Of a stretch of 64,000 nucleotides of DNA, positions 1-64,000 are shown in pieces. Positions within the stretch are counted from its first letter, which is position 1, and every line of letters starts with the position of its first letter. The DNA is taken from assembly GCA_035649175.1 (NCBI GenBank), contig DASRKB010000237.1, positions 676 through 64,675 of the forward strand, given 5' to 3'. Position numbers and translations under genes: made by a program. This stretch comes from Burkholderiales bacterium (GTDB lineage Bacteria > Pseudomonadota > Gammaproteobacteria > Burkholderiales > SG8-39). The notes beneath the pieces were generated by a model that saw only the letters and a program-made list of their open reading frames with translations, was not told the origin of the DNA and made no database searches.

Positions 1-175
1 CCGCCAAGTGCCGCAACTCGGTATGAATCGCGTCATCACCGGGGCAGGCGCGACCCCGTCTCGGGCACCGCGCTCTGCGCACCATGTAAGCGCGTGATTC
101 CAGTCTGAAATCCGGCGTTGTTGCCGTGCAGGGGGTATGGTATAAAGCGCGCGCCCTTGATGTGGTCGATCAAGG

Positions 176-1219
176 CTAGACGGTGGCGATCGGCGTCGCC
201 GGCGAGCCAACGGCGCCGGGCAGCCGCAGCGGCGGCGCGGTGAGGAGGAAGCGGCTGCGCCCGTGCTCGCGCAGCCAGCGCGCGAGCTCGGTGAAATACC
301 ACAGCTCGCCGAGGTGGATGCCGTTCTTGAACAGACAGTACTCGTGCAGCGGCAGCCAGGCCTGCCGCCGCGGCAGCGGGTCGGTCAGGCCGGTGGCGAT
401 GAGCTCGACCGCGTAGTTGTCGGCGAGCAGGCACGCGAGGCCCGAGTCGCCGATCCACTGCAGGAGCTTGTCGTCGCTGCCGTCCAGGCCGGCGCAGGTG
501 TGGTGGACGAGCTGCGGGTCCGGTTTCTTGTTCATTTCCAGGAGCACGTCGGCGAAGCCGGTATAGAGGCAGACCATGTCGCCCCGCTCCACTTGCACAA
601 GATCTTTTTCCAGGACTTTCATCAGGTCGTCGTACCCGACGGCCTTGCGCGCGCGGCCGAAGTGGTGGTGCAGGTCGATCATCACGCCCCGCCCCTGCGC
701 CCCATGCTGGGCGAGCCCCTCGATGCCCAGGGCGCGTGCCGCGCTGCCCTCGAAGCGCGCCCAGGACTCGGCTGCGGCGTTCTCGGCGGCCGGCACCACG
801 TGCTCGCCGGCGCGGAAGCCGTTGTAGAACACGAGCTCGGCCTTCCCGTCGCCGTCGGCGTCGAAGCGGGCGCCGACGTGGGCGAAGGAGTCCCACTGCG
901 TCGAGTACTGGAGCGTGAGCAGCGCCTGGTCGTCGCAGATCACGTCGGTCATCGACGCGTTGTACTCGTCGAGCGGCCGGCAGAAGAATTGCCGGCCCTC
1001 GCGCGCGGTGGCCGCGAGCCGCGGCGGCTGGCGCCGGGGGTTGAGCACGTTGCCGCCCGGGTAGTCGAGCGGCAGCGAGCAGCAGAAGACGATGCCCTCC
1101 TTCACCTCGGCCACGCCCTCCAGCACCTTCTCGCGCGTGACGAGGTTCATGCGTCCGCGCTGGTCGTCCGGGCCGAAATCGCCCCAGTTCGATCCGGGTG
1201 GTCGCTGAGTCCACCTCAT
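176..1219 (-). CDS. cyclase-family protein (PF04199-like putative cyclase/amidohydrolase), 347 aa
   Basis: Lower part of track ORF 176..1549, trimmed to the in-frame ATG at 1219 (MRWTQRPPGSNWGDFGPDDQRGRMNLVT...). I recognise this N-terminus from putative-cyclase family proteins. The ATG forms an ATGA overlap with the upstream stop (1216-1219). The 110 upstream codons of the track ORF are Arg/Ala/Pro-rich read-through. Confidence 0.7.
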   Translation of the reverse strand: MRWTQRPPGSNWGDFGPDDQRGRMNLVTREKVLEGVAEVKEGIVFCCSLPLDYPGGNVLNPRRQPPRLAATAREGRQFFCRPLDEYNASMTDVICDDQALLTLQYSTQWDSFAHVGARFDADGDGKAELVFYNGFRAGEHVVPAAENAAAESWARFEGSAARALGIEGLAQHGAQGRGVMIDLHHHFGRARKAVGYDDLMKVLEKDLVQVERGDMVCLYTGFADVLLEMNKKPDPQLVHHTCAGLDGSDDKLLQWIGDSGLACLLADNYAVELIATGLTDPLPRRQAWLPLHEYCLFKNGIHLGELWYFTELARWLREHGRSRFLLTAPPLRLPGAVGSPATPIATV

Positions 1220-1665
1220 GCGTAGTAGTGGCGCCCGATCCACTCGGCGACGAGGGCGGGCTTGTCCCTGCCTTCGATCTCGACCGTCACGTTCCAGGTG
1301 ACCTGCACGCCGTTGCCCTCGATCGGCTCGAACTTGGCGAGGGTGAAGCGCGCGCGCACGCGCGCGCCGCTCGGCACCGGCGAGGTAAATCGCACGCGGT
1401 TCAGGCCGTAGTTGACGCCCATGCGCCGGTCGGAAAAGGAGAAGGTGCGCTCCGACAGGTGAGAAAGCATCGACAGCGTGAGGAAGCCGTGCGCGATGGT
1501 GCCGCCGAAGGGCGAGCCCTTCGCGCGCTCGGGATCGACGTGGATCCACTGGAAGTCCTCGATCGCGTTCGCGAACGTGTCGATGCGTGCCTGGTCGATC
1601 GTGACCCAGGGCGACACGCCCACCTCTTGCCCGACACGGCTCGCCAGCTCGCGGATGCTCGCCAT
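1216..1665 (-). CDS. MaoC-like (R)-specific enoyl-CoA hydratase / hotdog-fold dehydratase, 149 aa
   Basis: Track ORF 1216..1665. MASIRELASRVGQEVGVSPWVTIDQARIDTFANAIEDFQWIHVDPERAKGSPFGGTIAHGFLTLS is a typical MaoC dehydratase core (D-x4-H region). Confidence 0.85.
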   Translation of the reverse strand: MASIRELASRVGQEVGVSPWVTIDQARIDTFANAIEDFQWIHVDPERAKGSPFGGTIAHGFLTLSMLSHLSERTFSFSDRRMGVNYGLNRVRFTSPVPSGARVRARFTLAKFEPIEGNGVQVTWNVTVEIEGRDKPALVAEWIGRHYYA

Positions 1666-1666
1666 C

Positions 1667-2428
1667 TCAGAAGCGCGAGAAGTCGGGCTTGCGCTTCTCC
1701 AGGAAGGCGCTCATGGCCTCCTTCGCCTCGGGCGAGGCGAGGCGCTCGACGAACAGCCTCCCCTCCTCCGCGATCCGCGCCTGCACCTCGGGCGCTTGCG
1801 CCTGCTTCATCAGCCGCTTGGTCAGTCTCAAGGATTCCGGCGGCAGCGCCGCGAGCATGGATGCCGTTCTTTCCGCTCTTGCAAGTAATTCGTCTTTTGA
1901 CACGATATCGGTGACGATGCCGGCGTCCAGCGCCTCCCGGGCGGTGAAGGGCTGCCCGAGCAAGAGCAGCTTCGCCGCGCGCTGGTAGCCGGCCAGGCGC
2001 GGAAGGAGCAGCGTCGAGCCGAACTCGGGGACGATGCCGAGCGGCACGAAGGGCAGCTGGAAGCGCGCGTCTTCGGCGGCAAGAACGAAGTCGCAGTGCA
2101 GGAGAAGCGTGGTGCCGATGCCCACCGCCGGGCCGCCGACCGCGGCGACCACCGGCTTCTCGAGCGCGGGCAGGACCTGGAAAAGGCCGAACACCGGCGA
2201 CTCGCCGGGCTTCCTCTCGAGGAAGTCCGAAACATCGTTGCCGGCGGTGAAGCACTCGGCGCTGCCGCAAAGCAGGATGACGCGCACCTGCGGGTCCCTG
2301 GCGGCCGCGTCGAGCGCGGCGGTAAGCTGCGCGTACATCTCGGCAGTCAGCGCGTTCTTCTTGTCGGGCCGCGAGAGCTCGATGCGCGCGATGCGCTCGC
2401 GCGTCTTGCTCAGGACCTTGCCGCTCAT
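1667..2428 (-). CDS. enoyl-CoA hydratase/isomerase (crotonase family), 253 aa
   Basis: C-terminal 253 aa of track ORF 1667..3451, from the ATG at 2428 (MSGKVLSKTRERIARIELSRPDKKNALT...CFTAGNDV...AAVGGPAVGIGTTLLLHCDF). This is the crotonase oxyanion-hole pattern. There is an ATGA overlap with the upstream stop at 2425-2428. Confidence 0.9.
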   Translation of the reverse strand: MSGKVLSKTRERIARIELSRPDKKNALTAEMYAQLTAALDAAARDPQVRVILLCGSAECFTAGNDVSDFLERKPGESPVFGLFQVLPALEKPVVAAVGGPAVGIGTTLLLHCDFVLAAEDARFQLPFVPLGIVPEFGSTLLLPRLAGYQRAAKLLLLGQPFTAREALDAGIVTDIVSKDELLARAERTASMLAALPPESLRLTKRLMKQAQAPEVQARIAEEGRLFVERLASPEAKEAMSAFLEKRKPDFSRF

Positions 2429-3531
2429 GCGCTCCGCACCTGGTTGCGGCCGCCGTGCTTCGCCTCGTAGAGCGCGCCGTCGGCCCGGTGCAGCGTCTGC
2501 GTCGTGCTTTCGCTCTTGCGCCAGCCCGTCATGCCGGCCGATACGGTGACGGAGAGCCCGGGCGCGATGGCGCTCCAGTCGTGCGCCTGCACTGCCACGC
2601 GGATGCGCTCGAGGGCGTCGCGCGCCGCGCCGGGCGCCGTGGTGGTCAGGATCATCATGAACTCCTCGCCGCCGTAGCGGCCGAACACGTCGGTTTCGCG
2701 CATTGTGGCATGGACGATCTCCGCGAACGCGCGCAGCACGGCGTCGCCTGCGGCATGCCCGTGCGTGTCGTTCACCGCCTTGAAGCGGTCGAGGTCGAGG
2801 AGTGCCAGGCAGAAGTCCTGGCCGGTGCGCTCGGCGCGCGCCCTTTCCTGCTCCAGGCGCGCCATCAGCGCGCGACGGTTTAGCGTCTTGGTGAGCTCGT
2901 CGTGGCTCACGAGCTCCTGGATCTGCTCCATCGACTCGGCGAGCCTCCTGCGGCTGTCGGCGAGCCGCGCGCGCATCCCGGCGGCGTAGACGCTCAGGAA
3001 GACGCAGCGCCCGAGCACGAGCGAGAAGAAGAGCCATCCGAGCGCAAGCTCCGAGGCTATGGCGACGCGATCCGAGGTCAAGTGGAGGACCAGTCCCGTG
3101 CCCAGCGCGGCTGCCACCCAGAGCGCGAGCGCCGTGCCGATGGGGAGCCAGATCATGCCGAAGGCGAACACGGTGAAGAGATTGACGAGCCAGGGCCAGC
3201 CGATCTGCGGGGCTTGCGCGACTACGCCGAGCTGCATGGCAATCGCAACCGCGACTTGCGGCGCCACCATGCCGGGATCGGCAAAGCGCTGGCTCCAGCC
3301 GCTCGCGATACCTGCATAGACGGCGCCGTTCAGGGGCAGCGCGACAAGCAGATACGCAAGGCCGACCGAGTAAGGGATGGCGCCGGCCGCGGCGAACAGG
3401 AGCAGGAACGCCGCGTCGAGGGCGTAGCTCGCCGCGGCGCCGCCCACCCACAGCATGCGGGTGCGCTGGTCGCGCAGCTCGGCGCTCTTGGCCCGGATCG
3501 CCCTGCCGAGCTTCTCGTCGAGCGCGGCCAC
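2425..3531 (-). CDS. membrane-anchored diguanylate cyclase (multi-TM N-terminus + GGDEF domain, GGEEF motif), 368 aa
   Basis: Track ORF 2425..3531. The hydrophobic N-terminal half has about 5-6 TM segments. The C-terminus reads LTKTLNRRAL...LLDLDRFKAVNDTHGHAAGD...RYGGEEFMMIL...ALYEAKHGGRN. The GTG start at 3531 lies 1 nt after the acyl-CoA ligase stop (3533-3535). An alternative internal ATG (MLWVGG) is possible. Confidence 0.85.
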   Translation of the reverse strand: MAALDEKLGRAIRAKSAELRDQRTRMLWVGGAAASYALDAAFLLLFAAAGAIPYSVGLAYLLVALPLNGAVYAGIASGWSQRFADPGMVAPQVAVAIAMQLGVVAQAPQIGWPWLVNLFTVFAFGMIWLPIGTALALWVAAALGTGLVLHLTSDRVAIASELALGWLFFSLVLGRCVFLSVYAAGMRARLADSRRRLAESMEQIQELVSHDELTKTLNRRALMARLEQERARAERTGQDFCLALLDLDRFKAVNDTHGHAAGDAVLRAFAEIVHATMRETDVFGRYGGEEFMMILTTTAPGAARDALERIRVAVQAHDWSAIAPGLSVTVSAGMTGWRKSESTTQTLHRADGALYEAKHGGRNQVRSA

Positions 3532-3532
3532 G

Positions 3533-5155
<1,623 letters not shown>

Positions 5156-5181
5156 GGCTGGCTCCTCCTCGCGCCTAGTTT

Positions 5182-5217
5182 AGAAGAGAAAGGCCGCCCG
5201 CAGACGGCCTCTCTTCT
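5182..5217 (-). terminator. putative intrinsic terminator / attenuating hairpin between the binding-protein gene and the acyl-CoA ligase gene
   Basis: On the minus strand the sequence is AGAAGAGAGGCCG-TCTGCGGG-CGGCCTTTCTCTTCT. This is a GC stem followed by a T-rich tract, 19 nt after the TAA stop at 5236-5238. The stem has a 2-nt bulge. Confidence 0.45.
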
Positions 5218-5235
5218 TTCTTCCCGTGCTGGTCG

Positions 5236-6450
5236 TTACTGACCTAGGACGTCGCCGAACTCCACATAGCGCTTGCCGTCGAAGCGCCCGAGCTGGATCG
5301 CCTCGATCGGCGCGAAGTCCTTCGGGCTGGTGTGCAGGTGGACACCCGGCAGCAGCATCGGCACCTGGATGTTCTTCAGGTTCGCCGCCTGGCGCATGAC
5401 GTTCTCGCGCGTCAGGTCATCGCCGCATTGCAGGAGCACCTGGTGCAGCGTGGAGGACACCGCGTAGGCGTAGACGTAGAAGGCGTCGGTGGTGCTCACG
5501 CCCGGGTTGTACTTCTTCATCCACTCCAGCCAGGCCTTGTAGTCCTTGTCGTTGTGCCACTGCGGGTCGGACGCGTCCTTGAGGTAGAGCGACGAGATGA
5601 TTCCCTTGGACGCCTCGAAGCCGGCGGGCTTGAGCACGTTGTCGATGCTGGAGGACACGTTGTTCAGGAAGTGCTCCGGCTTCCAGCCGATCTCGTGCGC
5701 CTTGCGGATCGCCTGCGCGGCGAACTTAGGCGTGGTGATGTTGAAGAACGCGTCCGCGCCCGAGCCCTTCAGCGTCACGATCTGCGAGTCGACCGTCGGG
5801 TCGGTCACTTCGTAGCTCACTTCTTTTACGATCATGCTGTCCGCCTTGCTGCCGAGCCCGTCGCGGAAGCCCTTGAGGTAGTCCTTGCCGTAGTCGTCGT
5901 TCTGGTAAAGGACGCCGATCTTCGCCTTGGGAAGGTTCTTCAGGATGTACGCGGCGTAGGCCTTCGCCTCGGCCTGGTAGTTCGGCTGCCAGCCCATGGT
6001 CCAGGGATGGCCCTTCGGGTCGTTCCACTTGGTCGCGCCGGTCGCGACGAAGAGCTGCGGCACCTTGCGCGCGTTCATGTACTTGTGGATCGCCGTGTTG
6101 CCGGGGGTGCCGAGCGACTGGAACACCAGCAGCACCTGCTCCTGCTCGACCAGGCGGCGCACCTGCTCGACCGTGCGCGGGGGGCTGTAGCCGTCGTCCA
6201 GCGTGATGAAGTTGACCTTGCGGCCGTTGACGCCGCCGAGGTCATTCACCAGCTTCCAGTACGAGGCGATGCCCTTGCCGATCGAGCCGTAGGCCGACGC
6301 CGGCCCGCTGTAGGGGTTGACGTTGCCGATCTTGATCTCGGTGTCGCTCGCGCCCGGCCCGTACTTCTTCTGCGCCTGCGCCGGTCCCACCGCCAGCGCG
6401 AGCGCGATGGCTGCCGCGAAACCGCCCAACCACTTCTGCTTCGTTCTCAT
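5236..6450 (-). CDS. ABC transporter periplasmic substrate-binding protein, Leu/Ile/Val-binding (HAAT) family, 404 aa
   Basis: C-terminal part of track ORF 5236..7161, from the ATG at 6450. Signal peptide MRTKQKWLGGFAAAIALALAVGPAQA, then IKIGNVNPYSGPASAYGSIGKG...GGVNGRKVNFITLDDGYSPPRTVE. There is a GGAGAA RBS and an ATGA overlap with the livM stop. Confidence 0.9.
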   Translation of the reverse strand: MRTKQKWLGGFAAAIALALAVGPAQAQKKYGPGASDTEIKIGNVNPYSGPASAYGSIGKGIASYWKLVNDLGGVNGRKVNFITLDDGYSPPRTVEQVRRLVEQEQVLLVFQSLGTPGNTAIHKYMNARKVPQLFVATGATKWNDPKGHPWTMGWQPNYQAEAKAYAAYILKNLPKAKIGVLYQNDDYGKDYLKGFRDGLGSKADSMIVKEVSYEVTDPTVDSQIVTLKGSGADAFFNITTPKFAAQAIRKAHEIGWKPEHFLNNVSSSIDNVLKPAGFEASKGIISSLYLKDASDPQWHNDKDYKAWLEWMKKYNPGVSTTDAFYVYAYAVSSTLHQVLLQCGDDLTRENVMRQAANLKNIQVPMLLPGVHLHTSPKDFAPIEAIQLGRFDGKRYVEFGDVLGQ

Positions 6451-7433
6451 GAGGCTTCTCCTGTGACGTGGGAACTGCGTTGAATGCGCCGCCGCGCCCA
6501 ATCCCAGGCGAGGCGAAGAAAGCCCGCGATGCCCACCGGCATCACGAACATGAACACGATAAGGAAGGCGCCGAAGATCGCCTGCGGCGCGGCGCGCGAG
6601 ATGCCTTCCGAGATGTGCGGCACGAAGAGCACGAAGGCCGCGCCGAACACCGCGCCGCTGATCGAGTAGATGCCGCCGATCACCGCGCCGATGAGGAAGA
6701 CGAAGGACAGCCCCACCTGGAAGCTGTCGGGGGCGACGAACTGCACCGCGATCGCCCCCAGCGCCCCTGCCACGCCGGCATACATGGCGCTCACCCCGAA
6801 GGTGACCGACTTGTAGATCGCCGAATTGATGCCCATGGCGCGCGCCGCGGTCGGCTGGTCGCGGATCGCGACGATGGCGCGCCCGACGCGTCCGCGCAGC
6901 AGGTTCCACGCGAGCACGAACATGAGGATGGCGACGGCCAGCGTGAAGTAATAGAGCCACTCGTCCTGGTTGAGCGGCAGGCCGAACGGCGCCTCCGGCT
7001 TGATGAGCACGATGCCCTGCACGCCCCCCGTCCATTGCTCGATGCCCTTCCACTTGAGGATGGAGGGCATTGCCACCGCCAGGGACAGCGTGGCGAGCGC
7101 GAGGAACAGGCCCTCCAGGCGCAGCGCCGGCAGGCCGAACAGGAACCCGGCCGCGAGGCACACCGCCGCCGCCGCGGGCAGCGTCGCCCAGTAGGGCACG
7201 TTGTAGTGCGCCATCAGGATCGCCGCGGTGTACGAGCCGATCGCATAGAAGGCCCCGTGGCCGAGCGTGAACTGGCCGTTGAATCCCGTGAGGATGTTAA
7301 GCCCGAGAAGCGCGATCGCATAGACCATCACCAGCGTGAACTGGAAGGTGCGGTAGTCGCTGACGAGGAAAGGCAGCGCGCAGACGACGATCAAGCCCGC
7401 GGCTAGGGCCGCGATGCGCCAGTCGGGCTTCAT
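6447..7433 (-). CDS. livM: branched-chain amino acid ABC transporter permease (LivM type), 328 aa
   Basis: C-terminal part of track ORF 6447..8138, from the ATG at 7433 (MKPDWRIAALAAGLIVVCALPFLVSDYRTFQFTLVMVYAIALLGLNILTGFNGQFTLGHGAFYAIG). ATGA overlap with the livH stop. Confidence 0.9.
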   Translation of the reverse strand: MKPDWRIAALAAGLIVVCALPFLVSDYRTFQFTLVMVYAIALLGLNILTGFNGQFTLGHGAFYAIGSYTAAILMAHYNVPYWATLPAAAAVCLAAGFLFGLPALRLEGLFLALATLSLAVAMPSILKWKGIEQWTGGVQGIVLIKPEAPFGLPLNQDEWLYYFTLAVAILMFVLAWNLLRGRVGRAIVAIRDQPTAARAMGINSAIYKSVTFGVSAMYAGVAGALGAIAVQFVAPDSFQVGLSFVFLIGAVIGGIYSISGAVFGAAFVLFVPHISEGISRAAPQAIFGAFLIVFMFVMPVGIAGFLRLAWDWARRRIQRSSHVTGEAS

Positions 7434-8301
7434 ACGCGCGTCACCACGGTGCGGCCGAACATGCCCGCGGGCTTGACCACGAGGACTCCGATGATGATGA
7501 CGAGCGCGACGGTCAGCTTGAGCTCCGTGCCCACCACGTAAACCCCCATGATGTTCTCCAGCACGCCCATGGCGAAGCCGCCGATCACCGCGCCCCAGGG
7601 GTTGTCGATCCCGCCGAGCAGCGCGCCGGCGAACGCGTAGATGAGGACGAAGCCCATCATGTTGGGCTCGAGGAAGACGAGCGGCGCCACCATGATGCCG
7701 GCGACGGCGCCGAGCGCCGCGGCGAGGCCCCAGCCGAGCGCGAGCATCCAGCCCACGCGGATGCCGACGAGCCGGCTCGAGACCGGGTTCTCCGCCGCGG
7801 CGCGCATGGCCAGGCCGAGCGGCGTGAAGCGGAAGAACGCATAGACGATGGCGAGGGTGACGAGCACCACGGCGAAGAGCCCCGCCTGGTGCCCCGAGAG
7901 GTAGCCGCCCAGGTACGCCTCGGCCGGGAAGGGGCTGGGGAAGGACTTCAGCGTGTACTCCCAGGTCCAGCCGGCGAGCGAGTTGAGGATGAGGAACAGG
8001 CCGATGAACACCGTCACGACGGAAAGCGTGGCGTCGTGCGACTCGAAGGGCCGGATCACGATGCGCTCGATCGCCACGCCGCCCACGAAGGAGATGGCGA
8101 GGGTGAGGAAGAAGGCACCCCAGTAGGGCATGCCCCACTGGATGAGCTGCCAGGCGAGGTAGGTGGAGAACATCGCCATCTCGCCTTGCGCGAAGTTCAC
8201 CACGTGCGTCGCCTTGTAGATCATCACCACGGCGAGCGCGAGGCTCGCATAGATCCCGCCGGTGGCGAGGCCCGAGAGCACTTGGAGGAGGAAGGCGTCC
8301 A

Positions 8302-8302
<1 letters not shown>
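7430..8302 (-). CDS. livH: branched-chain amino acid ABC transporter permease (LivH type), 290 aa
   Basis: Track ORF 7430..8302. MDAFLLQVLSGLATGGIYASLALAVVMIYKATHVVNFAQGEMAMF is a typical LivH N-terminus. 1-nt overlap with the livF stop. Confidence 0.92.
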
Positions 8303-9014
<712 letters not shown>

Positions 9015-9015
<1 letters not shown>

Positions 9016-9800
9016 CAGTGGGTCGTCCCCAGGTAGGCGCTGATCACGTCGGCGTGCCGCCGCACCTCGGCCGGCGTGCCCTCTGCGATCTTGCGCCCGA
9101 AGTTGAGCGCCACCACCCGGTCCGAGGTGCTCATGACGAGCGACATGTGGTGCTCGACCAGGAGGATCGTGATGCCGAGCGCATCGCGCACGTGCTTCAT
9201 GAGCGTCGCGAGGGCGCTCACCTCCTCGTGGTTCAGCCCGCCCGCCGGCTCGTCGAGCAGCAGAAGCTTGGGCTTGGCGGCGAGCGCGCGCCCGAGCTCG
9301 ACGCGCTTCTGCGTGCCGAACGGCAGGTCCATGACGCGGGCGTGCGCGACGGCACCGAGCTCGAGAAGCGCGACGATCTTCATCGCCTCGGCATGCAGCC
9401 CGTCCTCTTCGCGCTGCACGAAGGGCAGGCGCAGCGCGTTGGAGAAGAATCCGCCGCTGCTGCGGCAGTGTCCGCCCGCCATGACGTTCTGCAGGACCGT
9501 CATGGTGCGGAAGAGCGCGAGATTCTGGAACGTGCGCCCGATGCCGGCCTGGGCGATGCGATGAATCGGCAGCTCGAGGAGCGACGTTCCCTCGAAGCGA
9601 ATGTCGCCCCGGTCGAGCGGATAGAGGCGCGACAGACAGTTGAAGAGCGTCGTCTTGCCGGCGCCGTTAGGGCCGATCAGGCCGACGATCTGGCCGCGCT
9701 CGACGTCGAAGGAAACGCCGTCGAGCGCGACGATGCCGCCGAAGTGCACGGCAACGTTCTCCACGCGCAGCAAGGGCTGCGGCTCGTCGCGTACGGCCAT
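9015..9800 (-). CDS. livG: branched-chain amino acid ABC transporter ATP-binding protein (LivG type), 261 aa
   Basis: Track ORF 9015..9800. It has the VHFGGIVALDGVSF motif, Walker A GPNGAGKTT and Walker B LLLLDEPAGG. A GGAGGAG RBS lies directly upstream of the ATG. Confidence 0.92.
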
Positions 9801-9844
9801 CTCCTCCTCGTCCTCGTCGTCCTTTGCGGATCGTTGTTTCTTTC

Positions 9845-9861
9845 GTCCGATTGTCGGACAA
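9845..9861. promoter_or_regulatory. candidate GntR-family operator in the livG/gntR divergent region
   Basis: Two overlapping palindromes lie between the divergent starts 9800 and 9870. GTCCGA-TTG-TCGGAC is at 9845-9859. TTGTC-G-GACAA is at 9851-9861 and fits the generic GntR/FadR half-site pattern T.GT.N3.AC.A. Confidence 0.35.
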
Positions 9862-9869
9862 TAAATTTG

Positions 9870-10637
9870 ATGGAGTCAAGGACTGCGCCGCCTGCGGCAA
9901 GGTTCCGTCGAGTAGCGAACATCCCCGCCTACCGCCAGGTTGCGGAAGCGATCGAGCGCGAGATCATCGCGGGCCGCATCCGCCCGGGGGAGCCGATCGG
10001 CACGGAAGCCGAGCTCGTCGAGCAGTTCGGCGTCAATCGCTCCACCGTGCGCGAGGGCATACGGCTGCTCGAGCACAGCGGGCTCGTGCGCCGCGACTCG
10101 AGCCGGCGCCTTTGGGTCGGGTTGCCGCATTACGGCGGGCTCGCCTCGCGCACGGGCCGCGCGCTGGTGCTTCACGAAGTGACGTTCCGCGAGCTCTACG
10201 AGGCCGCCATGCCGATGCAGCTCGCGACCATGGAGGCGGCGGTGGAGCGCGCCTCGCCCAAGACGATCGGCGAGCTCGAGGCAAACATCGAGCGCACCGC
10301 GCGCGTGCTAGGCGATCCGGCCGAGGTCGCCCGGCTCGACGCGGAGTTCCACGCGCTCATCGGCAAGGCCTCGCGCAACCGCGTCCTCCAGCTCGCGCGC
10401 GAGCCTTCCGAGCTGCTCGTGATGCCGACGACCGAGATGATCCTCCAGCGGGTGAAGGCAGGCGCCGCGCGGCTCCTCGAGGCCCATCGCATGTACGTCG
10501 AGGCGATCCGCAACCGGGACCAGGAGGCCGCGCGGCTTTGGGTGCGCCGCCACCTCGAGGACTGGCGGAAGGGCTTCGAGCGCGCCGGCAAGGACCTCGA
10601 CCAGCCCATCGACCGGATTTACCTCGAGAGCAGCTAG
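9870..10637 (+). CDS. GntR-family transcriptional regulator (FadR/FCD subfamily), 255 aa
   Basis: C-terminal part of track ORF 9018..10637, from the ATG at 9870. The winged HTH is YRQVAEAIEREIIAGRIRPGEPIGTEAELVEQFGVNRSTVREGIRLLEHSGLV, followed by an all-helical FCD-like domain. The exact start is not certain. Confidence 0.85.
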   Translation: MESRTAPPAARFRRVANIPAYRQVAEAIEREIIAGRIRPGEPIGTEAELVEQFGVNRSTVREGIRLLEHSGLVRRDSSRRLWVGLPHYGGLASRTGRALVLHEVTFRELYEAAMPMQLATMEAAVERASPKTIGELEANIERTARVLGDPAEVARLDAEFHALIGKASRNRVLQLAREPSELLVMPTTEMILQRVKAGAARLLEAHRMYVEAIRNRDQEAARLWVRRHLEDWRKGFERAGKDLDQPIDRIYLESS

Positions 10638-10653
10638 GAAGGCCCGAATCGTC

Positions 10654-10673
10654 GTCCCCGCGAAGGCGGGGAC
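10654..10673 (+). terminator. GC hairpin after the gntR stop (REP-like PAFAG-type element), possible terminator
   Basis: GTCCCCGC-GAAG-GCGGGGAC has an 8-bp perfect stem and lies 17 nt after the TAG at 10635-10637. There is no clean T-run after it (CCCATTAGAATTTG). Confidence 0.4.
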
Positions 10674-10710
10674 CCCATTAGAATTTGTCTCCCCCGTAAA
10701 AGCCAATCGA

Positions 10711-12795
10711 ATGAGCGACGTCCTCCATTACGCCGTCCGCGACGGCATCGCAGTCCTTTCCATGAACAACCCGCCGGTCAACGGCCTCTCGAACGCGCTG
10801 CGTGCGGCGCTGATGGAGAGCCTGAAGAAGGCCGAGGCGGACACCGCGGTCAAGGCGGTGGTGATCACCGGCTCGGCAAAGGCCTTCTCCGGCGGCGCCG
10901 ACATCCGCGAGTTCAACAAGCCGCGCGTCAAGCCCGACCTGCCGGACGTCAACGACCAGCAGGACGCGATGTCGAAGCCGCTCGTCGCGGCCATCGGCGG
11001 TTTTGCGCTCGGGGGAGGCCTCGAGCTCGCGCTCGGTTGCCACTACCGCGTCGCCGCCCCGCGCACGCAGCTCGGTCTGCCCGAGGTCAAGCTCGGCATC
11101 CTGCCCGGCTCCGGCGGCACCCAGCGCCTGCCGCGCCTCATCCCCATGGCGGTGGCCGTCGAGATGATGACCACCGGCAATCCCATCAGCGCCGAGAAGG
11201 CGAATGCCCTCGGCCTGGTCGACGAAGTCGCACAGGGGGATCTGCTGGAAAGCGCGCTGGCCTTCACGAAATCGATTCTTGGGAAGCCCCTGAAGCGCGT
11301 GCGCGACATGAAAGCGAAGCTCGAGGGCGACCCGAAGGCCTTTTTCGCACAGGTCCGGGAGCAAGTGAAGAAAGCTTCGCGCGGCTATCCCGCGCCGCTC
11401 GTCATCGTCGACTGCGCCGAGGCCTCGCTCAAGCCCTTCGACGAGGGCCGCAAGTCCGAGCGCGAGGGCTTCGTCAAGCTGGTCGACTCGACCGAATCGA
11501 AGGCGCTGCGCCACATGTTCTTCGCCGAGCGCCAAACCACCAAGATCCCGGACGTCCCCGAGGATACGCAGACACGCGAGATCGGCAAGGCAGCGGTGAT
11601 CGGCGCGGGCACCATGGGCGGGGGCATCGCCATGGCCTTCGCCAATGCCGGCATCCCGGTGACGCTTGTCGACGTGTCGGAGGACGCGGTGGTCAAGGGC
11701 ATGGCGAAGATCAAGGGCAACTACGCCGCCACCGTGTCCAAGGGACGCCTGGCGCAGGCGGACATGGACAAGCGTATGACGCTCATCACGCCGACCATCA
11801 ACCTCGGCCAGGCCGCCGACGCCGACATCGTGATCGAGGCCGTCTTCGAGCGCATGGACGTGAAGAAGGACATGTTCAAGAAACTCGACGGCATCATGAA
11901 GCAGGGAGCGATCCTCGCCACGAACACCTCGACGCTCGACATCGACGAGATCGCCGCCGTTACCACGCGGCCGCAGGAGGTCATCGGCACGCACTTCTTC
12001 TCGCCTGCGAATGTCATGCGCCTGCTCGAGGTGGTGCGCGGCGAGAAGACCGGCAAGGGCGTGCTCGCCACCACGATGAAGCTCGGCAAGCGCCTGAAGA
12101 AGGTGCCCGTGGTCTCGGGCGTGTGCGACGGCTTCATCGGCAACCGTATGCTCGAGAAGTACGGCCAGCAGAGCCTGTTCCTCATCGACGAGGGCGCGAG
12201 CCCGCAGCAGGTCGACAACGCCCTGCGCAAGTTCGGCATGGCCATGGGCCCGTTCACCATGTACGACATGGCGGGCAACGACATCGGCTGGGAAGTGCGC
12301 AAGCGCCGCTACCAGCAGCGCCCGGACTTCGTCTACTCCAAGGTCGCCGACCGCATTTGCGAGCTCGGCCGCTTCGGCCAGAAGACCGCCAAGGGCTGGT
12401 ATCGATACGAGCCCGGCGACCGCAAGCCCCTCCCGGATCCTGCCGTGGATGACATCATCCAGAAGTACAGGAGCGAGATCGGGGTCAAGCCGCGCCAGAT
12501 TTCCGACGAGGAGATCGTCGAGCGCTGCATCTACGCGCTGGTCAATGAGGGTGCGCACATCCTCCAGGAAGGCATCGCGCTGCGCGCCTCCGACGTCGAC
12601 ATGGTGTACCTGACCGGCTACGGCTTCCCGCCCTACCGCGGCGGCCCGATGTTCTACGCCGATACGATAGGTTTGAGAAACGTTCTGAATTCAATTGAAC
12701 GTTTTCAGCAAGGTTACAAGGGCGAACAGTGGAAGCCAGCGCCCCTGCTTATGAAACTCGCCAAGGAAGGAGGAAAGTTCAATGGCCAACAGTAG
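10711..12795 (+). CDS. bifunctional enoyl-CoA hydratase / 3-hydroxyacyl-CoA dehydrogenase (FadB/FadJ-like), 694 aa
   Basis: Track ORF 10711..12795. The N-terminus is crotonase-like ([19 protein letters not shown]...[18 protein letters not shown]). The central Rossmann motif is [24 protein letters not shown], with a 3HCDH C-terminal domain. Confidence 0.93.
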
Positions 12796-13972
12796 AAATG
12801 AGGCCGTCATCGTTTCCACCGCAAGGACGCCGCTGTGCAAGTCCTGGCGCGGCGCGCTCAACCTGACGCACGGCGCGAAGATGGGCGGGCACGTGGTGCA
12901 CGCCGCGATCGAGCGCGCCAAGGTCGCGCCCGCCGAGGTCGACGACGTGGTCATCGGCTGCGCCAATCCGGAGGGCGCGACCGGCTGGAACATCGCGCGG
13001 CAGATCGCCATCCGCGCCGGCTGCCCGGACACCGTGCCCGGGATGACGGTGAACCGCTTCTGCTCCTCCGGCCTGCAGACCATCGCGCTCGCGAGCCAGC
13101 GCATCATGACCGGTGAGGGCGATGTCTTCGTCGCGGGAGGCGTCGAGTCGATCTCGATGGTGCAGAACGAGATGAACAAGCACCACTTCCAGGACGAGTG
13201 GCTGCACCGGCACAAGCCCGAGACCTACTGGCCGATGCTGCAGACCGCCGAGTACGTGGCGAAGCGCTACGAGATCCCGCGCGAGAAGCAGGACGCGTTC
13301 GGCGTGCAGAGCCAGCAGCGGGCCGCGAAAGCGCGCGCCGAGGGCAAGTTCAAGGACGAGATCGTGCCGATCACCACGAAGATGAAGGTGGTCGACAAGA
13401 ACACCGGCCAGGAGACCGTCAGGGAGGTCAGCTCGAGCGAGGACGAGGGCATCCGCCCGGACACGACCTACGAGGGCGTGTCGCAGATCAAGCCCGCGAT
13501 CGAGGGCGGCTGCGTCGCGGCGGGCAATGCCAGCCAGTTTTCGGACGGCGCTTCTGCCTGCGTAGTGATGTCCTCCGCAGAAGCGTCGAGGCGCGACCTC
13601 AAGCCGTTGGGCATCTTCCGCGGCTTCGCGGTTGCCGGCTGCGACCCGCGCGAGATGGGAATTGGACCGGTTTTCGCCGTTCCAAAACTATTGGAAAGCG
13701 CTGGAAAGCGCGTGGCCGACATCGACCTCTGGGAGTTGAACGAGGCCTTCGCGGTCCAGGTCATCTACTGCCGCGACCGTCTCGGCATCCCGAACGACCG
13801 GCTCAACGTCAACGGCGGCGCGATCGCGGTCGGCCATCCCTACGGCATGTCCGGCGCCCGCCTCGTCGGCCACGCGCTGATCGAAGGCAAGCGCCGCGGC
13901 GCGAAGCTCGTCGTCGTGACCATGTGCATCGGCGGCGGCATGGGCGCGGCCGGGCTCTTCGAAGTCGCGTGA
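12782..13972 (+). CDS. acetyl-CoA C-acyltransferase (thiolase), 396 aa
   Basis: Track ORF 12782..13972. Active-site region [14 protein letters not shown]-terminal [20 protein letters not shown] and [23 protein letters not shown] is present. It overlaps the fadB-like 3' end by 14 nt. Confidence 0.93.
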
Positions 13973-14895
13973 AAATCGCGATTGTTGGAACCGGAGCCAT
14001 GGGCTCGGTGTATGCCGGGCTCTTCGCCTCCGCGGGCCACGAAGTCTGGGCGATCGACGCCTGGCTCGATCATGTCGAGGCGATGAGGAAGAACGGACTT
14101 CGCCTCGAAGGCGCCTCTGGTGACCGCACGGTAAAGGTTCACGCCACGACCGATGCAAAGGAGGCCGGCCCCTGCGACCTGGTCGTCCTCGCCACGAAGG
14201 CGATGCACGTCTCCCAGGCCGCTTCTTCTTTGAAACCTTTGCTGAAGCCCGACACACCCGTTCTTTCGATCCAGAACGGCCTCGGCGGGCCCGAGACGGC
14301 CGCTTCCGTCCTGGGGAAAGACAAGGTCATGGTCGGCGTCGTCGGCGGCTTTGGCGCTTCCATCAAGGCGCCGGGCCACGCGCACCACAACGGCATGGAG
14401 CTCGTGCGCCTGGGCGAGTTTGGCGGTCCCATCACGCCGCGGCTGAAGAAGGTGGAAGACGCCTGGAAAGGCGCGGGCTTCAAGGTGAAGCTGTTCGACG
14501 ACATCGACCAGCTCGTCTGGGAGAAGCTGATCTGCAACTGTGCCTACTCCGGCCCCTGCGGCCTCGCGGAGGGCACCATCGGGGAGGTGATGGCCGACCC
14601 CGACCTCTCGGCGATCTCAGCGGCTTGCGCGAGCGAAGGCTTTGCCGTGGCGAAGAAGAAAGGCGTAAAGCTCGGCTTCGACGACCCGGTGGCCTACGTG
14701 CGCGAGTTCGGCTCCAAGATTCCCAGCGCACGGCCCTCCGTGCTTCTGGATCTGCTGCTGAAGAAGAAGTCCGAAATCGACGTCATCAACGGCTCCATCC
14801 CGCGCGAGGCGAAGAAGCTCGGCATGGAGGCGCCAGTCAACGACACCGTCACCCGGCTCGTGCGCGCCAAGGAGCGGCGGCTGGGCTGCACCTAG
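13969..14895 (+). CDS. 2-dehydropantoate 2-reductase family (ApbA/PanE-like) oxidoreductase, 308 aa
   Basis: C-terminal part of track ORF 13198..14895, from the GTG at 13969 ([27 protein letters not shown]..., a GxGxxG Rossmann motif). GTGA overlap with the thiolase stop. The physiological substrate is not inferable. Confidence 0.8.
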
Positions 14896-14910
14896 AGAAA
14901 GGCATTCGTC

Positions 14911-15966
14911 ATGGCGAGATACGCGAACATCTGCGAAACCGTCGGCAACACGCCGGTCGTGAAGATCGGCAAGCTGGCGCCGGCCGGTGTGGACCTCCAC
15001 GTAAAGATCGAGGCGTTCAACCCGCTCGGCTCGGTGAAGGACCGCCTGGCGCTCGGGGTGATCGAGGACGCGGAGCGCACCGGCAAGCTCAAGCCCGGGC
15101 AGACGGTGATCGAGGCGACAAGCGGCAACACCGGTATCGGCCTCGCCATGGTCTGCGCGCAGAAGGGCTACCCGCTCGTCGTCACCATGGCCGAGAGCTT
15201 CAGCGTCGAGCGGCGCAAGCTCATGCGCTTCCTCGGCGCCAAGGTGGTGATCACCCCCGCCGCAGAGCGAGCGACCGGCATGGTGAAGAAGGCCATCGAG
15301 CTTGCCCAGGCCAACGGCTGGTTCCTCACCCGGCAGTTCGAGAACGAGGCGAACGCCGACTACCACTCGCGCACCACCGCCCAGGAGATCGTGCGGGACT
15401 TTCAGGGACAGCGCCTCGACTACTGGGTGACGGGCTTCGGCACCGGCGGCACGCTGAAGGGCGTGGCGCGCGTGCTCGCCAAGGAGCGGCCGGAGACGAA
15501 GATCGTCGTCTGCGAGCCCGCCGACGCCCCGATGCTCACCAACGGCGCCGTGCAGGAGCGCAACCCCGACGGCACGCCGGCGAAGGGAAACGCCTCCTGG
15601 AAGCCGCACCCGATGCAGGGCTGGAGCCCCGACTTCGTGCCCAAGCTCACCGGAGACGCGGTCGACATGAAGGTGATCCACAAGGTGCTCACGGTCACCG
15701 GACCCGACGCCATGCGCTGCTCGAAGGATCTCGCGCAGAAGGAGGGCATCTTCGTCGGCATCACCGGCGGCGGCACCTTTGCCGCGGCGCTCCAGGTATG
15801 CAAGGAAGCGCCGAAGGGCTCGTCGATCCTCTGCATGCTGCCCGACACCGGCGAGCGCTATCTTTCCACGCCGCTTTTTGCCGATGTTCCGGCCGACATG
15901 ACCGAGGAAGAGCTCGCCATCATGCGCTCGACCCCGAGCTGCCACCTGCCGCCGAAGGCCAGCTAG
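14911..15966 (+). CDS. cysK: cysteine synthase A / O-acetylserine sulfhydrylase family (PLP-dependent), 351 aa
   Basis: Track ORF 14911..15966. NTPVVKI...EAFNPLGSVKDRLALGVI (PLP lysine motif), EATSGNTGIGLA, LPDTGERYLSTPLF. It has a C-terminal tail of about 35 aa. Its stop overlaps the convergent kinase stop. Confidence 0.88.
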   Translation: MARYANICETVGNTPVVKIGKLAPAGVDLHVKIEAFNPLGSVKDRLALGVIEDAERTGKLKPGQTVIEATSGNTGIGLAMVCAQKGYPLVVTMAESFSVERRKLMRFLGAKVVITPAAERATGMVKKAIELAQANGWFLTRQFENEANADYHSRTTAQEIVRDFQGQRLDYWVTGFGTGGTLKGVARVLAKERPETKIVVCEPADAPMLTNGAVQERNPDGTPAKGNASWKPHPMQGWSPDFVPKLTGDAVDMKVIHKVLTVTGPDAMRCSKDLAQKEGIFVGITGGGTFAAALQVCKEAPKGSSILCMLPDTGERYLSTPLFADVPADMTEEELAIMRSTPSCHLPPKAS

Positions 15967-18900
15967 CGAAGCGGCAGCTTCACCGTAAAGGTCGAGCCCT
16001 TGCCGGGCTCGCTCTCGAGCGCAATCTCGCCGCCGTGCAGCTCGACCAGGCGCTTGGTCAGGGCAAGCCCGAGCCCGGTGCCCTCGGCCTTGCGGGTGTA
16101 GTCGGCGCCGACCTGCTTGAACTCCTCGAACACCGCCGGCTGGTCCTCCGCCGCGATGCCGACACCGGTGTCCTTCACCGCGATCTCCACCTTGTCGGTA
16201 TCGAGCTTCGCGACCACGTCCACCCTTCCGCCATCGGGCGTGAACTTCACGGCGTTGGAGAGCAGGTTGAGCAGGATCTGCTTCACCTTGCGCTCGTCGG
16301 CCTCGAAGCCGCCGAGCCGCGGATCGATCTGCATCCCGAGCTGAATGCCGTGGCGCTGTGCGCGCTCGCGCACCAGCGTCATGGCGTTCGAGATAGCGCT
16401 TGGCAGGTGGAAGCTGGAAAGCTCGAGCTCCATGCGCCCCGCCTCGATCTTCGAGAGGTCGAGGATGTCGTTGATGAGCGAGAGCAGGTGCCGGCCCGAC
16501 TCGTGGATATCCTTCAGGTACTCGACCTGCTTCTCGTTCACTTCGCCGAACATCCTCTCGAGGAGCACCTCGGAGAAGCCGATGATGGCGTTGAGCGGCG
16601 TCCTCAGCTCGTGCGACATGTTGGCGAGGAAGTCCGACTTGTGCTTGTTCGCCACCTCGAGCTGCGCGCTCTTCTCCTGGATCTCGCGGAAGAGCCGCGC
16701 GTTCTGGATCGCGATCACCGCCTGATCGGCGAAAGTGCGCAGCTGCGCGACCTGCTTGTCCGTGAAAGGGCCCGACTGCGCGCGCGCCACCCAGATCGCG
16801 CCGATCCCCCTGCCCTCGAAGAGCATGGGCGCGAAGACGATGGCGCGAACGCCAAGGGTGCGGGATCCCGCCACCACCCCTGGCGGCACGCCCGGCGCCT
16901 CGATATCCGGGAAGTGCGCAATCGCGGCGTTGAGGATGGCCCAGCCCGTGCCGCTGTCGCGGGTCAACGGCAACGGATAGATTCTCTTCAGCCGCTCGCC
17001 TTCCGGACCGTGGTAGGCGACCAGCCGCACCGTGTCGCCGTCGGCCACTGTCACCCCGACCAGGTCGCCCTCGAAAAGTCGCTCGCAGCTCGTGAGAATC
17101 TTGTCGAAGACCGGCTTGGTGTCGGCGATCGAGCCGGAGATCGCGCCGAGCACTTCCGCAGAAGCCTTCTGCTGCTCGAGCGCCTCCTTCGTCTCGTTGA
17201 ACAGGCGCACGTTCTCGATGGCGATTACCGCCTGGTCGGCGAACGTGCGCATCAGCGCGAGCTGGGTCTCGGTGAAGGGACGCGCCTCGGCGCGCCGGAT
17301 CATGATCGAGCCGATCGCCGTCCCCTCACGTATGAGCGGCGTGGCGAGCAGCGTGCGGTAGCCGAACTCCCGCGCGATCTCGCTGCCGCGCGGGTACTCG
17401 CTCGCCTCGGCCTGCAGGTCCTCGACGTGGATCTGCCTCCCTTCAAGGATGGCTCTCCCGGTGACGAGCTCCCGGGAGAGCGGGCGCGTGCCACCGACGC
17501 CGACGTTGGGCAGGCTGCCATGGTGCGCGACGAAACGAACCGAGTCGCCCTCACGCAGCTGGATGATCGCGTCCGTCGCCTCGCACAACCGCGCCGCCGT
17601 AGCCGCGACCGCGTCCAGCACCGGCTGGATATTCGTCGGCGAGCCGCTGATCACCTTGAGGATGTCCGCGGTGGCCGTCTGCCGCTCGAGCGCCTCCTTC
17701 GTCTCGTTGAAGAGCCGCACGTTCTCGATGGCGATCACCGCCTGGTCTGCGAAAGTGGTGACCAAGCGAATCTGCGCGTCGGCGAAGGGCCTGACCTCGC
17801 GGCGGTAGATCACCACGGCGCCGATCACCCGGCCGTCCTTCAGCAGCGGCACGGCGAAGAAGGTCCGCGCCTTCAGCTTGTCGACCGTCAACACGCGCAG
17901 CCGGTCCCCCTTGGCCGTGTCGCTGTCGGCAAGCAAATCGGGGATGTGCACCGGGCGGCGCAACCGCACGAGCTTGGCGAAGCCCGTGTGCGGCCCCGCT
18001 TCCACCCGCCGGAACGCCTCGTACGCGCTCGGGTCGTCGCCCTTGTAGCTCACCATGGTCCAGCTTGCGTCCGGCTCCTGCAGGAAGAGCCCACCGAGGT
18101 GCGCGTCGCAGAGCCGGATCGCCTTGTCGAGGATCGTTTCGAATACCGGCTGGACGTCGGTCGGCGACTCGGAGATCACCCGCAGGATGTCCGCCGTCGC
18201 GGTCTGCCGCTCGAGCGCCTCATTCGTCTCGTTGAAAAGGCGCACGTTCTCGATGGCAATGGCCGCCTGGTCGGCGAACGTCTGGAGGAGCTCCACCTGG
18301 CCGGCAGGCGCATTCCCGGGTTCACGCCACGCGACCACCAGGGCGCCCAACGGCTTGCCACCCCGCAGCATCGGCGCGCCGAGCATGCGGCGCCAGTGTC
18401 CGGTGGCCACGGAATCCGGGTCGTAGTGCTCGTCTGCCGCGGAATCCGGGATCTGCACGACGGCCTTGGTGAGAATCGTGCGGCCGCTGAGCAGGTGAGG
18501 GTCGGGCGGAGACGGGTAGACCTTCGAGAAGTAATCGAGCGCCGCCTGCGGCCAATTGTGCGTGGCGGTCATGTGAACGAGCTTGCCGTCGAAGGAAAAC
18601 ACCGCAGCGAGCTCCGCGTCGCATAGCGTCACCGCGCTCCTCAGGATCGCGTTGAACACCGGCTTCACGTCGGCCGGCGAGCCGGCGATCACCTTCAGGA
18701 CCTCGCTCGTGGCCGTCTGGCGCTCAAGCGCCTCCTTCGTCTCGTTGAAGAGGCGCACGTTCTCGATGGCGATCACCGCCTGTGCGGCGAAGGTCCTGAG
18801 CAGGTCCTCATGCCGCTGCAGGATCGCCCCGGGCTGCGCCCATCCCACGGTGATGACGCCGATCGCCCGGCCCTCGCGCATCAGCGGCACGCCCAGGATG

Positions 18901-21900
18901 CGTCGATAGCGCAGCGCTGCCCCGAGCTCCTTGTCGTATCCCGTATCCGCGTGCGTATCCTCGATCCGTACGTCCGCGCCATCCAGGATGACTCGCCCCA
19001 CCACGCGCGAGCGGTCCGGCGCCGCCGGATACGACTGCTTCAGACGCTCGAGGAGCGCGTCGGGCCATCCATGGGACGCCGCCCAGTGGATGCGCTCCCC
19101 GTCGAAGCGGAACACGTTGGCGTAGACCGCGTCGCAAAGCCGGGTCGCGTTGCGTACGATCGCCTCGAACACCGGTCCCGTATCGGTCGGCGTGCTCGAA
19201 ATCACGTGCAGGATCTCGGCGGTGGCGGTCTGCTTCTCTAACGCCTCCTTCGTCTCGTTGAACAGGCGCGCGTTCTCGATCGCGATCACCGCCTGGTCGG
19301 CGAAGCTCCGGATGAGGTCCACTTCCCGTTCATGGAATGGCTTCGCCTCGGCATGCGCAACGCTGACCGCGCCGACGACCTTGCCCTGGAAGAGCATCGG
19401 CGTGAAGATGACTGAGTTGAAATCGAAGTCGCGGGCGAACTGCGCGGTAGCGCTCGGGGCCTCTGGATTGTCGCGCACCGGCGTGATCTGGACGGTGCGC
19501 TTGGACAGCATGGCGCGCCCTCCGATTGTCGTATCGTCGAGAGGCCGCGGATAGCGGGAGCGCAAGCCATCGATTTCCGGCCCGCCGTCCGCCGCCGGCA
19601 TCTCCACGATGTCGCCGCGCAGTATCTGCACGACCGCGTACCGGGCGCCGAACAGCCGACGCAGAATGCGCACGATGCTTTCGAAGACCGGCTGCGCATC
19701 GGTCATCGATCCGCTGATCGTAGAGAGGACCTCCGCAGTCGCCTTCTGCCACTCGAGCGCCTCCTTTGTCTCGTTGAAGAGCCGCACGTTCTCGATCGCG
19801 ATGACCGCCTGGTCCGCGAAGGTCTGGAGCAGGTCCTCATGCTCGCGGGGCACCGGGCCAGCCTCTCCCCAGGTGACGACGATGACACCGATCGGCGATC
19901 CGCCACGCATCAGCGGGACGGCGACGATGCGGCGCCATCCACCGGCCTTCGCGTGGCGCTGGTCGTATTCGGGATCGGCCAACGCGTCCTCCAGCCGCAC
20001 CACCGTCCCGGCGAGGATCGCCCTGCCCGCCATCTGCGACCGGTTGGGTGCCATGGGATAGCTCTCGCTCAACAGATCGCGATACCGAGCGCTGTCCAGG
20101 CTCGTGGCGACAAAGTGCAGCTTCTCGCCGTCGTAGCGAAAGACGTTGGCGAGTAGGCCGTTGCACAGCCGCGCGGCGTGGCGAACCATGGCGTCGAAGA
20201 CGGGTTGCACGTTCGTCTGCGACCGGGCGATCGTCTGCAGGATCTCGCTCGTCGCCGTCTGCCGTTCGAGTGTCTCCTTCGTCTCGTTGAACAGCCGAAC
20301 GTTCTCGATCGCAATGACGGCCTGGTCCGCGAAGGTCTCGAGAAGCTCGATCTGGTGGTTGCTGAACGTCCCGGGCTCGCGGCGCGTGACGGCGATGACG
20401 CCGGTGGCAACGCCCTCGCGCAACATCGGTACGGCGAGCAGGCTGCGCGAGCCGCGTTCGCGCGCGCCTTTGCGGTACTCGTCGGAGTACGCGGGATCGG
20501 TTTCCGCGTCGACGATCCAGGCCGGTTTGCCGGTGAGCACCGCCTTGCCGAACGCGCCTTGGCCCGTAATCTGCGTCGGGAAAAGCTTCCGGAGCGATTC
20601 GGCGCCGGCCTCGCGGAATGCGGTGTGCGCGACAAGATGCAGCATGTCTCCGACACGCCGAGCGACCGCCGCCGAGTTCGCGGCAAACAACTTCTGCGCG
20701 CTTCGCGCGATCGCGTCGAACACCGGCTGTGTATCGGCGGGCGAGCCCGCGATGACTTTCAGGATCTCGGCGGTGGCCGTCTGCCGCTCGAGAGCCTCCT
20801 TGGTCTCGTTGAAGAGACGCACGTTCTCGATGGCGATGACCGCCTGATTGGCGAAAGTGCGAAGCAGCTCGATCTGCTTCGGCGTGTATTGCCTGTTCTC
20901 GGCACCTTCGATGACGTTGATCGTCCCGATGCCTCTGCCATCACGAATCAACGGCGCGCACAGAACATTGCGGAAGCCGAAGCCAGCGGCGAGCGCTTTG
21001 GTGCGATCGGCGAGATCCATGTCCGCCCGCACATCGGGCACGTAGACAACCTCGCCGCTGAGAATCGCGCGCCCTGACACGCTGTGCGCGTTGAGCGGCA
21101 AGGGAAAGAGCTTCTCGTATTGGTCACGACTGCGCAGGCCTTGCTTCGTCGCGAACGCGGCAAGTTCGATGTTGCCCTCCCGCACCAGCGTCACCACCAC
21201 GCTCATCCCGCCGAAAAGATGCACGCAGCTCTGCGCTATCGAGTCGAACACCGGCTGAACGTCGCGCGGCGAGCCCGCGATGACGCCTAGGATGTCGCTC
21301 GTGGCCGTCTGCCGCTCCAGCGCCTCCCTCGTCTCGTTGAACAGCCGGGCGTTCTCGATGGCGATCACCGCCTGCGCGGCAAAAGCCTCGAACAAGGCGA
21401 GCTCCGTGGCGCCGAAGGGCTTGCCCTCCGGGCGCGTCGTGCCGATGGTGCCGATCGCCTTGCCGTCGAGCATGAGCGGCGCGTGCAGCATGGCGTTGTA
21501 GGCAAAGCTCTTCGCGAGCGCCACCGCCTGCGGGGTGGCCTTCGGGTTGCCGATGATCGGTGCGAGCTGCGAGACCCTGCCCGAGCGCAGCGCCTTGCCT
21601 GTGAATCCTTTCCAGTCGACACGCTGCGGGAAGGAGTCGCGGAACGCCCGGAACACATCGGCGTGCCGCTTCTCGAACTGCACGTCGCCCTTGGCGGCGC
21701 CCAGATGCAGCTCGTCGCCCTTGAGCAGGAACACCGCAGCGTAGCGTGTGCTGAAGAGGCGCAGCACGTTTCTCACGATCGCCTCGAAAACGGGCCGGGC
21801 CTCGCCAGTGGAGCGGCTGAGCGACGCGAGGATCTCGGCGGTGGCCGCCTGGTACCGCAGCGCCTGGTCGCGCTCGGCGAGCGCGCGCCGCAGGGGCGAG

Positions 21901-21956
21901 GCGGCTGGCCGCTTATTCCGGGGAGGGGTCTTGCCGGGTTTACGCCGCGCGGCCAT
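15963..21956 (-). CDS. soluble sensor histidine kinase: ten tandem GAF modules + HisKA + HATPase_c, 1997 aa
   Basis: Track ORF 15963..21956. There is no TM segment. Ten units each end in [11 protein letters not shown](V/A)[16 protein letters not shown](A/S)EILKVI..., and the last ends [14 protein letters not shown]. Then come the H-box [21 protein letters not shown], N-box [13 protein letters not shown], G1 VKDTGVGI and G2 [18 protein letters not shown]. Confidence 0.93.
   Translation of the reverse strand: [1997 protein letters not shown]
16573..16691 (-). repeat. 119-nt segment identical to 25891..26009 (H-box/DHp helix-1 coding region of paralogous kinases)
   Basis: By eye, gagaagccgatgatggcgttgagcggcgtcctcagctcgtgcgacatgttggcgaggaagtccgacttgtgcttgttcgccacctcgagctgcgcgctcttctcctggatctcgcggaa occurs unchanged at both loci. 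Flanking sequence is similar but diverged. Confidence 0.8.
16689..21884 (-). repeat. intragenic tandem array of ten GAF + signalling-helix units, period 510-528 bp
   Basis: The Phe codon of the conserved RLF(N/R)E junction recurs at about 16689, 17199, 17709, 18234, 18747, 19260, 19776, 20289, 20811 and 21339. All spacings are multiples of 3. About 75 nt around each junction (gagcgcctccttcgtctcgttgaa..cgcacgttctcgatggcgatcaccgcctggtc) is strongly conserved at DNA level. The outer boundaries are approximate. Confidence 0.85.
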
Positions 21957-21983
21957 CCGGGAAAACGAGGCCTGTCCCTGTTT

Positions 21984-23012
21984 TCAGGTCTTGAAGAGGA
22001 AAGCAGGCACGGGCTTGGAGAAGCCCTTGAGCTCGAGGGGCCCGAGCTCGTCGAACTGGAAGGCGCCGTCGAGCGCGGCCATGGTCTTGCGATCGACGAG
22101 GATCTGGCCGGCCTTCGCCTCGCCGCACAGGCGCGCGGCGAGGTTGGTGACGTTGCCGATGGCGGCGTAGTCCAGGCGCCCCTCGAAGCCGATGGCGCCG
22201 AGCGTTGCATAGCCCTGCGCGATGCCCACCCCGAGGCCCAGCTCGAAGCCGCTCCGCTTGTGCCAGTGCTGGCTGATGGGCACGAACGCCTCATGCACGG
22301 CGAGCGCGGTGCGCAGCGCATGCTCGGCGGGCTTCTCGATCGGCAGCGGGTCGTTGAAAAAGACCATCACCGCGTCGCCGGCGAAGCGCTCGAGCGTGCC
22401 TTGGTGCTCGAGCACGATCTTGCCGAGCGCGCCGTGGAAGCCGCGCAGCAGCTCCATCACTTCCTCGGGCTCAGCGGAGTCCGTGAAAGCGGTGAAGCCG
22501 CGCAGATCGAAGAACTCGACGGTGATCTCGCGCCGGTGCGTCTTAAGCACCTCCTCGCCCTTGCCGGCGGCGATCGCCTCGGCGAGCTGCGGCGAAAAGA
22601 AGGCTTTCAGGCGTCCAAGGCGCTCGTCCTGCAGCCCCTTGATCCGAAGGAGCGAGCGCACGCGCGCGAAGAGCTCGGCCTGGTTGACGGGCTTGGACAG
22701 GAAGTCATCGGCGCCCGCCTCGATGCCCTTCACACGCTCCTGGTTCGGGTCGAGCGAGGTCGCCAGCACCACCGGCAGGAGCGCCGTGGCGGGGTTCTCG
22801 CGGATCTTGCGGCACACCTCGTAGCCGTTGATGCCCGGCATCATGATGTCGAGCAGCACCAGGTCCGGCGGCTGCGCTGCGATCGCCTCCAGCGCCTGCT
22901 CACCGCTCGAGGCTCTGGTGACCTCGTAGCCCTTCGCGCCCAGCAGATCGGCGAAGAGCTTGAGGTTCTGCGGCGTGTCGTCGACGACGAGGATGCGCTG
23001 CTTCGCGCTCAC
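21984..23012 (-). CDS. response regulator receiver fused to class III nucleotidyl (adenylate/guanylate-type) cyclase, 342 aa
   Basis: Track ORF 21984..23012 with a GTG start and a GTGA overlap with the upstream stop. REC is ILVVDDTPQN...PDLVLLDIMMPGINGYE...ADDFLSKP. A coiled linker follows. CHD is HRREITVEFFDLRGFTAFTD...GTLERFAGDAVMVFF...DYAAIGNVTNLAARL. Confidence 0.9.
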   Translation of the reverse strand: MSAKQRILVVDDTPQNLKLFADLLGAKGYEVTRASSGEQALEAIAAQPPDLVLLDIMMPGINGYEVCRKIRENPATALLPVVLATSLDPNQERVKGIEAGADDFLSKPVNQAELFARVRSLLRIKGLQDERLGRLKAFFSPQLAEAIAAGKGEEVLKTHRREITVEFFDLRGFTAFTDSAEPEEVMELLRGFHGALGKIVLEHQGTLERFAGDAVMVFFNDPLPIEKPAEHALRTALAVHEAFVPISQHWHKRSGFELGLGVGIAQGYATLGAIGFEGRLDYAAIGNVTNLAARLCGEAKAGQILVDRKTMAALDGAFQFDELGPLELKGFSKPVPAFLFKT

Positions 23013-23383
23013 GCCTTGGCCGCCTCGACGAGGCGCTTCACCGTGTCCAGGAACTCCTTCAGGTTGATCGGCTTGCTGACGAAGGCGTCGAAGCCCGCGG
23101 CGGTGATCTGGCTGCGGTCGGTCGGCGTCACCGAGGCGGTGAGCGCGACGACTGGAATCCTCGCCGTGTTCGGGTCGGCGCGGATCTGCCTGAAGGCCTC
23201 GATGCCGTTGATGCCGGGAAGCTGGATGTCCATCAGCACCAGGTCCGGCGCCTTTTCCTTCGCGAGCTTCACGCCCTCCTCGCCCGTCACGGCCTCGAGC
23301 GTTCCGTAGCCCTTCGCCTGGAGCACATCCCGCGCGAGCTTCATGTTCTTCTCGTTGTCTTCGACGATCAGCACTGTGCTCAT
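23009..23383 (-). CDS. single-domain response regulator (CheY/DivK-like receiver), 124 aa
   Basis: Track ORF 23009..23383. VLIVEDNEKNMKLARDVL...PDLVLMDIQLPGINGIE...VVALTASV...GFDAFVSKPI. ATGA overlap with the upstream kinase stop. Confidence 0.92.
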   Translation of the reverse strand: MSTVLIVEDNEKNMKLARDVLQAKGYGTLEAVTGEEGVKLAKEKAPDLVLMDIQLPGINGIEAFRQIRADPNTARIPVVALTASVTPTDRSQITAAGFDAFVSKPINLKEFLDTVKRLVEAAKA

Positions 23384-25278
23384 TGGTCCCTCGGTGACTG
23401 TAGCGGTAGGGTTATCGTGAATGCCGAGCCCTTGCCGGGCGCGCTCTCGACGCGGATCGTGCCGCCGTGCAGCTCGACGAAGCGCTTGGTGAGCACGAGG
23501 CCAAGGCCGGTGCCTTCCGCCTTGCGAGTGCTGTCGCGCCCCACCTGCCGGAACTCCTGAAACAGCGCGGCCTGATCCTCGGGCGTCATGCCGGCACCGG
23601 TATCGCGCACCGTGATCTCGGCCGCCTCGTCCCGCAGCCGCGCCGATACGATGACCGTGCCGCCTTCGGGGGTGAACTTCACCGCGTTGGAGAGCAGGTT
23701 CAGCATGATCTGCTTGACCTTGCGCTCGTCGCCGATGACGCTTCCGATGCCCGGCGGGATGTCGATCTGCAGTCGCACGCCATGCCGCTGCGCCCGCTCC
23801 TTGACAAGCGAGGCGGCCCGCTCGATCGCCGTGGCAAGGGCGAACTCCGAGAGATCGAGTTCCATTCGCCCGGCCTCGATCTTGGACAGGTCGAGGACGT
23901 CGTTGATCAGGGAAAGCAGATGCTGTCCGGACTCGAGAATATCCGTCACGTACTCGGCCTGCTTGGCATTGAGCTCGCCGAACATACCCTCCTTAAGGAC
24001 CTCCGAGAACCCGATGATGGCGTTGAGCGGCGTTCTCAGCTCGTGCGACATATTGGCGAGGAACTGGCTCTTCTCTCGGCTTGCCGCCTCAGCCTGCTCC
24101 CGCGCGCGCTGCAGATCGAGCTCGGCGAGCTTGCGACGCGTGACATCGGTGATGGCTCCGATCATCTTGATCGCACGCCCATGCGGATCTCTCAAGGCGA
24201 TGGCGCGGTCGACGATCCACCGGTATCCACCGTCCGTGGCGGCGATGCGGTACTCGTGCTCGAGCCTCGGAGTCAACCGCTTGAAGTGCGCGCCAATCGC
24301 GCGGCGGTAGCCGTCGAGGTCGTCCGGATGCACCAACTCGGTCCAGACCCTGGCGGTCTGCTTCCCGGCAGGCCGGAAGAACTCCCTGGCATTCTCGGTG
24401 ATGAGAAGCTCATCGGTTGCGATGTCCCATTCGTAGATGCCTTCCGTGGCTACGCTCGTCGCGGTCGAATAGCGCTCCTCGCTCTGCCGCAGCGCTTCCT
24501 CGGTCCGCTTGAGCCGGCTGATGTCGCCCGTGGAGCCGATCATGCGCACCGCGCGCCCGGCGGCGTCGCGCTGCGCGATTCCGTGCTGGCGTGCCCAGCG
24601 CCAGCTCCCGTCCTCGGCGCGGTAACGGAACTCGCACTCGAAGCGCTCGGTCCCGCCTTTGAAATGAGCGATCAGTGCGGCGTCATAGCGCGTCCTGTCC
24701 TCGTCATGTATGCGTTGGTGCCAGTCGGCCGCCGTGCGCATATGCTCGGGGGACAGGCCGAGCATATGGATTACGCGCTCGGAGTAGTAGATGCTGTTGT
24801 TGGCAATATCCCAGTCGTAGATGCCCTCGCGCACGGCCTGCAGGGCGAGGTCGTAACGCTCCTCGCTGCGCCGCAGCGCCTCCTCGGTCTTCTTGAACTC
24901 CGTGATGTCGCCGATCGATCCGACCACGCGCGCTGCACGGCCGCGTGCGTCGCGCAAGGCGATGCCGTGCTGCCGGCACCAGCGCCATTCTCCGCTGCGC
25001 GCTCGATAGCGATAATCGCATTCGATGCGCGGCGTTCGCGCCTCGACATGCGCGCGGAACACGTCCATGTAGTGAGCGACATCCTCGGCATGAATGAGAC
25101 TGCGCCAGTCCTTTGCCGTCTGCATGAACGCCCGGTCCACATCCAGGACGTCGTAGACGCGCTCGGAGTAGTAGATGTGGTCCTCTGCCACGTCGTAGTC
25201 GTAGATTGCCTCGTTGATCGCTCGCATGGCGAGCGCATAGCGCTCTTCCGACTCGCGCAGCTGGCTGAGATCGCTCAT
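23380..25278 (-). CDS. cytoplasmic sensor histidine kinase: three tandem PAS domains + HisKA + HATPase_c, 632 aa
   Basis: Track ORF 23380..25278. Three units of about 124 aa each begin SEERY(A/D/S)LA...EGIYDWDI and end GRA.R..GS.GDI(T/S). Then come the H-box [21 protein letters not shown] and the HATPase motifs. Confidence 0.92.
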   Translation of the reverse strand: [632 protein letters not shown]

Positions 25279-28211
25279 GACCTCCCCGTCGGAAAGACCA
25301 CCGTGAAAGTGGAGCCTTTGCCGGGCGAGCTGTCGAGCCGGATGGCGCCGCCGTGCAGCTCGACGAAGCGCTTCGTCAACGCGAGTCCAAGCCCCGTGCC
25401 TTCGGCCTTGCGCTTGGAGTCGCGCCCGACCTGCTTGAACTCCTCGAACACCGACGCCTGGTCCTCGGAGGCAATGCCGATGCCCGTATCCTTCACCGCG
25501 ATCTCCACCTTGTCGGTGTCGAGCCTCGCGGCCACGTCCACCCTTCCGCCATCGGGCGTGAACTTCACGGCGTTGGAGAGCAGGTTGAGCAGGATTTGCT
25601 TGAACTTGCGCTCGTCGGCGCGCAGTTCGCCCAGGCGCGGGTCGACCTCGAGCCCGAGCGCGATGCCGTGGCGCTGCGCACGCTCGCGCACGAGCGTCAT
25701 GGCGTTGGAGAGGGCTGAGGGCAGGTCGAAGTTAGAAAGCTCGAGGTCCATGCGCCCCGCCTCGATCTTCGAGAGGTCGAGGATGTCGTTGATGAGCGAG
25801 AGCAGGTGCTTGCCCGACTCGTGGATGTCCTTGAGATAGTCGAGCTGCTTCTCGTTCACCTCGCCGAACATCCGCTCGATCAGCACCTCCGAGAAGCCGA
25901 TGATGGCGTTGAGCGGCGTCCTCAGCTCGTGCGACATGTTGGCGAGGAAGTCCGACTTGTGCTTGTTCGCCACCTCGAGCTGCGCGCTCTTCTCCTGGAT
26001 CTCGCGGAACAGGCGCACGTTCTCGATGGCAATCACCGCCTGATCGGCGAAAACGCGCACAAGCTCGATCTGCTTCGCTGTGAAGGGCCGGGCCTCACCG
26101 CTGCGGGAGAGCGTGAGCACGCCGATCGGCTCGCCGTCGCGCAGCATCGGCACAGCGAGAATGCTGCGGTAGTTGCCGGCCTGCATGATATCGTGGCGCC
26201 CGTATTGCGGGTCGGCGGCGACGTCGGGAATGTGCACCGTCACTCCGTCGAGCACGGCGCGCCCGGTGGCAGAGGCACGGTCGAGCCTGATCGGCGCGCG
26301 GTCGAACACCCCACGCGTCGCGTCGCCCGGCTGCTGCGCTTCGTCGGCCACGGCGAAGGCCATCGGCACGTACTCGGCCCGCTCGTTGGGCCGGAAGAGG
26401 AAGCCGCGATCGGCCTCGCAGAGCTTGCGCGCCTTGGCGAGCACGATCTCGAGTACGGGCTGCAGGTCGAACGTCGTGCGGCTGATCACTTTCAGGATCT
26501 CGGAGGTCGCGGTCTGCTGCTCGAGCGACTCCTTGGTCTCGTTGAAGAGCCGCACGTTCTCGATGGCGATCACCGCCTGGTCGGCGAAGGTGCGCAGCAG
26601 GGCCATCTGCTTGTCGCTCAGCGGCCCGGGCAGCACACGGCTCACGCTGATGGCGCCGATGGCCGTCCCGCCGCGCAGCATGGGTATGATGGTCATGGCG
26701 CGCGAGCCGCTATCGATGAAGTTCCGAAGCCCCGGCGCGATCGAGGGCTCGTCATGGAGCAGCGCGTCATGCACGTCGATCACGCGGTGGTCGAGGATGG
26801 CAGTCGAGTGCATGTACTCGCGGGTCAGCGGGACGGGAAAGCGCGAGCGTATCGCCTCGGCTTCCGCGGGCTCGCGGGCGGCGACCGCGGCGGCGCGCAC
26901 GTGCGCGCCCTCGGGGAGAGCGACCATCACGGTCGCCTCTGGGAAAAGCTTCAGCCCGCTCTGCACGATGGCCTCGAACACCGGCTGCGTGTCGGTGGTC
27001 GAGCTGCTGATGACCTTGAGGATCTCCGCCGTCGCCGTCTGCTGCTCGAGCGCCTCCTGCAGCTCCGCGGTGCGCGCCTCGACCTTCCTCTCCAGGCCGG
27101 CGTAGGACTCCCGCAGCCGGGCGCTCATCTGGTTGAACTCGTCGGCAAGCGCCTCGAGCTCGTCGCCGGTCTTCACCTCGATTTTCTGCTCGAGCTCGCC
27201 CGCCCCGATGCGCGCGGCGCCGTCGCGCAGGGTGCTGATCGGGCGCGCCATGCTGCGCGCGAGCCACATGGCCGCGAAAGCCGAGAGGAGAAGGCCGGCG
27301 AAGAGGAGGAGGATCGTGCGCAGGATCGCGGCGTCGAGGGACGCGAAGACTTCGGAGACCGGCTGCTCGGCGAAGACTCTCCACCCCAGCGGGTCGATCG
27401 GCGCATAGGCCGTCAGGACCCGGCCCCCGCCGAGGTCCTGGGAAAGCATGGCGGGCGAGCCGCCGGGATCGGGGGCGAGCGAGCGCTTCACGTGCTCGAG
27501 GCTCGAGAGGTCGGTCTTGCGCAGCACGAGCCCGATGTCGGGATCGGCCACGAGGTGGCCGGTCGAGTCAACCACGTAGGCCTTGCCCTTCTCGCCGATG
27601 CGAATGCGGGTCAGGACGTCCCAGATGAACTTGAGGTTGATCTCGCCCACGGCGACCGGGCCGCCTGGGGTGGAGCGGGTGGCCATGACGATGTAGGGCT
27701 CGGTGTCCTTGCGGAAATAGACCTCCCCGAACCACGTCTGCCCGGGTTTCGCGTCCCGGAAAGCCGGCTCCTGCGAGCGATCGCGGCCGCTGTCCACGAC
27801 GTTCATCGAGAGCCGCGACACGAACAGCTGCTCGCGCCCCGCGCGGTCGATGTAGTAGATGTCCGTGACGGCCTCGGCGATACGCAGGAGCTTCTCGAAC
27901 TCGGTCTTGCGCTGCGCCGCGCCCTCGGCCGCGAGCTGGTGAAGCGCCGCGAACTCGAGCTGCCGGTCGATCTGGCGCACGAACTGCTCGATGCGCGCGG
28001 CCGCCGCGCCGGCTTTCTCGCGCTGCAGGCTGGCGAGCGCGGCTTTATTTTCCTCGTAGGAAAAGTACAGGCCGATGCCGCCCGAGATCACGAGCGTACC
28101 GCAGACCAGCGCGAGGATGAGGAGGAGGTACTTGCGGAACAACCGCCCGCGGTGCAGTCGCCGCGCCGCGGCGTGCTCCCCAATCGCGAGATCCGTCGGC
28201 TTCAGGCGCAT
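25275..28211 (-). CDS. membrane sensor histidine kinase: TM - periplasmic Cache-like domain - TM - HAMP - 2 GAF - HisKA - HATPase_c, 978 aa
   Basis: Track ORF 25275..28211. TM1 is [23 protein letters not shown], followed by a periplasmic region of about 250 aa. TM2 is [19 protein letters not shown]. HAMP is [39 protein letters not shown]. Two GAF units carry the same linkers as the 10-GAF kinase. The transmitter is nearly identical to that of 15963..21956. Confidence 0.9.
   Translation of the reverse strand: [978 protein letters not shown]
25891..26009 (-). repeat. 119-nt segment identical to 16573..16691
   Basis: See the partner feature. It encodes the end of the last signalling helix and the H-box. 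Confidence 0.8.
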
Positions 28212-28221
28212 CTCCTCGCGG

Positions 28222-29193
28222 CTACTCTACCACCCGGTCGGCGCGCAGCAGCACGGCCTGCGGAATGGAGATGCGCAGCGCCTTCGCGGTGCGCATGTTG
28301 ATCACGAGCTCGAGCTGCTGGGGCGAGGTGATGGGCAGTTCCGCCGGCGAGGCGCCCGCCAGGATGCGGTCGACATAGCGGGCGGCGCCGCGGAAGCTCG
28401 CCGCCAGGTCCGGCCCATAGGTCGCGAGCGCGCCGGGCGGTGCGAACTCCCCGAGCGGCGAGAGCGTCGGGACGCCGGCGGAGAAGGCCGCCTGCACGAG
28501 CTCCTCGCGCAGCCCGAAGAGCATCGCGTCGGCCGATACGACCAGCGCGTCGGCCTGCAGCGATGCGAGCCTCTCCGGCAGCGCGTCGACGTCCCAGCGG
28601 GCCCGCAGCACCACGGGCACGAGCTCCAGCCCCATCGAGCGCGCGGCGCGCGTGGCGGCCGCTTGGTAGGACGCCGCGGCGGTCCGGTCCGGGTTGACGG
28701 CGAACGCGATGCGCCGCGCCTTGGGCATGAGCACGTGCAAAACCTCGATGACCCGGGCGTGCTGACCCTCGCCCAGGCTTGCCATGCCGGTGACATTGCC
28801 GCCCGGCCGTGCGAGGGTCCGCGCAAGGCCGTCGCCCACCGGATCGATGCCGGACACGATGACGATCGGAATCGTGTCGGTCCTCGCCCTCACGAACCCG
28901 GCCGTGTCCGCGGTGTCCGCGACGATGACGGCGCAGCCCAGCGCGATCAGCTCGTCGGCGATGAAAGGGATGCGGGCCCGATTGCGCTCGTAGTAGCGGG
29001 CGACGAGCGTGTAATGGCGGCCTTCCTCGTAGCCGAGCTCGAGCAAGCCCTCGACGAACTCGCGCCCGAAGCGGTCATCAGTCACGTGGACGAATCCGAC
29101 GCGGTAGGGTCCGCGCGCTTGCTGGGCACGCGCGACCGGCGGCATGGGCGCGGCGACCAGCGCCAGCAGGGCGACGAAGGCCCGCCGCTTCAT
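28222..29193 (-). CDS. periplasmic substrate-binding protein, ABC_sub_bind (PF04392-like) family, 323 aa
   Basis: Track ORF 28222..29193. Signal peptide MKRRAFVALLALVAAPMPPVARA, then VGFVH...NVTGM...ELPI..PQQLELVINMRTAKALRISIPQAVLLRADRVVE, the characteristic C-terminus of this family. No cognate permease or ATPase is adjacent. Confidence 0.8.
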   Translation of the reverse strand: MKRRAFVALLALVAAPMPPVARAQQARGPYRVGFVHVTDDRFGREFVEGLLELGYEEGRHYTLVARYYERNRARIPFIADELIALGCAVIVADTADTAGFVRARTDTIPIVIVSGIDPVGDGLARTLARPGGNVTGMASLGEGQHARVIEVLHVLMPKARRIAFAVNPDRTAAASYQAAATRAARSMGLELVPVVLRARWDVDALPERLASLQADALVVSADAMLFGLREELVQAAFSAGVPTLSPLGEFAPPGALATYGPDLAASFRGAARYVDRILAGASPAELPITSPQQLELVINMRTAKALRISIPQAVLLRADRVVE

Positions 29194-30143
29194 TCGATGA
29201 CGCGGTCGGCGCGCAGGATCAGCGCCGGCGGAATCGCGATGCCGAGGGCGCGTGCAGTGCGCAGGTTGATGGCAAGCTCGAACTTGGTCGGACGCTCGAA
29301 GGGCAGCTCCGAGACCTTGGCGCCCTTCAGGAGGCGGTCCACGTACTGCGCGACACGTCGCCAGATCGCGGCATGGTCGGCGAAGTAGGAGAGCAGCGCG
29401 CCGGCACGGACCTCGGCGCTCGTGAGCATCATCGCCGGGATGCGCCGCTCGATCGAAAGGCGCACTGTGACGTCGGACAACGTTAATGCCTGCCCGGCAA
29501 GCCGCAGTACCGCATCGGCGCGCCAGGCGGCCGCCTCCGCAAAGGCATCTTGGATGTCCTGCTCGGTGCGCGCCGGAAAGTAGCGCATCTCCACTTGGAG
29601 GACGGCCCCCGCCTGCTCCAGGTCGCGTATCTGCGGCTTGACGATCGGCTCGTCGGGGTGAATCAGGCCCGCGACACGCCGAGCTACAGGTAGCGCCTGC
29701 TTCAGTACCTCCAGGCGCTTGGCGACGATCTCGCCCGCCATATTGGTGACGCCGGTGATGTTGCCTTCCGGGCGGGAGATGTTTCGCACGCCGACCAGGC
29801 CTGGCTCGGAGACGACGCCGACGACGATGGGGACCACCTTGGTGGCCGCGGCGGCGGCGCGTCCACCCGGCGTGTTCGCTGCGACGAGAACGTCTACGCC
29901 GGAGTCCACCAGACCCTTGGCGAGCCCCGGCAGGGCCGAGAGCTTTCCGGCGGCTGACCGGACTTCCAGCTCGGCTTGGACGAGGCGGCTCAGCTCGTCA
30001 CGGAAGGCGGCTTCGTCCCACTGTACCTCGGCAGGGACAAGCACACCGACCCGCGGCCGGCGCACCTGCGCCCGTACCGCTACGGGAGCGAGCGCGAGCC
30101 CGCCGAGAATCCTCAGAATCCGCCGCCTGCCCCCCCGCATCAC
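29190..30143 (-). CDS. periplasmic substrate-binding protein, ABC_sub_bind (PF04392-like) family, paralog, about 317 aa
   Basis: Track ORF 29190..30143, starting at GTG 30143 or ATG 30140. It has a signal peptide, then RVGVLVP...NITGVTN...[40 protein letters not shown]. ATGA overlap with the downstream paralog. Confidence 0.8.
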   Translation of the reverse strand: [317 protein letters not shown]

Positions 30144-30405
30144 CTTCCCCCAAGGCAGAAGTATGCGGTTTGCAGGAGCGCGGGTCCAACCGACATCCCC
30201 AGTCGAGGGACACGAGGGCCAGAACGACCATAACCGCCGTGGGAACCATCAGAGCGACAAACTGAAGGTGCTCGAGTACGCTCATGTTTGCCTGCGATCG
30301 CGACATGGGGTTCACAATAGGCGCCTCGCGGCGGCGATTCGGCGATCGATGCCGTCGCGGCCCAGTAGCCGATTCACACCGGAACGGGATGCTGCACCGC
30401 ACACG

Positions 30406-31041
30406 ATGAAGCCTCGCACGACAGAGGTTCTCCCGCCGGCGCTGATCGAGAAGATTGGCGCGGTCGCCACCACGCGCGTGTACGCCAAGAACGCGATCAT
30501 CGTCTCCGAGGGCGACGAGACCGACTCGCTCTACCTGCTCCTTTCCGGGCGGGCGAAGGTGTTCGTCTCCGACGAGAACGGTCGCGAGGTCCAGCTCAAC
30601 CAGATCGGGCCGGGCGAGTACTTCGGCGAGGTCACGCTCGACGGTGGGCCGCGCTCGGCTTCCATCATGGCGCTCGAGGAGTGCCGCTGTGCGGTGGTGA
30701 AGCACGGGGAGCTGACCGCGTTCCTCGAGCGCCATCCGGAGTTCGCGCAGCACCTCGTGCGCAAGCTCGCGCACCGGGTGCGCGAGCTCACCGAAAGCGT
30801 GCGCAGCCTGGCGCTGATGGACGTCTACGGGCGCGTCGCGCGGCTGCTGCTCGAGCTCGCGGAGGAGCAGGACGGGATGATGGTGGTGCAGGAGTCGCTC
30901 ACGCACCGGGACATCGCCGCCCGGGTGGGCTGCTCGCGGGAGATGATCAGCCGGATCTTTTCCGACCTCACCGACGGCGGCTACGTGCGAAAGGAGGCGG
31001 GCCACCTGGTGATCGTCCGCAAGCCGCCGCCCCGCTGGTAG
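30406..31041 (+). CDS. Crp/Fnr-family transcriptional regulator (cNMP-binding domain + HTH), 211 aa
   Basis: C-terminal part of track ORF 29719..31041, from the ATG at 30406. The CNB pocket is FGEVTLDGGPRSASIMALEE (Arg83-Ser84, equivalent to E. coli CRP Arg82-Ser83). The HTH is THRDIAARVGCSREMISRIFSDLTDGGYV. Confidence 0.9.
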   Translation: MKPRTTEVLPPALIEKIGAVATTRVYAKNAIIVSEGDETDSLYLLLSGRAKVFVSDENGREVQLNQIGPGEYFGEVTLDGGPRSASIMALEECRCAVVKHGELTAFLERHPEFAQHLVRKLAHRVRELTESVRSLALMDVYGRVARLLLELAEEQDGMMVVQESLTHRDIAARVGCSREMISRIFSDLTDGGYVRKEAGHLVIVRKPPPRW

Positions 31042-31053
31042 CAGAGAGAAGAT

Positions 31054-32268
31054 CTAACGTGAAGGCTGGGCGATCGGGGCCTGATCTCGAAGGAGCGGAC
31101 GTTCGTCGATCGGGAGGTGAATCAGCGCGGCGATGACCCCGAGCGCGGCGGCGACCATCCACGCGAGGTCGTAGGACCCGGTGCGGTCGAAGAGCCAGCC
31201 GCCCGCCCAGGCGCCGAGGAAGCTGCCGAACTGGTGGCTGAAGAACACGAAGCCCGAGAGCATGGCGAGGTGGCGCACGCCGAAGATCTGCGCCACCACC
31301 GCGTTGGTGAGCGGCACCGTGCCGAGCCACAGGAACCCCATCAGAACGCCGAATGCCATCGCGCTGACCGTACTGAGCGGCAGGGCCATCAGCATCACGA
31401 TCACCACCGCACGCGAGAAGTAAAGGAGCGACAGCAGGTTCTTCTTCAGGTAGCGGCTGCCGAGCCATCCGGCGGCGAAGCTGCCGAAGACGTTGAACAG
31501 GCCGATGAGCGCGAGCGCCATCATGCCGTCGCGCGCGGTGAGGCCGCGGTCCATGAAGTACGAGGGCAGGTGCGAGCCAATGAAGACGACCTGGAAGCCG
31601 CACACGAAGTAGCCCGCGACAAGGAGCCAGAAGCTGCGCTGTGCGCGCGCCTCGGCGATCGCCTCGCCGACCGTCTGCTTGTGCGCCTGCGGAGCGGCGT
31701 GGGGACTCTCCATGAGCGCCGCGGAAAGCGGCGCCATGACGAAGGCCGCGCCGGCCAGCACCACCAGCGCGAAGGCCCAACCGCTCGCCGAGATCAGGGT
31801 CTGCGCGCCGGGAAGGAGCGCGAACTGGCCGAAGGAGGCGACTGCGCCGGCGACGCCGAGCGCCATGGTGCGCTTCTCCGGAGGCGTGTGCCGCCCGATG
31901 ACGCCGTAGACGATGCTGAACGTCGTGCCGGAGAGCCCGAGACCCACGAGCAGGCCCGCGGAGAAGTAGAGCTCGCCCGGCGTGCCCGCCGTGGACATGA
32001 GCCAGAGGCCCGCACCATAGAGGAGCGCACCTCCGAGCACGACGCGCCCGGCGCCGAAGCGGTCGGCGATCATCCCGGAGAAGGGCTGCGCGAACCCCCA
32101 GATCAGGTTCTGGGCCGCAATCGCCAACGAAAACACCTCGCGGCCCCACCCGCGGTCCACGGACATCGGCTGCAGGAAAAGCCCGAAGCCGTGACGGATG
32201 CCCAGAGCGAAGAACAGCACGAGGCTCCCGAAGACGAGCACCGTCCCTGGGGTCAGGCGAAGCTTCAT
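31054..32268 (-). CDS. MFS transporter (oxalate/formate-antiporter-like monocarboxylate type), 404 aa
   Basis: C-terminal part of track ORF 31054..32418, from the ATG at 32268 (MKLRLTPGTVLVFGSLVLFFALGIRHGFGLFLQPMS...). It has 12 predicted hydrophobic spans. ATGA overlap with the upstream cyclase stop. Confidence 0.85.
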   Translation of the reverse strand: MKLRLTPGTVLVFGSLVLFFALGIRHGFGLFLQPMSVDRGWGREVFSLAIAAQNLIWGFAQPFSGMIADRFGAGRVVLGGALLYGAGLWLMSTAGTPGELYFSAGLLVGLGLSGTTFSIVYGVIGRHTPPEKRTMALGVAGAVASFGQFALLPGAQTLISASGWAFALVVLAGAAFVMAPLSAALMESPHAAPQAHKQTVGEAIAEARAQRSFWLLVAGYFVCGFQVVFIGSHLPSYFMDRGLTARDGMMALALIGLFNVFGSFAAGWLGSRYLKKNLLSLLYFSRAVVIVMLMALPLSTVSAMAFGVLMGFLWLGTVPLTNAVVAQIFGVRHLAMLSGFVFFSHQFGSFLGAWAGGWLFDRTGSYDLAWMVAAALGVIAALIHLPIDERPLLRDQAPIAQPSR

Positions 32269-33350
32269 TTCGTAATGGACTTGAGGCGGAAGGCCGGCAC
32301 GGGATGCTTGAAGCCGCGCAGCTCGAGCGGGCCCACCAGCTCGGTCACCGTCATGTGCGCGACGTCGTGCTCGGTTTGCGCGTCCAGGAGAATCTCGCCT
32401 GCGTTCGCCGCGCCACACAGGCGCGCCGCGAGGTTGGGCACGTTGCCGATCGCGGCATATTCCCAGCGTTGCTCGAAGCCGATGATCCCGAGGGTTGCCT
32501 CGCCTTGCGCGATACCGATCCCCAGGCCGACCTCGTGCCCGAGCCTTTCCCAGGCCGCGGAGATCGGCGTGAAGGCCTTCTGCAGGGCGAGCGCCATGCG
32601 CACCGCGCGCGCGGCCGGCTTCTCGACCGGCAACGGGTCATTGAAGAAGATCATGACGCCGTCCCCGGCGAAGTGCTCGAGCGTGCCGCCGAACTCGTCG
32701 ACCGTTCGCCCGAGCGTGGCGTGGTAGGAGCGCAAGAGATCCATCACCTCGTCCGGGTCGGCGCGGTCGGTGAAAGCGGTGAATCCGCGCAGGTCGAGGA
32801 ATACCGCCGTGATCTCGCGCCGGTGGGGCTCGAGCATCCCCTCACCGCCCGCGACGATCGCCTCGGCCACCGGGCGGGAGAAGAAGCGCTTGAGCCGCCC
32901 CAGGCGCTCGAGCTGCGCCACCTGCTCGGCCACGCGCTCCTCGAGCCTCGCGTTCAGCACCTTGAGCTCGTCCTGAAGCGACTTCACGCGCAGGAGCGCC
33001 TTCACGCGAGCGAAGAGCTCCTCCCAGTTGACCGGCTTGGAGATGAAGTCGTCCGCGCCCACTTCCAGCCCCTTGATGCGCTCCGCTTGGGCTTCGAGCG
33101 AGGTCACCAGCACCACCGGAAGAAGCGCCGTCGCGGCGTCCGCGCGCAGCCGCCGGCACAACTCGTAGCCGTCGATGCCCGGCATCAAGATGTCGGAGAC
33201 CACCAGGTCCGGCCGCGCGACGCTCACGCGCTCGAGCGCGTGCGCGCCATCCTGCGCGGTGAGCACGTCGTACCCGCGTGCCTTCAGCACGCCGGCCATC
33301 ATCTCCACGCTGGCGCGCTGGTCGTCGACGACCAAGATGCGGGCAGTCAC
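32265..33350 (-). CDS. response regulator receiver fused to class III nucleotidyl cyclase (paralog of 21984..23012), 361 aa
   Basis: C-terminal part of track ORF 32265..33674, from the GTG at 33350 (VTARILVVDDQRASV...PDLVVSDILMPGIDGYE...). CHD is HRREITAVFLDLRGFTAFTD...GTLEHFAGDGVMIFF...EYAAIGNVPNLAARL. GTGA overlap with the ADH stop. Its coiled-coil linker is about 19 aa longer than in the paralog. Confidence 0.88.
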   Translation of the reverse strand: MTARILVVDDQRASVEMMAGVLKARGYDVLTAQDGAHALERVSVARPDLVVSDILMPGIDGYELCRRLRADAATALLPVVLVTSLEAQAERIKGLEVGADDFISKPVNWEELFARVKALLRVKSLQDELKVLNARLEERVAEQVAQLERLGRLKRFFSRPVAEAIVAGGEGMLEPHRREITAVFLDLRGFTAFTDRADPDEVMDLLRSYHATLGRTVDEFGGTLEHFAGDGVMIFFNDPLPVEKPAARAVRMALALQKAFTPISAAWERLGHEVGLGIGIAQGEATLGIIGFEQRWEYAAIGNVPNLAARLCGAANAGEILLDAQTEHDVAHMTVTELVGPLELRGFKHPVPAFRLKSITK

Positions 33351-34453
33351 GGGAAAACGATCACCCCGCGAGCATTCTTCCCCGATTGCATGTCGGCGAA
33401 CGCCTGCGGCGCATCCTCGATCGAGTAGCGCCGCGTGATGAGCTCCTCGAGCTTGAGGCTTCCCGCCTGGTAGAGCGAGAGCATCCGCGGGAAGTCGACG
33501 CTGGGCACGCAGGAGCCGAAGTAGCTCCCGGTGAGCGTCTTCTCCTCGAAGACCAGCGTCATGCTGCGCACGGCGGTGCTCTCGGTGGGCTTCGCCACGC
33601 CCACCACCACCGCGGCACCGCCGCGGCGGATCGCCCGGTAGGCCGCACCGGCGAGCTCGCCCGAGCCCACGCACTCGAAAGCGTAGTCGGGTCCGCCCCC
33701 AGTGAGCTTCTTCAGGGGTTTGACGATGTCTTCACCCTGCTTGACGATGAGGACATCCGTCGCCCCGAAGCTCATGGCCATCTGGAGCTTCGCCTCGAGC
33801 GTGTCGATCGCGATGATCTGCCTCGCGCCTGCGATGCGCGCGCCCTGGATCACCGAGAGACCCACGCCCCCGCAGCCAAGCACAGCGACGCTCGAGCCCG
33901 GCTCGATCCTCGCGGTGTTGAACACCGCCCCGACCCCGGTCGTGACCGCGCAGCCGACGAGCGCGCCGCACTCCATGGGGATCTTGGGATCGATCTTGAT
34001 GAGATTCTCGGCCGACACCGTCGCGTACTCGGCCATCGCCCCGCAGCCGGAGAAGATGCCGAGGGGCTTGCCAGCGGCGTCATGCACGCGCGGCGTGCCT
34101 TCCAGCGGCGTCGTGAGGGCCTTCCCCTGCTCGAGGCACAGCACCGGGCGGCCCGCCACGCAGAAGCGGCATTTACCACACATGTAGATGAAGGAGAAGA
34201 CGACGTGGTCGCCCTTGGCGAGCCCCGCCACGGCCTCGCCGACCTCCTCCACCACCCCTGCGGCCTCGTGGCCGAGCACCAGCGGCAGCGGCAGCGCGAT
34301 GGTGCCGTTCGCGGCGGACAGGTCGGAGTGACACACGCCGCAGGCGCCGATCTTGACCGTCACCTCGCCTCGCTTCGGCGGGTCGACGACGACGGTTTCG
34401 ACGGCGAACTTGTTCAGCTCGCGGCAGAGGACCGCTCGGGCTTTGCGGGACAT
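33347..34453 (-). CDS. zinc-dependent alcohol dehydrogenase (class III-like MDR), 368 aa
   Basis: Track ORF 33347..34474. GACGVCHSDL, GHEAAGVVEEVG, structural-zinc motif CGKCRFCVAGRPVLC, Rossmann VAVLGCGGVGLSV. I prefer the ATG at 34453 (MSRKARAVLCRE...) because it matches the usual family N-terminus. The GTG at 34474 is the alternative. Confidence 0.88.
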   Translation of the reverse strand: MSRKARAVLCRELNKFAVETVVVDPPKRGEVTVKIGACGVCHSDLSAANGTIALPLPLVLGHEAAGVVEEVGEAVAGLAKGDHVVFSFIYMCGKCRFCVAGRPVLCLEQGKALTTPLEGTPRVHDAAGKPLGIFSGCGAMAEYATVSAENLIKIDPKIPMECGALVGCAVTTGVGAVFNTARIEPGSSVAVLGCGGVGLSVIQGARIAGARQIIAIDTLEAKLQMAMSFGATDVLIVKQGEDIVKPLKKLTGGGPDYAFECVGSGELAGAAYRAIRRGGAAVVVGVAKPTESTAVRSMTLVFEEKTLTGSYFGSCVPSVDFPRMLSLYQAGSLKLEELITRRYSIEDAPQAFADMQSGKNARGVIVFP

Positions 34454-34500
34454 TTTTATCAGTATATCCGGCACTAGCCCTTTGGTAGCATCCAGGAACC

Positions 34501-35925
34501 ATGCTGATCCGAGACAAGCTCTTCATCGACGGCCAATGGGTCGGCCCTTCAAGCAGCGAAACGATCGATGTGCACGACGCCGGCAACGGCAAGGTCATGG
34601 GACGCATCCCCGCCGGCGCCGAGAAGGACGCCGAGGCTGCGGTCCGGGCCGCCCGGTCGGCGCTCGAGACATGGAAGGACATTCCCGTCGAAAAGCGGGC
34701 CGAATACCTCGACAAGATCTCCTCCGGCCTGAAGGCGCGCGCCGACGAGATCGCGCGCACCATCGCGCGGGAAGTCGGCATGCCGCTCAAGATGGCCTCG
34801 CGCATCCAGGCCGGGCTTCCGATTGCGAACTTCGCGAACTACGCGAAGCTCGTGAAGGAGTTCAAGTTCGAGGAGAAGGTTGGAAATTCCCTCGTAGTGC
34901 GCGAGCCGGTGGGCGTGGTGCTCGCCATCACGCCCTGGAACTACCCCCTGCACCAGATCGCCCTGAAGGTGGCGCCGGCGCTCGCGGCCGGCTGCAGCGT
35001 GGTGCTCAAGCCCTCGGAGGTCGCGCCGTTCAACGCCTTCATCCTCGCCGAGGTGATCGAGGCGGCCGGGCTGCCCAGGGGCGTCTTCAACCTCGTCACG
35101 GGCACCGGTCCCGCCGTGGGCGAGGCGCTAGTAAAGCATCCCGACGTCGACATGATCTCCTTCACCGGCTCGACGCGCGCGGGCAAGCGGATCTCCGAGC
35201 TCGCCGCGCAGGGCGTCAAGCGGGTAGCGCTCGAGCTGGGTGGCAAGAGCGCCTCGTTGATCCTGGACGACGCGGACCTCGCGCAGGCGGTGAAGGGCAC
35301 GGTGAATGGTTGCTACCTGAACTCCGGCCAGACGTGCACCGCGCTCACCAGGATGCTGGTGCCCGAGAGCCTCTATCCGGAGGCGGCAAGGCTCGCGGGC
35401 GAGGCTGCGAAGAGTTTTGCCGTGGGTGATCCATTGAATGAGAACTCCAGGCTGGGCCCGCTCAGCTCCCAGGCGCAGCTCGAGCGCGTACGCGGATACA
35501 TCAAGAAGGGAATCGCCGAGGGCGCCGAGCTCGTCGCGGGCGGCGCCGAGCCGCCCGAAGGCGTGCCTGCCGGCGGCTACTACGTGCGCCCGACGGTGTT
35601 CGGCAAGGTGAAGAACAGCATGACCATCGCGCAGGAGGAGATTTTCGGGCCGGTGCTCTCCATCATCCCCTACAAGGACGAGGAAGATGCGGTGCGCATC
35701 GCGAACGACACGGTGTACGGGCTTGCCGGCGCAGTGTGGTCCAAGGACGACGCGCGCGCGCAGCGCGTGGCGCGCCGCATGCGCGCGGGGCAAGTCGACG
35801 TGAACGGCGGCGCGTTCAACATGAACGCCCCCTTCGGCGGCTTCAAGCAATCCGGCCACGGCCGCGAGGCCGGCGTGTACGGGCTCGAAGAATTCCTGGA
35901 ATATAAAGCCCTGCAACTAAAGTGA
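34501..35925 (+). CDS. NAD(P)-dependent aldehyde dehydrogenase, 474 aa
   Basis: Track ORF 34501..35925. [18 protein letters not shown], catalytic Cys region [19 protein letters not shown]. An AGGAA RBS is present. Confidence 0.93.
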
Positions 35926-37577
35926 GATTGCTGCGCCTCGCCACCGGACTGGTGGTCGCGGCGTTCGTCGTCGGGCACTTCCTCAACCACGCGCTCGGCG
36001 TGGTCTCGATCGAGGCAATGAACGGCATGCGCTCCGCCCTGGCCGCGGGGTGGCGCAGCCTGCCGGGCACGATCCTGCTGTACGGCTCGCTCGCCACGCA
36101 TTTCGCGCTCGCGCTCGTATCGCTCTACCGGCGCAGCACGCTGCGCATGCCGGCCTGGGAGGCCGGGCAGCTGCTGCTCGGGCTCGCGATCCCGCCGATG
36201 CTCATCGGCCACGTCGTCGGTACGCGGCTCAGCTGGACGCTCTACGGCCACCACATCGACTACGAGCGCATCGTGGGGCTGCTCTGGTCGGACTCGACCG
36301 CTGCGGCGCGGCAATCGGCGCTCCTCCTGGTCGTGTGGATGCATCTTTCGTTCGGCGTGCACTACTGGCTGCGGGTAAAGGCCTGGTACCCCACGGTGCA
36401 GCCGGTGCTCTTCGCCGCGGCGCTTCTCATCCCCGCCATCGCGCTCGCCGGCTTCGCCGCGGCAGGTGCGAGCCTGTGGCCCGGCATCGAGGCGGTGGGC
36501 GGCATGCAGAAGTACAACCTCGACCTCGCCGGGATGACCGACGCGCAGCGCGCGCGCCTCGTTCACTGGCGCGAGGGGATGACGTGGGGCTTCTGGCTGC
36601 TCCTCGGGGCGACGCTGCTCGCGCGCTGGCTGCGCCAGCGCATCGGCGGGACCTACCAGGTGCGCCACGCCTCCGGCCGCGTCATTACCGCGCCCGTCGG
36701 CCGCACCATCCTCGAGGCGATCCGCGACGCCGGCATCCCCCACGCCTCGGTCTGCGGCGGCCGCGCGCGCTGCACCACCTGCCGCGTGCGCGTCGGCGAA
36801 GGGCTCGCCGCGCTGCCGCCGCCGCGGCCGGCGGAGGCGCGCGCACTCGGGCGCATCGAGGCGCCGCCGAACGTGCGCCTCGCCTGCCAGTGCCGGCCGC
36901 GCACCCACGTCGCCGTCACCCCCCTTCTGCCCGCCGGCGCGGACGCGGCGCTCGCGCGCAACCCCCGCAGCCCGCGGGGGCAGGAGCGGCGCATCGTCGC
37001 CATGTTCGTCGACCTGCGCGAGTCGACCGAGCTCGCCGAGGGACGCCTGCCCTACGACGTGGTCTTCCTCATGAACCAGTTCTTCGCCGAGATGTACCAG
37101 GCGCTGCGGGCGACCAATGGCTACTACGCGCAGTTCCGCGGCGACGGCCTGCTCGCGCTCTATGGCCTCGGAGCCGAGCCCGCGCAGGCCTGCCGGGACG
37201 CCATCGCCGGCGCGGCCGAGATGCAGCGACGGCTCGAGGCGCTCAACGCGAGCCTCGCCGCCGACCTCGCGCGCCCCCTGCGCATCGGCATCGGCGTCCA
37301 CGTCGGCCTCGCCATCGTCGGCACGATGGGCCCGCCGGACGCGCCGATCCACTCCGCGATCGGCGACAACATCAACATCGCGGCGCGCCTGGAAGGCATG
37401 ACGAAGGCGTACGGCTGCGTGCTGGTAATTTCCGAGGACACGCTGACGGAGGCGGGGGTGGAACCGCGCGGCGCGACTTTGCACCGCGTGCGCGTGCGCG
37501 GCAGGAACGAGCGGCTCAGCGTGTACGCCGTCCAGGATCCGCGCATGCTCACGTCGGTCCGGCAAATCGGGGTCTGA
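35922..37577 (+). CDS. membrane protein - [2Fe-2S] ferredoxin domain - class III nucleotidyl cyclase fusion, 551 aa
   Basis: Track ORF 35922..37577, with a GTG start and a GTGA overlap with the ALDH stop. The N-terminal 240 aa or so has 5-6 TM segments with several His (H19, H23, H60, H97, H110/111, H141, H147). The Fer2 domain reads [13 protein letters not shown]...LACQC. The CHD reads [13 protein letters not shown]...[14 protein letters not shown]...[16 protein letters not shown]. Confidence 0.88.
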
Positions 37578-37584
37578 CCCCGAT
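37566..37584. repeat. REP-like palindrome ATCGGGGTC-T-GACCCCGAT between convergent genes (possible bidirectional terminator)
   Basis: Perfect 9-bp arms. The internal TGA (37575-37577) is the stop codon of the cyclase gene. The convergent gene stops at 37588-37590. Confidence 0.7.
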
Positions 37585-37587
37585 CTC

Positions 37588-38037
37588 CTACTTTCCCGAC
37601 AGGGTGCGCGAGAGCTGGTTGGTCGTATTGGCGAGGCGAGCGGCGAGCACGCGGATCAGCTCGAGCGCGGCGTCGGGGTTCTCGCGAATCACCTGGGAGA
37701 AAAGATCCTTGGAGATTCTCAGGGTCTCGAGCGCGGTGAGCGCCTTGGCGGTGGCGGTGCGCGGCACCTCGCCGAAGATGGCGATCTCGCCGATGATGTC
37801 GTTGCGGCCGAGCTTGTTGACCACCAGTGGGCCGCCGGGGGTGGGCACGCTGATCTCCACTTCGCCGTCGATCACGATGTAAGCGGCATCGCCCATGTCC
37901 CCGGCGTTGAACATCACCTGCCCGGGGGCGTAGGAGAGCCGCTCGGCGGAGAACACCAGCAGCTTCTGCATCGCCGGCTGGATCTTGCTGAAGATCGGGA
38001 ACTGGCGGATCAGCTCGACTTCCTGCTCCAGGCTCAT
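37588..38037 (-). CDS. stand-alone cyclic nucleotide-binding domain protein, 149 aa
   Basis: C-terminal part of track ORF 37588..38151, from the ATG at 38037 (MSLEQEVELIRQFPIFSKI...). The CNB core is GDAAYIVIDGEVEI...IIGEIAIFGEVPRTATAKAL (Arg93-Thr94 phosphate-binding cassette). ATGA overlap with the ABC gene stop. Confidence 0.88.
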   Translation of the reverse strand: MSLEQEVELIRQFPIFSKIQPAMQKLLVFSAERLSYAPGQVMFNAGDMGDAAYIVIDGEVEISVPTPGGPLVVNKLGRNDIIGEIAIFGEVPRTATAKALTALETLRISKDLFSQVIRENPDAALELIRVLAARLANTTNQLSRTLSGK

Positions 38038-40688
38038 GCGGCAGTCCTCCTCTTCAGCTCCGTGAACTTGCCCTGCTCCGCGAGGCGCCCACGTTCCATC
38101 ACCAGCACCATGTCGAAGCGCTCGGCGTACTCCTCGCGCGAGAGCGCCCATACCACCCCGGCGCCCCTGCGCTCGGCGAGCACGTTGTCGACCACGCGGC
38201 CCTGCGAGGCCGGGTCGAGCAGCGCGCCCGCGTGGTCCAGGACGAGGAGCACCGGGCGCTTGAGCAATGCGCGCACCAGCGCGACCTTCTGCCGGTCGGA
38301 CGGCGCCAGCCGCGCCCCGCCGACGCCTACGTGATAGCCCAGTCCGTTCCTCACCACCAGCGGCCGCAGGCCAAGCTCGTCCAGCAGCTCCCGCATCAGC
38401 GTCGTGATCCGCTGCACGGCGCCCGCCTGGCCGGTCACGATCTTGCCGAACAGGATGTTGTCCTGCAGGGTCGCGGCCCTGTTGTAGCGCGTCGGGTCGA
38501 AAAACTCCACCGCGTCGCGCATCCCGGCAGGCAGGTGACGCGCGAAGTGGTGGCGGGCCTCGACCACGCGAGCCTCGAAGCTCTCGTCGATGAGCCCGAG
38601 GCGGTGGCGCGCGGCGATGAGGCGGAAGGGCAGCGCGAGCAGCAGGCGCCGTTCGGCCTCCTCGATGCCACGCAGGCCGGCCTCGGTGACGCGCTTCAGG
38701 ATAGCCTCGAACTGCGGCAGGTCCTCTTGCCGGATGAAGCTGTACTGCGCGAAGAACTCGTGGCCGGGTGGCAGGCCGCTGAAGAGCTCGACCATGGTCT
38801 CGGCCACCTTGTGCCCGGTGCGCAGCACGAGGTCGTGCAACCCCGTGTCGTGCAGCACCTGGCGCACGTAGGCGTTGCCGGCGAGGTTCTCGATGTCGAA
38901 GGTGCGTCCGACCGGGGTGCCGAACAGCAGGTTCTCGGCGAGCGTCGCGTTGCGGTTGTAGTGCGCCGGGTCGAAGCGCTCGACCCAGTCCTCGATGCTC
39001 TGGGAAGCAAGGCGCTCGCGCATCTTCTGCCGCGCGGAAAGCACCTTCCCGGAGAATTGGTCGGAGTCTGCGGTGCTGCGCAAGCCGAGCTCGAACACAG
39101 TCTCCTCGAGCTCCACCACGCGCAGCAGCTCGACGATACGCGCCTCCATCTCATCCGTGCTGCCCACCCCGGCCGCGGCGTAGTCGATCCACTCGGCGTT
39201 GATGTCGAGCGGCGAGTTGCCGGTGCGCAGCGCCTCGCGCGCCTCTGCCTCGCGCGCCCTGCGCCTCGCGGCGTCGTGCTCGGGCTCGCGGATCGGCCGG
39301 TGCTTCAGGCCGTAAAGGATGTTCGAGCGCACGTCGGCGGGAAAGAGGTATGCGGGCGTGCCGACGTAGCCGATGGCGCGTCCGGTCACCGCCTCGGGGG
39401 CGCGGGTGATGTCGATGCCGCCCATCTCGATGGCGCCGCTCGTCGGCGGGTAGAGTCGCGCCACGAGCTGCGCGAGCTCGGTGGCGCCCGCGCCACTCTG
39501 CCGCGAAACGATGGCGACGTGCGAGCCAAGATCCGCCTCGAAGGAGACGTTGTCCACCACCCGGCTGCCCGCCTCGTCGACGAAGGTGAGGCCCGTGGCC
39601 CGCATCCGCCCGGCCCGGGGTAGCGGCGGATCCTCGGCGGGCGCCTGCAGCTCCGCCGGGGCGACGTCCTCCGCGGTGAACTGCTCCACCACCTGGCCGT
39701 ACTTGATCTGCACGTCGAGGCGCTGCTGGTCCCAGTCGATCAGCTCCTTCACCGGCGTGGGCAGGTCCTTGTAGGCGGCGATCACCGCCACGAGCGCGCC
39801 GATGTCGAGCCGGCCGACGATCACCAGGTAGCCGCCCAGCGCATAGAACAGGAAGGGCGTGACCTGCGATAGGAAGTTGTTGAGGAACTTGATGAGGAAT
39901 TTGCGCTGGTAGAACTCGAAGCGGATGCGGAAGATGTGCCCCAGCCGCGCGGAGATCTCGGCGCGCTCGTAGTTGGAGGTGTCGTTGGCGTGGATCTCGG
40001 CGATGCCGTCGACCGACTCGGCGATGCGCCCGGCGAGCGCCCGCGCGGTGAGCTGGCGCTCGCGGCCGAGCACGAGCAGGCGCCGGCGCAGCCGCGGGAT
40101 CAGGTACGCCTGCACGCCCACCACCCCCAAGGCGGTCAGGCCGAGCGCGACGTGCTGGTACAGGATGAAGACCATCGCGGTGAGCGCCTGCCCGCCGAGG
40201 AAGAGCGGCGTGATGAGCGCCTCCCCGACGAACCCGCCGAGCGGCTCGACCTCGTCCTTGATCATGGTGGCCATTTCGGCGGCCTTCACGCGCCGGAAGC
40301 GCTGCAGCGGGAAGCGCAGGATGTAGTCGAACAGCGCATAGCGCAGCCGCCGCAGCATGCGCTCGCCCATCCAGCCCTTCATGGTGTTGATCTGGAACTT
40401 GAGCCAACCGTTCAGCACGATCAGGCCGAGGAACACCGCGCTCAGCGCGAAGAGATAGGGAATCCGCTCGAGCGCCAGCCCCAGGAAAGGGACCTTGGCG
40501 TCGGGGCTCGGGAACGCGTCGCCCTGGATCGCCTGGTTGATGATGGTCTTGGGTAGGTCGAGGGAAAGGTAATAGACGACCATGGTCGCGAGCACCAGCG
40601 GCACGATGAGCAGCTGGTCGCGCTTGCTGTAACGCAGGATGAAACCGAAAAGGCTTCGATCCACCTTGGATCCCCGGGGAACGCACAT
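38034..40688 (-). CDS. atypical ABC exporter-like protein: 6-TM ABC membrane domain + degenerate, internally duplicated nucleotide-binding domain, about 884 aa
   Basis: Track ORF 38034..40796, with the start placed at ATG 40688 (MCVPRGSKVDRSLFGFILRYSKRDQ...). A GTG 8 codons downstream is also possible. The TMD resembles type I ABC exporters. In the NBD, the Walker A position reads SRQSGAGAT (nt 39480-39506), the signature position reads LAPSD (38295-38309), and Walker B reads LLVLDH (38232-38249). An insert of about 270 aa (38502-39305) carries a second degenerate helical-subdomain copy. Confidence 0.8.
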   Translation of the reverse strand: MCVPRGSKVDRSLFGFILRYSKRDQLLIVPLVLATMVVYYLSLDLPKTIINQAIQGDAFPSPDAKVPFLGLALERIPYLFALSAVFLGLIVLNGWLKFQINTMKGWMGERMLRRLRYALFDYILRFPLQRFRRVKAAEMATMIKDEVEPLGGFVGEALITPLFLGGQALTAMVFILYQHVALGLTALGVVGVQAYLIPRLRRRLLVLGRERQLTARALAGRIAESVDGIAEIHANDTSNYERAEISARLGHIFRIRFEFYQRKFLIKFLNNFLSQVTPFLFYALGGYLVIVGRLDIGALVAVIAAYKDLPTPVKELIDWDQQRLDVQIKYGQVVEQFTAEDVAPAELQAPAEDPPLPRAGRMRATGLTFVDEAGSRVVDNVSFEADLGSHVAIVSRQSGAGATELAQLVARLYPPTSGAIEMGGIDITRAPEAVTGRAIGYVGTPAYLFPADVRSNILYGLKHRPIREPEHDAARRRAREAEAREALRTGNSPLDINAEWIDYAAAGVGSTDEMEARIVELLRVVELEETVFELGLRSTADSDQFSGKVLSARQKMRERLASQSIEDWVERFDPAHYNRNATLAENLLFGTPVGRTFDIENLAGNAYVRQVLHDTGLHDLVLRTGHKVAETMVELFSGLPPGHEFFAQYSFIRQEDLPQFEAILKRVTEAGLRGIEEAERRLLLALPFRLIAARHRLGLIDESFEARVVEARHHFARHLPAGMRDAVEFFDPTRYNRAATLQDNILFGKIVTGQAGAVQRITTLMRELLDELGLRPLVVRNGLGYHVGVGGARLAPSDRQKVALVRALLKRPVLLVLDHAGALLDPASQGRVVDNVLAERRGAGVVWALSREEYAERFDMVLVMERGRLAEQGKFTELKRRTAA

Positions 40689-40728
40689 CTTACAGTCCCT
40701 GACGGGATTTGCCGCTATAGTTGGACGC

Positions 40729-41556
40729 ATGGACCCCGCTTTCAGCGTGCGCTTCTGGGGCGTGCGAGGCTCGATCGCTTGCTCCGGCCCGCGCACCGCC
40801 CGCTACGGCGGCAACACCTCGTCGCTCGAGGTGCGCTGCGGCGAGCGGCTGCTCCTCTTCGACGCCGGCACCGGCATCCGCTACCTGGGCAAGACCCTCG
40901 AGGGAAAGAGGCTCGACGCCGATCTCTTCTTCACCCACACGCACTTCGACCATATCTGCGGCCTGCCTTTCTTCCGGCCGTTCTTCGAGTCGGGCAACCG
41001 TTTCCGGCTCTGGGCCGGGCACCTCGACGGCCGGCAGGTCACGCTGAAGCGCGTGCTGGCCGAGTTCATGATGTCGCCACTGTTTCCGGTGCCGCCGGAG
41101 ATCTTCCACGCGCGGATGGAGTACCGCGACTTCAAGAGCGGGGACACGCTCCACCCCGCCGATGGCTTCGTCGTGAGAACCGCGCCGCTCAACCACCCCG
41201 ACGGAGCCACCGGATACCGGGTCGAGTACGGGGGGAAGTCGCTCTGCTACGTCACCGACACCGAGCACGTGCCTGGCAATCCCGACCGCAACGTTCTCGG
41301 CCTCATCGCCGGCGCGGACCTCGTGGTCTACGACTGCATGTACACCGACGAGGAGTACCCGCGCTTCGCCACCTGGGGCCACTCCACCTGGCAGGAAGGG
41401 GTGCGTTTGTGCCGCGAGGCCGGCGCGAAGCGCCTCGTGGTCTTTCACCACGAGCCAGACCACGACGACGACATGCTCGACGGCGTCGCGCGAGAAGTGG
41501 ACAGGGCGCTTCCGGGGTCGCTCGTGGCCAAGGAAGGCCTGGTTCTCGAGCCGTAG
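40729..41556 (+). CDS. metallo-beta-lactamase-fold hydrolase (HxHxDH), 275 aa
   Basis: C-terminal part of track ORF 40639..41556, from the ATG at 40729 (MDPAFSVRFWGVRGSIA...LLLFDAGTG...FFTHTHFDHICGLPFF...VFHHEPDHDD). It is divergent from the ABC gene, with 40 bp between the two starts. Confidence 0.85.
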   Translation: MDPAFSVRFWGVRGSIACSGPRTARYGGNTSSLEVRCGERLLLFDAGTGIRYLGKTLEGKRLDADLFFTHTHFDHICGLPFFRPFFESGNRFRLWAGHLDGRQVTLKRVLAEFMMSPLFPVPPEIFHARMEYRDFKSGDTLHPADGFVVRTAPLNHPDGATGYRVEYGGKSLCYVTDTEHVPGNPDRNVLGLIAGADLVVYDCMYTDEEYPRFATWGHSTWQEGVRLCREAGAKRLVVFHHEPDHDDDMLDGVAREVDRALPGSLVAKEGLVLEP

Positions 41557-41567
41557 GTAGATGCGGC

Positions 41568-41631
41568 ACATGGGGTCAGACCCCATGTTCTGCGCGCTGC
41601 GCAAAGCAGCGAAAATGGGGCCTGACCCCGT
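41568..41631. repeat. pair of REP-like palindromes flanking a small hairpin in the MBL/DUF445 intergenic region
   Basis: ACATGGGGTC-A-GACCCCATGT at 41568-41588 has perfect 10-bp arms. CGCTGC-GCAAA-GCAGCG lies at 41595-41611. A degenerate copy, ATGGGGCCTGACCCCGT, lies at 41615-31. These elements generate the spurious track ORF 41561..42031 (MRHMGSDPMF...). Confidence 0.7.
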
Positions 41632-41651
41632 TACCCATTCTCCGCAAATCC

Positions 41652-42935
41652 ATGTTGCCCCGAGCCGAAGCAAAGGATCTGCAGCTCCGGCGCATGAAGC
41701 GCTGGGCCGGTGCCCTTCTCCTGCTGATGTTCAGCCTCTATGTGCTTTTCACCGCGCTCGAGCCGGACCATCCGGCCCTGCATTACGCCGTGTCCTTCAC
41801 CGAGGCCGCCATGGTCGGCGCGATCGCCGACTGGTTCGCGGTGGTGGCGCTGTTTCACCACCCGCTCGGGCTGCGCTTCATTCCGCACACCGCGGTCGTG
41901 CCGCGCAACAAGGGCCGCATCGCCGGGGGCGTGGCCGACTTCATCCAGAACAATTTCCTGTCGCCGGAGGCGATCGTGGCGCGCATCGCGCAGGCACAGC
42001 CAGCGCGCACTCTATGCGGGTGGCTCCTTAAGCCTGAGAACGTCCGCACGCTCGCCGGGTATGCCGGGCGCCTGCTCGCCTACGGCCTTACGGTGCTCGA
42101 CGATGCGCGTATCAGGCGGTTCTTGACCGATCTTCTTTCCCAAAAGGCGAAGGACTTCGACGTAGCATCTGCCGCAGCGGAGATCCTGGACGTGCTCACC
42201 CAGAACGGGCGCCACCACGAGCTGCTCGACGCAGCACTCGCGAGCCTAGACGAGCTGCTCGCGCGCGAAGAGACGCGGCGCATGGTGGCGACGGAGGTGG
42301 CGAAGAACCTTCCGGGCCTTCTCCGGGCGGTAAGTGACGCTCTGCGCCTGGAGCTCGACGAGCGCGCGGCGCTCAAGCTCCTCGACATCGCGGCCGCTAA
42401 GATTGCCGAGGTCCGCGCCGACCGTGGGCACGAGCTGCGCGCACGCTTCGACCAAGCGGTCGCCGGCTTCGTGCGCCGCCTGAAGAGCGACGAGGCGACG
42501 CGCGCGCGCGTGCACGCCCTGCGCGACGAGGTCCTCGCCAACCCGGCGCTCGGCCGCTATGTGGAGGGCCTGTGGGGTGATTTCCGCGCCTGGCTCGCGG
42601 AAGACCTCGGGCAGGAGAATTCCGCGGTACGCGAGCGAATTGCCCAAGTCGTGTCGACTTTCGCGCAGAGGCTGGAGCGGGATACAGACGTACAGCGCTG
42701 GCTCGAAGAGCAGATCCTCGCCGCCCTGCCCCCGCTCGTGCGCGAGCACCGCGCCAAGATCGGGCGGTTCGTCGAAGACCAGATCAACGGCTGGCAAGAG
42801 AGCCGCTTGGTGCAGGAGCTCGAACGCGAGCTCGGCCCCGACCTGCAGTACATCCGGATCAACGGCACTCTGGTGGGCGGCTTGGCGGGGCTCCTGATCG
42901 CGGTATTTACGGACTTATTTCGCATTTCAGTGTAA
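41652..42935 (+). CDS. DUF445-family membrane-associated protein, 427 aa
   Basis: C-terminal part of track ORF 40779..42935, from the ATG at 41652. EAAMVGAIADWFAVVALFHHPLGLRFIPHTAVVPRNKGRIA and the C-terminal LQYIRINGTLVGGLAGLLI are motifs I associate with DUF445/YjiN-like proteins. Confidence 0.75.
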   Translation: MLPRAEAKDLQLRRMKRWAGALLLLMFSLYVLFTALEPDHPALHYAVSFTEAAMVGAIADWFAVVALFHHPLGLRFIPHTAVVPRNKGRIAGGVADFIQNNFLSPEAIVARIAQAQPARTLCGWLLKPENVRTLAGYAGRLLAYGLTVLDDARIRRFLTDLLSQKAKDFDVASAAAEILDVLTQNGRHHELLDAALASLDELLAREETRRMVATEVAKNLPGLLRAVSDALRLELDERAALKLLDIAAAKIAEVRADRGHELRARFDQAVAGFVRRLKSDEATRARVHALRDEVLANPALGRYVEGLWGDFRAWLAEDLGQENSAVRERIAQVVSTFAQRLERDTDVQRWLEEQILAALPPLVREHRAKIGRFVEDQINGWQESRLVQELERELGPDLQYIRINGTLVGGLAGLLIAVFTDLFRISV

Positions 42936-42946
42936 ATTGGCCATCC

Positions 42947-44791
42947 GTGGCCAGTCGTAGTCCGTTCGCGGCGAATAGCGCGCCCCACGAGACCGAGGCG
43001 CGTGCTCCCGCCCTCACCGCGCTTCTATCGGACTGGTACTGGGAGCAGGACGAGCAATCCCGCCTCACCTTCATTTCAGAGGGACTCGCCGGCAAGACCG
43101 GTCTCGACCCGGCTGCATTCCTCGGGCAGGCCCGCTGGGAATACCCCGCCGCCAACATGACCGACGCCGACTGGGCGCGCCACCGCGCCCAGCTCGAGCG
43201 CCGCGAGCCCTTCCGCGACCTGGAGCTCAAGCGGGTGTTTCCGAGCGGGCGGGCAGTGTGGATCTCGGTGAGCGGTGAGCCGGTGTTCGACCCCGAAGGC
43301 CGCTTCAAGGGCTACCGCGGCGCCGGCCGGGACATCACTGCGCAGAAGCGCCTGGAGGAATTGCTGCGCCTCGAGCACGCGGTGGCCCGGGTGCTCGGCC
43401 AGGCTGCGACCCTCTCCGAGGGCCTGCGCGCCGGGCTGCGGGCGATCTGCGACGCCGAAGGCTGGGAGTACGGGCGCTGCGTGCGCGCGGAAAACGGGAC
43501 GCTCGCGAGGCTCGAGGAGGGCTGGTTCGCCCGCGAGCCGTCGGTCGACCAGTTGCTCCATGGCTCGCGGATCCTGTGGCAGGAAGGCAAGCCCGTGTGG
43601 TCGAGCGCTCCTGTCGTCGGCGGCGGCAACTTCGCCACCTTCGCCTTCCCCGCGGTCTCCCAGGGCAAGACCATCGCGATGCTCGTCTTCTCGGGCCACG
43701 GCGCGCCCGAGCCCGACCGCAGCCTGCTCGAGGCGACCCCGGCGATCGGCGGACTGTTCGGCCAGTTTCTCTCGCGCATGGAGGCCGAGGAGTCGCTGCG
43801 CCAGAGCGAGGCGCGCTTCCGCGGCCTCACCCATATGTCGTCCGACTTCTTCTGGGAAAGCGACGCCGAGCACCGCTTCACGAGCATCGTGCACGGCCCC
43901 AACTACGCCGCCGCCCAGCTCGGCCGCGACATGATCGGGCAGGCCCCCTGGGCCGTGGCCTCGCTAAGCCCCGACGCCGCAGGCTGGGCGGCACACCGCG
44001 GCGTGCTCGCGAGCCACCTTTCGTTCCGGGACTTCGAGTTCTCACGGATGATGCCCGACGGCGGCACGCGGCACTTCGCCCTGAGCGGCGAGCCGCGCTT
44101 CGACGGCCAGGGAAGGTTCACCGGCTACCGCGGCGTGGGGCGCGACGTCACGGAGATCGCGCAGGCGCGCGAGCGCATCGCCTTGCTCGCCTACAGCGAC
44201 GCGCTGACCGGGCTCGCCAACCGCATCAGCCTCGGGCCCGCGCTAGAGCAGGCGATCGAGCGCGCGCGCCGGCGCAATGGCAGGCTTGCCGGGGTGTTCG
44301 TTGACCTGGACGGTTTCAAGGCCGTGAACGACCAGCACGGCCACGCCGCGGGTGATGCATTCCTCGTGGAGGTCGGCAGGCGCCTGCGCCGCTCGCTGCG
44401 CGCGAGCGACCTGATCGCGCGCCTGGGCGGCGACGAGTTCTTCGTGCTGCTCGAGGACGTGCGCGACACCGCGACCGTGGAGCGCGTCGTCGGCAAGCTG
44501 GTGAAGGAGCTGCTGCAGCCCTTTGAGGTCTCGAGCGGCGTGCGCCTGCGCGTGTCGGCGAGCATGGGCGTCAGCCTCTATCCGGGCGACGCCATCGACG
44601 CCACCACCCTCGTGGACCACGCCGACAAGGCGATGTACACCGCCAAGAAGGCCGGCAAGAACGCCTACTGCCTCTATGCCGGCAGCGGCACCGGAAACCC
44701 TGCGAGCCACAGCGCACCGATCGACCCCGGCACGGTGAAGATTCCCATCGGGCCGCCGTCCACCGGCATCCCGCCGAGCGTGCGCCAGTAA
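42947..44791 (+). CDS. PAS - GAF-like - PAS - GGDEF diguanylate cyclase, 614 aa
   Basis: Track ORF 42947..44791 (GTG start). Two PAS-like units end in GRFKGYRGAGRDIT and GRFTGYRGVGRDVT. The GGDEF domain reads SDALTGLANR...VDLDGFKAVNDQHGHAAGD...RLGGDEFFVLL...MYTAKKAGKN. Confidence 0.88.
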   Translation: MASRSPFAANSAPHETEARAPALTALLSDWYWEQDEQSRLTFISEGLAGKTGLDPAAFLGQARWEYPAANMTDADWARHRAQLERREPFRDLELKRVFPSGRAVWISVSGEPVFDPEGRFKGYRGAGRDITAQKRLEELLRLEHAVARVLGQAATLSEGLRAGLRAICDAEGWEYGRCVRAENGTLARLEEGWFAREPSVDQLLHGSRILWQEGKPVWSSAPVVGGGNFATFAFPAVSQGKTIAMLVFSGHGAPEPDRSLLEATPAIGGLFGQFLSRMEAEESLRQSEARFRGLTHMSSDFFWESDAEHRFTSIVHGPNYAAAQLGRDMIGQAPWAVASLSPDAAGWAAHRGVLASHLSFRDFEFSRMMPDGGTRHFALSGEPRFDGQGRFTGYRGVGRDVTEIAQARERIALLAYSDALTGLANRISLGPALEQAIERARRRNGRLAGVFVDLDGFKAVNDQHGHAAGDAFLVEVGRRLRRSLRASDLIARLGGDEFFVLLEDVRDTATVERVVGKLVKELLQPFEVSSGVRLRVSASMGVSLYPGDAIDATTLVDHADKAMYTAKKAGKNAYCLYAGSGTGNPASHSAPIDPGTVKIPIGPPSTGIPPSVRQ

Positions 44792-44823
44792 ATGCAGCAA
44801 ATGGGGTTCAAACCACGCCCCGT

Positions 44824-45990
44824 CTACCGAGTCGTAGCGCTGTAGGGATCGGCCGCGTCGCGCAGGCCGTCGCCGAAGAAGTTGAAGGCGAGCACCACGA
44901 TGAAGACCGGCACCACGGAGAGCATGAGCCAGGGGTAGAGCGCGACGACGTTGATGTTCTGCGCCTCGTTGAGCAGCACGCCCCAGCTCGTGACGGGGGG
45001 TCTCAGCCCCAAGCCGAGGAACGACAGGGCCGTCTCGCCCAGGATCATGGCCGGCACGGAGAGCGTCGCCGAGGCGATGAGGTGGCTCGCGAAGGACGGC
45101 AGGAGGTGCCGGCGGATGACGCGCGCCGGGCTCGCGCCCATCAGCACGGCGGCGGTGGCGAAGTCTTCCTCCCTCAGTGCCAGGAGCTTCGAGCGGACCG
45201 CGCGCGCGAGGCCCGGCCAGTCGAGCAGGCCCAGGATGATGGTGATGCCGAAGTAGACGAGGATCGGGCTCCAGGTCACCGGCAGCGCGGCCGAGAGCGC
45301 CATCCACAGCGGCAGCTCCGGGAAGGAGCGCACCATCTCGATGAAGCGCTGGATCGCGTTGTCGATCCAGCCGCCGTAGTAGCCCGAGATGCCGCCGAGC
45401 ACGATGCCGATGAGGAAGCTCACCGCGATGCCGAGCAGCCCCACGGTGAGCGAGATGCGCGTGCCGTAGACGATGCGCGAGAAGAGGTCGCGCCCGAGCC
45501 GGTCGGTGCCCATGAGGTAGAGCGTCCCGTCCTCGGCCGGGCACACGAAGTGGAAGCGGCCGGGGACGAGACCCCAGAAGCGGTACTCGTCGCCCAGGCA
45601 GAAGAAGCGCAGCTTCTGCACCGCGCTCGTGTCGGCCGCGTAGGCGCGCTTCATGCGCACCATGTCGAGCTCCATGCGGTAGCCGTAGACGAAGGGGCCG
45701 ACGAAGCGCCCCTCGTGGAAGAAGCGCAGCTCCTGCGGCGGCGCGTAGATGTGGCCCGTGTCGCGCGTGTGCAGGTGGTAGGGCGCGATGAACTCCGAGA
45801 CGAGGGTCGAGGCGTAGAAGAGCGCGAGGATCACGCCCGAGATCACCGCGATGCGGTGCCGGCGCAGCTTCCACCACATGATCTGCCACTGCGAGGCGCG
45901 ATAGAAGCGCTCCTGCTCCGGCGTCAACTCCTCGGCGGCGTGCGGGTCGAAGGGCTCCTGCGAGACGAAGTGCTCGGCCTTCGCCGTCAC
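44824..45990 (-). CDS. peptide/opine-type ABC transporter permease (YejE/DppC-like), 388 aa
   Basis: C-terminal part of track ORF 44824..47097, from the GTG at 45990 (GTGA overlap with the upstream stop). It has a long N-terminal extension before the TMs, as in YejE. Conserved stretches are LMGTDRLGRDLFSRIVYGTRISL and EDFATAAVLMGASPARVIRRHLLP. Confidence 0.85.
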   Translation of the reverse strand: MTAKAEHFVSQEPFDPHAAEELTPEQERFYRASQWQIMWWKLRRHRIAVISGVILALFYASTLVSEFIAPYHLHTRDTGHIYAPPQELRFFHEGRFVGPFVYGYRMELDMVRMKRAYAADTSAVQKLRFFCLGDEYRFWGLVPGRFHFVCPAEDGTLYLMGTDRLGRDLFSRIVYGTRISLTVGLLGIAVSFLIGIVLGGISGYYGGWIDNAIQRFIEMVRSFPELPLWMALSAALPVTWSPILVYFGITIILGLLDWPGLARAVRSKLLALREEDFATAAVLMGASPARVIRRHLLPSFASHLIASATLSVPAMILGETALSFLGLGLRPPVTSWGVLLNEAQNINVVALYPWLMLSVVPVFIVVLAFNFFGDGLRDAADPYSATTR

Positions 45991-47012
45991 TTCGCCACCC
46001 CGCCGGTCAGGCGGATCCTCGGGTCGAGCGCGGCGAGCAGCAGATCGGAGATGAACATGCCGATCACCGTGAGCAGCGACAGGAACATGAGGAACGACCC
46101 GGCGAGGTACTGGTCCTGGGCGCGCAGCGCCTCCAGCAGCATCGGCCCGGAGGTCTGCAGCGAGAGCACCACCGCGACGATCGCCGAGCCCGAGATCACC
46201 GAGGGCAGCAGGTTGCCGATGTCGGAGATGAAGGGGTTGAGCGACATGCGCAGCGGATACTTCACGAGCAGGCGGAAGGGCGGCATGCCCTTGGAGCGCG
46301 CGGTGACCACGTACTGCTTTTGGAGCTCGTCGAGCAGGTTCGCGCGCAGGCGCCGGATCATGCCGGCGGTGCCCGAGGTGCCGATCACGATCACCGGGAT
46401 CCACAGGTGCTCGAGCACCGAGCGCGCCTTGCCCCAGCTCCAGGGCTCGCCCAGGTACTCCGGGTCCATGATGCCGCCGATCGACAGGCCGAACTGCACG
46501 TTGGCGAAGTACATCAGCACCAGCGCGAGCAGGAAGTTCGGCGTGGCGAGGCCGATGTAGCCGATAAAGGTCAGGCCGTGGTCGCCCCAGCTGTACTGGT
46601 GCGTCGCGGCGTACACGCCGATCGGGAAGGCGACCGCCCAGGTGAACAGGATCACCGAAAAATTGAGGATGAAGGACAGGAACAGCCTGTCGCCGACGAC
46701 CTCCTTCACCGGCAGGTCGTGCTCGAAGGACCAGCCGAGGTCGCCCTGCAGGAGGCCCGCGAAACCGCGTTCCCCCGGCCACAGCCCGATCCAGACGCCG
46801 TACTGCTCGAGGAAGGGCTTGTCCAGCCCGTACTGCTTCCTCAGGAACTCGGCCCTCTCCGCCGCCGCCCGGTCGCCCTGGCTCTGCAGCTCGGCGATCT
46901 GGTTGGAGAGGAAGTCCCCCGGGGGCAGCTGGATGATCACAAAGGTGACGAAGCTGATCACCAGCAGCGTCGGGATCATGATCAGCACCCGCCGGAGGGT
47001 GTAGCGCAGCAT
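45987..47012 (-). CDS. peptide/opine-type ABC transporter permease (YejB/DppB-like), 341 aa
   Basis: C-terminal part of track ORF 45987..48218, from the ATG at 47012 (MLRYTLRRVLIMIPTLLVISFVTFVIIQLPPGDF...). It shows the YVVTARSKGMPP EAA-loop region. 1-nt overlap (TAATG) with the binding-protein stop. Confidence 0.88.
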   Translation of the reverse strand: MLRYTLRRVLIMIPTLLVISFVTFVIIQLPPGDFLSNQIAELQSQGDRAAAERAEFLRKQYGLDKPFLEQYGVWIGLWPGERGFAGLLQGDLGWSFEHDLPVKEVVGDRLFLSFILNFSVILFTWAVAFPIGVYAATHQYSWGDHGLTFIGYIGLATPNFLLALVLMYFANVQFGLSIGGIMDPEYLGEPWSWGKARSVLEHLWIPVIVIGTSGTAGMIRRLRANLLDELQKQYVVTARSKGMPPFRLLVKYPLRMSLNPFISDIGNLLPSVISGSAIVAVVLSLQTSGPMLLEALRAQDQYLAGSFLMFLSLLTVIGMFISDLLLAALDPRIRLTGGVAK

Positions 47013-48892
47013 TACTTGCGGTACCAGAAGGTGTCGGGGTGGTACACGCCGAAGAACGCGCCCGGGTCCCAGTTGTAGAAGCCGGTCTTGGGCACATTCA
47101 TGAGCGTCTCGCGGGCGACCACGGGCTGCGGCACGCCGGTGATGACGCCGATGGTGAACTGCTGCTGGGCATGGATCTCGAGCATGCGGTGCCAGACGCG
47201 CGTGCGCTCCTCGCTCGTCGCCGCGGCGCGCCAGTCGCGGTACAGGTCGGCGAGCGCCTTGACTTCGGGGACGTCCGGCGCGACGCCGGCCTTGCCGCTC
47301 GTCTCCCAGTACTGGCCGAACTTGGGCCACTGGAGCTGCACCTGGTTGGTCGGCGCGAGCTCCTCCGGGCTCGTCTCGGAGGTCGGCAGGCCGTTGTCCA
47401 GCCCGCTCCAGGCCGACATCAGCGTGTCCCCGGAGAAGACGCGCATGCGGAACGCCTCGCGTTGCGAGGGCTTGCTGAAGAGCTTGATGCCGGCCTCGCG
47501 CCAGGTCTCCCGGATGAGCTCGAGCACGTCGGTCTGCTCGGTCGACTCGCCGGCGGTCTCGACGATGATCTCGAGCGGCCGGCCGTCGGGCAGCCGGCGG
47601 ATGCCGTCGGGGCCACGCTTGAGACCCATGTCGTCGAGCAGCTTCGCCGCCGCCTTCTTGTCGTAGCGCGACCACGCCTCGCGGTACTCGCGCTTGTAGA
47701 GCGGGCTCGCCTCGAGCACCGTGTTGCCCGACTCGAGCGCGAGGCCGAAGTAGAGCGACTGGTTGATGAGCGAGCGGTCGATGGCAAGCGAGAGCGCGCG
47801 CCGGAAGCGCACGTCGCGCAGCACCGCGCGCCAGACCGGGTCGTTGGCGTTGAGGTTGGGGAAGAGCGCGAAGTGCGCGCCCTTGCCCGGCCGCCACAGC
47901 AGCGTGCGGTAGTTGTTGGTCTTCTCGTTCTCCTTGAGGAAGGTGACGTTGCTGAAGTTGAGGTCGCGCGCCTGCAGATCGGCCTCGCCCGCGCCGGTCT
48001 TGGCAGGGATGAGCTTCGAGTCGGCGATCGCCAGCACGAAGCGGTCGATGTAGGGGAGCTGGTTGCCCTTGGCGTCCACGCGGTGGAAGTAGGGGTTGCG
48101 CACCGCGACGAAGCGGTCGGCCGGCGGCCGGGTGGTGTTCATCCACGGGTTGAGCGTCGGCAGGTCCGGGTTGTCCGAGTCGTACAGGTTGTCCATCCGG
48201 TTGTGCGTCGCCGACCACTTGCGCTGCGCGCTGCCGTCCTCATCGGCCTTCCTGACCTTCTCCGAGTACTTCTTGTGGAAGGCCTTCATGTAGTGCGCCG
48301 GGCGGAAGATGTAGAGCGGCGAGGCGCCCGCAAGGCGCGGCAGGAACTCCGGGTTGGGCTTGGGCCAGGTGTAGCGCACCTCGGTCGGGGACAGCACCTC
48401 GAACTTCGGCAGCTCCTCGCCCACCATGAGCTCGCGCGGCGGCCCGGCCGGGGAGAGCTCCTTGTTGTGCGCGACGTCCTCCCAGTAGTAGCGGAAGTCC
48501 TCGGTGGTGAACGGATGGCCGTCGGACCAGCGGTGCCCGGCGCGCAGCCTGAGCGTGAACACGCGCCCGTCCTTCACGTCGTACGACTGCAGGATGTCGG
48601 GCACCAGGTTGAACTTGCGATCGTAGCCCACGAGCCGCGCGTAGCCGTAGATGGTGAACAGGCGCGTGTCGCGCGTGCGGCCGGCGAGCGAGTTGAGCGT
48701 CCCGCCGTGGCGTCCCAAGGAGGTGCCGTCCTCGCCGAGGGGCACGACCAGCGGCTCGCGCGGCAGGCGCCTGTCGACCGGCGGCAGCTTGCCCGCCTTG
48801 ACCTCGGCGGCGAGCGACGGGGGTTCCACGTAGGTCTGCGCCAGGCAAAACACCGGGGATAGAAAGAAGACCGAAAGGAAAAGCCGTCTCAT
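47012..48892 (-). CDS. ABC transporter substrate-binding protein, family 5 (YejA-like, long form), 626 aa
   Basis: C-terminal part of track ORF 47012..49693, from the ATG at 48892. Signal peptide [19 protein letters not shown]. The length and motifs (GRVFTLRLRAGHRWSDGHPFTTEDF, NPYFHRVD, YIDR) fit YejA-type SBPs. ATGA overlap with the ATPase stop. Confidence 0.85.
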   Translation of the reverse strand: MRRLFLSVFFLSPVFCLAQTYVEPPSLAAEVKAGKLPPVDRRLPREPLVVPLGEDGTSLGRHGGTLNSLAGRTRDTRLFTIYGYARLVGYDRKFNLVPDILQSYDVKDGRVFTLRLRAGHRWSDGHPFTTEDFRYYWEDVAHNKELSPAGPPRELMVGEELPKFEVLSPTEVRYTWPKPNPEFLPRLAGASPLYIFRPAHYMKAFHKKYSEKVRKADEDGSAQRKWSATHNRMDNLYDSDNPDLPTLNPWMNTTRPPADRFVAVRNPYFHRVDAKGNQLPYIDRFVLAIADSKLIPAKTGAGEADLQARDLNFSNVTFLKENEKTNNYRTLLWRPGKGAHFALFPNLNANDPVWRAVLRDVRFRRALSLAIDRSLINQSLYFGLALESGNTVLEASPLYKREYREAWSRYDKKAAAKLLDDMGLKRGPDGIRRLPDGRPLEIIVETAGESTEQTDVLELIRETWREAGIKLFSKPSQREAFRMRVFSGDTLMSAWSGLDNGLPTSETSPEELAPTNQVQLQWPKFGQYWETSGKAGVAPDVPEVKALADLYRDWRAAATSEERTRVWHRMLEIHAQQQFTIGVITGVPQPVVARETLMNVPKTGFYNWDPGAFFGVYHPDTFWYRK

Positions 48893-50727
48893 GCCGCCCT
48901 CACGTAGTGTCCGTTGCCCACGTGCTGGAGCGCGGGTCGCCGGTTGGTATCGATGCGGAACTCGCCCGGCCAGGCGGCCGGGTCGGAGGCCTTGCCCTCC
49001 ATCAGGGCGTTGAAATCGAGCTTCTTCTCGACGCTGGGCTCGGGAACCGCGGCGAGCAGCGCCTGCGTGTAGGGGTGGCGCGGGTTGCGGAACAGCGTCG
49101 CGGCGGGCGCGATCTCGACCAGGCGTCCGGCGCACATGACCGCGATGCGGTCGGCGAGGTAGTTCACCACCGCGAGGTTGTGCGAGATGAAGATGTAGGT
49201 GAGGCCGAGCGCGGCGCGCAGGTCGGCGAGCAGGTTGAGCACCTGCGCCTGCACCGAGACGTCGAGCGCCGAGACCGGCTCGTCGAGCAGCAGCAGCTCC
49301 GGCCCGAGCGCGAGCGCACGCGCGATGCCGATCCTCTGACGCTGCCCGCCGGAGAAGCTGTGCGGATAGCGGCGCAAATGGCGCACGTCCAGGCCGACGA
49401 GCGCCATCATCTCCTTCACGCGCTCGAAGCGCTCCTCGGGGTCCCCGACCTTGTGGATCACCAGCGGCTCGCTCACGATGTCGTAGGCCGTCATGCGCGG
49501 GTTGAGCGAGCTGAAGGGGTCCTGGAACACGAACTGAACCTGGCGGCGGTAGGCAAAAAGCTCCTCGCCCTTCATCTCCAGGATCTTTCTGTTCTTGAAA
49601 AGAATCTCCCCGGCATCCGGCGCCACGGAGCGCAGGATCATGCGCGCGGTCGTGGTCTTGCCGCAGCCCGACTCCCCCACGATGCCCAGGCACTCGCCGG
49701 CGCGCACGTCGAAGGAGACGTCGTCGACCGCGAGGAGCTCGGCCGCGGGGCCGCCGAACATTCCCCGCTTGCGGATCGCGTAGCGCTTGGTGAGGTTGCG
49801 CACCTCGAGGAGCTTGCCGCGCGGCTCCTCGAACAGCTTCTTCCCCTTCATGATGTGCGAGCCCTCGATCTGTACCTCGCGGATCGGCGTAAGGCGCTCG
49901 TCCGCGGCCATGCCGAAGCGCGGCACGGCGCGCATCAGCGCCCGGAGATACGGATGGCGCGGGTCGCGGAAGATGTCGGCAATCGCTCCCGACTCCATGA
50001 CGCGCCCGCGGTACATGACCACCACCTCGTCGGCCATGTTCGCCACCACGCCGAGGTCATGGGTGATCAGCATGACCGTCATGCCGAGCTCGGCCTGGAG
50101 CTGCTTGATGAGCTGGAGGATCTGCGCCTGGATGGTGACGTCGAGCGCGGTGGTGGGCTCGTCGGCAATGAGCAGCGCCGGCCGGCAGACGAGTGCCATC
50201 GCGATCATGGCGCGCTGGCGCAGGCCGCCGGAAAGCTCGAAGGGGTACGTGTGCTCGGCCTTGACCGGGTCGGGGAACCCCACCAGGCGCAGCATCTCGA
50301 TCGTCGCGGCCATGCGCTCGCGGCGCCCGAGGTCCTCGCGGTGCAGGCCGAGCGCCTCGCCAACCTGGTTGCCGATGGTATGCAGCGGGGAAAGCGCCGT
50401 CATCGGCTCCTGGAAGATGATCGAGATGCGCCCGCCGCGAATGTGCTGCATGGCGCGGCTCGCGGGCGGGATTCTCGCGATGTCGACCTCGGCGCCCTTG
50501 GCTTTGGGATCGCGGAACAGGATTTCGCCGTCCGTGATGCGCGCGATGCGGGGCAGGATGCCCATGATCGATTGCGCGACGACCGACTTGCCGGACCCCG
50601 ATTCGCCGACGAGCGCGACCGTGCCGCCCTCGGGAACGCGAAAGGATACGCCGTCGACGGCCTTCACGGTGCCGGCATCGACGGCGATGTGCACCTTCAG
50701 GTCCCGTACGGCAAGCAGGTCAGCCAT
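48889..50727 (-). CDS. fused double ABC ATPase (YejF/DppDF-like), 612 aa
   Basis: Track ORF 48889..50727. It has two complete NBDs: GESGSGKSV...LSGGLRQR...[12 protein letters not shown] and GESGCGKTT...FSGGQRQR...[12 protein letters not shown]. Confidence 0.92.
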
Positions 50728-51421
50728 GGCCCGCGGCAGTATACGAGAAGAGCTCCGGCGCGCTGGCCCAGCGCACGCCCTCTACGCGCGAAAGCCGCTC
50801 GAGGAAACACCACGCGGCCTCGTCGTGCACCGCATGATGCGTGAGCCAGCCGACCGGGTTGGTCAGGCCCATAAGCTCGGTCGCGGTGGCGAGCGCCTGC
50901 TCCTCGCCGATGAAGCGCCTGCCCTCGCGCCAGGCCACGATGTCGATGTGCGTGTTGACCTGCCGCAGGCCCCGAACCGGCTTCGCCGCGCCATCCCGGC
51001 TCAATCCGGTGAAGCCGGCCTGTGGGAGCGACTCGGCGAGGCTCTCGCGGATGCGATTCCACGGCGGCACGAGCACCGGCAGCGCCCGCTCGCCCGCGAG
51101 CTTCTTCAGCCGCTGCGCCGCAGCGGACAGCCGCTCGAGAGCGCGCGCGTCGGGCTCCGAGGCCGGGAATTCGGTCTTCTTCTCAGCCGGACCGGCGCGG
51201 TTGCGGTGGTCGGCACCGTGCTGAAGAACGCTCACGCTGTCCCGCAGGAGATGGAAGAGCTCCGGGACCGCGAGCTGCGGCACGACCGCGAGTGCAAGCG
51301 GCACCTGAAAGCGCATCAGGCGCTCGAGGGCGGGCGTGGGCAGCGCGGCGTCGTCGTCGCGCCACCAGAACGACACGCCACCGCGGATCCGGATCGCTTC
51401 CTCGAGGCGCGCCCAGCTCAT
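50720..51421 (-). CDS. divergent polysaccharide-deacetylase-like protein (DDD ... HGADH motifs), 233 aa
   Basis: Track ORF 50720..51421. FWWRDDDA and LQHGADHRN resemble NodB-type motif 1 (xDD) and motif 2 (HxxxH). The assignment is tentative. Its 3' end overlaps the ATPase start by 8 nt, and there is an ATGA overlap with the upstream GT stop. Confidence 0.5.
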   Translation of the reverse strand: MSWARLEEAIRIRGGVSFWWRDDDAALPTPALERLMRFQVPLALAVVPQLAVPELFHLLRDSVSVLQHGADHRNRAGPAEKKTEFPASEPDARALERLSAAAQRLKKLAGERALPVLVPPWNRIRESLAESLPQAGFTGLSRDGAAKPVRGLRQVNTHIDIVAWREGRRFIGEEQALATATELMGLTNPVGWLTHHAVHDEAAWCFLERLSRVEGVRWASAPELFSYTAAGHG

Positions 51422-52515
51422 GCGACCCAGCGCGCCACGAGCTCGGCGCTACGGCTGGCGCCGTCGAGGTCGATGTCGCTCGCCTGCGGACGCGGACGAG
51501 CCATCGCCTCGTCCACGGCGGCTGCCAGAGCCGCCGGAGAAAGATCTCTTTCTTCCAGGACGGCCACAAGTCCCCTGTCTGCGAAAAGCCGGGCCCGCAT
51601 TCCCTGCTCCGTCTCGCTCCCCTGCGAGAAAGGCACCACCACGGCCCGGGTCCGGGCCTGCAGCGTCTCCAAGAGCGTGTTGTAACCCGCCTGGCTCACC
51701 GATAGCTCGCAATTCCGGAGCAGCGTCGCGAAATCGATCCGGGCGCGCTCGATGATCACGCCGCTCCGCGGCTCTACCCCCTCCAGGCTTGCATTGATAC
51801 CGCCCAGCAGCCGCCAGGTCCGGTCGCGGAGCCGCGTAAGCGGCCGGGCGACGAGCGCCGTCTCCAGTAGGCGCCGCCCCACGGCTCCGCCGCCTGCCGA
51901 CACGAGCACCTCGCCCCGCCCTGCGTCACCGGCGACGGGCGCCTCCTCGACGACATAGCCAGTATAAAAGAGCCGGTCCGCTAGTTGGGCCGCCGCGGAA
52001 AAGCTCATCTCGAACGGCGCGATGTCGGGGTCGCCGTGGACGAGGACCTTGTGGAAATGCGCCTCGATGAGCCCAACGGCCGCCGCCTCCCGCTCGGGAC
52101 GCTTCTGCAGGATATCCCGCACCGAGCAGATGACCAGCGCGCCGCGCGCCGCCTCGAGGAGCGGCAGGAGCTCGAACCGAAGCTGGCGCCGGCCGAAGGG
52201 AAAGAGCTCGACAATCAGGACATCGGCCCCGGCGGCGCGCCATGCCTCGAGCAGCATTTCCTTTCTTCTCTCCTTCCAGGCCTCGCCGATCGGCCGCCCG
52301 GCTTCGTCCACGAAGGTCTTGAACGCCGCGTCGGCCGCCGCCATGGGGGGAAGCTGCACCCGCTTTCCGGGAAACGACAGCGCCGGGACCGGCGCGCCGC
52401 CGCTCGCGAGCGTCACGTCGAACCCCGCCGCGGCGAGCGCGCGGCACAAAACCACCGCGCGCTTCAGGTGGCCGATGCCCAGGAGGTGCTGCACGTGGAA
52501 GAAAACCCGCTTCAT
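51418..52515 (-). CDS. GT-B fold glycosyltransferase (GT28/MurG-like, COG4671-type; GIGHLKR motif), 365 aa
   Basis: Track ORF 51418..52515. The N-terminal FFHVQHLLGIGHLKR and C-terminal SQAGYNTLLE motifs are shared with the paralog at 55422..56651. Confidence 0.7.
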   Translation of the reverse strand: MKRVFFHVQHLLGIGHLKRAVVLCRALAAAGFDVTLASGGAPVPALSFPGKRVQLPPMAAADAAFKTFVDEAGRPIGEAWKERRKEMLLEAWRAAGADVLIVELFPFGRRQLRFELLPLLEAARGALVICSVRDILQKRPEREAAAVGLIEAHFHKVLVHGDPDIAPFEMSFSAAAQLADRLFYTGYVVEEAPVAGDAGRGEVLVSAGGGAVGRRLLETALVARPLTRLRDRTWRLLGGINASLEGVEPRSGVIIERARIDFATLLRNCELSVSQAGYNTLLETLQARTRAVVVPFSQGSETEQGMRARLFADRGLVAVLEERDLSPAALAAAVDEAMARPRPQASDIDLDGASRSAELVARWVA

Positions 52516-53111
52516 TCCCGGAGTTCGGGGTCAGACACCGAACCGCTCACATTGAGTTGCTTGACCCGAATATTGGCCCGCCCGTCGACCTCGAAGAGCT
52601 GCACCGCCGCGCGGTCGAGCTTCGCGGGGGGCCTGCCGAGCATGTCCCAGCCGGTCGCAGCGGCGAGCACCACGCGGATCACGCCGCGGTGGGTGATCGC
52701 GAGCGTAGGCTCGCGCTGCTCCTTCAGCCACGCGCTCGCCCGCCGCATCACGTCCCTCGGACTCTCGCCGCCGGGCGGGCGGAAGTCGAGGCCGCGGTCT
52801 TCGTTCTCGCGGAACGATTGCCCCAGGGACTCGCGGAGATCCTTCAGGAGGCCGCCCTGCCAGGCGCCCCAATCCATCTCCATGAGCCGCGGCTCGCGCG
52901 GCGCGTTGGGAAAGCCGAGCAGTGCCGCGGTCTCCACGCAGCGCAGGAGCGGGCTCGTCACGACGCGCATGCCGCGGCACGCCGCCGGGAGCTTCGTCGC
53001 GCGCGCCGCGGCGCGGCCCGCGTCCGAAAGCGGAACGTCGGTTTGCCCCTGGATGCGCCCTTCGGCGTTCCACGCCGTCTCGGCGTGCCGCAGGAGAGCG
53101 ACGACCGTCAC
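52512..53111 (-). CDS. histidine phosphatase family protein (phosphoglycerate-mutase-like), 199 aa
   Basis: C-terminal part of track ORF 52512..53318, from the GTG at 53111 (VTVVALLRHAETAWNAEGRIQGQTDVPLSDAG...), which carries the RHGE-type catalytic motif (RHAE). GTGA overlap with the upstream GT stop. Confidence 0.8.
   Translation of the reverse strand: MTVVALLRHAETAWNAEGRIQGQTDVPLSDAGRAAARATKLPAACRGMRVVTSPLLRCVETAALLGFPNAPREPRLMEMDWGAWQGGLLKDLRESLGQSFRENEDRGLDFRPPGGESPRDVMRRASAWLKEQREPTLAITHRGVIRVVLAAATGWDMLGRPPAKLDRAAVQLFEVDGRANIRVKQLNVSGSVSDPELRE
52523..52543. repeat. REP-like palindrome copy (GTTCGGGGTC-A-GACACCGAAC, 1 mismatch) inside the 3' end of the histidine phosphatase gene
   Basis: It has the same GGGGTC(A/T)GACCCC core as 37566, 41568 and 57506. 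It encodes the last residues (..SGSVSDPELRE) of the protein. Confidence 0.6.
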
Positions 53112-54208
53112 GGGAGCAACCGCAAGCGTTCTGCGGCGTGCGCCACGCTGCGTTCCGCGGCTACCCGCCTTGCCGCCTCCGCCCCCATGGCCGAGCGCTT
53201 GCCCTCGTCCATCAGCAGCTCGCGCACGCGAGCGGCGAGCGCGGCCTCGTCGAGCGAGGCTGCGAGCAGGCCGGTCCGGCCGTCCGCCACCACGTCGGGG
53301 ATGCCGCGCAAGGCGCACGAGACCACGGGAAGGCCGGCGGCCTGCGCCTCGAGCAGCGCCATGCCGAACGCCTCGTTGACGCCGGGCCAGACCATGAGGT
53401 CGCCGGCGCCGTAGAGGCGGACAAGTGCTTCTTCCTCCAGGGCGCCCAGGAATTTCACCCTATCCTTCAATTCATCGAACGCCGCTTCCACCCGTCCGCG
53501 CGCCGCCCCGTCGCCCGCGACGAGCAGGCGCCAGGGCAGGTCCACCACCCGGGAAAGCACCTTTGCGAGCAGGCGATAGGACTCGAGCTTGTCGCCTTCG
53601 CGCATCATCGCCGCCACCACGATCCATGGCTCGCTTTCCGGAAGGTGGAGCTGCCGCGCGAATGCATCCCGGGTTTCTTTCCCGTTCGCTCGATAAGGCG
53701 CGGGATCAAGGAAGGGCGGAAGGAAGGTGATGCGACCGCGGCCCACGAGCGGCACGAGGCACGCCTCGTCGTCGCGCGAGAGGCAGAACACGCGCGCGGT
53801 CATGCCGAGCGCCGCCGCGGTCGCCTCGTGCCCGATCGCCCAGGGCCCGCCGGCCCGCTTGGGCGCATGCGTGGCCTCGGCGAGCACGTATGGAATGCCG
53901 AGCGCTTTTGCGATGCGAGGCCCGAGCCAGTCTGGAGCCTTGTAGTACACGTGATAGGTGAACCAGAGCTGCGGCGTGTTTTCGCGCCACTTCCTCAGGA
54001 GCGAATCGGCAATACCGCCGGCTTCCTCGCGGATCGCGGCCTGGCGCGCGGGGTCGCCGCGGCCCTCGTAGCTGCGGAATTCCGAGGCGAGCTCGACCTC
54101 GTGGCCGGCGAGCGAAAGCGCCTGCATGAGCAGACGCGCCACGCGCCGGTCGCCCGAGGGAATAGCGTGCGTCGGCGCCTTAAGCGGTGCGTAGAACGCG
54201 ATCCGCAT
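53108..54208 (-). CDS. glycosyltransferase family 4 (GT-B, group 1), 366 aa
   Basis: Track ORF 53108..54208. The C-terminal domain reads LLVAGDGAARGRVE...DLMVWPGVNEAFGMALLEAQAAGLPVVS...DVVADGRTGLL, the E-x7-E region typical of GT4. Confidence 0.85.
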   Translation of the reverse strand: MRIAFYAPLKAPTHAIPSGDRRVARLLMQALSLAGHEVELASEFRSYEGRGDPARQAAIREEAGGIADSLLRKWRENTPQLWFTYHVYYKAPDWLGPRIAKALGIPYVLAEATHAPKRAGGPWAIGHEATAAALGMTARVFCLSRDDEACLVPLVGRGRITFLPPFLDPAPYRANGKETRDAFARQLHLPESEPWIVVAAMMREGDKLESYRLLAKVLSRVVDLPWRLLVAGDGAARGRVEAAFDELKDRVKFLGALEEEALVRLYGAGDLMVWPGVNEAFGMALLEAQAAGLPVVSCALRGIPDVVADGRTGLLAASLDEAALAARVRELLMDEGKRSAMGAEAARRVAAERSVAHAAERLRLLP

Positions 54209-55421
54209 CGCGCGATAGCCCGAACTTGCGCGCGAGGCGCTCGAGGTTCGCTTCCAGCATGAACTCGGCGCGCACGCGCGCGAGGCCCGCCTCGCCCAGC
54301 GCTCGCCGGCGCGCCGGGTCGCGGATCAGCGCTTCCAGGGCGCGCGCGAGCGCCGCGGAATCGTTCTCCGGGACGAGCACGCCGCTTTGCCCGTCGCGCA
54401 CGAGCTCCGGGATCGCGGACACGCGCGTGGCGACGCAGGCGAGCGCCTGGCTCTGCGCCTCGGCGAGCACGTTGGGCAGTCCATCGCGGTCGCCGTCTCC
54501 CGCGATGCGGCTCGCGAGGGCGAAGAGGTCCGCCTTGCGGTATTCCTCGAGGAGCTCGTCCTGGGTGAGCGGGCCGCGCCACTCGATGCTTTTCTCGATT
54601 CCCAAGGAGTTTGCCTTGAGGATCATCTTCTCCTTGAGCGGGCCGCCTCCGGCGTGCACCAGCTTCCACCGAAGCGCCGGAGGAAGAAGGCCGAGCGCCT
54701 CGAGCAGCACCTCCATGCCCTTTTTCTCGACCAGCCGGCACACCGAGAGGATCGTGACCGGCTCGCCGGCACCGTCGAGCGCGGGCCGCTGCGCGCCCCG
54801 CGGCGGAAAGCGGGAAAGATCGATGCCGTGGTAGACGAGCTCAACTCGCCCCGGCGGCGCAAGCGCGGCGAGGTGCTCGCGGTTCGCGGCAGTGCACGTC
54901 ACCAGCCACTCGCAAGAGGCGAGCTTCTCGCGCTTCTCCCATTCCGGCGTGGTCCAGATGTCTTTGGCGTGCGCGGAGCCGGTCCACGGCATGCCGAGCA
55001 GCGCGGCGCCGTAGCGCGTGACCGATGCCGGCGTGTGCAGGAAATGGGCGTGCAGGCTGCGCACGTCCCCGGGGAGCTCGGCGGCGAGCACCAGCGCCTG
55101 CCCGAAGCGGCGCACGCGGTTCGCCGTCGGGTCACGCTGCAGATCCTTCAGCCAAAGGGATCTTGCATTCGTGTATCCGGCCGTCTTCCTCGTTCTCCAC
55201 CATCCCTTGAGAACCCGGAAAGGCTCGAGAAGGAGATACTCGGGGAGATACAGGACCTGCGCGCGGATCGCACGGTGCACGGCGTGCACGCGGCCCTCGG
55301 TCGGCTTGCGCAGCGAGACGATCAGGATATCCAGGCTGCGGCGCTCAAGCGCGGCGATCTCCTGGGCGATGAACGCCTCGGAGAGCCGGGGATATCCCTT
55401 CAGGACAAAAGCGACCCGCAA
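54180..55421 (-). CDS. glycosyltransferase family 4 (WcaL-like), 413 aa
   Basis: Track ORF 54180..55421. The N-terminus is MRVAFVLKGYPRLSEAFIAQEI. The C-terminal domain reads LVHAGGGPLKE...GDGDRDGLPNVLAEAQSQALACVAT...ELVRDGQSGVLV. It overlaps the next GT4 gene by 29 nt. Confidence 0.85.
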   Translation of the reverse strand: MRVAFVLKGYPRLSEAFIAQEIAALERRSLDILIVSLRKPTEGRVHAVHRAIRAQVLYLPEYLLLEPFRVLKGWWRTRKTAGYTNARSLWLKDLQRDPTANRVRRFGQALVLAAELPGDVRSLHAHFLHTPASVTRYGAALLGMPWTGSAHAKDIWTTPEWEKREKLASCEWLVTCTAANREHLAALAPPGRVELVYHGIDLSRFPPRGAQRPALDGAGEPVTILSVCRLVEKKGMEVLLEALGLLPPALRWKLVHAGGGPLKEKMILKANSLGIEKSIEWRGPLTQDELLEEYRKADLFALASRIAGDGDRDGLPNVLAEAQSQALACVATRVSAIPELVRDGQSGVLVPENDSAALARALEALIRDPARRRALGEAGLARVRAEFMLEANLERLARKFGLSRDADRVLRTA

Positions 55422-56651
55422 TTACCGGAGACGCGAAACGCTCGCCTGCACACGCCCCTCCTCGTTGCCGGAAGCGATCCAGGGCGCGACGAGCCGCGAG
55501 ACGTTCTTCAGCCCCTCGAGCAGTCCGGGCACCACCACATCGGAGGGGCGGCTCTGGCGTGGCAGCGCGCGCAGCGCCGCGGCCATCACCGCGGGGTCGT
55601 GTGTGCCGTCGTCCGAGAGCATGCTGACCAGCCCGAGCTTCGCCGCGCGCGAGGCTCGGATGTGCTGCTCCAGGCGCGGCGCGGTGCGCGGCACGATGAG
55701 CGCGCGCTTGTCCAGCGAAATCACCTCGCAGAAGGTGTTGTAGCCGCCCATCGCCACCACGCCGGCGGCGCGCGACACGAGCGTCTCGAGCTGGCCGTGA
55801 AAGGTGATAGCGTCGACGCGCTTGATCTTCGCGGCGCGATCCATGAACTCCGCCTGGCGCTCGGGCTGCATGAACGGCCCGAGCACGAGCAGCGCCGGAT
55901 ACGGCAGCAGCGGATCGTGCTCGTAGGCGCGCAGCACCCAGTCGACGAGGCTGTCGCCGTCGCCCCCGCCGCCGGTGGTGACCAGCAGGAACGGGCGCTT
56001 GGCGATCTCGGGCAGGCGCGGCGGCGCGCCGTGCGAGGGGACCTCGCGGTGCAGGTAGCCGGTGTAGACCATCTTCTGGCGCACGCGCTGCGGCAGCGCG
56101 ATGCCCTCCAGCGGGTCGCAGATCTGCGGCAGCCCGTACACCCAGATCTCGTCGTAGAGCTCGCGCAGCGCGGGCAGCACCTTCTTGCGCTGCCACTCCG
56201 GCACGAGGAGCCGGGGCTCGTCCATCACGTCGCGCAGGCCGAGCACCAGGCGCGTGCCACGGCGCTTGAGCGACTTCAGCGTTTGGAGCACCTCGCCACG
56301 CAGGCCGACCGGCTCCTTGTCGACAATGAAGAGATCCGGGTCGAACAGCTCCGCGGTGTGCTGGATGATCGAGGCGCGCATGGAGAGCGTCTTCTCGATG
56401 TCGAGGTGCAGGTTGAGCGGCGTGTACTCGCCGTTGCGCAGCTTGATCACCCCCGGAACGCGCACGAAGTCGACACGGGCACGGAAGTCGAAGCTGCCGA
56501 TGATCGGCGAGCCCGACAGGATGAGCACCGAGAGCTGCTTGAAGTTCTCGACCAGCGAATGCGCGATCGCCCGGCAGCGTCGCAGGTGGCCGAGTCCGAA
56601 GGTGTCGTGGCTGTAGATGAGAACGCGGCCGTCGCCGCGAGCCGACCTCAT
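55422..56651 (-). CDS. GT-B fold glycosyltransferase (COG4671-type; GLGHLRR motif), paralog of 51418..52515, 409 aa
   Basis: Track ORF 55422..56702, trimmed to the ATG at 56651 (MRSARGDGRVLIYSHDTFGLGHLRRCRAIAHSL...). GGGGDG and MGGYNTFCE motifs are present. Its stop abuts the next start with 0 nt between them. Confidence 0.72.
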   Translation of the reverse strand: MRSARGDGRVLIYSHDTFGLGHLRRCRAIAHSLVENFKQLSVLILSGSPIIGSFDFRARVDFVRVPGVIKLRNGEYTPLNLHLDIEKTLSMRASIIQHTAELFDPDLFIVDKEPVGLRGEVLQTLKSLKRRGTRLVLGLRDVMDEPRLLVPEWQRKKVLPALRELYDEIWVYGLPQICDPLEGIALPQRVRQKMVYTGYLHREVPSHGAPPRLPEIAKRPFLLVTTGGGGDGDSLVDWVLRAYEHDPLLPYPALLVLGPFMQPERQAEFMDRAAKIKRVDAITFHGQLETLVSRAAGVVAMGGYNTFCEVISLDKRALIVPRTAPRLEQHIRASRAAKLGLVSMLSDDGTHDPAVMAAALRALPRQSRPSDVVVPGLLEGLKNVSRLVAPWIASGNEEGRVQASVSRLR

Positions 56652-56722
56652 GGGTCCCCCTTGTGGGGCCCGATTGTGAGCCGGGCCGGCGGGATTGCGC
56701 AAGCCGGGGGTACGATAGCGCC

Positions 56723-57499
56723 GTGAACGTCCGAAAATTGCTGGAGCTGGGCGGCCGCGCCGCCCTGGTGACCGGGGGATCGAGGGGTCTTGGCCTGCAG
56801 CTCGCCGAGGCGCTGGGCGAGATGGGCGCGCGGATCGCCATCACCGCACGCAAGAAGGATGAGCTCGACGAGGCCAGCTCCCACCTGAGAAAGAGCGGGA
56901 TAGAGGCCCATCCGTTCGTCTGTGACGTCGGCAATCGGCAAGCCATCCCGGCGCTCGTCGACGCGGTGATCGGCAAGCTCGGAAGCGTCGATATCCTCGT
57001 CAACAACGCCGGCGCGACCTGGGGCGCGCCGGCCGAGGACCATCCGCTCGAGGCATGGGACAAGCTGGTGAGCGTGAACATGACGGGCGCGTTCCTGCTT
57101 TCGCAGGCGCTCGCCAAGCGATGCATGATTCCGGCGCGGTGGGGACGCATCATCAACGTCGCCTCGGTCGCCGGCCTGATGGGGCAGGATCCGCGCTTCG
57201 CCCCGACCGCGGCCTATACCGCGACCAAGCACGGCGTGGTCGGACTCACGCGCCAGCTCGCCGCCGAATGGGGCGTGCACGGCATCACCGTGAACGCGAT
57301 CTGTCCGGGCTTCTTTCCCTCCAAGATGACCAAAGCCGTGCTCGCCGCGGCCGGCGAGAAGATCCGCGAGCTCACGCCGACGCGGCGCCTGGGCAACGAG
57401 GAGGATCTCAAGGGCCTCGTCGTACTGCTCGCCTCCGAGGCGTCGCGGCACATCACCGGGCAGGCAATCGCGGTGGACGGCGGTGCGGTGATCGTATGA
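56723..57499 (+). CDS. SDR-family oxidoreductase (gluconate 5-dehydrogenase-like), 258 aa
   Basis: Track ORF 56663..57499, trimmed to the GTG at 56723 (VNVRKLLELGGRAALVTGGSRGLGLQ...). TGxxxGxG, NNAG and YxxxK (YTATKHG) motifs are present. Confidence 0.88.
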   Translation: MNVRKLLELGGRAALVTGGSRGLGLQLAEALGEMGARIAITARKKDELDEASSHLRKSGIEAHPFVCDVGNRQAIPALVDAVIGKLGSVDILVNNAGATWGAPAEDHPLEAWDKLVSVNMTGAFLLSQALAKRCMIPARWGRIINVASVAGLMGQDPRFAPTAAYTATKHGVVGLTRQLAAEWGVHGITVNAICPGFFPSKMTKAVLAAAGEKIRELTPTRRLGNEEDLKGLVVLLASEASRHITGQAIAVDGGAVIV

Positions 57500-57505
57500 A
57501 GACAG

Positions 57506-57524
57506 TTCGGGGTCTGACCCCGAA
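57506..57524. repeat. REP-like palindrome TTCGGGGTC-T-GACCCCGAA between the SDR and thioesterase genes
   Basis: Perfect 9-bp arms. It lies 7 nt after the TGA at 57497-57499 and 10 nt before the ATG at 57534. Confidence 0.7.
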
Positions 57525-57533
57525 TGCAAGCCG

Positions 57534-57956
57534 ATGAACGACCGCCTGGCATTCACGCGCGAGTACCAGAAGAAAATCCCGTTCGTTCAGCACCTGAAGA
57601 TTGTCACGGAGGAGCTGGGCGAGGGAACGGCGAGGCTCTCGCTTCCGGTGGAGCCCGGGTTCACGAACAGCCTCGGCACGGTGCACGGCGGCGTGATCAT
57701 GTCGCTGCTCGACGTGGCGCTCTGCACGGCGGCGCGCACGCTGCACCCGGAGTCGACCGGCGTCATCACCATCGACCTTTCCGCCTCGTTCATCGGCGGG
57801 GGCAACGGCGCGCGGCTCATCGCCGAGGCGCGGGTGCTTCGCGATGCGCGCACGATGAGCTTCGTGGAAGGGGAAGCGAGGAACCCGGACGGCACGCTGG
57901 TGGCCAAGGCGATCGCCACCGTTCGGGTGCGAACCAGGGAGAAACCAACAGGCTGA
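57534..57956 (+). CDS. PaaI-family hotdog-fold thioesterase, 140 aa
   Basis: Track ORF 57534..57956. NSLGTVHGGVIMSLLDVALCTA is the typical PaaI/DUF4442-like HGG motif. Confidence 0.85.
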   Translation: MNDRLAFTREYQKKIPFVQHLKIVTEELGEGTARLSLPVEPGFTNSLGTVHGGVIMSLLDVALCTAARTLHPESTGVITIDLSASFIGGGNGARLIAEARVLRDARTMSFVEGEARNPDGTLVAKAIATVRVRTREKPTG

Positions 57957-57966
57957 AGGGAGAGCG

Positions 57967-58734
57967 ATGACCACGAACCCGTATGCGGCGCCTAAGGCCA
58001 CGATCGCCGCCGACACGATCACGCGGGGTGGCTTCATTCCGGGCGGCCGCTCGGTCGCCGCCAAGCGGGGCGGCAGCTGGATCGGCGACGCCTGGGGCCT
58101 CTTCCGCCGCGCCGCAGGCGTGTGGATCGCCATCATCATCGTGCTGACGGTCATCTTCCTCGTCGCGGCCTTCATCCCGTTGATCGGCATGCTCGCCACC
58201 ATGATCTTCTTTCCCGTCTTCGCGGGGGGACTCATGATCGGCTGCCGCGAGGTGGAGGAGGATCGTCTGCTCGAGTTCAGCCACCTTTTCGCCGGGTTTC
58301 GCCAGCACTTCGGCACGCTCGCCAAGGTAGGCGCGCTCTACCTCGGGGGGTCGATCATCGTGACGCTGCTCGTGGCGCTCCTCGCCGGCCCGGGCATGTT
58401 CGCCCTTTTCGGCGGGGCCGAGACGCAGCCGGAGGACGTCGCCACCATGGGTATGGCCTTCCTTCTCATCCTCGCGCTCAGCCTTCCGCTCGCGATGGCG
58501 GTGTGGTTCGCCGCGCCGCTCGTGGTGTTCCACCAGCACAGTGCCTTCGACGCGATGAAGGGTAGCTTCACCGGCTGCCTGAGGAACGTCCTGCCGTTCT
58601 CCGTCTACGGCATCGTCATGCTGGTGCTCGCGCTAGTCGCCACCGTGCCGATCATGCTCGGGTGGCTCGTGCTCGGGCCGGTGCTTGCCGCGAGCGTCTA
58701 CACCGCCTACACCGACATCTATCTCAATCGGTAA
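57967..58734 (+). CDS. integral membrane protein of unknown function (BPSS1780/DUF2189-like), 255 aa
   Basis: Track ORF 57967..58734. MTTNPYAAPKA... is followed by 4-5 hydrophobic spans. The composition is natural and a GGGAGAG RBS is present. The family name is tentative. Confidence 0.7.
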   Translation: MTTNPYAAPKATIAADTITRGGFIPGGRSVAAKRGGSWIGDAWGLFRRAAGVWIAIIIVLTVIFLVAAFIPLIGMLATMIFFPVFAGGLMIGCREVEEDRLLEFSHLFAGFRQHFGTLAKVGALYLGGSIIVTLLVALLAGPGMFALFGGAETQPEDVATMGMAFLLILALSLPLAMAVWFAAPLVVFHQHSAFDAMKGSFTGCLRNVLPFSVYGIVMLVLALVATVPIMLGWLVLGPVLAASVYTAYTDIYLNR

Positions 58735-59920
58735 TCAGCCGGCGGCCGCGCCACATCCAGGCGAGGCCCGCGAGCTGCACCACCCACACCATGCCGAGGG
58801 CCCACGTGTAGCCCTCGGCCGCATAACGGCCTTCGACCGCGGGCCACAGGTCGAGCACCAGGCCGATGCTCCACTGGCCCGAGAACATGCCGATGAAGCC
58901 GAACAGGTTGATCGCGGTGTTGACCCGCCCGGAAATCTCCCTCGGATAGCGCCGCGAGAGGATCGCGTAGCCGAGCACGACCGCCGTGCCCGCGGCGACG
59001 AAGATGCACCATAAAAGCAGGCTCTTCATCCCCGCGATAATCAGCAGAAGGCTGCAGGAGGACACGCCGACGCCAGAGAGCAGCAACGGTAGCGCGCTGC
59101 GCCCCTCGCGCTGCGCGATATCGGCCGCGCGGCCGAACGCCATGTAGCCGACGATCATCGCCACATTCACCGCCAGCAGCCCGCGCGCCACCTCGGCCTG
59201 GGACCAGCCGGCCACGTCGCGCAGCCAGGGAGCGATCCACAGCGTCTGCAGCGCCACCGCGGCGAACTGGCTCGCGCCCAGGCACACGGCCACGCGCCTG
59301 AAAGCGGGATCGGCGAGGAGCGAGACGAGTCCTCGCCACTGGCTCGCCCAATCGCCGCGCCGTGCGATGCTCTTCTCCGGAACCCAGAACCAGAGCACCA
59401 GACTCACCACCAGGGTCGCGGCGACGATTAGCATGAACGCATCGCGCCAGGGCCATACGCGCAGCAGCATCTCGAGGGGCACGGTCGCAGTCATCGCGCC
59501 CACGGCGCCGGCCGAGAACGCGATGGCGTTCATGGTCGCGATGCGCTCGGGCGGGTACCACAGCACGAACGCGGTGAAAGACGCCATGAGGCAGCCGGAC
59601 ACCCCGATGCCGATCAGCGCGCGCGCGGCGATGGCCGCGCCAGCCGACTCCGCGTGCGCGAACCAGGCGCCGCCCGCCACAGCGACGAGCATCAGGAGCG
59701 CGTTCACGCGGCGCGGGCCGAAGCGGTCGAACGCGAGCCCCAGGGGCAGTTGTACGAGGGCGAACCCGAGAAAGTACACGCTGGAGAGCAGGCCCAGGCC
59801 GCCGGCCGAGAGGTCGAACTCGCGCGCGAGCGTCGGCGCGAGCACCGCGTTCACCATGCGGTACACGTACGACACGTAATAGCCCGCGATGAACGGGACC
59901 GCTACGCGCCAGAAGATCAA
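58724..59920 (-). CDS. MFS transporter, about 398 aa
   Basis: C-terminal part of track ORF 58724..60640. There is no ATG upstream of TM1, so I place the start at the TTG at 59920, forming a TTGA overlap with the SDR stop (59917-59919). This gives (M)IFWRVAVPFIAGYYVSYVYRMVNAVLAPTL... The MFS motif is GLAFDRFGPRRV. The start codon is uncertain. Confidence 0.75.
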   Translation of the reverse strand: MIFWRVAVPFIAGYYVSYVYRMVNAVLAPTLAREFDLSAGGLGLLSSVYFLGFALVQLPLGLAFDRFGPRRVNALLMLVAVAGGAWFAHAESAGAAIAARALIGIGVSGCLMASFTAFVLWYPPERIATMNAIAFSAGAVGAMTATVPLEMLLRVWPWRDAFMLIVAATLVVSLVLWFWVPEKSIARRGDWASQWRGLVSLLADPAFRRVAVCLGASQFAAVALQTLWIAPWLRDVAGWSQAEVARGLLAVNVAMIVGYMAFGRAADIAQREGRSALPLLLSGVGVSSCSLLLIIAGMKSLLLWCIFVAAGTAVVLGYAILSRRYPREISGRVNTAINLFGFIGMFSGQWSIGLVLDLWPAVEGRYAAEGYTWALGMVWVVQLAGLAWMWRGRRLITD

Positions 59921-60663
59921 GATTTTGGCGTTTCGAACCCGCCCAGGTAGAAGCGGTTCCAGGTCGGGGTCAGGGTCAGCTCGTTGACGCAGGCGCGGGG
60001 CGGAAGCGAGGCGATGAACGCGATGGCGCGCCCGAGATCCTCGGGCTGCAGCATCCTCGCGCGCACCTCCGGCGCGGGCGGCACCGGGCGCTTCTCGAGG
60101 ATCGGCGTCGCCGCCTCTCCCGGAAGGAGCGCGGTGGCGCGGATGCCGTTGGCGCACTCCTCCATGTTGATCGACTCGGTGAGCGCGATCACCGCGTGCT
60201 TGGTGGCGTTGTAGCCCGGCCCGGTGAGCACGCTCGGGTGACGGCCCGCCCAGGACGAAACGTTGATGATGAGCCCGTCCTTCTTCTCGCGCATAGAGGG
60301 CAGCACCGCGTGCACGCAATAGAAGAGGCCCGAGAGGTTGACCGCGACGACCTGGTCCCAACCGTCGACCGAGACATTGCGGAAGTTGCGCTGCGGCAGG
60401 TTGATGCCCGCGCTGTTGACCAGGATGTCGACGCGGCCGTGGCGCTTGAGGATCTCGCGCGCCGCCCTCTGCACTTCCTCTCTCTCGGCGACATCGAGAG
60501 CGATCGTCTCGGCGTCGACCTTCTTCGCCGCCTCGCGCAGCGTGGCGGCGCTGCGTCCCGAGATCACCACCTTCGCGCCGGCCGCAGCGAGCTCGATCGC
60601 GCCGGCGAGCCCGATGCCCGAGCCGCCGCCCGTGATCCACGCCACCTTCCCCTGCAGCGTCAC
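59917..60663 (-). CDS. SDR-family oxidoreductase, 248 aa
   Basis: Track ORF 59917..60663, with a GTG start and a GTGA overlap with the phnA stop. Motifs are ITGGGSGIGLA, NSAG and YNATKHA. Confidence 0.88.
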   Translation of the reverse strand: MTLQGKVAWITGGGSGIGLAGAIELAAAGAKVVISGRSAATLREAAKKVDAETIALDVAEREEVQRAAREILKRHGRVDILVNSAGINLPQRNFRNVSVDGWDQVVAVNLSGLFYCVHAVLPSMREKKDGLIINVSSWAGRHPSVLTGPGYNATKHAVIALTESINMEECANGIRATALLPGEAATPILEKRPVPPAPEVRARMLQPEDLGRAIAFIASLPPRACVNELTLTPTWNRFYLGGFETPKS

Positions 60664-61904
60664 ACGCGCCCCCTCAGCCCGTTCAGGGCGTAATCGAAGA
60701 TCTCGAAGCTCCTGGGCGTCGCCGCCCCTGCCTTCACCCGGTAGGCATCATTGAGCGGCGCACTTAGGATGAACGGCACCTTCGCCTCCGATACGCCGCC
60801 GTGCGTGCGCAGCCGGTGTCCCGCAAGTCCGGAGAGATCGTGCTCGGCCTCGGCGGCGCCGATGCAGGTGTCGGCGCTCGAGATCACCACCACGTCCGCC
60901 TCGCGGTCCTCGGGCAGGTCGTGCACGCGGCACGCGGTTCTCTTGTCCAAGACGCTTTCGATGCCCGCAACCCCATAGATGGCGCTCATCACGTCCCTGC
61001 TCTTGGTCTCGCCCTGGCACCACACCCTCACGAACCCGCCGAGCGCGCCGTGGTGCGCGACGAAGGCGTCGGTAATGGGGCAGATGACGCGCGTTGAGCC
61101 CTTGCCGAGCGTCTCGTCGAGGATATCCTGCAGCCAGATGACGTTCGGGCGTCCCTCAGCATCGGACTTGTCGTTCATGCCGTGGTCGGCGGTGAGCGCG
61201 ACGTCGACGCCGAGCTCGGCGAGGCGGCCAAAGCAGCGGTCGAGCGACTGATAGAAGCGCTTCGCCTCGGGCTCTTGCGGCGCGTACTTGTGCTGCACCC
61301 AGTCGGTGAGCGACAGATAGAGGAGATCCGGCCGGTCCTTCCGCTCGAGCAGACGGATGCCCGCCTCGAGCACGAACAGCGAAAGCTCCATCGAGTACAT
61401 TCCCGGCTGCGGCATGCCGACGAAGCCGAGGACGTTTTCTATCCCGTTCTCCTCTACGGTCGCCTTATTGGCAAATTCCGAAGAGAAGCTGACGTTGCCG
61501 TGCGACACGTCGAGCCCTTTCGCGAGCTGCTTCCTCAGCTTGTCCTTGGCGGTGATCGAGGCGACGCGCGCTCCGGCCGCGGCGAAGCGCGAGAGGATGG
61601 TGTCGCCGCGCAGGAGCTCCGGCCCGGTCATCACCACGGCTTTTCCGCTCTTCACGTCCAGATAGAAGTTTCCGGAGATGCCGTGGCGCGAAGCCGGCGT
61701 ACCGGTGATGATCGACATGTTGTTCGGGCAGGTGAAGCTCGGCACCGTGCCGTACGCCACGGTCGCGAAGCCCTCGCGCATGAAGCGCGCGATGTTGGGC
61801 AGCGCGTCCTCCGCGAGGTAGCGCTGCAGGTACGCCGGGTCGCCGCCGTCGATGCAGACGACAGCCAACGGACGGCGCGGCCACGCATACGCCGTGCCGT
61901 TCAC
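60660..61904 (-). CDS. phnA: phosphonoacetate hydrolase (alkaline-phosphatase superfamily), about 414 aa
   Basis: Track ORF 60660..61940. These stretches match what I recall of characterised PhnA: VVCIDGGDPAYL, VPSFTCPNNMSIITGTPASRHGISGNFYLD, ITAKDKLRKQL, LSLTDWVQHKYAP, LTADHGMNDK, PITDAFVAHHGALGG, RTHGGVSEAKVPFI. I prefer the GTG at 61904 (VNGTAY...) because an AGGAAAG RBS precedes it and it avoids overlap with the GST gene. The GTG at 61940 is the alternative. Confidence 0.8.
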   Translation of the reverse strand: MNGTAYAWPRRPLAVVCIDGGDPAYLQRYLAEDALPNIARFMREGFATVAYGTVPSFTCPNNMSIITGTPASRHGISGNFYLDVKSGKAVVMTGPELLRGDTILSRFAAAGARVASITAKDKLRKQLAKGLDVSHGNVSFSSEFANKATVEENGIENVLGFVGMPQPGMYSMELSLFVLEAGIRLLERKDRPDLLYLSLTDWVQHKYAPQEPEAKRFYQSLDRCFGRLAELGVDVALTADHGMNDKSDAEGRPNVIWLQDILDETLGKGSTRVICPITDAFVAHHGALGGFVRVWCQGETKSRDVMSAIYGVAGIESVLDKRTACRVHDLPEDREADVVVISSADTCIGAAEAEHDLSGLAGHRLRTHGGVSEAKVPFILSAPLNDAYRVKAGAATPRSFEIFDYALNGLRGRV

Positions 61905-61914
61905 TTCGACTTTC

Positions 61915-62613
61915 CTATCTTTTTGCGTACTGGGTGGCACCGAAGAGGATCTCGGCTTGCTCCTTGGTGAAGCTCGGGGTGGGACGGCGCCGGTCGGCGA
62001 GCACCTCGACCGCGCGCTTCACCGCCGGGCGCTCGGCGATGCGGTCGCGCCAGCGCTTCACGTTCGGAAATTCCTCGATGTCGACGCCCTGGCGCTCGGG
62101 GAAGCGTAACCAGGGCATGGTGGCCATGTCGGCGATCGTGTACTCGCCGCATGCCAGCCACTTCGACTTCTGGAGCTGCTTGTCGAGAACCCCGTAGAGC
62201 CGCCTGGCCTCGTTGCGGTAGCGGTTCATGGCGTACTCGATCTTTTCCGGCGCGTACTGCAGGAAGTGGTGCGCCTGCCCGAGCATCGGGCCGACGTGCC
62301 CCATCTGCGTCATCACCCACTGCATGACGCGCCAGCGGTCGGCAAGGTCCTTCGGCAGGAACTTGCCGGTCTTGGAGGCGAGGTAGAAGAGCATGGCGCC
62401 GGACTCGGCGAGCGCAATCGGCTTGCCGCCCGGACCCTCGGTATCGATCATCGCGGGGATCTTGTTGTTTGGCGAAATTTCGAGGAACTCCGCCTCGAAC
62501 TGCTCGCCCTTGCCGATATCCACCGCGTGAACGTTATACGGCAGGCCGGTCTCCTCCAGCATGATGTGGATCTTGTGCCCGTTCGGGGTGGGCCAGGTAT
62601 AGAGCTCAATCAT
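61915..62613 (-). CDS. Nu-class glutathione S-transferase (YfcG/YghU-like), 232 aa
   Basis: Track ORF 61915..62613. MIELYTWPTPNGHKIHIMLEETGLPY...ISPNNKIPAMID...ESGAMLFYLA...GPMLGQAHHF closely parallels E. coli YfcG as I remember it. Confidence 0.88.
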   Translation of the reverse strand: MIELYTWPTPNGHKIHIMLEETGLPYNVHAVDIGKGEQFEAEFLEISPNNKIPAMIDTEGPGGKPIALAESGAMLFYLASKTGKFLPKDLADRWRVMQWVMTQMGHVGPMLGQAHHFLQYAPEKIEYAMNRYRNEARRLYGVLDKQLQKSKWLACGEYTIADMATMPWLRFPERQGVDIEEFPNVKRWRDRIAERPAVKRAVEVLADRRRPTPSFTKEQAEILFGATQYAKR

Positions 62614-63031
62614 CGTCGTCGATCACCACGGTTCCCGCGATCTTGTCGTGCCACCCCTGCTTGCGCCGGTCGATCGCGATCCAGGCGAAGCCGAGGAACA
62701 GGGGCAGCATCGAAACCAGGTAGGCGGCATAGCGCGCTATGAGCCGCCCGGTGGAGGGCGCGCCGCCGGTCTTTGCATCCACGATGCGCGCGCCGACCGC
62801 CATCTTGCCGGGCGTGGCCCCGTAGCGGCGCCAGAAGGCGAGCACGGCGAGCGCAGGCAGCAAGGCCTCGAAGAGGAACCCGCGCAGCCCGAAGAGCGCG
62901 AGCGGACCGATCACCACGAACGCGAGCAGCGCGTCGATGATGAACGCCACGAAGCGGCTTCCCAGCCCGACGTAGGCCACGGCGCGAAGCGCCGGGACCG
63001 TCTCAGGCGAGCTTGACCAGCTGCTTGCCAA
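62606..63031 (-). CDS. RDD-family membrane protein, 124-141 aa
   Basis: Track ORF 62606..63031. SRFVAFIIDALL...GATPGKMAVGARIV...DRRKQGWHDKIAGTVVI. The 63031 start would overlap the upstream gene by 29 nt. An in-frame GTG at 62980 (VAYVGLGSRF...) is a plausible alternative. Confidence 0.75.
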   Translation of the reverse strand: MASSWSSSPETVPALRAVAYVGLGSRFVAFIIDALLAFVVIGPLALFGLRGFLFEALLPALAVLAFWRRYGATPGKMAVGARIVDAKTGGAPSTGRLIARYAAYLVSMLPLFLGFAWIAIDRRKQGWHDKIAGTVVIDDDD

Positions 63032-63998
63032 AGTTTCCGCCCTTGAGGAGGGAGATCAGGCCGCGCGGCGCGTTCTCCAGGCCCTCCACGACCGATTCGC
63101 GGGTCTTCAGGCTTCCTTCCTGATACATCTTCAAGAGTGCCCTCAGTGCCTCGCCGTAGCGCTCGCGCCAGTCGAACACGATCATGCCCTGCATGCGGAT
63201 GCGGTTCACGAGCACCGAGCGCATATTGCGGTACCCGTAGGGCTCGGCGAGGTTGTATTCGGAGATCAGGCCGCAGATGACGATGCGCGAGAAGACGTTC
63301 ATGCGGCGCAGGCAGGTGTCGAGGCTCTCGCCGCCGACGTTCTCGAACAGGACGTCGATGCCCTTCGGGCAAGCCTCCTTCAGGTCGCGGTAGAGGTTGC
63401 CGGCCTTGTAGTCAATTGCCGCGTCGAAGCCGAGCTCGTCCTTCACATAGGCGCACTTCTGCGCGCCGCCGGCGATGCCCACGACGCGCGCGCCCCAGCT
63501 CTTGGCAAGCTGCCCAACCACGCTGCCCACCGCCCCGGAGGCCGCGGACACCACGACGGTCTCGCCAGGCTTGGGTTGGCCGATCTCCTTCAGGCCGAAG
63601 TACGCCGTCCTCCCGGGCATGCCGAGGCATCCCAGGTAATAGCTCAGGGGAGCCTTGGTCTCATCCACCCGGAAAGCCTCCCGCGTGGTGCCGTACATCT
63701 GCCAGCCCAGGCGCGCGAGCACCTTGTCGCCCTCTTTGAGCTTGTCATTCCTGGACTCCAGGACCTCGCCCACCGTCTCGCCTTCCATGACCTCGCCGAT
63801 GCCGACGCTTTTCGCATAGCTCTTGGCGTCGTCCATGCGCCCGCGCATGTAGGGATCGAGCGAGAGCCAGAGATTTCTTACCAGCACCTCGCCTTCGGCG
63901 GGCTTGGGGATCGGCCCCATCTCGAGCCGGAAGTTTTCTTCGGTGACCCAGCCAGAGGGACGGCTGGCGAGGACGACGCGCTTGTTGTCGTTTCCCAT
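63003..63998 (-). CDS. NADP-dependent alkenal/one oxidoreductase (MDR, YncB/CurA/PTGR-like), 331 aa
   Basis: Track ORF 63003..63998. LWLSLDPYMRGRM, GMPGRTAYFGL, VVVSAASGAVGSVVGQLAK, GNFGKQLVKL. Confidence 0.9.
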   Translation of the reverse strand: MGNDNKRVVLASRPSGWVTEENFRLEMGPIPKPAEGEVLVRNLWLSLDPYMRGRMDDAKSYAKSVGIGEVMEGETVGEVLESRNDKLKEGDKVLARLGWQMYGTTREAFRVDETKAPLSYYLGCLGMPGRTAYFGLKEIGQPKPGETVVVSAASGAVGSVVGQLAKSWGARVVGIAGGAQKCAYVKDELGFDAAIDYKAGNLYRDLKEACPKGIDVLFENVGGESLDTCLRRMNVFSRIVICGLISEYNLAEPYGYRNMRSVLVNRIRMQGMIVFDWRERYGEALRALLKMYQEGSLKTRESVVEGLENAPRGLISLLKGGNFGKQLVKLA

Positions 63999-64000
63999 GG

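Follow-up and report, generated by a model that had tools for sequence, protein, structure and literature searches.

A question raised by this locus is why three class III cyclases, a set of sensor kinases, two cyclic mononucleotide (cNMP) receptors and a candidate degrading enzyme should lie side by side in a soil Burkholderiales bacterium, and whether they work together. We examined a window of 64,000 nucleotides (the whole stretch of DNA analyzed), in which 25.6 kb holds the three cyclases, both receptors and the enzyme, which is of a phosphodiesterase clade. An earlier note had named these parts from the letters of the window, and all of its domain calls were upheld under Pfam, with the parts at, or a few codons from, the positions first assigned to them. 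The cluster is real and conserved, and its components are known kinds of parts. We consider it fairly probable that it is a chromosomal, multi-operon cyclic-mononucleotide signaling locus whose modules also exist alone and which is conserved in one uncultured soil Burkholderiales lineage; the observations behind this explanation are the domains, the catalytic and phospho-acceptor residues, the synteny and a gene fusion. The earlier interpretation as a whole is partly supported.

A multi-kinase sensor operon

The sensor operon runs through seven minus-strand genes that overlap by 4 nt or are spaced 10-27 nt apart. Two of them encode periplasmic solute-binding proteins (SBPs) of the Pfam family ABC_sub_bind (PF04392), the first at 29190..30143 (E 9.5e-29), with an N-terminal signal-like sequence, and the second at 28222..29193 (E 1.9e-35), its gene overlapping the one upstream by 4 nt. 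The operon contains no cognate permease or ATPase for the first of these proteins, and PF04392 paralogs lie upstream of the kinase in eight other loci (L010, L013, L016, L032, L088, L090, L115 and L127). Ahead of the first SBP gene is a small minus-strand ORF (29998..30285, start ATG 30285), which we tentatively regard as probably the first gene of the operon. An alignment of 10 crp-upstream regions revealed a conserved ATG, an RBS-like GGAGG and a codon-like pattern of conservation; the conservation is confined to the N-terminal ~28 aa, which include one hydrophobic helix (MSVLEHLQFVALMVPTAVMVVLALVSLD), and the ORF is called as a gene of 51-77 aa in L088, L089 and L090.

The three sensor kinases, all encoded on the minus strand, differ in their inputs. 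HK1 (25275..28211; Pfam dCache_1, HAMP, two GAF, HisKA and HATPase_c) is a membrane protein in which a periplasmic dCache_1 domain is set between two transmembrane segments (hydrophobic segments 23-51 and 285-320) and is followed by HAMP, the two GAF domains, HisKA and HATPase_c. HK2 (23380..25278; three PAS_3, HisKA and HATPase_c) and HK3 (15963..21956; ten GAF, HisKA and HATPase_c) are cytoplasmic. The kinase core, whose closest matches are 7z8n and DivL, is 85% identical between HK3 and HK1, and that of HK2 is 65-67% identical to both. As the earlier note had read, all three kinases share one H-box and lack a receiver domain in Pfam; the helix after the H-box is likewise identical, and their phosphotransfer helices are near-identical. 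HK2 is found in L001 and L002, both of which have an identical cyclase, and is missing at that position in L088-L090; it is an insertion limited to the lineage of the window at this position. A multi-GAF kinase of 1133-2523 aa lies downstream of the cyclase in L088, L089 and L090.

Between the HK2 and HK3 genes lie two receivers, also on the minus strand. The single-domain receiver (23009..23383; Pfam Response_reg only) has Caulobacter DivK (1m5t) as its best solved relative by far (E 5.7e-33). Receiver-cyclase 1 (21984..23012; Response_reg and Guanylate_cyc) combines a receiver closest to PleD REC1 (E 5e-34) with a CyaB-type class III cyclase domain (E 7.5e-34 against CyaB of P. aeruginosa, 3r5g), and among 16 homologs both its receiver residues D11, D12, D55, T85 and K107 and its cyclase residues D169, D213, N290 and R294 are invariant. 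The cassette of kinase, optional extra receivers, DivK-like receiver and receiver-cyclase is present in 18 of the 19 loci inspected, which span Burkholderiales, Chloroflexi, Actinomycetota, Rokubacteria, one gammaproteobacterium and one cyanobacterium; in the same number of loci, across several phyla, an HK1-type kinase core (48-78% identical) is upstream of the receiver pair. By a stricter count, the DivK-like receiver is directly 5' of the receiver-cyclase in 21/30 loci. The output is where this operon would differ from a divK-pleD-type operon, a cyclic mononucleotide being expected here and c-di-GMP there.

The proposed link from a kinase to the receiver-cyclase is backed by this conserved cassette. 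The conserved partners are only the Cache/GAF-type kinase upstream and the multi-GAF kinase downstream; the 3xPAS kinase is lineage-specific. The term phosphorelay has to be given up. Since the cluster contains neither an Hpt protein nor a hybrid kinase, it encodes a multi-kinase two-component network, and this network branches to two receivers.

Two cyclases coupled to dehydrogenases

Receiver-cyclase 2 (32265..33350, minus strand; Response_reg and Guanylate_cyc) is a paralog of receiver-cyclase 1 (59% identity by tblastn) with a longer coiled linker. Its helix alpha-1 is unlike that of receiver-cyclase 1 and of the DivK-like protein, and it may therefore respond to a different kinase. Downstream of it is an MFS transporter gene (31054..32264, minus strand; MFS_1; start uncertain) that has no counterpart at that position in any related locus and is an insertion limited to the lineage of the window. 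On its other side, receiver-cyclase 2 overlaps by 4 nt with a gene for a zinc alcohol dehydrogenase (ADH; 33347..34453, minus strand; ADH_N and ADH_zinc_N), whose start is more likely ATG 34453, giving 368 aa as in relatives; the overlap suggests that the two are co-transcribed.

Across a spacer of 47 nt, an aldehyde dehydrogenase gene (ALDH; 34501..35925, plus strand; Aldedh, E 4e-167) is followed by the third cyclase, Fer2-cyclase (35922..37577, plus strand), and from their coordinates these genes also overlap by 4 nt and are likewise predicted to be co-transcribed. Fer2-cyclase has a hydrophobic N-terminal membrane anchor of ~240 aa with several helices, then a plant-type 2Fe-2S ferredoxin domain (Fer2) with the motif C-x4-C-x2-C...C, and then a class III cyclase domain (Guanylate_cyc).

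All three cyclases have the catalytic positions equivalent to D169, D213, N290 and R294 (the metal Asp residues, the Asn and the Arg). At the specificity positions, receiver-cyclase 1 has R209 and A283, receiver-cyclase 2 has H and A, and Fer2-cyclase has Q and S; none of the three has a canonical adenylate or guanylate pair, and the product therefore cannot be named cAMP or cGMP.

Receptors and a candidate hydrolase

The CRP/FNR-family regulator (30406..31041, plus strand; cNMP_binding and HTH_Crp_2) retains its phosphate-binding cassette intact (GE...RSA), its recognition helix is CRP-like (RE...R), and it scores 124.5 bits against the NCBIfam CRP model, under the cut-off of 266. Orthologs of 211 aa occupy the same position in L088-L090 and in eight further loci. 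Exact GTGA-N5-TCAC matches number 13 in 872 kb of related loci, all of them beside crp. In the window, the alignment of crp-upstream regions places at 30363..30380 (plus strand) the sequence CAGTAGCCGATTCACACC, a degenerate TGTGA-N5-TCACC; relatives have the motif upstream of crp, and the copy in the window departs from it at two positions of the left half-site. The promoters of the window, including the SBP/crp and adh/aldh regions, where the earlier note had placed its candidate targets, yielded neither a CRP-consensus nor a GTGA-N5-TCAC site.

The second receptor is a stand-alone cNMP-binding protein (CNB; 37588..38037, minus strand; cNMP_binding), which has the expected RT cassette (GE...RTA). 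Its gene starts right at the stop codon of one for an ABC-exporter-like membrane protein (38034..40688, minus strand; ABC_membrane and ABC_tran, with PDB alignments), for which the start ATG 40688 (884 aa) is more likely than 40796. The CNB gene lies downstream of the ABC-like gene in 63/64 loci with room, and relatives in which the two genes are fused support the suggestion that the proteins form a pair, the CNB domain being joined to the ABC-like C-terminus in all 8 long homologs tested. The ATPase domain of the ABC-like protein is split by an insert of ~290 aa, which defines a family of 634 clusters (E <= 1e-10). The Walker A Lys, the LSGGQ signature and the Walker B Glu are missing from this domain, and degeneracy of these motifs extends to every related locus and to 63-70 of the 70 full-length representatives.

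A spacer of 40 nt separates the ABC-like gene from the divergent gene for an MBL-fold metallo-hydrolase (40729..41556, plus strand; Lactamase_B_2) with an HxHxDH motif in which H70, H72, D74 and H75 are invariant. An AF2 model (pLDDT 78) gave 1zkp, YhfI (6kns), RNase Z and the PhnP family as top Foldseek matches, which are phosphodiesterases of nucleotides and nucleic acids, and structural modeling thus assigns the protein to the RNase Z/ElaC/YhfI/PhnP phosphodiesterase clade. The proposed eraser of the system is thereby narrowed to a predicted phosphodiesterase-clade protein, which missed the cut-offs of curated cNMP phosphodiesterase families.

Conservation of gene order

Synteny had been named beforehand as the decisive test, and the gene order recurs in related contigs, all of which are metagenome-derived and come from soil Burkholderiales. 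The recurrent order is MBL / ABC-like > CNB / Fer2-cyclase < ALDH / ADH > REC-cyclase-2 / Crp / SBP > Cache kinase > CheY > REC-cyclase-1 > multi-GAF kinase. L089 and L090 keep the order from Fer2-cyclase to the multi-GAF kinase whole, and L088 keeps it except for ALDH and Fer2-cyclase. Among loci whose ABC-like protein is at least 70% identical, we found CNB in 38/38, MBL in 36/36, Fer2-cyclase in 9/10, ALDH in 9/9 with room, ADH in 8/8 and receiver-cyclase 2 in 5/5. Among loci that are more distant, ABC-CNB (25/26) and MBL (20/31) are all that persists, with a cyclase nearby in only 3/10. Recurrence in many independent contigs makes the juxtaposition more than chance. The cluster is an assembly of older modules: the kinase, DivK-like receiver and PleD-like receiver-class III cyclase, found in Burkholderiales and as far off as Chloroflexi, Actinomycetota and a cyanobacterium; the ABC-exporter-like protein, with its split, degenerate ATPase domain, and the cNMP-binding protein; and the cyclases whose translation is coupled to that of alcohol and aldehyde dehydrogenases. 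It is not an island in the compositional sense, as GC is uniform and the block has no tRNA genes; its chromosomal setting is stable, and no mobile-element genes were found in its context.

The surroundings of the block bear on how far this conservation can be pressed. A PAS-GGDEF gene (42947..44791, plus strand; PAS_9 and GGDEF) is a frequent neighbor (6/8 close loci with room), and the second GGDEF gene that had been taken to flank the cluster (2425-3573, minus strand, by Pfam) is outside the conserved block. The GGDEF product, c-di-GMP, is a messenger different from that of the cyclases. Left of the block are genes for fatty-acid oxidation. An Opp-type permease gene (44824-47097), which has no obvious signaling link, is kept beside the block even at 60-65% ABC identity, as well conserved as the signaling genes, so that simple chromosomal collinearity may account for part of the synteny.

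The last observation favors an alternative that is unlikely and yet the most credible of those considered, namely that the modules are functionally independent and are neighbors in one lineage through shared descent, with no shared circuit. The confinement of the full block to the group at or above 70% ABC identity, the occurrence of the cassette alone in other phyla and of ABC-CNB without the other genes elsewhere, and the lack of ALDH and Fer2-cyclase at this site in L088 all fit independence, and class III cyclases can number in the dozens in a soil bacterium, S. meliloti having 28 (PMC5498481). Against it is the density with which parts of one pathway are grouped. Moreover, the order outlasts both insertions (an MFS gene, a PAS kinase, and 1-3 kb between CNB and Fer2-cyclase in several loci) and divergence of the kinases to about 55-60% identity, Crp is always between two cyclase operons, and in the distant loci L153, L163, L167 and L169 a different cyclase adjoins ABC-CNB.

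Improbable alternatives: catabolic regulation or phage defense

A quite improbable alternative is that the locus mainly regulates alcohol and aldehyde catabolism as a CRP-like catabolite circuit, in which the two-component cassette is one input of several, the dehydrogenase-coupled cyclases report flux or redox through the 2Fe-2S sensor, and Crp tunes carbon-source genes. Every locus that extends far enough conserves the order ADH > receiver-cyclase 2 and both 4-nt overlaps, the Fer2 domain retains its cluster cysteines, and the fatty-acid oxidation genes on the left would suit such a role. However, the adh/aldh spacer has no Crp-type site, and L088 has ADH > receiver-cyclase 2 without the ALDH/Fer2-cyclase pair. 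In addition, ADH and ALDH miss all NCBIfam equivalog cut-offs (the nearest models for ADH being NDMA-dependent ADH, mycothiol-dependent FDH and class III ADH).

It is extremely improbable that the right-hand part (cyclase, CNB, membrane protein and MBL) defends against phage in the manner of Pycsar, with a cyclic pyrimidine nucleotide made by the cyclase activating a membrane effector. In favor of this reading, the specificity residues are non-canonical, the MBL fold is common to the anti-Pycsar enzyme Apyc1 (Foldseek rank 43), and PADLOC effector models match the CNB domain and its PycC models all three cyclases (47-71 bits). The PycC scores, however, are no better than those of the generic Pfam cyclase model (43-68 bits) and thus indicate nothing beyond the common domain. 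Sensory receiver or membrane/2Fe-2S domains are part of the cyclases, PADLOC gives no match for the MBL protein, neither a TIR effector nor a Pycsar-type TM effector is present, and the context is the stable, compositionally uniform chromosome described above.

A model for the signaling locus

Returning to a multi-operon signaling locus as the preferred reading, we infer phosphotransfer partners, phosphorylation-driven activation, product identity, receptor ligand and hydrolase substrate as follows. HK1, the Cache/HAMP/GAF kinase, probably receives its ligands from the orphan periplasmic binding proteins, and HK3 and, in this lineage, HK2 would add intracellular inputs through their GAF and PAS domains. 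The near-identical phosphotransfer helices suggest that the kinases phosphorylate the same two receivers. It is possible that the DivK-like receiver acts as a phosphate sink or feedback modulator, and phosphorylation of the PleD-like receiver is expected to favor a dimer that forms two cyclase active sites. The CRP-family regulator would read the messenger as a second module, and the GTGA-N5-TCAC motif at its own promoter in relatives points to probable autoregulation. CNB would work with the ABC-exporter-like protein, whose ATPase domain is predicted from its motifs to be non-hydrolytic, and the adjacent MBL-fold predicted phosphodiesterase may remove the messenger. Lastly, the two further cyclases are each translationally coupled to a dehydrogenase, receiver-cyclase 2 to ADH and Fer2-cyclase to ALDH, and such coupling would tie messenger synthesis in these soil bacteria to the expression of alcohol and aldehyde oxidation, and possibly to redox state.

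Gene organization of the signaling cluster

Domain assignments that an earlier note had proposed for the cluster were all borne out by Pfam. A minus-strand operon running from 30143 down to 15963 encodes two PF04392 binding proteins (SBPs), followed by the sensor kinase HK1 (25275-28211), with the architecture dCache_1-HAMP-2xGAF-HisKA-HATPase_c, the 3xPAS_3 kinase HK2 (23380-25278), a DivK-like single receiver (23009-23383), the Response_reg-Guanylate_cyc fusion REC-cyclase 1 (21984-23012) and the 10xGAF kinase HK3 (15963-21956). Genes within the operon overlap by 4 nt or are separated by 10-27 nt. Divergent from the operon is crp (30406-31041, plus strand), which encodes cNMP_binding and HTH_Crp_2 domains. 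The remaining cluster genes include an MFS gene and the gene for REC-cyclase 2 (32265-33350, minus strand), a second Response_reg-Guanylate_cyc fusion, which overlaps an alcohol dehydrogenase (ADH) gene by 4 nt. A divergent aldehyde dehydrogenase (ALDH) gene overlaps by 4 nt the gene for the Fer2-cyclase (35922-37577, plus strand), in which a membrane anchor is joined to Fer2 and Guanylate_cyc domains. Convergent with it, a gene for an ABC_membrane/ABC_tran protein (ABC-like protein, 38034-40688, minus strand) is followed directly by one for a stand-alone 149-aa cNMP_binding protein (CNB, 37588-38037, minus strand), and divergent from the ABC-like gene is a Lactamase_B_2 gene (MBL, 40729-41556, plus strand).

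The ADH gene probably starts at ATG 34453, the likelier of its start codons, and the ABC-like gene probably at ATG 40688, so that the divergent spacers measure just 47 nt (ADH/ALDH, 34454-34500) and 40 nt (ABC-like/MBL, 40689-40728) and are too short for two separate standard promoters; in two related contigs, L089 and L090, they are 48-51 nt. A sigma-70 promoter scan found nothing, the two short divergent spacers included, and terminator-like sites were not commoner than in shuffled sequence. GC content was uniformly high across the window (0.645-0.714 in 2-kb bins), with flanks alike and no break at the cluster, and the idea of a compositional island was rejected. No tRNA genes were present in the window, and an Rfam search of it matched no family.

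No Pfam family matched the Fer2-cyclase membrane anchor, the insert in the ABC-like protein, or the ORFs at 41561-42031 (plus strand) and 42246-42797 (minus strand). These two ORFs sit between the MBL and PAS-GGDEF genes, and the second is kept at 54-62% identity in five of the closest relatives (L092-L094, L096). A small ORF (29998-30285, minus strand) of 95 codons in the window lies between crp and the first SBP gene, which it overlaps in another frame; relatives conserve its start codon and RBS-like element as well as the hydrophobic helix at its N-terminus, and counterparts are called as genes of 51-77 aa in L089, L090 and a third related contig, L088. Beyond the cluster come ordinary genes of metabolism and transport. 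The left flank (3533-15966) has an acyl-CoA synthetase-like gene along with genes for a branched-chain-type ABC importer, a FadB-like enzyme, a thiolase and a PLP-dependent enzyme; the right flank (44824-50727) has an Opp/Dpp-type ABC importer followed by glycosyltransferases. L088 shares the PLP-enzyme neighbor and, further left, thiolase and 3-hydroxyacyl-CoA dehydrogenase genes, and many loci share the Opp-type neighbor.

A kinase-receiver-cyclase cassette

The cluster had been described as a phosphorelay, which is the wrong word, given that in Pfam the three kinases have neither a receiver nor an Hpt domain and that there is no Hpt protein; a single HPTransfase match, below threshold, fell over the ATPase domain of HK2. 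The companion statements that no kinase is a hybrid and that the three share an H-box held up: HK1, HK2 and HK3 all lack a Response_reg domain, and a 23-residue H-box segment is identical among them. Their kinase cores are 85% identical between HK1 and HK3, and that of HK2 is 65-67% identical to each of the others.

The receiver of REC-cyclase 1 has D11, D12, D55, T85 and K107, all of which are invariant among 16 homologs, and equivalents of the acidic pocket, acceptor Asp, Thr/Ser and Lys are readable in REC-cyclase 2 and the single receiver. Among solved structures in the PDB, the single receiver is closest, by a wide margin, to Caulobacter DivK (E 5.7e-33). The receiver of REC-cyclase 1 matched PleD REC1 best (E 5e-34), and the best matches of the kinase core were 7z8n and DivL, the DivL-type group being the closest to it. 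By similarity, the paired receivers and DivJ/PleC-type kinases have the make-up of a DivK/PleD-type branched pathway.

A cassette of kinase, DivK-like receiver and REC-cyclase, in that order, was encoded on one strand in 18 of the 19 loci inspected, with kinase cores 48-78% identical to that of HK1, and the loci are assigned to Burkholderiales, Chloroflexi, Actinomycetota, Rokubacteria, a gammaproteobacterium and a cyanobacterium. A stricter count found the cassette in 21 of 30 loci. One or two extra receivers sometimes precede the DivK-like receiver. Conservation of this operon is the strongest non-experimental support for the prediction that the upstream kinase works in one pathway with the single receiver and the REC-cyclase. 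REC-cyclase homologs of 45-53% identity occur in the same cassette in nine loci (L015, L017, L018, L020, L022-L024, L026 and L027) from MAGs labeled Chloroflexi, Actinomycetota, Dehalococcoidia and Rokubacteria. Such homologs in other phyla point to horizontal spread of the cassette, with binning errors possible among these soil MAGs on short contigs.

Receiver helix alpha-1 has a role in partner choice. This helix is alike in REC-cyclase 1 (NLKLFADLLGAKGY) and the DivK-like receiver (NMKLARDVLQAKGY) and different in REC-cyclase 2 (SVEMMAGVLKARGY); thus, REC-cyclase 1 and the DivK-like receiver probably share kinases, and REC-cyclase 2 may not share them.

On the input side, the SBPs have signal peptides, and the operon lacks transporter partners for them. 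PF04392 paralogs are also encoded upstream of the kinase in other Burkholderiales loci, and it is plausible that the SBPs serve as co-sensors with the periplasmic Cache domain. In another Burkholderiales MAG (L032, 278-7065), six tblastn matches to SBPs lie in a row upstream of the cassette. HK1 and HK3 lack NKFDE, a motif of cNMP-binding GAF domains, which leaves a messenger-reading role of the GAF arrays without sequence support. Close relatives differ in the length of the multi-GAF kinase that follows REC-cyclase 1, which has 1133 aa in L088 (11058-14459), 1997 aa in the window (15963-21956), 2025 aa in L089 (11048-17125) and 2523 aa in L090 (11097-18668), indicating that the GAF array expands and contracts; no tandem repeats were detectable at the DNA level in the arrays of the window. 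In L089 and L090 a second single receiver and a PAS/GAF kinase come after the multi-GAF kinase.

Catalytic and specificity residues of the cyclases

The three cyclases scored 68.1, 62.3 and 43.2 bits against PF00211 (cut-off 21.9). The closest solved relative of the REC-cyclase 1 catalytic domain was Pseudomonas aeruginosa CyaB (3r5g, E 7.5e-34), and the catalytic domain of Spirulina CyaC was also among its relatives (1wc0/1wc1, E ~2e-20). D169, D213, N290 and R294 of REC-cyclase 1 align with the metal-binding Asp pair, Asn and Arg of CyaB, and these columns are invariant in all three cyclases and 16 homologs. With these residues present, all three cyclases could be active as homodimers.

The nucleotide used is a different matter. 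Specificity was assigned from a residue pair, Lys plus Asp/Thr for ATP and Glu plus Cys/Gly/Ser for GTP, and none of the three cyclases has a canonical adenylate or guanylate pair. Where CyaB has Lys, REC-cyclase 1, REC-cyclase 2 and the Fer2-cyclase have Arg (R209), His and Gln, respectively, and where CyaB has Thr they have Ala (A283), Ala and Ser. The product is therefore not nameable from sequence. Among REC-cyclase homologs, Arg/His with Ala/Gly is kept across phyla, and K/T or E/G occurs in a few distant ones only.

The Crp homolog and its linked motif

The Crp homolog has a cNMP_binding domain (PF00027, 83.9 bits) followed by a Crp-type HTH (PF13545, 51.6 bits), and it retains a GE...RSA cassette and a CRP-like recognition helix. 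Its score against the CRP equivalog NF008732 was 124.5 bits, below the cut-off of 266. The classical site TGTGA-N6-TCACA, with up to two mismatches, had four matches in the window, fewer than in shuffles and none of them in the cluster spacers. Alignment of crp-upstream regions from 10 loci revealed a conserved element, TGTGAC-AAAT-TCACC, located 25-47 nt before the crp start codon. Exact GTGA-N5-TCAC occurs 13 times in 872 kb of related loci, always beside crp (9 upstream and 4 just downstream), a distribution from which autoregulation appears likely. A second, near-identical copy, GTTGTGACTAATTCACCC, lies between crp and the REC-cyclase 2 gene in four relatives (L089 at 5626, L108 at 13776, L109 at 14669 and L129 at 11385). 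Small unannotated ORFs are called in this region in those relatives, and in the window the MFS gene occupies it.

The copy in the window (30363-30380) has a degenerate left half-site. No GTGA-N5-TCAC match with up to one mismatch was found in the window spacers, and with a weight matrix derived from the 13 related sites no position in the window reached 12 bits. Since the window has no further copy of the motif and its own copy is degenerate, the proposal that Crp reads the SBP or adh/aldh promoters is unsupported by motif evidence.

A degenerate ABC-like protein paired with a cNMP-binding protein

The ABC-like protein carries an ABC_membrane transmembrane domain (PF00664, 55.7 bits) and can be aligned with type IV exporters. 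An insert of ~290 aa splits its ATPase domain into a Walker A/Q-loop part (residues 405-526) and a signature/Walker B part (residues ~820-917), and within this insert the post-Q-loop motif recurs twice, as ATLAENLLFG and ATLQDNILFG. Neither the window protein, which has SGAGAT, LAPSDRQ and LLVLDH motifs, nor any of the related loci retains the Walker A Lys, the LSGGQ signature or the catalytic Glu. In a set of 70 full-length representatives, a canonical Walker A is missing from 63, LSGGQ from all 70 and the Walker B Asp-Glu from 65. With the insert as query, 930 clusters (50% identity) were found at E <= 0.001, 634 at E <= 1e-10 and 255 at E <= 1e-30. The window protein and homologs P0242-P0390 belong to a sizeable uncharacterized family with a split ATPase domain. 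It matched no curated family, and we found no paper on it.

CNB, which carries a GE...RTA cassette, is the constant partner downstream of the ABC-like gene. All eight homologs of 1035-1206 aa carry a cNMP_binding domain as a C-terminal fusion, which mirrors the order of the gene pair, and two of the eight add a GGDEF-like domain. The fusions are strong evidence of joint action by CNB and the ABC-like protein. Which nucleotide is bound cannot be predicted from the RS and RT residues in the cassettes of the Crp homolog and CNB.

The nearest described proteins are the type IV ABC exporters (MsbA, HlyB and PCAT) and the cNMP-domain-associated bacteriocin exporters TIGR03796/03797 with TIGR03896, which share with the window proteins the ABC_membrane fold, the order of membrane domain and then nucleotide-binding domain (NBD), and a cNMP-binding partner. 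Nevertheless, the window proteins score far under the cut-offs of the exporter families (135 vs 853 bits and 42.5 vs 161 bits), and in contrast to exporters the NBD is split by the ~290-aa insert and has lost the Walker A Lys, LSGGQ and catalytic Glu. Unlike the bacteriocin exporters, the ABC-like protein lacks a peptidase domain, and the neighboring genes scanned yielded neither a peptidase nor a bacteriocin-related family.

A candidate eraser

The MBL has an invariant HxHxDH motif, and the nearest relatives in sequence and profile searches were RNase Z/ElaC1 and, weakly, PhnP. Its homologs carry the JGI label 'phosphoribosyl 1,2-cyclic phosphodiesterase'. A structural model built from a 22-sequence alignment had a pLDDT of 78 and a pTM of 0.84; the single-sequence model (pLDDT 44.7) was useless. 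The best Foldseek matches were the Bacillus anthracis ElaC-like protein 1zkp, Bacillus subtilis YhfI (6kns), RNase Z, a PhnP-family diphosphatase and AMP-/GMP-bound Brucella proteins. Apyc1, a phage enzyme that degrades cyclic mononucleotides, was also among the structure matches, at rank 43. The MBL scored 30.1 bits against the cNMP phosphodiesterase family NF041851 (cut-off 400), and PF02112 (class II) gave a 10.8-bit match in one homolog only. The MBL is assigned to the phosphodiesterase clade. It shares the HxHxDH motif and fold with small RNase Z/ElaC-like proteins (YhfI 6kns, 1zkp, PhnP 3g1p and Apyc1 7u2r), with a target-normalized TM-score of 0.7-0.8 for YhfI against the window model, but its identity to this set is just 14-22%, and it reaches no curated family cut-off.

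Conservation of the block

A protein identical to REC-cyclase 1 was found on short contigs from several sequencing runs of one series. Homologs of >80% identity number in the thousands and are metagenomic, and the few named ones come from 'Burkholderiales bacterium' or 'Betaproteobacteria bacterium' MAGs. The host belongs to an uncultured Burkholderiales lineage, probably of soil origin.

Three long contigs (L088, L089 and L090), with 84-93% identity in REC-cyclase 1, retain the order Fer2-cyclase, ALDH, ADH and REC-cyclase 2, Crp, one or more SBPs, Cache/HAMP/GAF kinase, single receiver, REC-cyclase 1 and multi-GAF kinase, but ALDH and the Fer2-cyclase are missing at the site in L088. The MFS gene and the PAS kinase are missing at the corresponding positions in all three contigs, which identifies them as insertions in the lineage of the window. 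In L088, the closest long relative, the Cache/HAMP/GAF kinase (6299-9633) is called in pieces of 285, 71 and 317 aa, and it may be a pseudogene or reflect an assembly or frameshift error.

A second synteny search, anchored on the ABC-like protein, covered 80 metagenome loci, with counts restricted to those having enough flanking DNA. At ABC identities of at least 70%, CNB was present in 38/38 loci, MBL in 36/36, the Fer2-cyclase in 9/10, ALDH in 9/9, ADH in 8/8, REC-cyclase 2 in 5/5 and PAS-GGDEF in 6/8. Below 70%, CNB was present in 25/26 and MBL in 20/31, and none of the other block genes was found. The earlier note had held that the grouping would be fortuitous were it not syntenic in any related genome; the order recurs in related loci, and the juxtaposition is not fortuitous. 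Part of this synteny may be ordinary collinearity, as the Opp-type permease gene on the right flank (44824-47097), a neighbor of the block, is equally well conserved.

Relation to known systems

One reading of the cluster, that it is a Pycsar anti-phage system, was rejected: PycC matches were no stronger than generic domain matches, and there was no TIR or PycTM effector.

Receiver-cyclase fusions are a recognized type of response regulator. Cyanobacterial CyaC (Spirulina/Anabaena) and Dictyostelium ACR resemble the REC-cyclases in having a receiver ahead of a class III cyclase domain. CyaC, like CyaB, has Lys/Thr at the specificity positions, and the regulatory domain of CyaB is a membrane MASE2 domain, unlike the receivers here. 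In CyaC and ACR the kinase and receivers lie in one polypeptide, ACR combining histidine-kinase, receiver and cyclase domains (PMC3009899), whereas kinase, single receiver and REC-cyclase are separate genes in the cluster.

In Sinorhizobium meliloti, CyaD1, CyaD2 and CyaK feed the Crp-family regulator Clr, clr adjoins cyaD1, and the genome has 28 cyclases (PMC5498481). The likeness lies in several class III cyclases with a Crp-family regulator encoded beside one of them, and a phosphodiesterase has been described there as well (PMC5498481); according to the title of Mathieu-Demaziere 2013 (cited in PMC5498481), SpdA acts on 2',3'-cyclic nucleotides. However, the S. meliloti cyclases are receptor-type rather than receiver fusions, the Clr box is TGTT-N8-AACA rather than the GTGA-N5-TCAC found in relatives of the window, and the S. 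meliloti system has no ABC/CNB pair and no coupling of cyclases to dehydrogenases.

The Caulobacter DivJ/PleC-DivK-PleD network also has several kinases and two receivers, with a single receiver encoded directly upstream of a receiver-output fusion; the gene order in Caulobacter crescentus is divK-pleD. The output of that network is a GGDEF domain (c-di-GMP), whereas that of REC-cyclase 1 is Guanylate_cyc, with GGDEF absent. PleD has two receiver domains and REC-cyclase 1 has one, the window kinases carry Cache, GAF and PAS sensors, unlike those of the DivJ/PleC network, and the host is a betaproteobacterium without evidence of a cell-cycle role for the pathway.

All domains of the cluster are already known. 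New are the combination of modules, which is conserved, the three-gene cassette that crosses phyla and has a non-canonical specificity pair, the coupling of dehydrogenases with cyclases, and the degenerate split-NBD ABC/CNB family. We found no description of the cluster, the cassette or the ABC/CNB family in the literature, which is weak evidence of novelty with most subscription journals outside reach.

Proposed mechanism and significance

In the mechanism that we propose, periplasmic ligands would act through the Cache domain and the SBPs, and cytoplasmic cues through the GAF and PAS arrays, to govern how far the DivK-like receiver and REC-cyclase 1 are phosphorylated. Phosphorylation of the latter would promote cyclase dimerization and messenger synthesis, and the DivK-like protein would either compete for phosphate or modulate the kinases. 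REC-cyclase 2 and the Fer2-cyclase may supply inputs tied to expression of ADH and ALDH, perhaps including redox state sensed through the 2Fe-2S cluster. The messenger would then act on Crp to control transcription and on CNB and the ABC-like protein to control a membrane process, and MBL may degrade it.

The most far-reaching version holds that REC-cyclases with the Arg/His plus Ala/Gly pair make a non-cAMP messenger (cGMP, a mixture or a cyclic pyrimidine nucleotide), that the non-hydrolytic, split-NBD ABC-like protein with its bound or fused CNB is a new class of cNMP-gated membrane effector (a channel, a flippase-like protein or a signaling scaffold), that MBL is a dedicated eraser and that the whole is a self-contained circuit. 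We consider this version improbable as it stands. If true, it would be a type of second-messenger circuit for which bacteria offer no described precedent.

Little of bacterial cyclic-mononucleotide signaling has been mapped outside the CRP paradigm, and many class III cyclases of soil bacteria are orphans for which neither input nor output is known. The locus offers a compact, conserved test bed in which gene order nominates an input of binding proteins and kinases, a writer, a reader and a possible eraser. The cassette is spread over at least six phyla, and, its specificity pair being non-canonical, characterizing one member would annotate thousands of proteins. Likewise, the ABC-like family (634 clusters at 50% identity, E <= 1e-10) could reveal cyclic-nucleotide control of a bacterial membrane protein. 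Both modules reach well beyond the host organism.

What the first reader, a model, noticed from the sequence alone, without database searches (positions are those of the whole stretch)
15963..21956. 1997-aa soluble histidine kinase built from ten tandem GAF modules with a strict in-frame 510-528 bp DNA periodicity
Ten GAF + signalling-helix units follow each other without other domains and end in a HisKA/HATPase transmitter. The junction ([35 protein letters not shown]) is conserved at nucleotide level over about 75 nt, while the GAF cores have diverged. Junction Phe codons fall at 16689, 17199, 17709, 18234, 18747, 19260, 19776, 20289, 20811 and 21339.

One to three GAFs per kinase is common, so ten is extreme. 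The neighbouring kinase (25275-28211) has two units of the same type and the same transmitter, and the PAS kinase has three tandem PAS units. The locus therefore looks like a hotspot of sensor-module amplification. The conserved 75-nt junctions are ideal substrates for unequal recombination, which could give copy-number variation between strains. I see no NKFDE-type cNMP-binding signature in any unit, so the ligand(s) are unknown.
Basis: seen in the sequence. Interest (0 to 1): 0.65.

Follow-up and report, generated by a model that had tools for sequence, protein, structure and literature searches.

The report
Ten-GAF sensor kinase with swappable cassettes
This soil-bacterium gene encodes a soluble sensor kinase with ten different GAF sensor modules strung on one long helical spine, and related genomes carry 1 to 11 modules at the same locus because whole modules are gained, lost and swapped by recombination at the conserved joints.

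Summary
ORF 15963-21956 (minus strand, 1997 aa) has ten Pfam GAF domains followed by HisKA and HATPase_c. It has no membrane segment. All nine GAF-GAF joints have identical length.

The interpretation needs three corrections.
1. Ten is not extreme. 161 other retrieved proteins carry 10-18 units of this type.
2. The array is not a recent amplification. Units are only 31-55% identical to each other, yet 60-88% identical to same-type units in other proteins.
3. Nucleotide conservation at the joints is mostly amino-acid conservation plus codon bias.

The gene after the REC-cyclase carries 1, 3, 4, 5, 6, 7, 8, 10 or 11 units at syntenic loci of uncultured soil Burkholderiales. Two genomes about 95% identical in DNA differ by a clean 2,574-nt block of five cassettes, and the crossover lies inside the joint. 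No chimeric units were found (0 of 157). Same-type cassettes are under purifying selection.

AlphaFold2 predicts each joint as one 46-residue helix, and the last GAF helix runs unbroken into the phospho-acceptor helix.

I read it as a multi-input cytoplasmic kinase feeding a shared REC/REC-cyclase output. Ligands are unknown.

The parts
15963..21956 (-). Gene for the ten-GAF soluble histidine kinase ('K10'), 1997 aa
   Evidence: ORF. Pfam gives 10 GAF, HisKA and HATPase_c. No membrane segment.
21339..21890 (-). GAF cassette G1 (aa 23-206). N-terminal 'cap' type, which is first in most arrays that carry it.
   Evidence: It is 70-72% identical to unit 1 of P0027/L002, P0118 and L001b.
20811..21338 (-). 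GAF cassette G2 (aa 207-382)
   Evidence: No counterpart above 45% in about 3,000 sampled units.
20289..20810 (-). GAF cassette G3 (aa 383-556)
   Evidence: 64-67% identical to P0165_u3, L117_u1 and L010_u1.
19776..20288 (-). GAF cassette G4 (aa 557-727)
   Evidence: 66% identical to P0027_u4.
19260..19775 (-). GAF cassette G5 (aa 728-899)
   Evidence: 60-67% identical to P0029_u12, P0146_u3 and L102_u3.
18747..19259 (-). GAF cassette G6 (aa 900-1070)
   Evidence: 88% identical to P0165_u7.
18234..18746 (-). GAF cassette G7 (aa 1071-1241)
   Evidence: 81% identical to L003_u7 and 79% to L070_u2. DNA-level match to L003.
17709..18233 (-). GAF cassette G8 (aa 1242-1416)
   Evidence: 71% identical to P0109_u8. 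No counterpart above 44% in the syntenic set.
17199..17708 (-). GAF cassette G9 (aa 1417-1586)
   Evidence: 82% identical to L002_u5, which sits at a different position in that array.
16689..17198 (-). GAF cassette G10 (aa 1587-1756), the kinase-proximal type
   Evidence: 79-85% identical to the last units of L002, L003, L070 and P0056.
18681..18818 (-). Example joint, G6 to G7 (aa 1047-1092). Predicted as one continuous 46-residue helix that includes [35 protein letters not shown].
   Evidence: AlphaFold2 model me8baca22384f, helix 168-213, mean pLDDT 87.8. All nine joints have exactly 28 residues between RLF and PV[FL].
15966..16688 (-). Transmitter. DHp/HisKA is aa 1773-1840 and the phospho-acceptor His1782 codon is at 16611-16613. 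HATPase_c is aa 1887-1996.
   Evidence: Pfam. H, N, G1 and G2 boxes are present. The helix from G10 into the DHp is predicted unbroken, model residues 317-386.
16573..16691 (-). 119-nt stretch identical to 25891-26009 in the neighbouring kinase, at the boundary between the last GAF and the DHp. Further exact matches of 64 and 63 nt lie in the transmitter.
   Evidence: The two transmitters are 86% identical in both protein and DNA.
21984..23012 (-). Response regulator fused to a class III nucleotidyl cyclase (REC-Guanylate_cyc), directly upstream. Likely phosphorylation target and output.
   Evidence: Pfam. This gene precedes the poly-GAF kinase at syntenic loci.
23009..23383 (-). Single-domain response regulator (REC, 124 aa)
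   Evidence: Pfam. Conserved at syntenic loci.
23380..25278 (-). Soluble PAS_3 x3 histidine kinase. Its transmitter is 66-68% identical to the other two.
25275..28211 (-). Membrane kinase K2: dCache_1-HAMP-GAF-GAF-HisKA-HATPase_c. It has two cassettes of the same unit type.
   Evidence: Its orthologs carry 2-5 cassettes.
28222..30143 (-). Two PF04392 (ABC_sub_bind) solute-binding proteins at the head of the gene row
   Evidence: Pfam. Homologs lie upstream of K2-like genes in relatives.

Best explanation
K10 is a cytoplasmic, most likely homodimeric, HisKA-family sensor histidine kinase.

Anatomy. Its input region is a chain of ten different GAF cassettes. Each cassette is about 172 residues. 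Its C-terminal helix fuses with the N-terminal helix of the next cassette into one 46-residue helix of invariant length. The last such helix continues without a break into the phospho-acceptor (DHp) helix. These points are shown by sequence and by structure prediction.

Sensing (inferred). The helices pair in a dimer to form a continuous coiled-coil spine, as in the GAF-A/GAF-B modules of phosphodiesterases and the GAF-PHY modules of phytochromes. Each cassette type senses its own small ligand or cue and biases the spine. The kinase therefore integrates many inputs into one autophosphorylation rate.

Output (inferred from gene order and near-identical DHp sequences). K10, the membrane dCache-HAMP-GAF2 kinase and the PAS3 kinase of the same gene row phosphorylate the same REC and REC-cyclase proteins. 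The output is then cyclic-nucleotide synthesis.

Evolution (shown by comparison). The array is not a recent tandem amplification. It is a mosaic of old cassette types that move as intact units. Homologous recombination between the conserved joint-coding stretches (about 50-100 nt) deletes, inserts or replaces blocks of cassettes in frame and in helical register. The same locus therefore carries 1 to 11 cassettes in related genomes.
For: Anatomy
- Ten GAF domains plus HisKA and HATPase_c.
- No membrane segment. H, N, G1 and G2 boxes are present. All nine joints have 28 residues between RLF and PV[FL].

Structure
- AlphaFold2 of G6-G7 (pLDDT 87.8) gives junction helices at residues 2-42, 168-213 and 339-384.
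- AlphaFold2 of G9-G10-transmitter (pLDDT 78.5) gives helix 147-192 and an unbroken helix 317-386 running from G10 through His1782.
- The best Foldseek matches are helix-linked two-domain modules: Cph2 and Cph1 GAF-PHY (TM 0.57-0.63) and PDE5A/PDE2A GAF-A/B (TM 0.53-0.57).

Cassette types
- Each unit is 60-88% identical to units in other proteins but 49% or less to its own paralogs.
- dN/dS between same-type units is 0.07-0.41.
- Each type keeps its own conserved polar or aromatic residues, for example DG...H, D..YD and W..PG in types 4, 6 and 7.

Shared output
- DHp helix 1 is identical in K10 and K2 and nearly so in the PAS kinase.
- REC and REC-cyclase adjoin poly-GAF kinases in L001, L002 and dozens of other loci.

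Cassette turnover
- At syntenic loci (REC-cyclase 81-93% identical, PALP/ApbA 80-93%) complete genes have 1, 3, 4, 5, 6, 7, 8, 10 or 11 units.
- L003 (types 1 6 e b.. 7 10) and L070 (types 1 7 10) are 94.5-95.1% identical in DNA on both sides of a 2,574-nt five-cassette indel. The two alignments overlap by 103 nt at the joint.
- The L070 joint matches L003 unit 1 upstream and L003 unit 7 downstream, and the switch lies within the conserved joint.
- L016 and L102 have about 91% identical flanks, first unit and last unit, but six versus four unrelated internal cassettes.
- 157 of 157 testable units have concordant halves, so none is chimeric. There are 3,424 full-length unit hits against 170 partial.
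- Relative to the L070/L003 backbone, the window has extra cassettes between types 1 and 7 and between types 7 and 10.
Against: - No ligand, dimer, phosphotransfer or expression data exist. The sensing and integration steps are inference by analogy.
- The free variation in number and order (1-11 cassettes) could mean that individual cassettes contribute little to output.
- The structure models are monomers. pLDDT falls to 70-80 in mid-joint and below 50 in the DHp. A coiled-coil dimer is therefore not shown.
- Most comparison loci are short-read metagenome contigs. The window's own unit order could be confirmed only in part, because public k=31 unitigs break at the joints.
- The cassette 'types' rest on an arbitrary 58% single-linkage threshold.
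- The nucleotide specificity of the cyclase was not determined.
Confidence: 0.65

Rival explanations
1. Recent in-situ tandem amplification. The ten units arose by repeated unequal crossing-over within this gene and are now diverging.
For: The units are head-to-tail, in frame and of near-constant length. G4, G6 and G7 are one another's closest paralogs at 50-55%. One relative, L118, has two same-type units at 61%.
Against: Pairwise unit identity is only 31-55% in protein and 49-64% in DNA, with synonymous sites near saturation (pS 0.50-0.57). Every unit except G2 has a much closer relative in another protein (60-88%). The longest exact intragenic repeat is 29 nt. Same-type units occupy different positions in different genes.
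Confidence: 0.05
2. Assembly artefact. The array, or the copy-number differences between loci, result from metagenome assemblers jumping between conserved joints of different GAF genes.
For: Joint k-mers are shared by many genes. Depth in joint bins is 5-100 times that of the unit cores. Public k=31 unitigs break at almost every joint. All loci come from metagenomes or metagenome-assembled genomes.
Against: Exact repeats inside the gene are 29 nt or shorter, and 47 nt or shorter to K2 joints. That is far below the k=141 suggested by the 'k141_' names of many contigs. All ten units appear with no differences and even depth (about 15-26x) in run X1. Unitigs span the G7|G8 joint and the stretch 19768-22500. 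The gene's words occur in 20 runs from 8 studies. Every array is in frame with intact units and consistent flanks, across about 20 independent assemblies made with different assemblers. Poly-GAF genes also lie on Mb-scale contigs.
Confidence: 0.05
3. Structural spacer or scaffold. The cassettes bind no ligands. The array is a rod of adjustable length, or an oligomerisation or partner-docking platform, and number and order drift nearly neutrally.
For: Copy number at one locus ranges from 1 to 11, and internal cassettes are replaced wholesale between close relatives. The residues invariant across all units are structural ones in the helices and the P/G of the sheet. No known ligand motif is present.
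Against: Same-type cassettes are under purifying selection (dN/dS 0.07-0.41). They keep type-specific polar and aromatic residues across different proteins, which a pure spacer would not need. The strictly conserved joint length points to signal transmission rather than mere spacing.
Confidence: 0.15
4. Cyclic-nucleotide feedback sensor. The GAF cassettes bind the cAMP or cGMP made by the operon's REC-cyclase, which closes a feedback loop.
For: The closest solved relatives by sequence are cNMP-binding GAFs: PDE10A GAF-B (6e-11), a cGMP-specific phosphodiesterase (2e-10) and CyaB2 (7e-9). A cyclase gene lies directly upstream, and poly-GAF kinases sit next to REC-cyclases in several phyla.
Against: The NKFDE signature is absent from all ten units. 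Residues outside the helices differ between cassette types, which argues against one common ligand. Sequence similarity to the PDE GAFs is remote.
Confidence: 0.1

Closest known systems
Tandem GAF-A/GAF-B regulatory modules of cyclic-nucleotide phosphodiesterases (PDE2A, PDE5A, PDE6, PDE10A) and of cyanobacterial adenylyl cyclases CyaB1/CyaB2
   Same: GAF fold. Two GAFs are joined by a long helix that leads on to the catalytic domain. These are among the top Foldseek matches (3mf0, 3lfv and 3ibj at TM 0.53-0.57; 1ykd) and the best sequence matches in the PDB. From general knowledge, the connecting helices form the dimer axis and carry the allosteric signal.
   Different: They have two GAFs, not ten. 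They bind cNMP through the NKFDE motif, which is absent here. Their output is a phosphodiesterase or cyclase, not a histidine kinase. Sequence identity is 12-16%. No cassette turnover is known for them.
Phytochrome GAF-PHY photosensory modules and multi-GAF cyanobacteriochromes
   Same: These are the best structural matches (Cph2 4bwi TM 0.60-0.63; Cph1 GAF-PHY 8w26 TM 0.57). They have a helical spine leading into a histidine kinase or other output. Cyanobacteriochromes are the only multi-GAF arrays discussed in the searchable literature.
   Different: No Cys-His bilin-attachment motif is present. The only Cys in the cassettes lies in RLC[DEN]A-like positions of some units. The organism is an uncultured Burkholderiales bacterium, not a cyanobacterium. 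The arrays seen here reach 18 units.
GAF-containing sensor kinases with one or two GAFs (DosS/DevS and DosT of Mycobacterium)
   Same: GAF domains sit directly upstream of a histidine-kinase transmitter. The DevS and DosT GAFs appear among the profile hits (4e-8 to 5e-7).
   Different: From general knowledge, those have two GAFs, one of which binds heme. Here there are ten cassettes of unknown ligand and a distinctive, highly conserved joint ([28 protein letters not shown]).
Signalling (S-) helix of Anantharaman, Balaji and Aravind 2006 (PMC1592074)
   Same: A helical connector of about 40 residues between two signalling domains, proposed to form a parallel coiled coil that transmits conformational change. 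K2 carries an ERT-like 'EARTAEL' after its HAMP domain.
   Different: The inter-GAF joint reads ALERQTAT and lacks a clear ERT signature. The paper itself treats inter-GAF helical linkers as distinct from the S-helix.
Uncharacterised poly-GAF histidine kinases in public genomes and metagenomes (annotated only as 'GAF domain-containing protein')
   Same: Same unit type, same joint and the same or similar transmitter. They carry 6-18 units and come from Betaproteobacteria, Burkholderiales, Methylomirabilota, Chloroflexota, Binatia and other MAGs. K10 is a member of this class.
   Different: None has the same ten-cassette order. The best overall identity is 54%. I found no experimental or comparative study of the class.

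Membership tests
GAF domain (Pfam PF01590 / PF13185 / PF13492) | Significant match to the curated profile above the gathering score | tested here: met
   Ten stretches each. GAF_2 scores 496 bits, GAF 478 bits and GAF_3 310 bits, against cut-offs of 22-29.
GAF domain (Pfam PF01590 / PF13185 / PF13492) | GAF fold: a central antiparallel sheet flanked by helices | tested here: met
   AlphaFold2 models with pLDDT above 90 in the cores. Foldseek probability is 1.00 to solved GAF structures.
HisKA-family sensor histidine kinase | HisKA (DHp) domain with a phospho-acceptor His box | tested here: met
   PF00512 at 86 bits, aa 1773-1840. SHELRTPLN with His1782.
HisKA-family sensor histidine kinase | HATPase_c catalytic domain with N, G1 and G2 boxes | tested here: met
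   PF02518 at 111 bits. [12 protein letters not shown], DTGVG and GTGLGL are present.
HisKA-family sensor histidine kinase | Autophosphorylation and phosphotransfer to a cognate response regulator | not testable with these tools
   Only gene adjacency to REC and REC-cyclase is available.
cNMP-binding GAF (PDE / CyaB type) | NKFDE signature (NK...F...DE) | tested here: not met
   The only NK dipeptides are at aa 14 and 1770, outside the GAF units.
Bilin-binding GAF (phytochrome / cyanobacteriochrome) | Conserved chromophore-attachment Cys (Cys-His motif) | tested here: not met
   No CH dipeptide in the protein. The eight Cys sit at other positions.
S-helix (Anantharaman et al. 2006) | Helix of about 40 residues between signalling domains, with an ERT signature in the central heptad | tested here: inconclusive
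   The helix is present. The joint has LERQTAT, not ERT. No S-helix profile was available to score it, and the paper sets inter-GAF linkers apart.
Poly-GAF histidine kinases (uncharacterised class defined here by unit type) | Several consecutive units matching the 174-position unit profile over full length, joined without other domains and ending in a kinase transmitter | tested here: met
   Ten full-length profile matches at 207-239 bits each. 266 further proteins with 6-18 units were retrieved.
Named NCBIfam kinase families | Score above the curated cut-off of an equivalog model | tested here: not met
   The best is HrmK at 262 bits against a cut-off of 725, and only the transmitter matches.

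The most novel reading that the evidence does not exclude
Poly-GAF kinases are a natural plug-and-play sensor system. A universal 46-residue adaptor helix, conserved in protein and largely in DNA, acts both as the mechanical coupling between sensor cassettes and as the recombination site. Soil bacteria use it to reassort a large library of ligand-specific GAF cassettes at strain-level timescales. At least 100 types appear in the small sample here. This would retune what a multi-input kinase listens to without touching its output.
Probability: 0.4. Interest if true: 0.8.

Novelty: new variant of a known kind. Interest (0 to 1): 0.6.

Why it matters
GAF-containing histidine kinases are ordinary. 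Arrays of 10-18 non-photoreceptor GAFs appear not to have been studied, although 140,011 representative proteins match this unit profile (E up to 0.001).

The comparisons here show a sensor gene whose modules are exchanged as intact, in-register cassettes at a conserved joint, between genomes that are otherwise 90-95% identical. Three consequences follow.
- It is a natural example of rapid domain shuffling with a defined crossover site.
- It suggests how one kinase could integrate many cytoplasmic signals along a helical spine.
- It offers a ready-made adaptor and a library of compatible sensor cassettes for engineering chimeric sensors.

It also warns annotators and assemblers that these genes are mosaic and vary at strain level.

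Tried and rejected
- Tandem Repeats Finder found no array. Its period limit of 500 is below the unit length, and the units are too diverged.
- The look-up of encoding contigs did not find the window's own protein.
- The first di-unit alignment, A2, was unusable. Overlapping di-units share an identical unit, so MAFFT shifted the rows by one unit. I rebuilt it from non-overlapping rows plus homolog sub-sequences as A3.
- The first half-unit chimera test timed out. I repeated it on a subset.
- Public runs are held only as k=31 unitigs, which break at the joints. The full unit order could not be verified independently.
- NCBIfam gives no equivalog. A partial hit to a 'MadS family' model (aa 147-217) was not followed up.
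- Five literature searches found nothing on non-cyanobacterial poly-GAF arrays.
- I considered gene conversion as the cause of joint conservation and rejected it as the main cause. Third codon positions are scrambled, with only a small excess of shared codons (0.71 against 0.60).
- The promoter and terminator scan gave nothing above shuffled expectation.
- The cyclase's substrate-specifying residues were inspected by eye and left undecided.
- The transmitter comparison with L009 (45%) was mis-registered, and I ignored it.

Full report
**1. What is there**

The window has about 68% G+C. An ATG-initiated ORF of 1997 codons lies on the minus strand at 15963-21956.
- Pfam finds ten GAF stretches, then HisKA (aa 1773-1840) and HATPase_c (aa 1887-1996). 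Nothing else passes a curated cut-off.
- The motif FA[DAN]QA[VA]IAI[EQ]N[AV]RLF occurs ten times.
- The protein has no membrane segment. Its neighbour K2 has two.
- The kinase H, N, G1 and G2 boxes are intact.
- A profile built from the units finds exactly twelve copies in the 64-kb window: ten here and two in K2.

**2. How alike the units are**
- Whole units are 31-55% identical in protein and 49-64% in DNA. G4, G6 and G7 are the closest trio.
- The nine GAF-GAF joints are 87% identical in DNA over 75 nt and 82% over 105 nt.
- This is mostly amino-acid conservation in a genome with strong GC3 bias. Third codon positions are 65% identical. Identical residues use the same codon in 71% of pairs, against 60% expected from the gene's own codon usage.
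- The longest exact repeat inside the gene is 29 nt.
- Synonymous differences between paralogous units are near saturation.
- The array is therefore old. Tandem Repeats Finder reports nothing, partly because its period limit here is 500.

**3. Context**

All genes from 30143 down to 15963 lie on the minus strand, with overlapping or nearly abutting ends. In order they are:
- two PF04392 solute-binding proteins;
- K2 (dCache_1-HAMP-GAF-GAF-HisKA-HATPase_c);
- a PAS_3 x3 kinase;
- a single-domain REC;
- a REC-class III cyclase;
- K10.

The K10 and K2 transmitters are 86% identical in both protein and DNA. They share exact stretches of 119, 64 and 63 nt, and the 119-mer sits at the boundary between the last GAF and the DHp. 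The PAS kinase transmitter is 66-68% identical and has almost the same DHp helix 1. I infer that the three kinases address the same REC proteins. This was not tested.

**4. Is ten extreme?**

No.
- A full-length search gave 7,998 hits at E of 1e-50 or better. The top 120 are GAF-only kinases of 1,475-3,480 aa with 7-18 units of this same type.
- The unit profile matches 140,011 of 1.84 billion representative proteins at E of 0.001 or better. The best 150 have 7-18 matched stretches.
- Among the 267 proteins retrieved, 162 (K10 included) have ten or more units.
- They come from MAGs of Betaproteobacteria, Burkholderiales, Methylomirabilota, Chloroflexota and others, some on Mb-scale contigs.
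- No NCBIfam equivalog applies. Five literature searches found multi-GAF arrays discussed only for cyanobacteriochromes.

**5. The units are distinct, old cassette types**
- With the joints trimmed off, each K10 unit is far closer to a unit in some other protein than to any unit of K10. Its own paralogs are 49% or less.

| K10 unit | Best match elsewhere | Identity |
|---|---|---|
| G6 | P0165_u7 | 88% |
| G10 | P0027_u8 | 85% |
| G9 | P0027_u5 | 82-83% |
| G7 | P0063_u7 | 81% |
| G1 | P0027_u1 | 70-71% |
| G8 | P0109_u8 | 71% |
| G3, G4, G5 | various | 66-67% |
| G2 | none close | 45% or less |

- Same-type units sit at different positions in different proteins.
- Between same-type units dN/dS is 0.07-0.41.
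- Each type keeps its own set of conserved polar and aromatic residues.
- In 186 units from syntenic loci, single linkage at 58% gives 104 clusters.

**6. The locus is hypervariable in relatives**
- P0027 (L002) and P0063 (L003) lie in the same synteny as the window. REC and REC-cyclase precede the poly-GAF kinase, and PALP, ApbA and thiolase follow on the other strand (window genes).
- Using the REC-cyclase as an anchor, 160 loci were fetched. Relatives 81-93% identical are MAGs labelled Burkholderiales or Betaproteobacteria, from soil.
- Complete genes directly after the cyclase have these unit counts:

| Units | Loci |
|---|---|
| 1 | L126 |
| 3 | L070 |
| 4 | L009, L010, L093 |
| 5 | L012, L014 |
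| 6 | L013, L102, L104 |
| 7 | L112 |
| 8 | L002, L003, L016 |
| 10 | window, L006 |
| 11 | L118 |

- K2-like genes vary from 2 to 5 units.
- L003 (types 1 6 e b.. 7 10) and L070 (types 1 7 10) are 94.5-95.1% identical in DNA on both sides of a 2,574-nt difference. The two alignments overlap by 103 nt in L070 at the joint.
- Base by base, the L070 joint follows L003 unit 1 up to the joint and L003 unit 7 after it. The switch lies within the conserved [15 protein letters not shown]|NETK coding stretch.
- L016 and L102 have about 91% identical flanks, first cassette and last cassette, but six versus four unrelated internal cassettes.
- L014 is an ordered subset of L118.
- None of 157 testable units is a chimera of two types. 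Full-length profile hits outnumber partial ones 3,424 to 170.
- At DNA level, only the flanks, the transmitter, G10, G9, G7 and G1 of the window have counterparts of 80% or more in these loci. G3, G4 and G5 have none, and G2, G6 and G8 are matched only at their edges (12-30% of their length).
- Relative to the 1-7-10 backbone of L070, the window carries five extra cassettes between types 1 and 7 and two between types 7 and 10.

**7. Structure**
- AlphaFold2 on G6-G7 with flanks (23-row alignment) gives mean pLDDT 87.8. Each joint is one continuous helix, at residues 2-42, 168-213 and 339-384.
- G9-G10-transmitter gives pLDDT 78.5, a 46-residue joint helix (147-192) and an unbroken 70-residue helix (317-386) from G10 through His1782. 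Confidence is low in the DHp, as expected for a monomer model of a dimeric bundle.
- All nine joints have exactly 28 residues between RLF and PV[FL].
- The best Foldseek matches are helix-linked two-domain modules: Cph2 and Cph1 GAF-PHY and PDE5A/PDE2A GAF-A/B (TM 0.53-0.63, 10-16% identity).
- By sequence, the nearest solved GAFs are remote. PDE10A GAF-B scores 6e-11, and the DevS and DosT GAFs score 4e-8 to 5e-7.
- The NKFDE and Cys-His motifs are absent.
- The published S-helix is defined by an ERT signature and is set apart from inter-GAF linkers. The joint reads ALERQTAT, so I do not file it there.

**8. Is the array an artefact?**
- The gene's 31-mers occur in 20 soil or sediment runs from 8 studies, and four runs hold 97-98% of them.
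- In run X1 every unit is present with no differences at even depth. Unitigs span the G7|G8 joint and 19768-22500.
- Most joints break the k=31 unitigs, because their k-mers are shared community-wide. Depth in joint bins is 5-100 times that of the cores.
- The order is therefore only partly verified. Exact repeats of 29-47 nt are too short to mislead a large-k assembly.

**9. Verdict**

The joints do mediate copy-number change. The array is a mosaic of ancient cassettes, not a recent amplification, and ten is not exceptional in environmental genomes.

Mechanism by level of support:
- Shown: a chain of GAF cassettes, helices predicted to be continuous and of fixed register, cassette-wise recombination, and purifying selection on cassettes.
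- Inferred: a dimeric coiled-coil spine, one ligand per cassette type, and convergence of three kinases on REC/REC-cyclase.

Noticed in passing
window 16573-16691 and 25891-26009 (also 16214-16277 / 25532-25595 and 16429-16491 / 25747-25809): The transmitters of K10 and K2 lie 9.3 kb apart in the same orientation. They share exact DNA stretches of 119, 64 and 63 nt and are 86% identical overall. That is far more than their GAF units and suggests recent gene conversion or duplication of the output module. Recombination between these direct repeats would delete the PAS kinase, both REC genes and the whole ten-GAF array.
   Followed up: partly
window 25275-28211 and loci L084, L070, L008, L010, L111: The membrane dCache-HAMP kinase K2 also has a variable GAF count in orthologs: 2 in the window and 2-5 elsewhere. 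The PAS_3 kinase between K2 and REC is present in some relatives (L085) but absent in others (L084, L006).
   Followed up: partly
window 32265-33674, 35922-37577, 42947-44791: More second-messenger genes lie nearby: a second REC-cyclase (469 aa), a 2Fe-2S ferredoxin-domain protein fused to a class III cyclase domain, and a PAS-GGDEF diguanylate cyclase.
   Followed up: no
window 28222-29193 and 29190-30143: Two PF04392 (ABC_sub_bind) solute-binding proteins head the kinase gene row, with no ABC permease or ATPase next to them. They may present ligands to the dCache kinase rather than to a transporter.
   Followed up: no
window 15500-22500, runs X1, X5, X7, X11: In soil metagenomes the joint-coding k-mers have 5-100 times the depth of the cassette cores. 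These short DNA stretches are therefore shared by a very large number of genes in the community.
   Followed up: partly
loci L006 (17836-21384), L014 (8803-12993), L001: Some relatives carry a second or third poly-GAF kinase gene directly downstream. L001 has three in a row, each preceded by a REC gene. These are possible donors for cassette exchange within a genome.
   Followed up: no
window 14625-18626 (+ strand): A 1333-codon ORF runs antisense to the kinase gene. It did not pass the GC3/GC2 filter (its values were not printed). I take it to be a by-product of the high-GC codon bias, not a gene.
   Followed up: partly
K10 aa 147-217 (window about 21306-21518): An NCBIfam model named 'MadS family sensor histidine kinase' matches the C-terminal part of G1 and its joint (whole-protein score 173 bits, below its cut-off of 500). 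A named kinase family may share this joint type.
   Followed up: no
locus L037: This long-read MAG contig shows the orthologous genes broken into several short ORFs. This looks like frameshift errors in the assembly rather than pseudogenes.
   Followed up: no

Follow-up and report, generated by a model that had tools for sequence, protein, structure and literature searches.

Response-regulator-controlled class III cyclases reportedly include cyanobacterial CyaC and Stigmatella CyaB, and Rv0386 and Rv1900c of M. tuberculosis are said to be active class III cyclases that carry Gln/Asn or Asn/His instead of the Lys/Asp pair. A different mode of control is represented by CyaC of S. meliloti (SMc01818), a class IIIb adenylate cyclase under redox regulation, in which a [2Fe-2S] domain accompanies a diheme-B 6TM anchor; it binds two heme B and responds to quinones (Wissig 2019 in PMC10463352). 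A ferredoxin-containing 6TM cluster (‘cluster 1’) was described by Beltz 2016 (PMC4821796). Local circuits of the CRP/cAMP type are also known in S. meliloti, in which Clr works with CyaD1/D2/K or with CyaC (PMC10463352).

Here, we analyze a window of 64,000 nucleotides (the whole stretch of DNA examined) from an uncultured soil Burkholderiales bacterium, in which two sensor cyclase genes, together with genes for cNMP receptors, lie on either side of a divergent alcohol dehydrogenase (ADH) and aldehyde dehydrogenase (ALDH) gene pair. The minus arm is ordered ADH, REC-cyclase, and MFS, with a CRP-family transcription factor convergent to it, and the plus arm is ordered ALDH and CyaC-type cyclase, with a cNMP-binding protein and an ABC-like protein convergent to it. 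The scheme of dehydrogenase, cyclase, and facing receptor is common to both arms. The features of the locus are as follows.

30406..31041, plus strand: CRP/FNR-family cNMP-binding transcription factor, 211 aa (Pfam cNMP_binding 7.6e-24, HTH_Crp_2 9.4e-14)
31054..32268, minus strand: MFS transporter, nearest to monocarboxylate and oxalate/formate types (Pfam MFS_1 3.1e-37), last gene of the minus arm
32265..33350, minus strand: response-regulator class III nucleotide cyclase (REC-cyclase) composed of REC, helical linker, and cyclase domain (Pfam Response_reg 2.5e-28, Guanylate_cyc 3.1e-17)
33347..34453, minus strand: Zn-dependent medium-chain alcohol dehydrogenase, liver/class III-like (Pfam ADH_N, ADH_zinc_N), first gene of the minus arm
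34454..34500, no strand: divergent control region, 47 bp, in which aligning 17 orthologous intergenic regions shows an AGTATA(G/T)C motif to be conserved
34501..35925, plus strand: NAD(P)-dependent aldehyde dehydrogenase (Pfam Aldedh 4.1e-167), first gene of the plus arm
35922..37577, plus strand: CyaC-type cyclase, membrane/Fer2/cyclase (Pfam Fer2 9e-11, Guanylate_cyc 4.4e-11)
37568..37582, no strand: CGGGGTCTGACCCCG palindrome between the convergent CyaC-type cyclase and cNMP-binding protein genes, including the cyclase TGA stop
37588..38037, minus strand: stand-alone cNMP-binding protein (Pfam cNMP_binding 5.8e-20), convergent with the plus arm
38034-40688, minus strand: ABC-exporter-like gene preceding the cNMP-binding protein gene, with an ATGA overlap

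Open reading frames, junctions, and Pfam matches placed the five genes of the two arms, their domains, and three 4-nt stop/start overlaps exactly where an earlier note on this DNA had put them. The GTG start of REC-cyclase overlaps the ADH TGA (GTGA, 33347-33350), REC-cyclase and MFS overlap at ATGA (32265-32268), and the GTG start of the CyaC-type cyclase overlaps the ALDH stop (GTGA, 35922-35925); both cyclase starts agree with the N-termini of their orthologues. The distance of 26–47 bp given between the arm starts also held, 47 bp being the value supported by homologues, which favour an ADH start at ATG 34453 over the upstream GTG 34474 that would leave 26 bp. These junctions leave no space for promoters or terminators, in keeping with the operon-like arms that had been proposed, and the genes within each arm are probably co-transcribed. 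The start of the cNMP-binding protein at ATG 38037 is favoured by GC3. A 335-aa minus-strand ORF at 29998-31005 was rejected as a gene, since its GC3 pattern and the plus-strand translation mark it as an antisense shadow of the CRP-like gene.

The ADH translation shows catalytic and structural Zn ligands, and its closest PDB matches are class I/III ADHs (about 1e-70), while the NCBIfam models that come nearest to it (NDMA-dependent ADH, class III) all fall below cutoff. REC-cyclase finds its best solved homologue in the catalytic domain of P. aeruginosa CyaB (4.5e-30; PDB 3r5g). It resembles the cyanobacterial CyaC/Stigmatella CyaB type in its N-terminal receiver with an intact acidic pocket, its helical linker, and its metal-binding Asp pair, Asn, and Arg. 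Comparison with 27 related orthologous loci shows every catalytic and phospho-acceptor residue kept: Asp53 as phospho-acceptor, Asp186 and Asp230 as metal ligands, and Asn306 and Arg310. Unlike those response-regulator cyclases, REC-cyclase has His226/Ala299 in place of Lys/Asp(Thr) at its base-specifying positions, and its orthologues keep this pair without exception (27/27). We found no published description of a REC-cyclase gene directly following a Zn-ADH gene. The last gene of the arm matches the NCBIfam SfMCT lactate transporter (2.7e-38), yet under the model cutoff, and a search of 36 related loci at E≤1e-5 detected no homologue of it, so that the suggested role of the MFS protein as exporter of the acid product is without comparative backing.

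The ALDH translation contains the ELGGKS and GQTC catalytic motifs and reached no NCBIfam equivalog cutoff. The cyclase behind it shares its length and three-part architecture with S. meliloti CyaC. Residues 1-245 form a diheme-b-like 6TM anchor, a [2Fe-2S] ferredoxin domain spans about 250-330, and the class III cyclase domain occupies about 355-545. Four membrane histidines (His19, His60, His97, His141) and four Fe-S cysteines (Cys278, Cys284, Cys287, Cys322) are invariant. The anchor was modelled with a pLDDT of 92.5, and its top fold matches come from succinate dehydrogenase and fumarate reductase, in each case the cytochrome b subunit. Full-length identity to Sinorhizobium/Ensifer homologues is 41-43%, and the catalytic residues are spaced identically (X, +74, +7, +4). 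The plus-arm cyclase is thus a member of the known CyaC family. It differs from S. meliloti CyaC (Lys410/Thr484) in its base-specifying pair, Gln404/Ser478, a variation seen across the 80 loci of the family (44 of Gln type, 30 of Lys type), and heme, Fe-S cluster, and quinone response are here only predicted. Because the canonical Lys is missing from both cyclases of the locus, the activity and product of each are likewise predictions; Rv0386 and Rv1900c, whose regulatory domains and gene surroundings are different, offer a precedent for the two non-canonical pairs.

Two adjacent cNMP receptor genes, overlooked in the first reading, give the strongest indication of function. Their phosphate-binding motifs are intact (FGE...RSA in the CRP-like factor; GE...RTA in the stand-alone protein), and both genes have company in relatives. 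Twelve relatives, spread over four genera, have an orthologue of the CRP-like factor (66-78% identity) that is convergent with REC-cyclase or ADH, and in 10 of these 12 carriers it adjoins REC-cyclase. Orthologues of the cNMP-binding protein (77-89% identity) follow the CyaC-like gene by 6-50 nt, or by up to 1.7 kb, in 10 same-genus loci, and by 42 nt in L084. The 4.3-Mb genome encodes 31 class III cyclase domains and 21 cNMP-binding domains, numbers that make private cyclase-receptor pairings plausible. Many cyclases, with specific cyclase/CRP-like pairings suggested by gene neighbourhood, are also common to the S. meliloti Clr circuits, whereas the receptor genes here are convergent with dehydrogenase-cyclase operons. 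S. meliloti cyaC follows the TetR-type gene cycR and its product signals through Clr, while the plus-arm cyclase follows ALDH and faces the cNMP-binding protein.

With moderate confidence, we read the locus as a cNMP signalling island built around the divergent dehydrogenase pair. Transcription of each dehydrogenase operon would set the amount of its cyclase, probably at a lower level than the dehydrogenase, owing to re-initiation at the overlapped stop/start, and separate inputs would set cyclase activity. The activity of REC-cyclase would depend on phosphorylation by a histidine kinase, and a probable input module lies downstream of the minus arm on the same strand (assignments from Pfam).

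21984..30143, minus strand: probable input module, comprising the following genes
29190-30143 and 28222-29193, minus strand: two PF04392 binding proteins
25275-28211, minus strand: dCache-HAMP-GAF histidine kinase
23380-25278, minus strand: PAS histidine kinase
21984-23012, minus strand: REC-cyclase-2, a paralogue of REC-cyclase (63% identical) with an Arg/Ala specificity pair

The most likely partner is the Cache/GAF kinase, working with the two binding proteins, a link suggested by the conserved pair of Cache kinase and REC-cyclase-2 and by the relationship of the two cyclases. That pair is kept in at least six genera and adjoins CRP-like and ADH genes in two of those loci; in one relative, the very next gene after REC-cyclase encodes a GAF kinase. 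The CyaC-type cyclase would respond to the redox state of quinone. [quoted passage not shown]

It is possible, if distinctly less probable, that the cyclase governs the pathway instead of reporting on it: a kinase would sense substrate, REC-cyclase would make cNMP, and the cNMP-bound CRP-like factor would activate the divergent promoters in a local loop, to which co-transcription of the cyclase with ADH would give positive feedback. Catabolic operons often have their regulators encoded next to them, and the two carriers that have no REC-cyclase (L076 and L077) still keep the CRP-like gene beside ADH, convergent at 13-17 nt. The promoters also suit an activator. Seen from the ADH strand, the AGTATA(G/T)C motif is TATACT, and it ends 7 nt ahead of the ADH start codon; relatives have a TAAAAT box facing ALDH, and a consensus scan of the control region gave no sigma-70 match; short conserved -10-like boxes with weak or absent -35 elements fit activator dependence. 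Against this loop, and also against the island reading, no conserved CRP/FNR-type palindrome was found within ±150 nt of the ADH and ALDH starts in 17 loci; for the loop, an intergenic region of 26-84 nt moreover offers little operator space.

An unlikely explanation is that no functional link exists and that, in a compact genome with so many cyclases, their genes settle at operon ends with incidental enzyme neighbours. The genomic background lends this view substance. In a crude genome-wide count, 360 of 1705 same-strand neighbour pairs (about 21%) could start within an in-frame 4-nt overlap, and 4-nt overlaps alone are not beyond chance in this genome. No Shine-Dalgarno sequence precedes the overlapped starts; translation would thus depend on re-initiation, which usually yields less downstream protein, and this, together with the frequency of such overlaps, makes the “stoichiometric” coupling of the earlier note an overstatement. 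Nor is cyclase-enzyme coupling in itself unusual in this genome, as had been thought, since about 8 of roughly 24 evaluable cyclases trail enzyme genes, which is near the enzyme-gene share of any genome; unrelated genes trailed by other cyclases include FAD oxidoreductase, alpha/beta hydrolase, PEP-mutase-family, acyl-CoA dehydrogenase, and AlaX-like genes. The GGDEF gene reported inside an acyl-CoA operon is indeed there (2425-3531), lying 1 nt after an acyl-CoA ligase gene.

The plus-arm pairing and the MFS gene, which is unique to this genome, also fit an incidental arrangement. The ALDH/CyaC-type cyclase pair is confined to one genus, many species of which have it interrupted or lack it: two species carry an inserted UDP-glucose-dehydrogenase-family gene between its members, ALDH is lost in one species, and about half of the genus genomes yielded no cyclase orthologue. 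In 78 more distant CyaC-family loci, neither ALDH nor ADH is nearby. On these comparisons the plus-arm pairing is young and unstable.

What weighs against an incidental arrangement is the conservation of receptors on both sides and the history of the minus arm. ADH and REC-cyclase are adjacent in 26 of 28 orthologous loci from at least seven genera, at protein identities down to 66% and in reshuffled surroundings (ALDH 26 nt to 4.1 kb away; CRP-like gene 13 nt to 2.3 kb away). Within the genus, adjacency is found in 17/17 loci; 16 junctions range from the 4-nt overlap to about 16 nt, one of these loci giving 11-26 nt by start choice, and the L084 gap is about 20 nt. Elsewhere, 9 of 11 loci from eight genera have the pair, adding six further genera, with gaps of 0-19 nt by longest ORF and up to 99 nt by alignment start. 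Because it is kept across genera, the adjacency exceeds chance and is a selected linkage. The earlier note would have given up its reading for an arrangement unique to this genome; the synteny that it sought was found in several genera for ADH and REC-cyclase, at genus level only for ALDH and its cyclase, and in none of the sampled relatives for MFS. Overlapping genes tend to encode interacting proteins, and the tight, conserved ADH/REC-cyclase coupling could mean that ADH, perhaps also ALDH, binds the co-translated cyclase and tunes it by substrate turnover so that flux is sensed, but the REC domain already provides a conventional input and up to 99 nt may separate the two genes in some genera, making this very improbable.

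For the signalling island that we favour, only the ADH-cyclase link is kept across many genera, and the island as a whole would seem to be built from known parts in a new arrangement.

Open reading frame (ORF) checks and Pfam searches agree for each of the five genes named in the earlier note, whose coordinates and identities stand. Its gene inventory missed a receptor gene on either side, one for a CRP-like transcription factor and the other for a stand-alone cNMP-binding protein. The genes are as follows:

30406-31041, plus strand: CRP/FNR-family factor of 211 aa (CRP-like factor; cNMP_binding 7.6e-24, HTH_Crp_2 9.4e-14, Crp 1.3e-6)
31054-32268, minus strand: MFS protein (ORF and Pfam)
32265-33350, minus strand: receiver plus class III cyclase (REC-cyclase; ORF and Pfam)
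33347-34453, minus strand: zinc alcohol dehydrogenase (ADH; ORF and Pfam)
34501-35925, plus strand: aldehyde dehydrogenase (ALDH; ORF and Pfam)
35922-37577, plus strand: Fer2 plus class III cyclase, preceded by a 245-residue membrane region (Fer2-cyclase; ORF and Pfam)
37588-38037, minus strand: stand-alone cNMP-binding protein (cassette GE...RTA), convergent with the Fer2-cyclase gene and 10 nt past it

The GTGA, ATGA and GTGA overlaps described at the ADH/REC-cyclase, REC-cyclase/MFS and ALDH/Fer2-cyclase junctions are likewise seen in the sequence, and the start codons of both cyclases match the N-termini of their orthologues. No Shine-Dalgarno sequence is recognizable in the junction sequences before any of the three overlapped starts, and no terminator was found at the three junctions. 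Consensus scans of 30900-38300 gave zero sigma-70 matches and a single terminator-like hairpin, within the MFS gene, which is fewer than expected by chance. The palindrome CGGGGTCTGACCCCG at 37568-37582, which lies between two convergent genes and includes the Fer2-cyclase stop codon, is probably a bidirectional terminator or a REP-like element. The host is an uncultured organism with a 4.3 Mb assembly (260 contigs, 99.9% complete), and G+C content of the window is ~68%. Close homologues carry Burkholderiales or Betaproteobacteria MAG labels. DNA nearly identical to the window was found in metagenome runs mostly from soil, with sediment and straw as the other sources; the runs listed as containing it are all DNA.

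Overlapping junctions of this kind are common in the genome. By a crude GC3-based gene model, an in-frame start with a 4-nt overlap is possible in 360 of 1705 same-strand neighbor pairs (~21%), and the 4-nt overlaps by themselves are no more than chance. The genome encodes 31 PF00211 domains, 21 cNMP-binding domains and 14 GGDEF domains, and ~8 of its 24 evaluable cyclases come after an enzyme gene. Enzyme genes make up about that fraction of any genome, so the recurring association of enzymes with signaling genes that the note had proposed is real but statistically unremarkable; its further instance stands as described, with the GGDEF gene (2425-3531) beginning 1 nt past the stop of an AMP-binding acyl-CoA ligase. 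Since neither the overlaps nor the theme is unusual, the case must rest on conservation. A branched-chain-type ABC binding protein is encoded upstream of the ligase-GGDEF pair (2425-5155, minus strand), as is a permease. Other class III cyclases of the same genome also lie close behind genes (contigs C64, C105, C2, C259, C93 and C56; loci L163-L174): by crude gene calls, they trail an alpha/beta hydrolase, a DUF4442 protein and an AlaX-like protein, each with a 4-nt overlap, an FAD oxidoreductase and a PEP-mutase-family protein by 22 nt each, and an acyl-CoA dehydrogenase by 2 nt, while one trails a CRP-like factor and another an Hpt protein.

The minus-arm pair of ADH and REC-cyclase is widely conserved. 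REC-cyclase directly follows ADH in each of 16 other species of the genus, with junctions ranging from a 4-nt overlap to ~16 nt (11-26 nt at one locus, depending on start choice), and an additional genus-level locus with the pair, L084, came from a public collection. A family-wide search recovered REC-cyclase orthologues of 66-80% identity in other genera, where 11 loci from eight genera were inspected. ADH is immediately upstream in nine of these, representing six genera, with a gap of 0-19 nt by longest ORF or up to 99 nt by alignment start; one locus carries a 1.6-kb insertion between the two genes, and one has no ADH within 8 kb. The pair is thus kept in 26 of 28 loci, and the idea that it might be peculiar to this genome fails. 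Homologues of 62% identity or less form a paralogue group, none of which is beside ADH. The junction also holds while the distance from ALDH to ADH, 47 bp in the window and 26-112 nt in most loci, extends to 1-4 kb in nine. In the closest relative (G011), a 4-kb pair of DUF2339 and DUF3999 membrane-protein genes is inserted between ALDH and ADH (L041:5552-9636).

The MFS gene, which the note had placed in the arm, has no homologue at any of the 36 related loci and in this respect is unique to the genome. Homologues with 41-52% identity do occur near distant CyaC-type cyclases in marine Rhodospirillales MAGs (L092, L094 and L097), convergent with the cyclases and 0.1-2 kb after them, which may be coincidence.

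A third element of the conserved core is the CRP-like gene, which is convergent with the minus arm and ends 13 nt from the MFS stop. Its product retains an intact phosphate-binding cassette (FGE...RSA) and a C-terminal Crp-type HTH. Orthologues with 66-78% identity are convergent just past REC-cyclase in seven relatives within the genus and in two other genera, and in two genomes lacking an ADH-linked REC-cyclase the CRP-like gene lies 13-17 nt from ADH itself. A 335-aa minus-strand ORF at 29998-31005 was rejected as a gene; its implausible Arg/His-rich translation and wrong GC3 mark it as an antisense shadow of the CRP-like gene. On the other side of the island, the cNMP-binding protein gene and an ABC-exporter-like gene are kept at their position within the genus, and both arms, as read from predicted genes, share the order dehydrogenase, cyclase, facing cNMP receptor. 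At L041, a HipA-like kinase gene separates the cNMP-binding protein gene from the CyaC-like cyclase gene.

By sequence, REC-cyclase keeps its receiver and catalytic residues and has an atypical specificity pair. The receiver domain (Pfam Response_reg, 2.5e-28) contains the DD, D53, T and K motifs, and the phospho-acceptor D53 is kept in all orthologues compared. In 27 of 27 related orthologous loci the two metal-binding Asp residues are kept, as are the transition-state residues Asn and Arg, and all 27 have His/Ala as the base-specifying pair rather than the canonical Lys/Asp(Thr) or Glu/Cys. The first position of the pair, His in REC-cyclase, is Lys in Pseudomonas aeruginosa CyaB; the paralogue group has Arg/Ala. 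The dehydrogenases are ordinary superfamily members. ADH contains GroES-like and Rossmann domains with catalytic and structural zinc ligands (Pfam) and matches class I/III ADHs in the PDB at 1e-60 to 1e-78, and neither ADH nor ALDH reaches an NCBIfam equivalog cutoff.

A candidate source of phosphorylation lies downstream on the minus strand, where two PF04392 binding proteins, a dCache-HAMP-GAF kinase, a PAS kinase and a second receiver-cyclase, REC-cyclase-2 (21984-23012, 63% identical to REC-cyclase), are encoded. The two kinases are 4-9 kb downstream of REC-cyclase on the same strand. The spacing from the dCache-HAMP-GAF kinase to the cyclase with the Arg/Ala pair is ~380-920 nt (window 21984-28211 and loci L074-L081), and in the window the PAS kinase is inserted between the two; in one relative, a GAF kinase immediately follows REC-cyclase. 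Because the pair of Cache kinase and REC-cyclase-2 is kept in at least six genera and lies beside CRP-like and ADH genes in two loci, the ADH-linked REC-cyclase appears to be a copy of REC-cyclase-2 that became inserted between ADH and the CRP-like gene. A metallo-beta-lactamase-fold protein is encoded farther along the plus strand (40639-41556); its only Pfam matches are Lactamase_B_2 and Lactamase_B, and no phosphodiesterase-specific family was matched.

The plus-arm pairing is narrower in distribution. An orthologue of Fer2-cyclase is present in ~13 of 24 genus genomes and was not found outside the genus among the loci examined. In six relatives its start and the ALDH stop share 4 nt, and the genes are ~90 nt apart in one relative and ~0.6 kb in another. 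Two others (L043 and L047) have the following gene at the same position between ALDH and Fer2-cyclase:

L043:8253-9557, plus strand: UDP-glucose/GDP-mannose dehydrogenase-family gene, ATGA overlap with the ALDH stop

At L049 (G015:C24), ALDH is gone and the CyaC-like gene, apparently frameshifted, matches as two pieces 112 nt divergent from ADH, evidence of plus-arm decay in some species. None of 78 more distant CyaC-family loci (41-60% identity, many phyla) has an ALDH or ADH within 4 kb. The association of ALDH with this cyclase, as put forward in the note, therefore holds in some relatives within the genus and is absent from the distant loci. Seemingly coupled ORFs upstream of 45%-identical CyaC paralogues in relatives were rejected as spurious high-GC frames; the true neighbors are MCP and TctC genes, with no ALDH.

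Fer2-cyclase is, by sequence and predicted structure, assignable to a described family. A class IIIb cyclase cluster with a ferredoxin domain and a six-transmembrane anchor has been defined, in which the anchor resembles the cytochrome b of fumarate reductase/succinate dehydrogenase and contains four heme-ligating His residues (Beltz et al., 2016; PMC4821796). Sinorhizobium meliloti CyaC, as summarized in a later article, carries two heme B groups and is responsive to the redox state of ubiquinone (PMC10463352, citing Wissig et al., 2019). In Fer2-cyclase, His19, His60, His97 and His141 are invariant in alignments of 13 and 28 sequences (28-84% identity). A plant-type [2Fe-2S] domain between anchor and cyclase (Pfam Fer2, 9e-11) has invariant Cys278, Cys284, Cys287 and Cys322. 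The N-terminal anchor had zero Pfam matches, even at E = 0.01. In Foldseek, its AlphaFold model (pLDDT 92.5) matched the cytochrome b subunit of succinate dehydrogenase from Chloroflexus and that of fumarate reductase from Wolinella; the top three PDB matches, at weak E-values of 0.09-2, were 9lay_C (TM 0.54, prob 1.00) and, for Wolinella FrdC, 2bs4_C and 1e7p_C (TM ~0.5), with 1qlb_C fifth.

Full-length comparison with Sinorhizobium/Ensifer homologues gives 41-43% identity to Fer2-cyclase, and the catalytic residues are spaced identically. Fer2-cyclase keeps the metal Asp residues and Asn485/Arg489, spaced as in CyaC, but Lys410/Thr484 of CyaC, which specify ATP, are replaced by Gln404/Ser478. 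The Gln variant accounts for 44 of 80 CyaC-family loci, and no characterization of it was found in the literature. A general association of Gln-type CyaC with cNMP-binding genes was considered and rejected; such genes lie within 4 kb in five of 44 Gln-type and one of 30 Lys-type loci. Separately, three relatives (G011, G021 and G020) encode a 360-aa protein with a diheme-type anchor and [2Fe-2S] domain and no cyclase (L057:3093-4175, minus; L058:2825-3907, plus; L059:2374-3456, plus). Its gene lies behind rplY-pth-ychF and shares 16 nt with the start of a gene for a 600-aa protein bearing MscS-type mechanosensitive-channel domains; it may be a redox module on a channel in place of a cyclase, and no copy was found in the genome that the window comes from.

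Aligned across 17 orthologous loci, the region between ADH and ALDH shows two conserved elements. On the ADH strand, AGTATA(G/T)C appears as TATACT; within the genus it ends 6-7 nt short of the ADH ATG, and this position suggests that the ADH mRNA of the genus is leaderless; other genera have a longer ADH leader with a GGAGA box. TAAAAT faces ALDH and is not obvious in the window itself. The two resemble -10 boxes placed back to back, neither with a good -35 element.

The best-supported reading of the locus is that each cyclase receives its dosage from its dehydrogenase and its activity from elsewhere. The amount of each cyclase would follow transcription and translation of the dehydrogenase, and its activity would be set by a separate input. 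[quoted passage not shown] In a variant of this reading, the CRP-like factor and cyclase would constitute the pathway's own regulatory loop; a search for a conserved 5-N4/6/8-5 palindrome, as in a CRP/FNR operator, within 150 nt on either side of the ADH/ALDH starts at the 17 loci returned only GC-rich coding repeats. Incidental placement of the cyclases, the null model, is compatible with the young plus-arm pairing and the MFS gene but does not fit the core of ADH, cyclase and CRP-like factor. Direct contact between ADH and the cyclase has no support.

Beyond dosage by the dehydrogenase, we consider it improbable, if worth stating, that the island holds two private messenger channels, with at least one cyclase making a product other than cAMP. 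One channel may consist of the His/Ala REC-cyclase and the CRP-like factor (cassette RSA), and the other of the Gln/Ser CyaC-type cyclase and the cNMP-binding protein/ABC-like effector (cassette RTA). Guanylate cyclases have Glu/Cys as their specificity pair, which Gln/Ser resembles; by analogy, CyaC-type enzymes of the Gln clade could be quinone-redox-regulated guanylate cyclases feeding a cGMP-type receptor. If true, two channels would explain how 31 cyclases avoid cross-talk and would link bacterial cGMP signaling with both the respiratory state and the oxidation of alcohols and aldehydes.

REC-cyclases, CyaC-type cyclases, CRP-like factors and cNMP-binding proteins are all known kinds of protein. 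What appears to be new is the conserved predicted operon of ADH and REC-cyclase with its facing CRP-like gene, the symmetric two-arm layout within one genus, and the conserved non-canonical specificity pairs; no description of an ADH or ALDH operon bearing a class III cyclase was found in the literature. How bacteria with dozens of cyclases pass many separate signals through one diffusible messenger is an unsolved problem, for which this locus provides a natural, cross-genus test case, with a cyclase in the predicted operon of a catabolic enzyme and a cNMP receptor encoded alongside. It also places a Gln-type branch of the redox-sensing CyaC family beside an NADH-producing enzyme and a second receptor. 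If the dosage model is true, expression of the pathway would govern how much cyclase is present and an independent signal how active it is, an arrangement that offers a simple genetic route to local cNMP circuits with coincidence detection.
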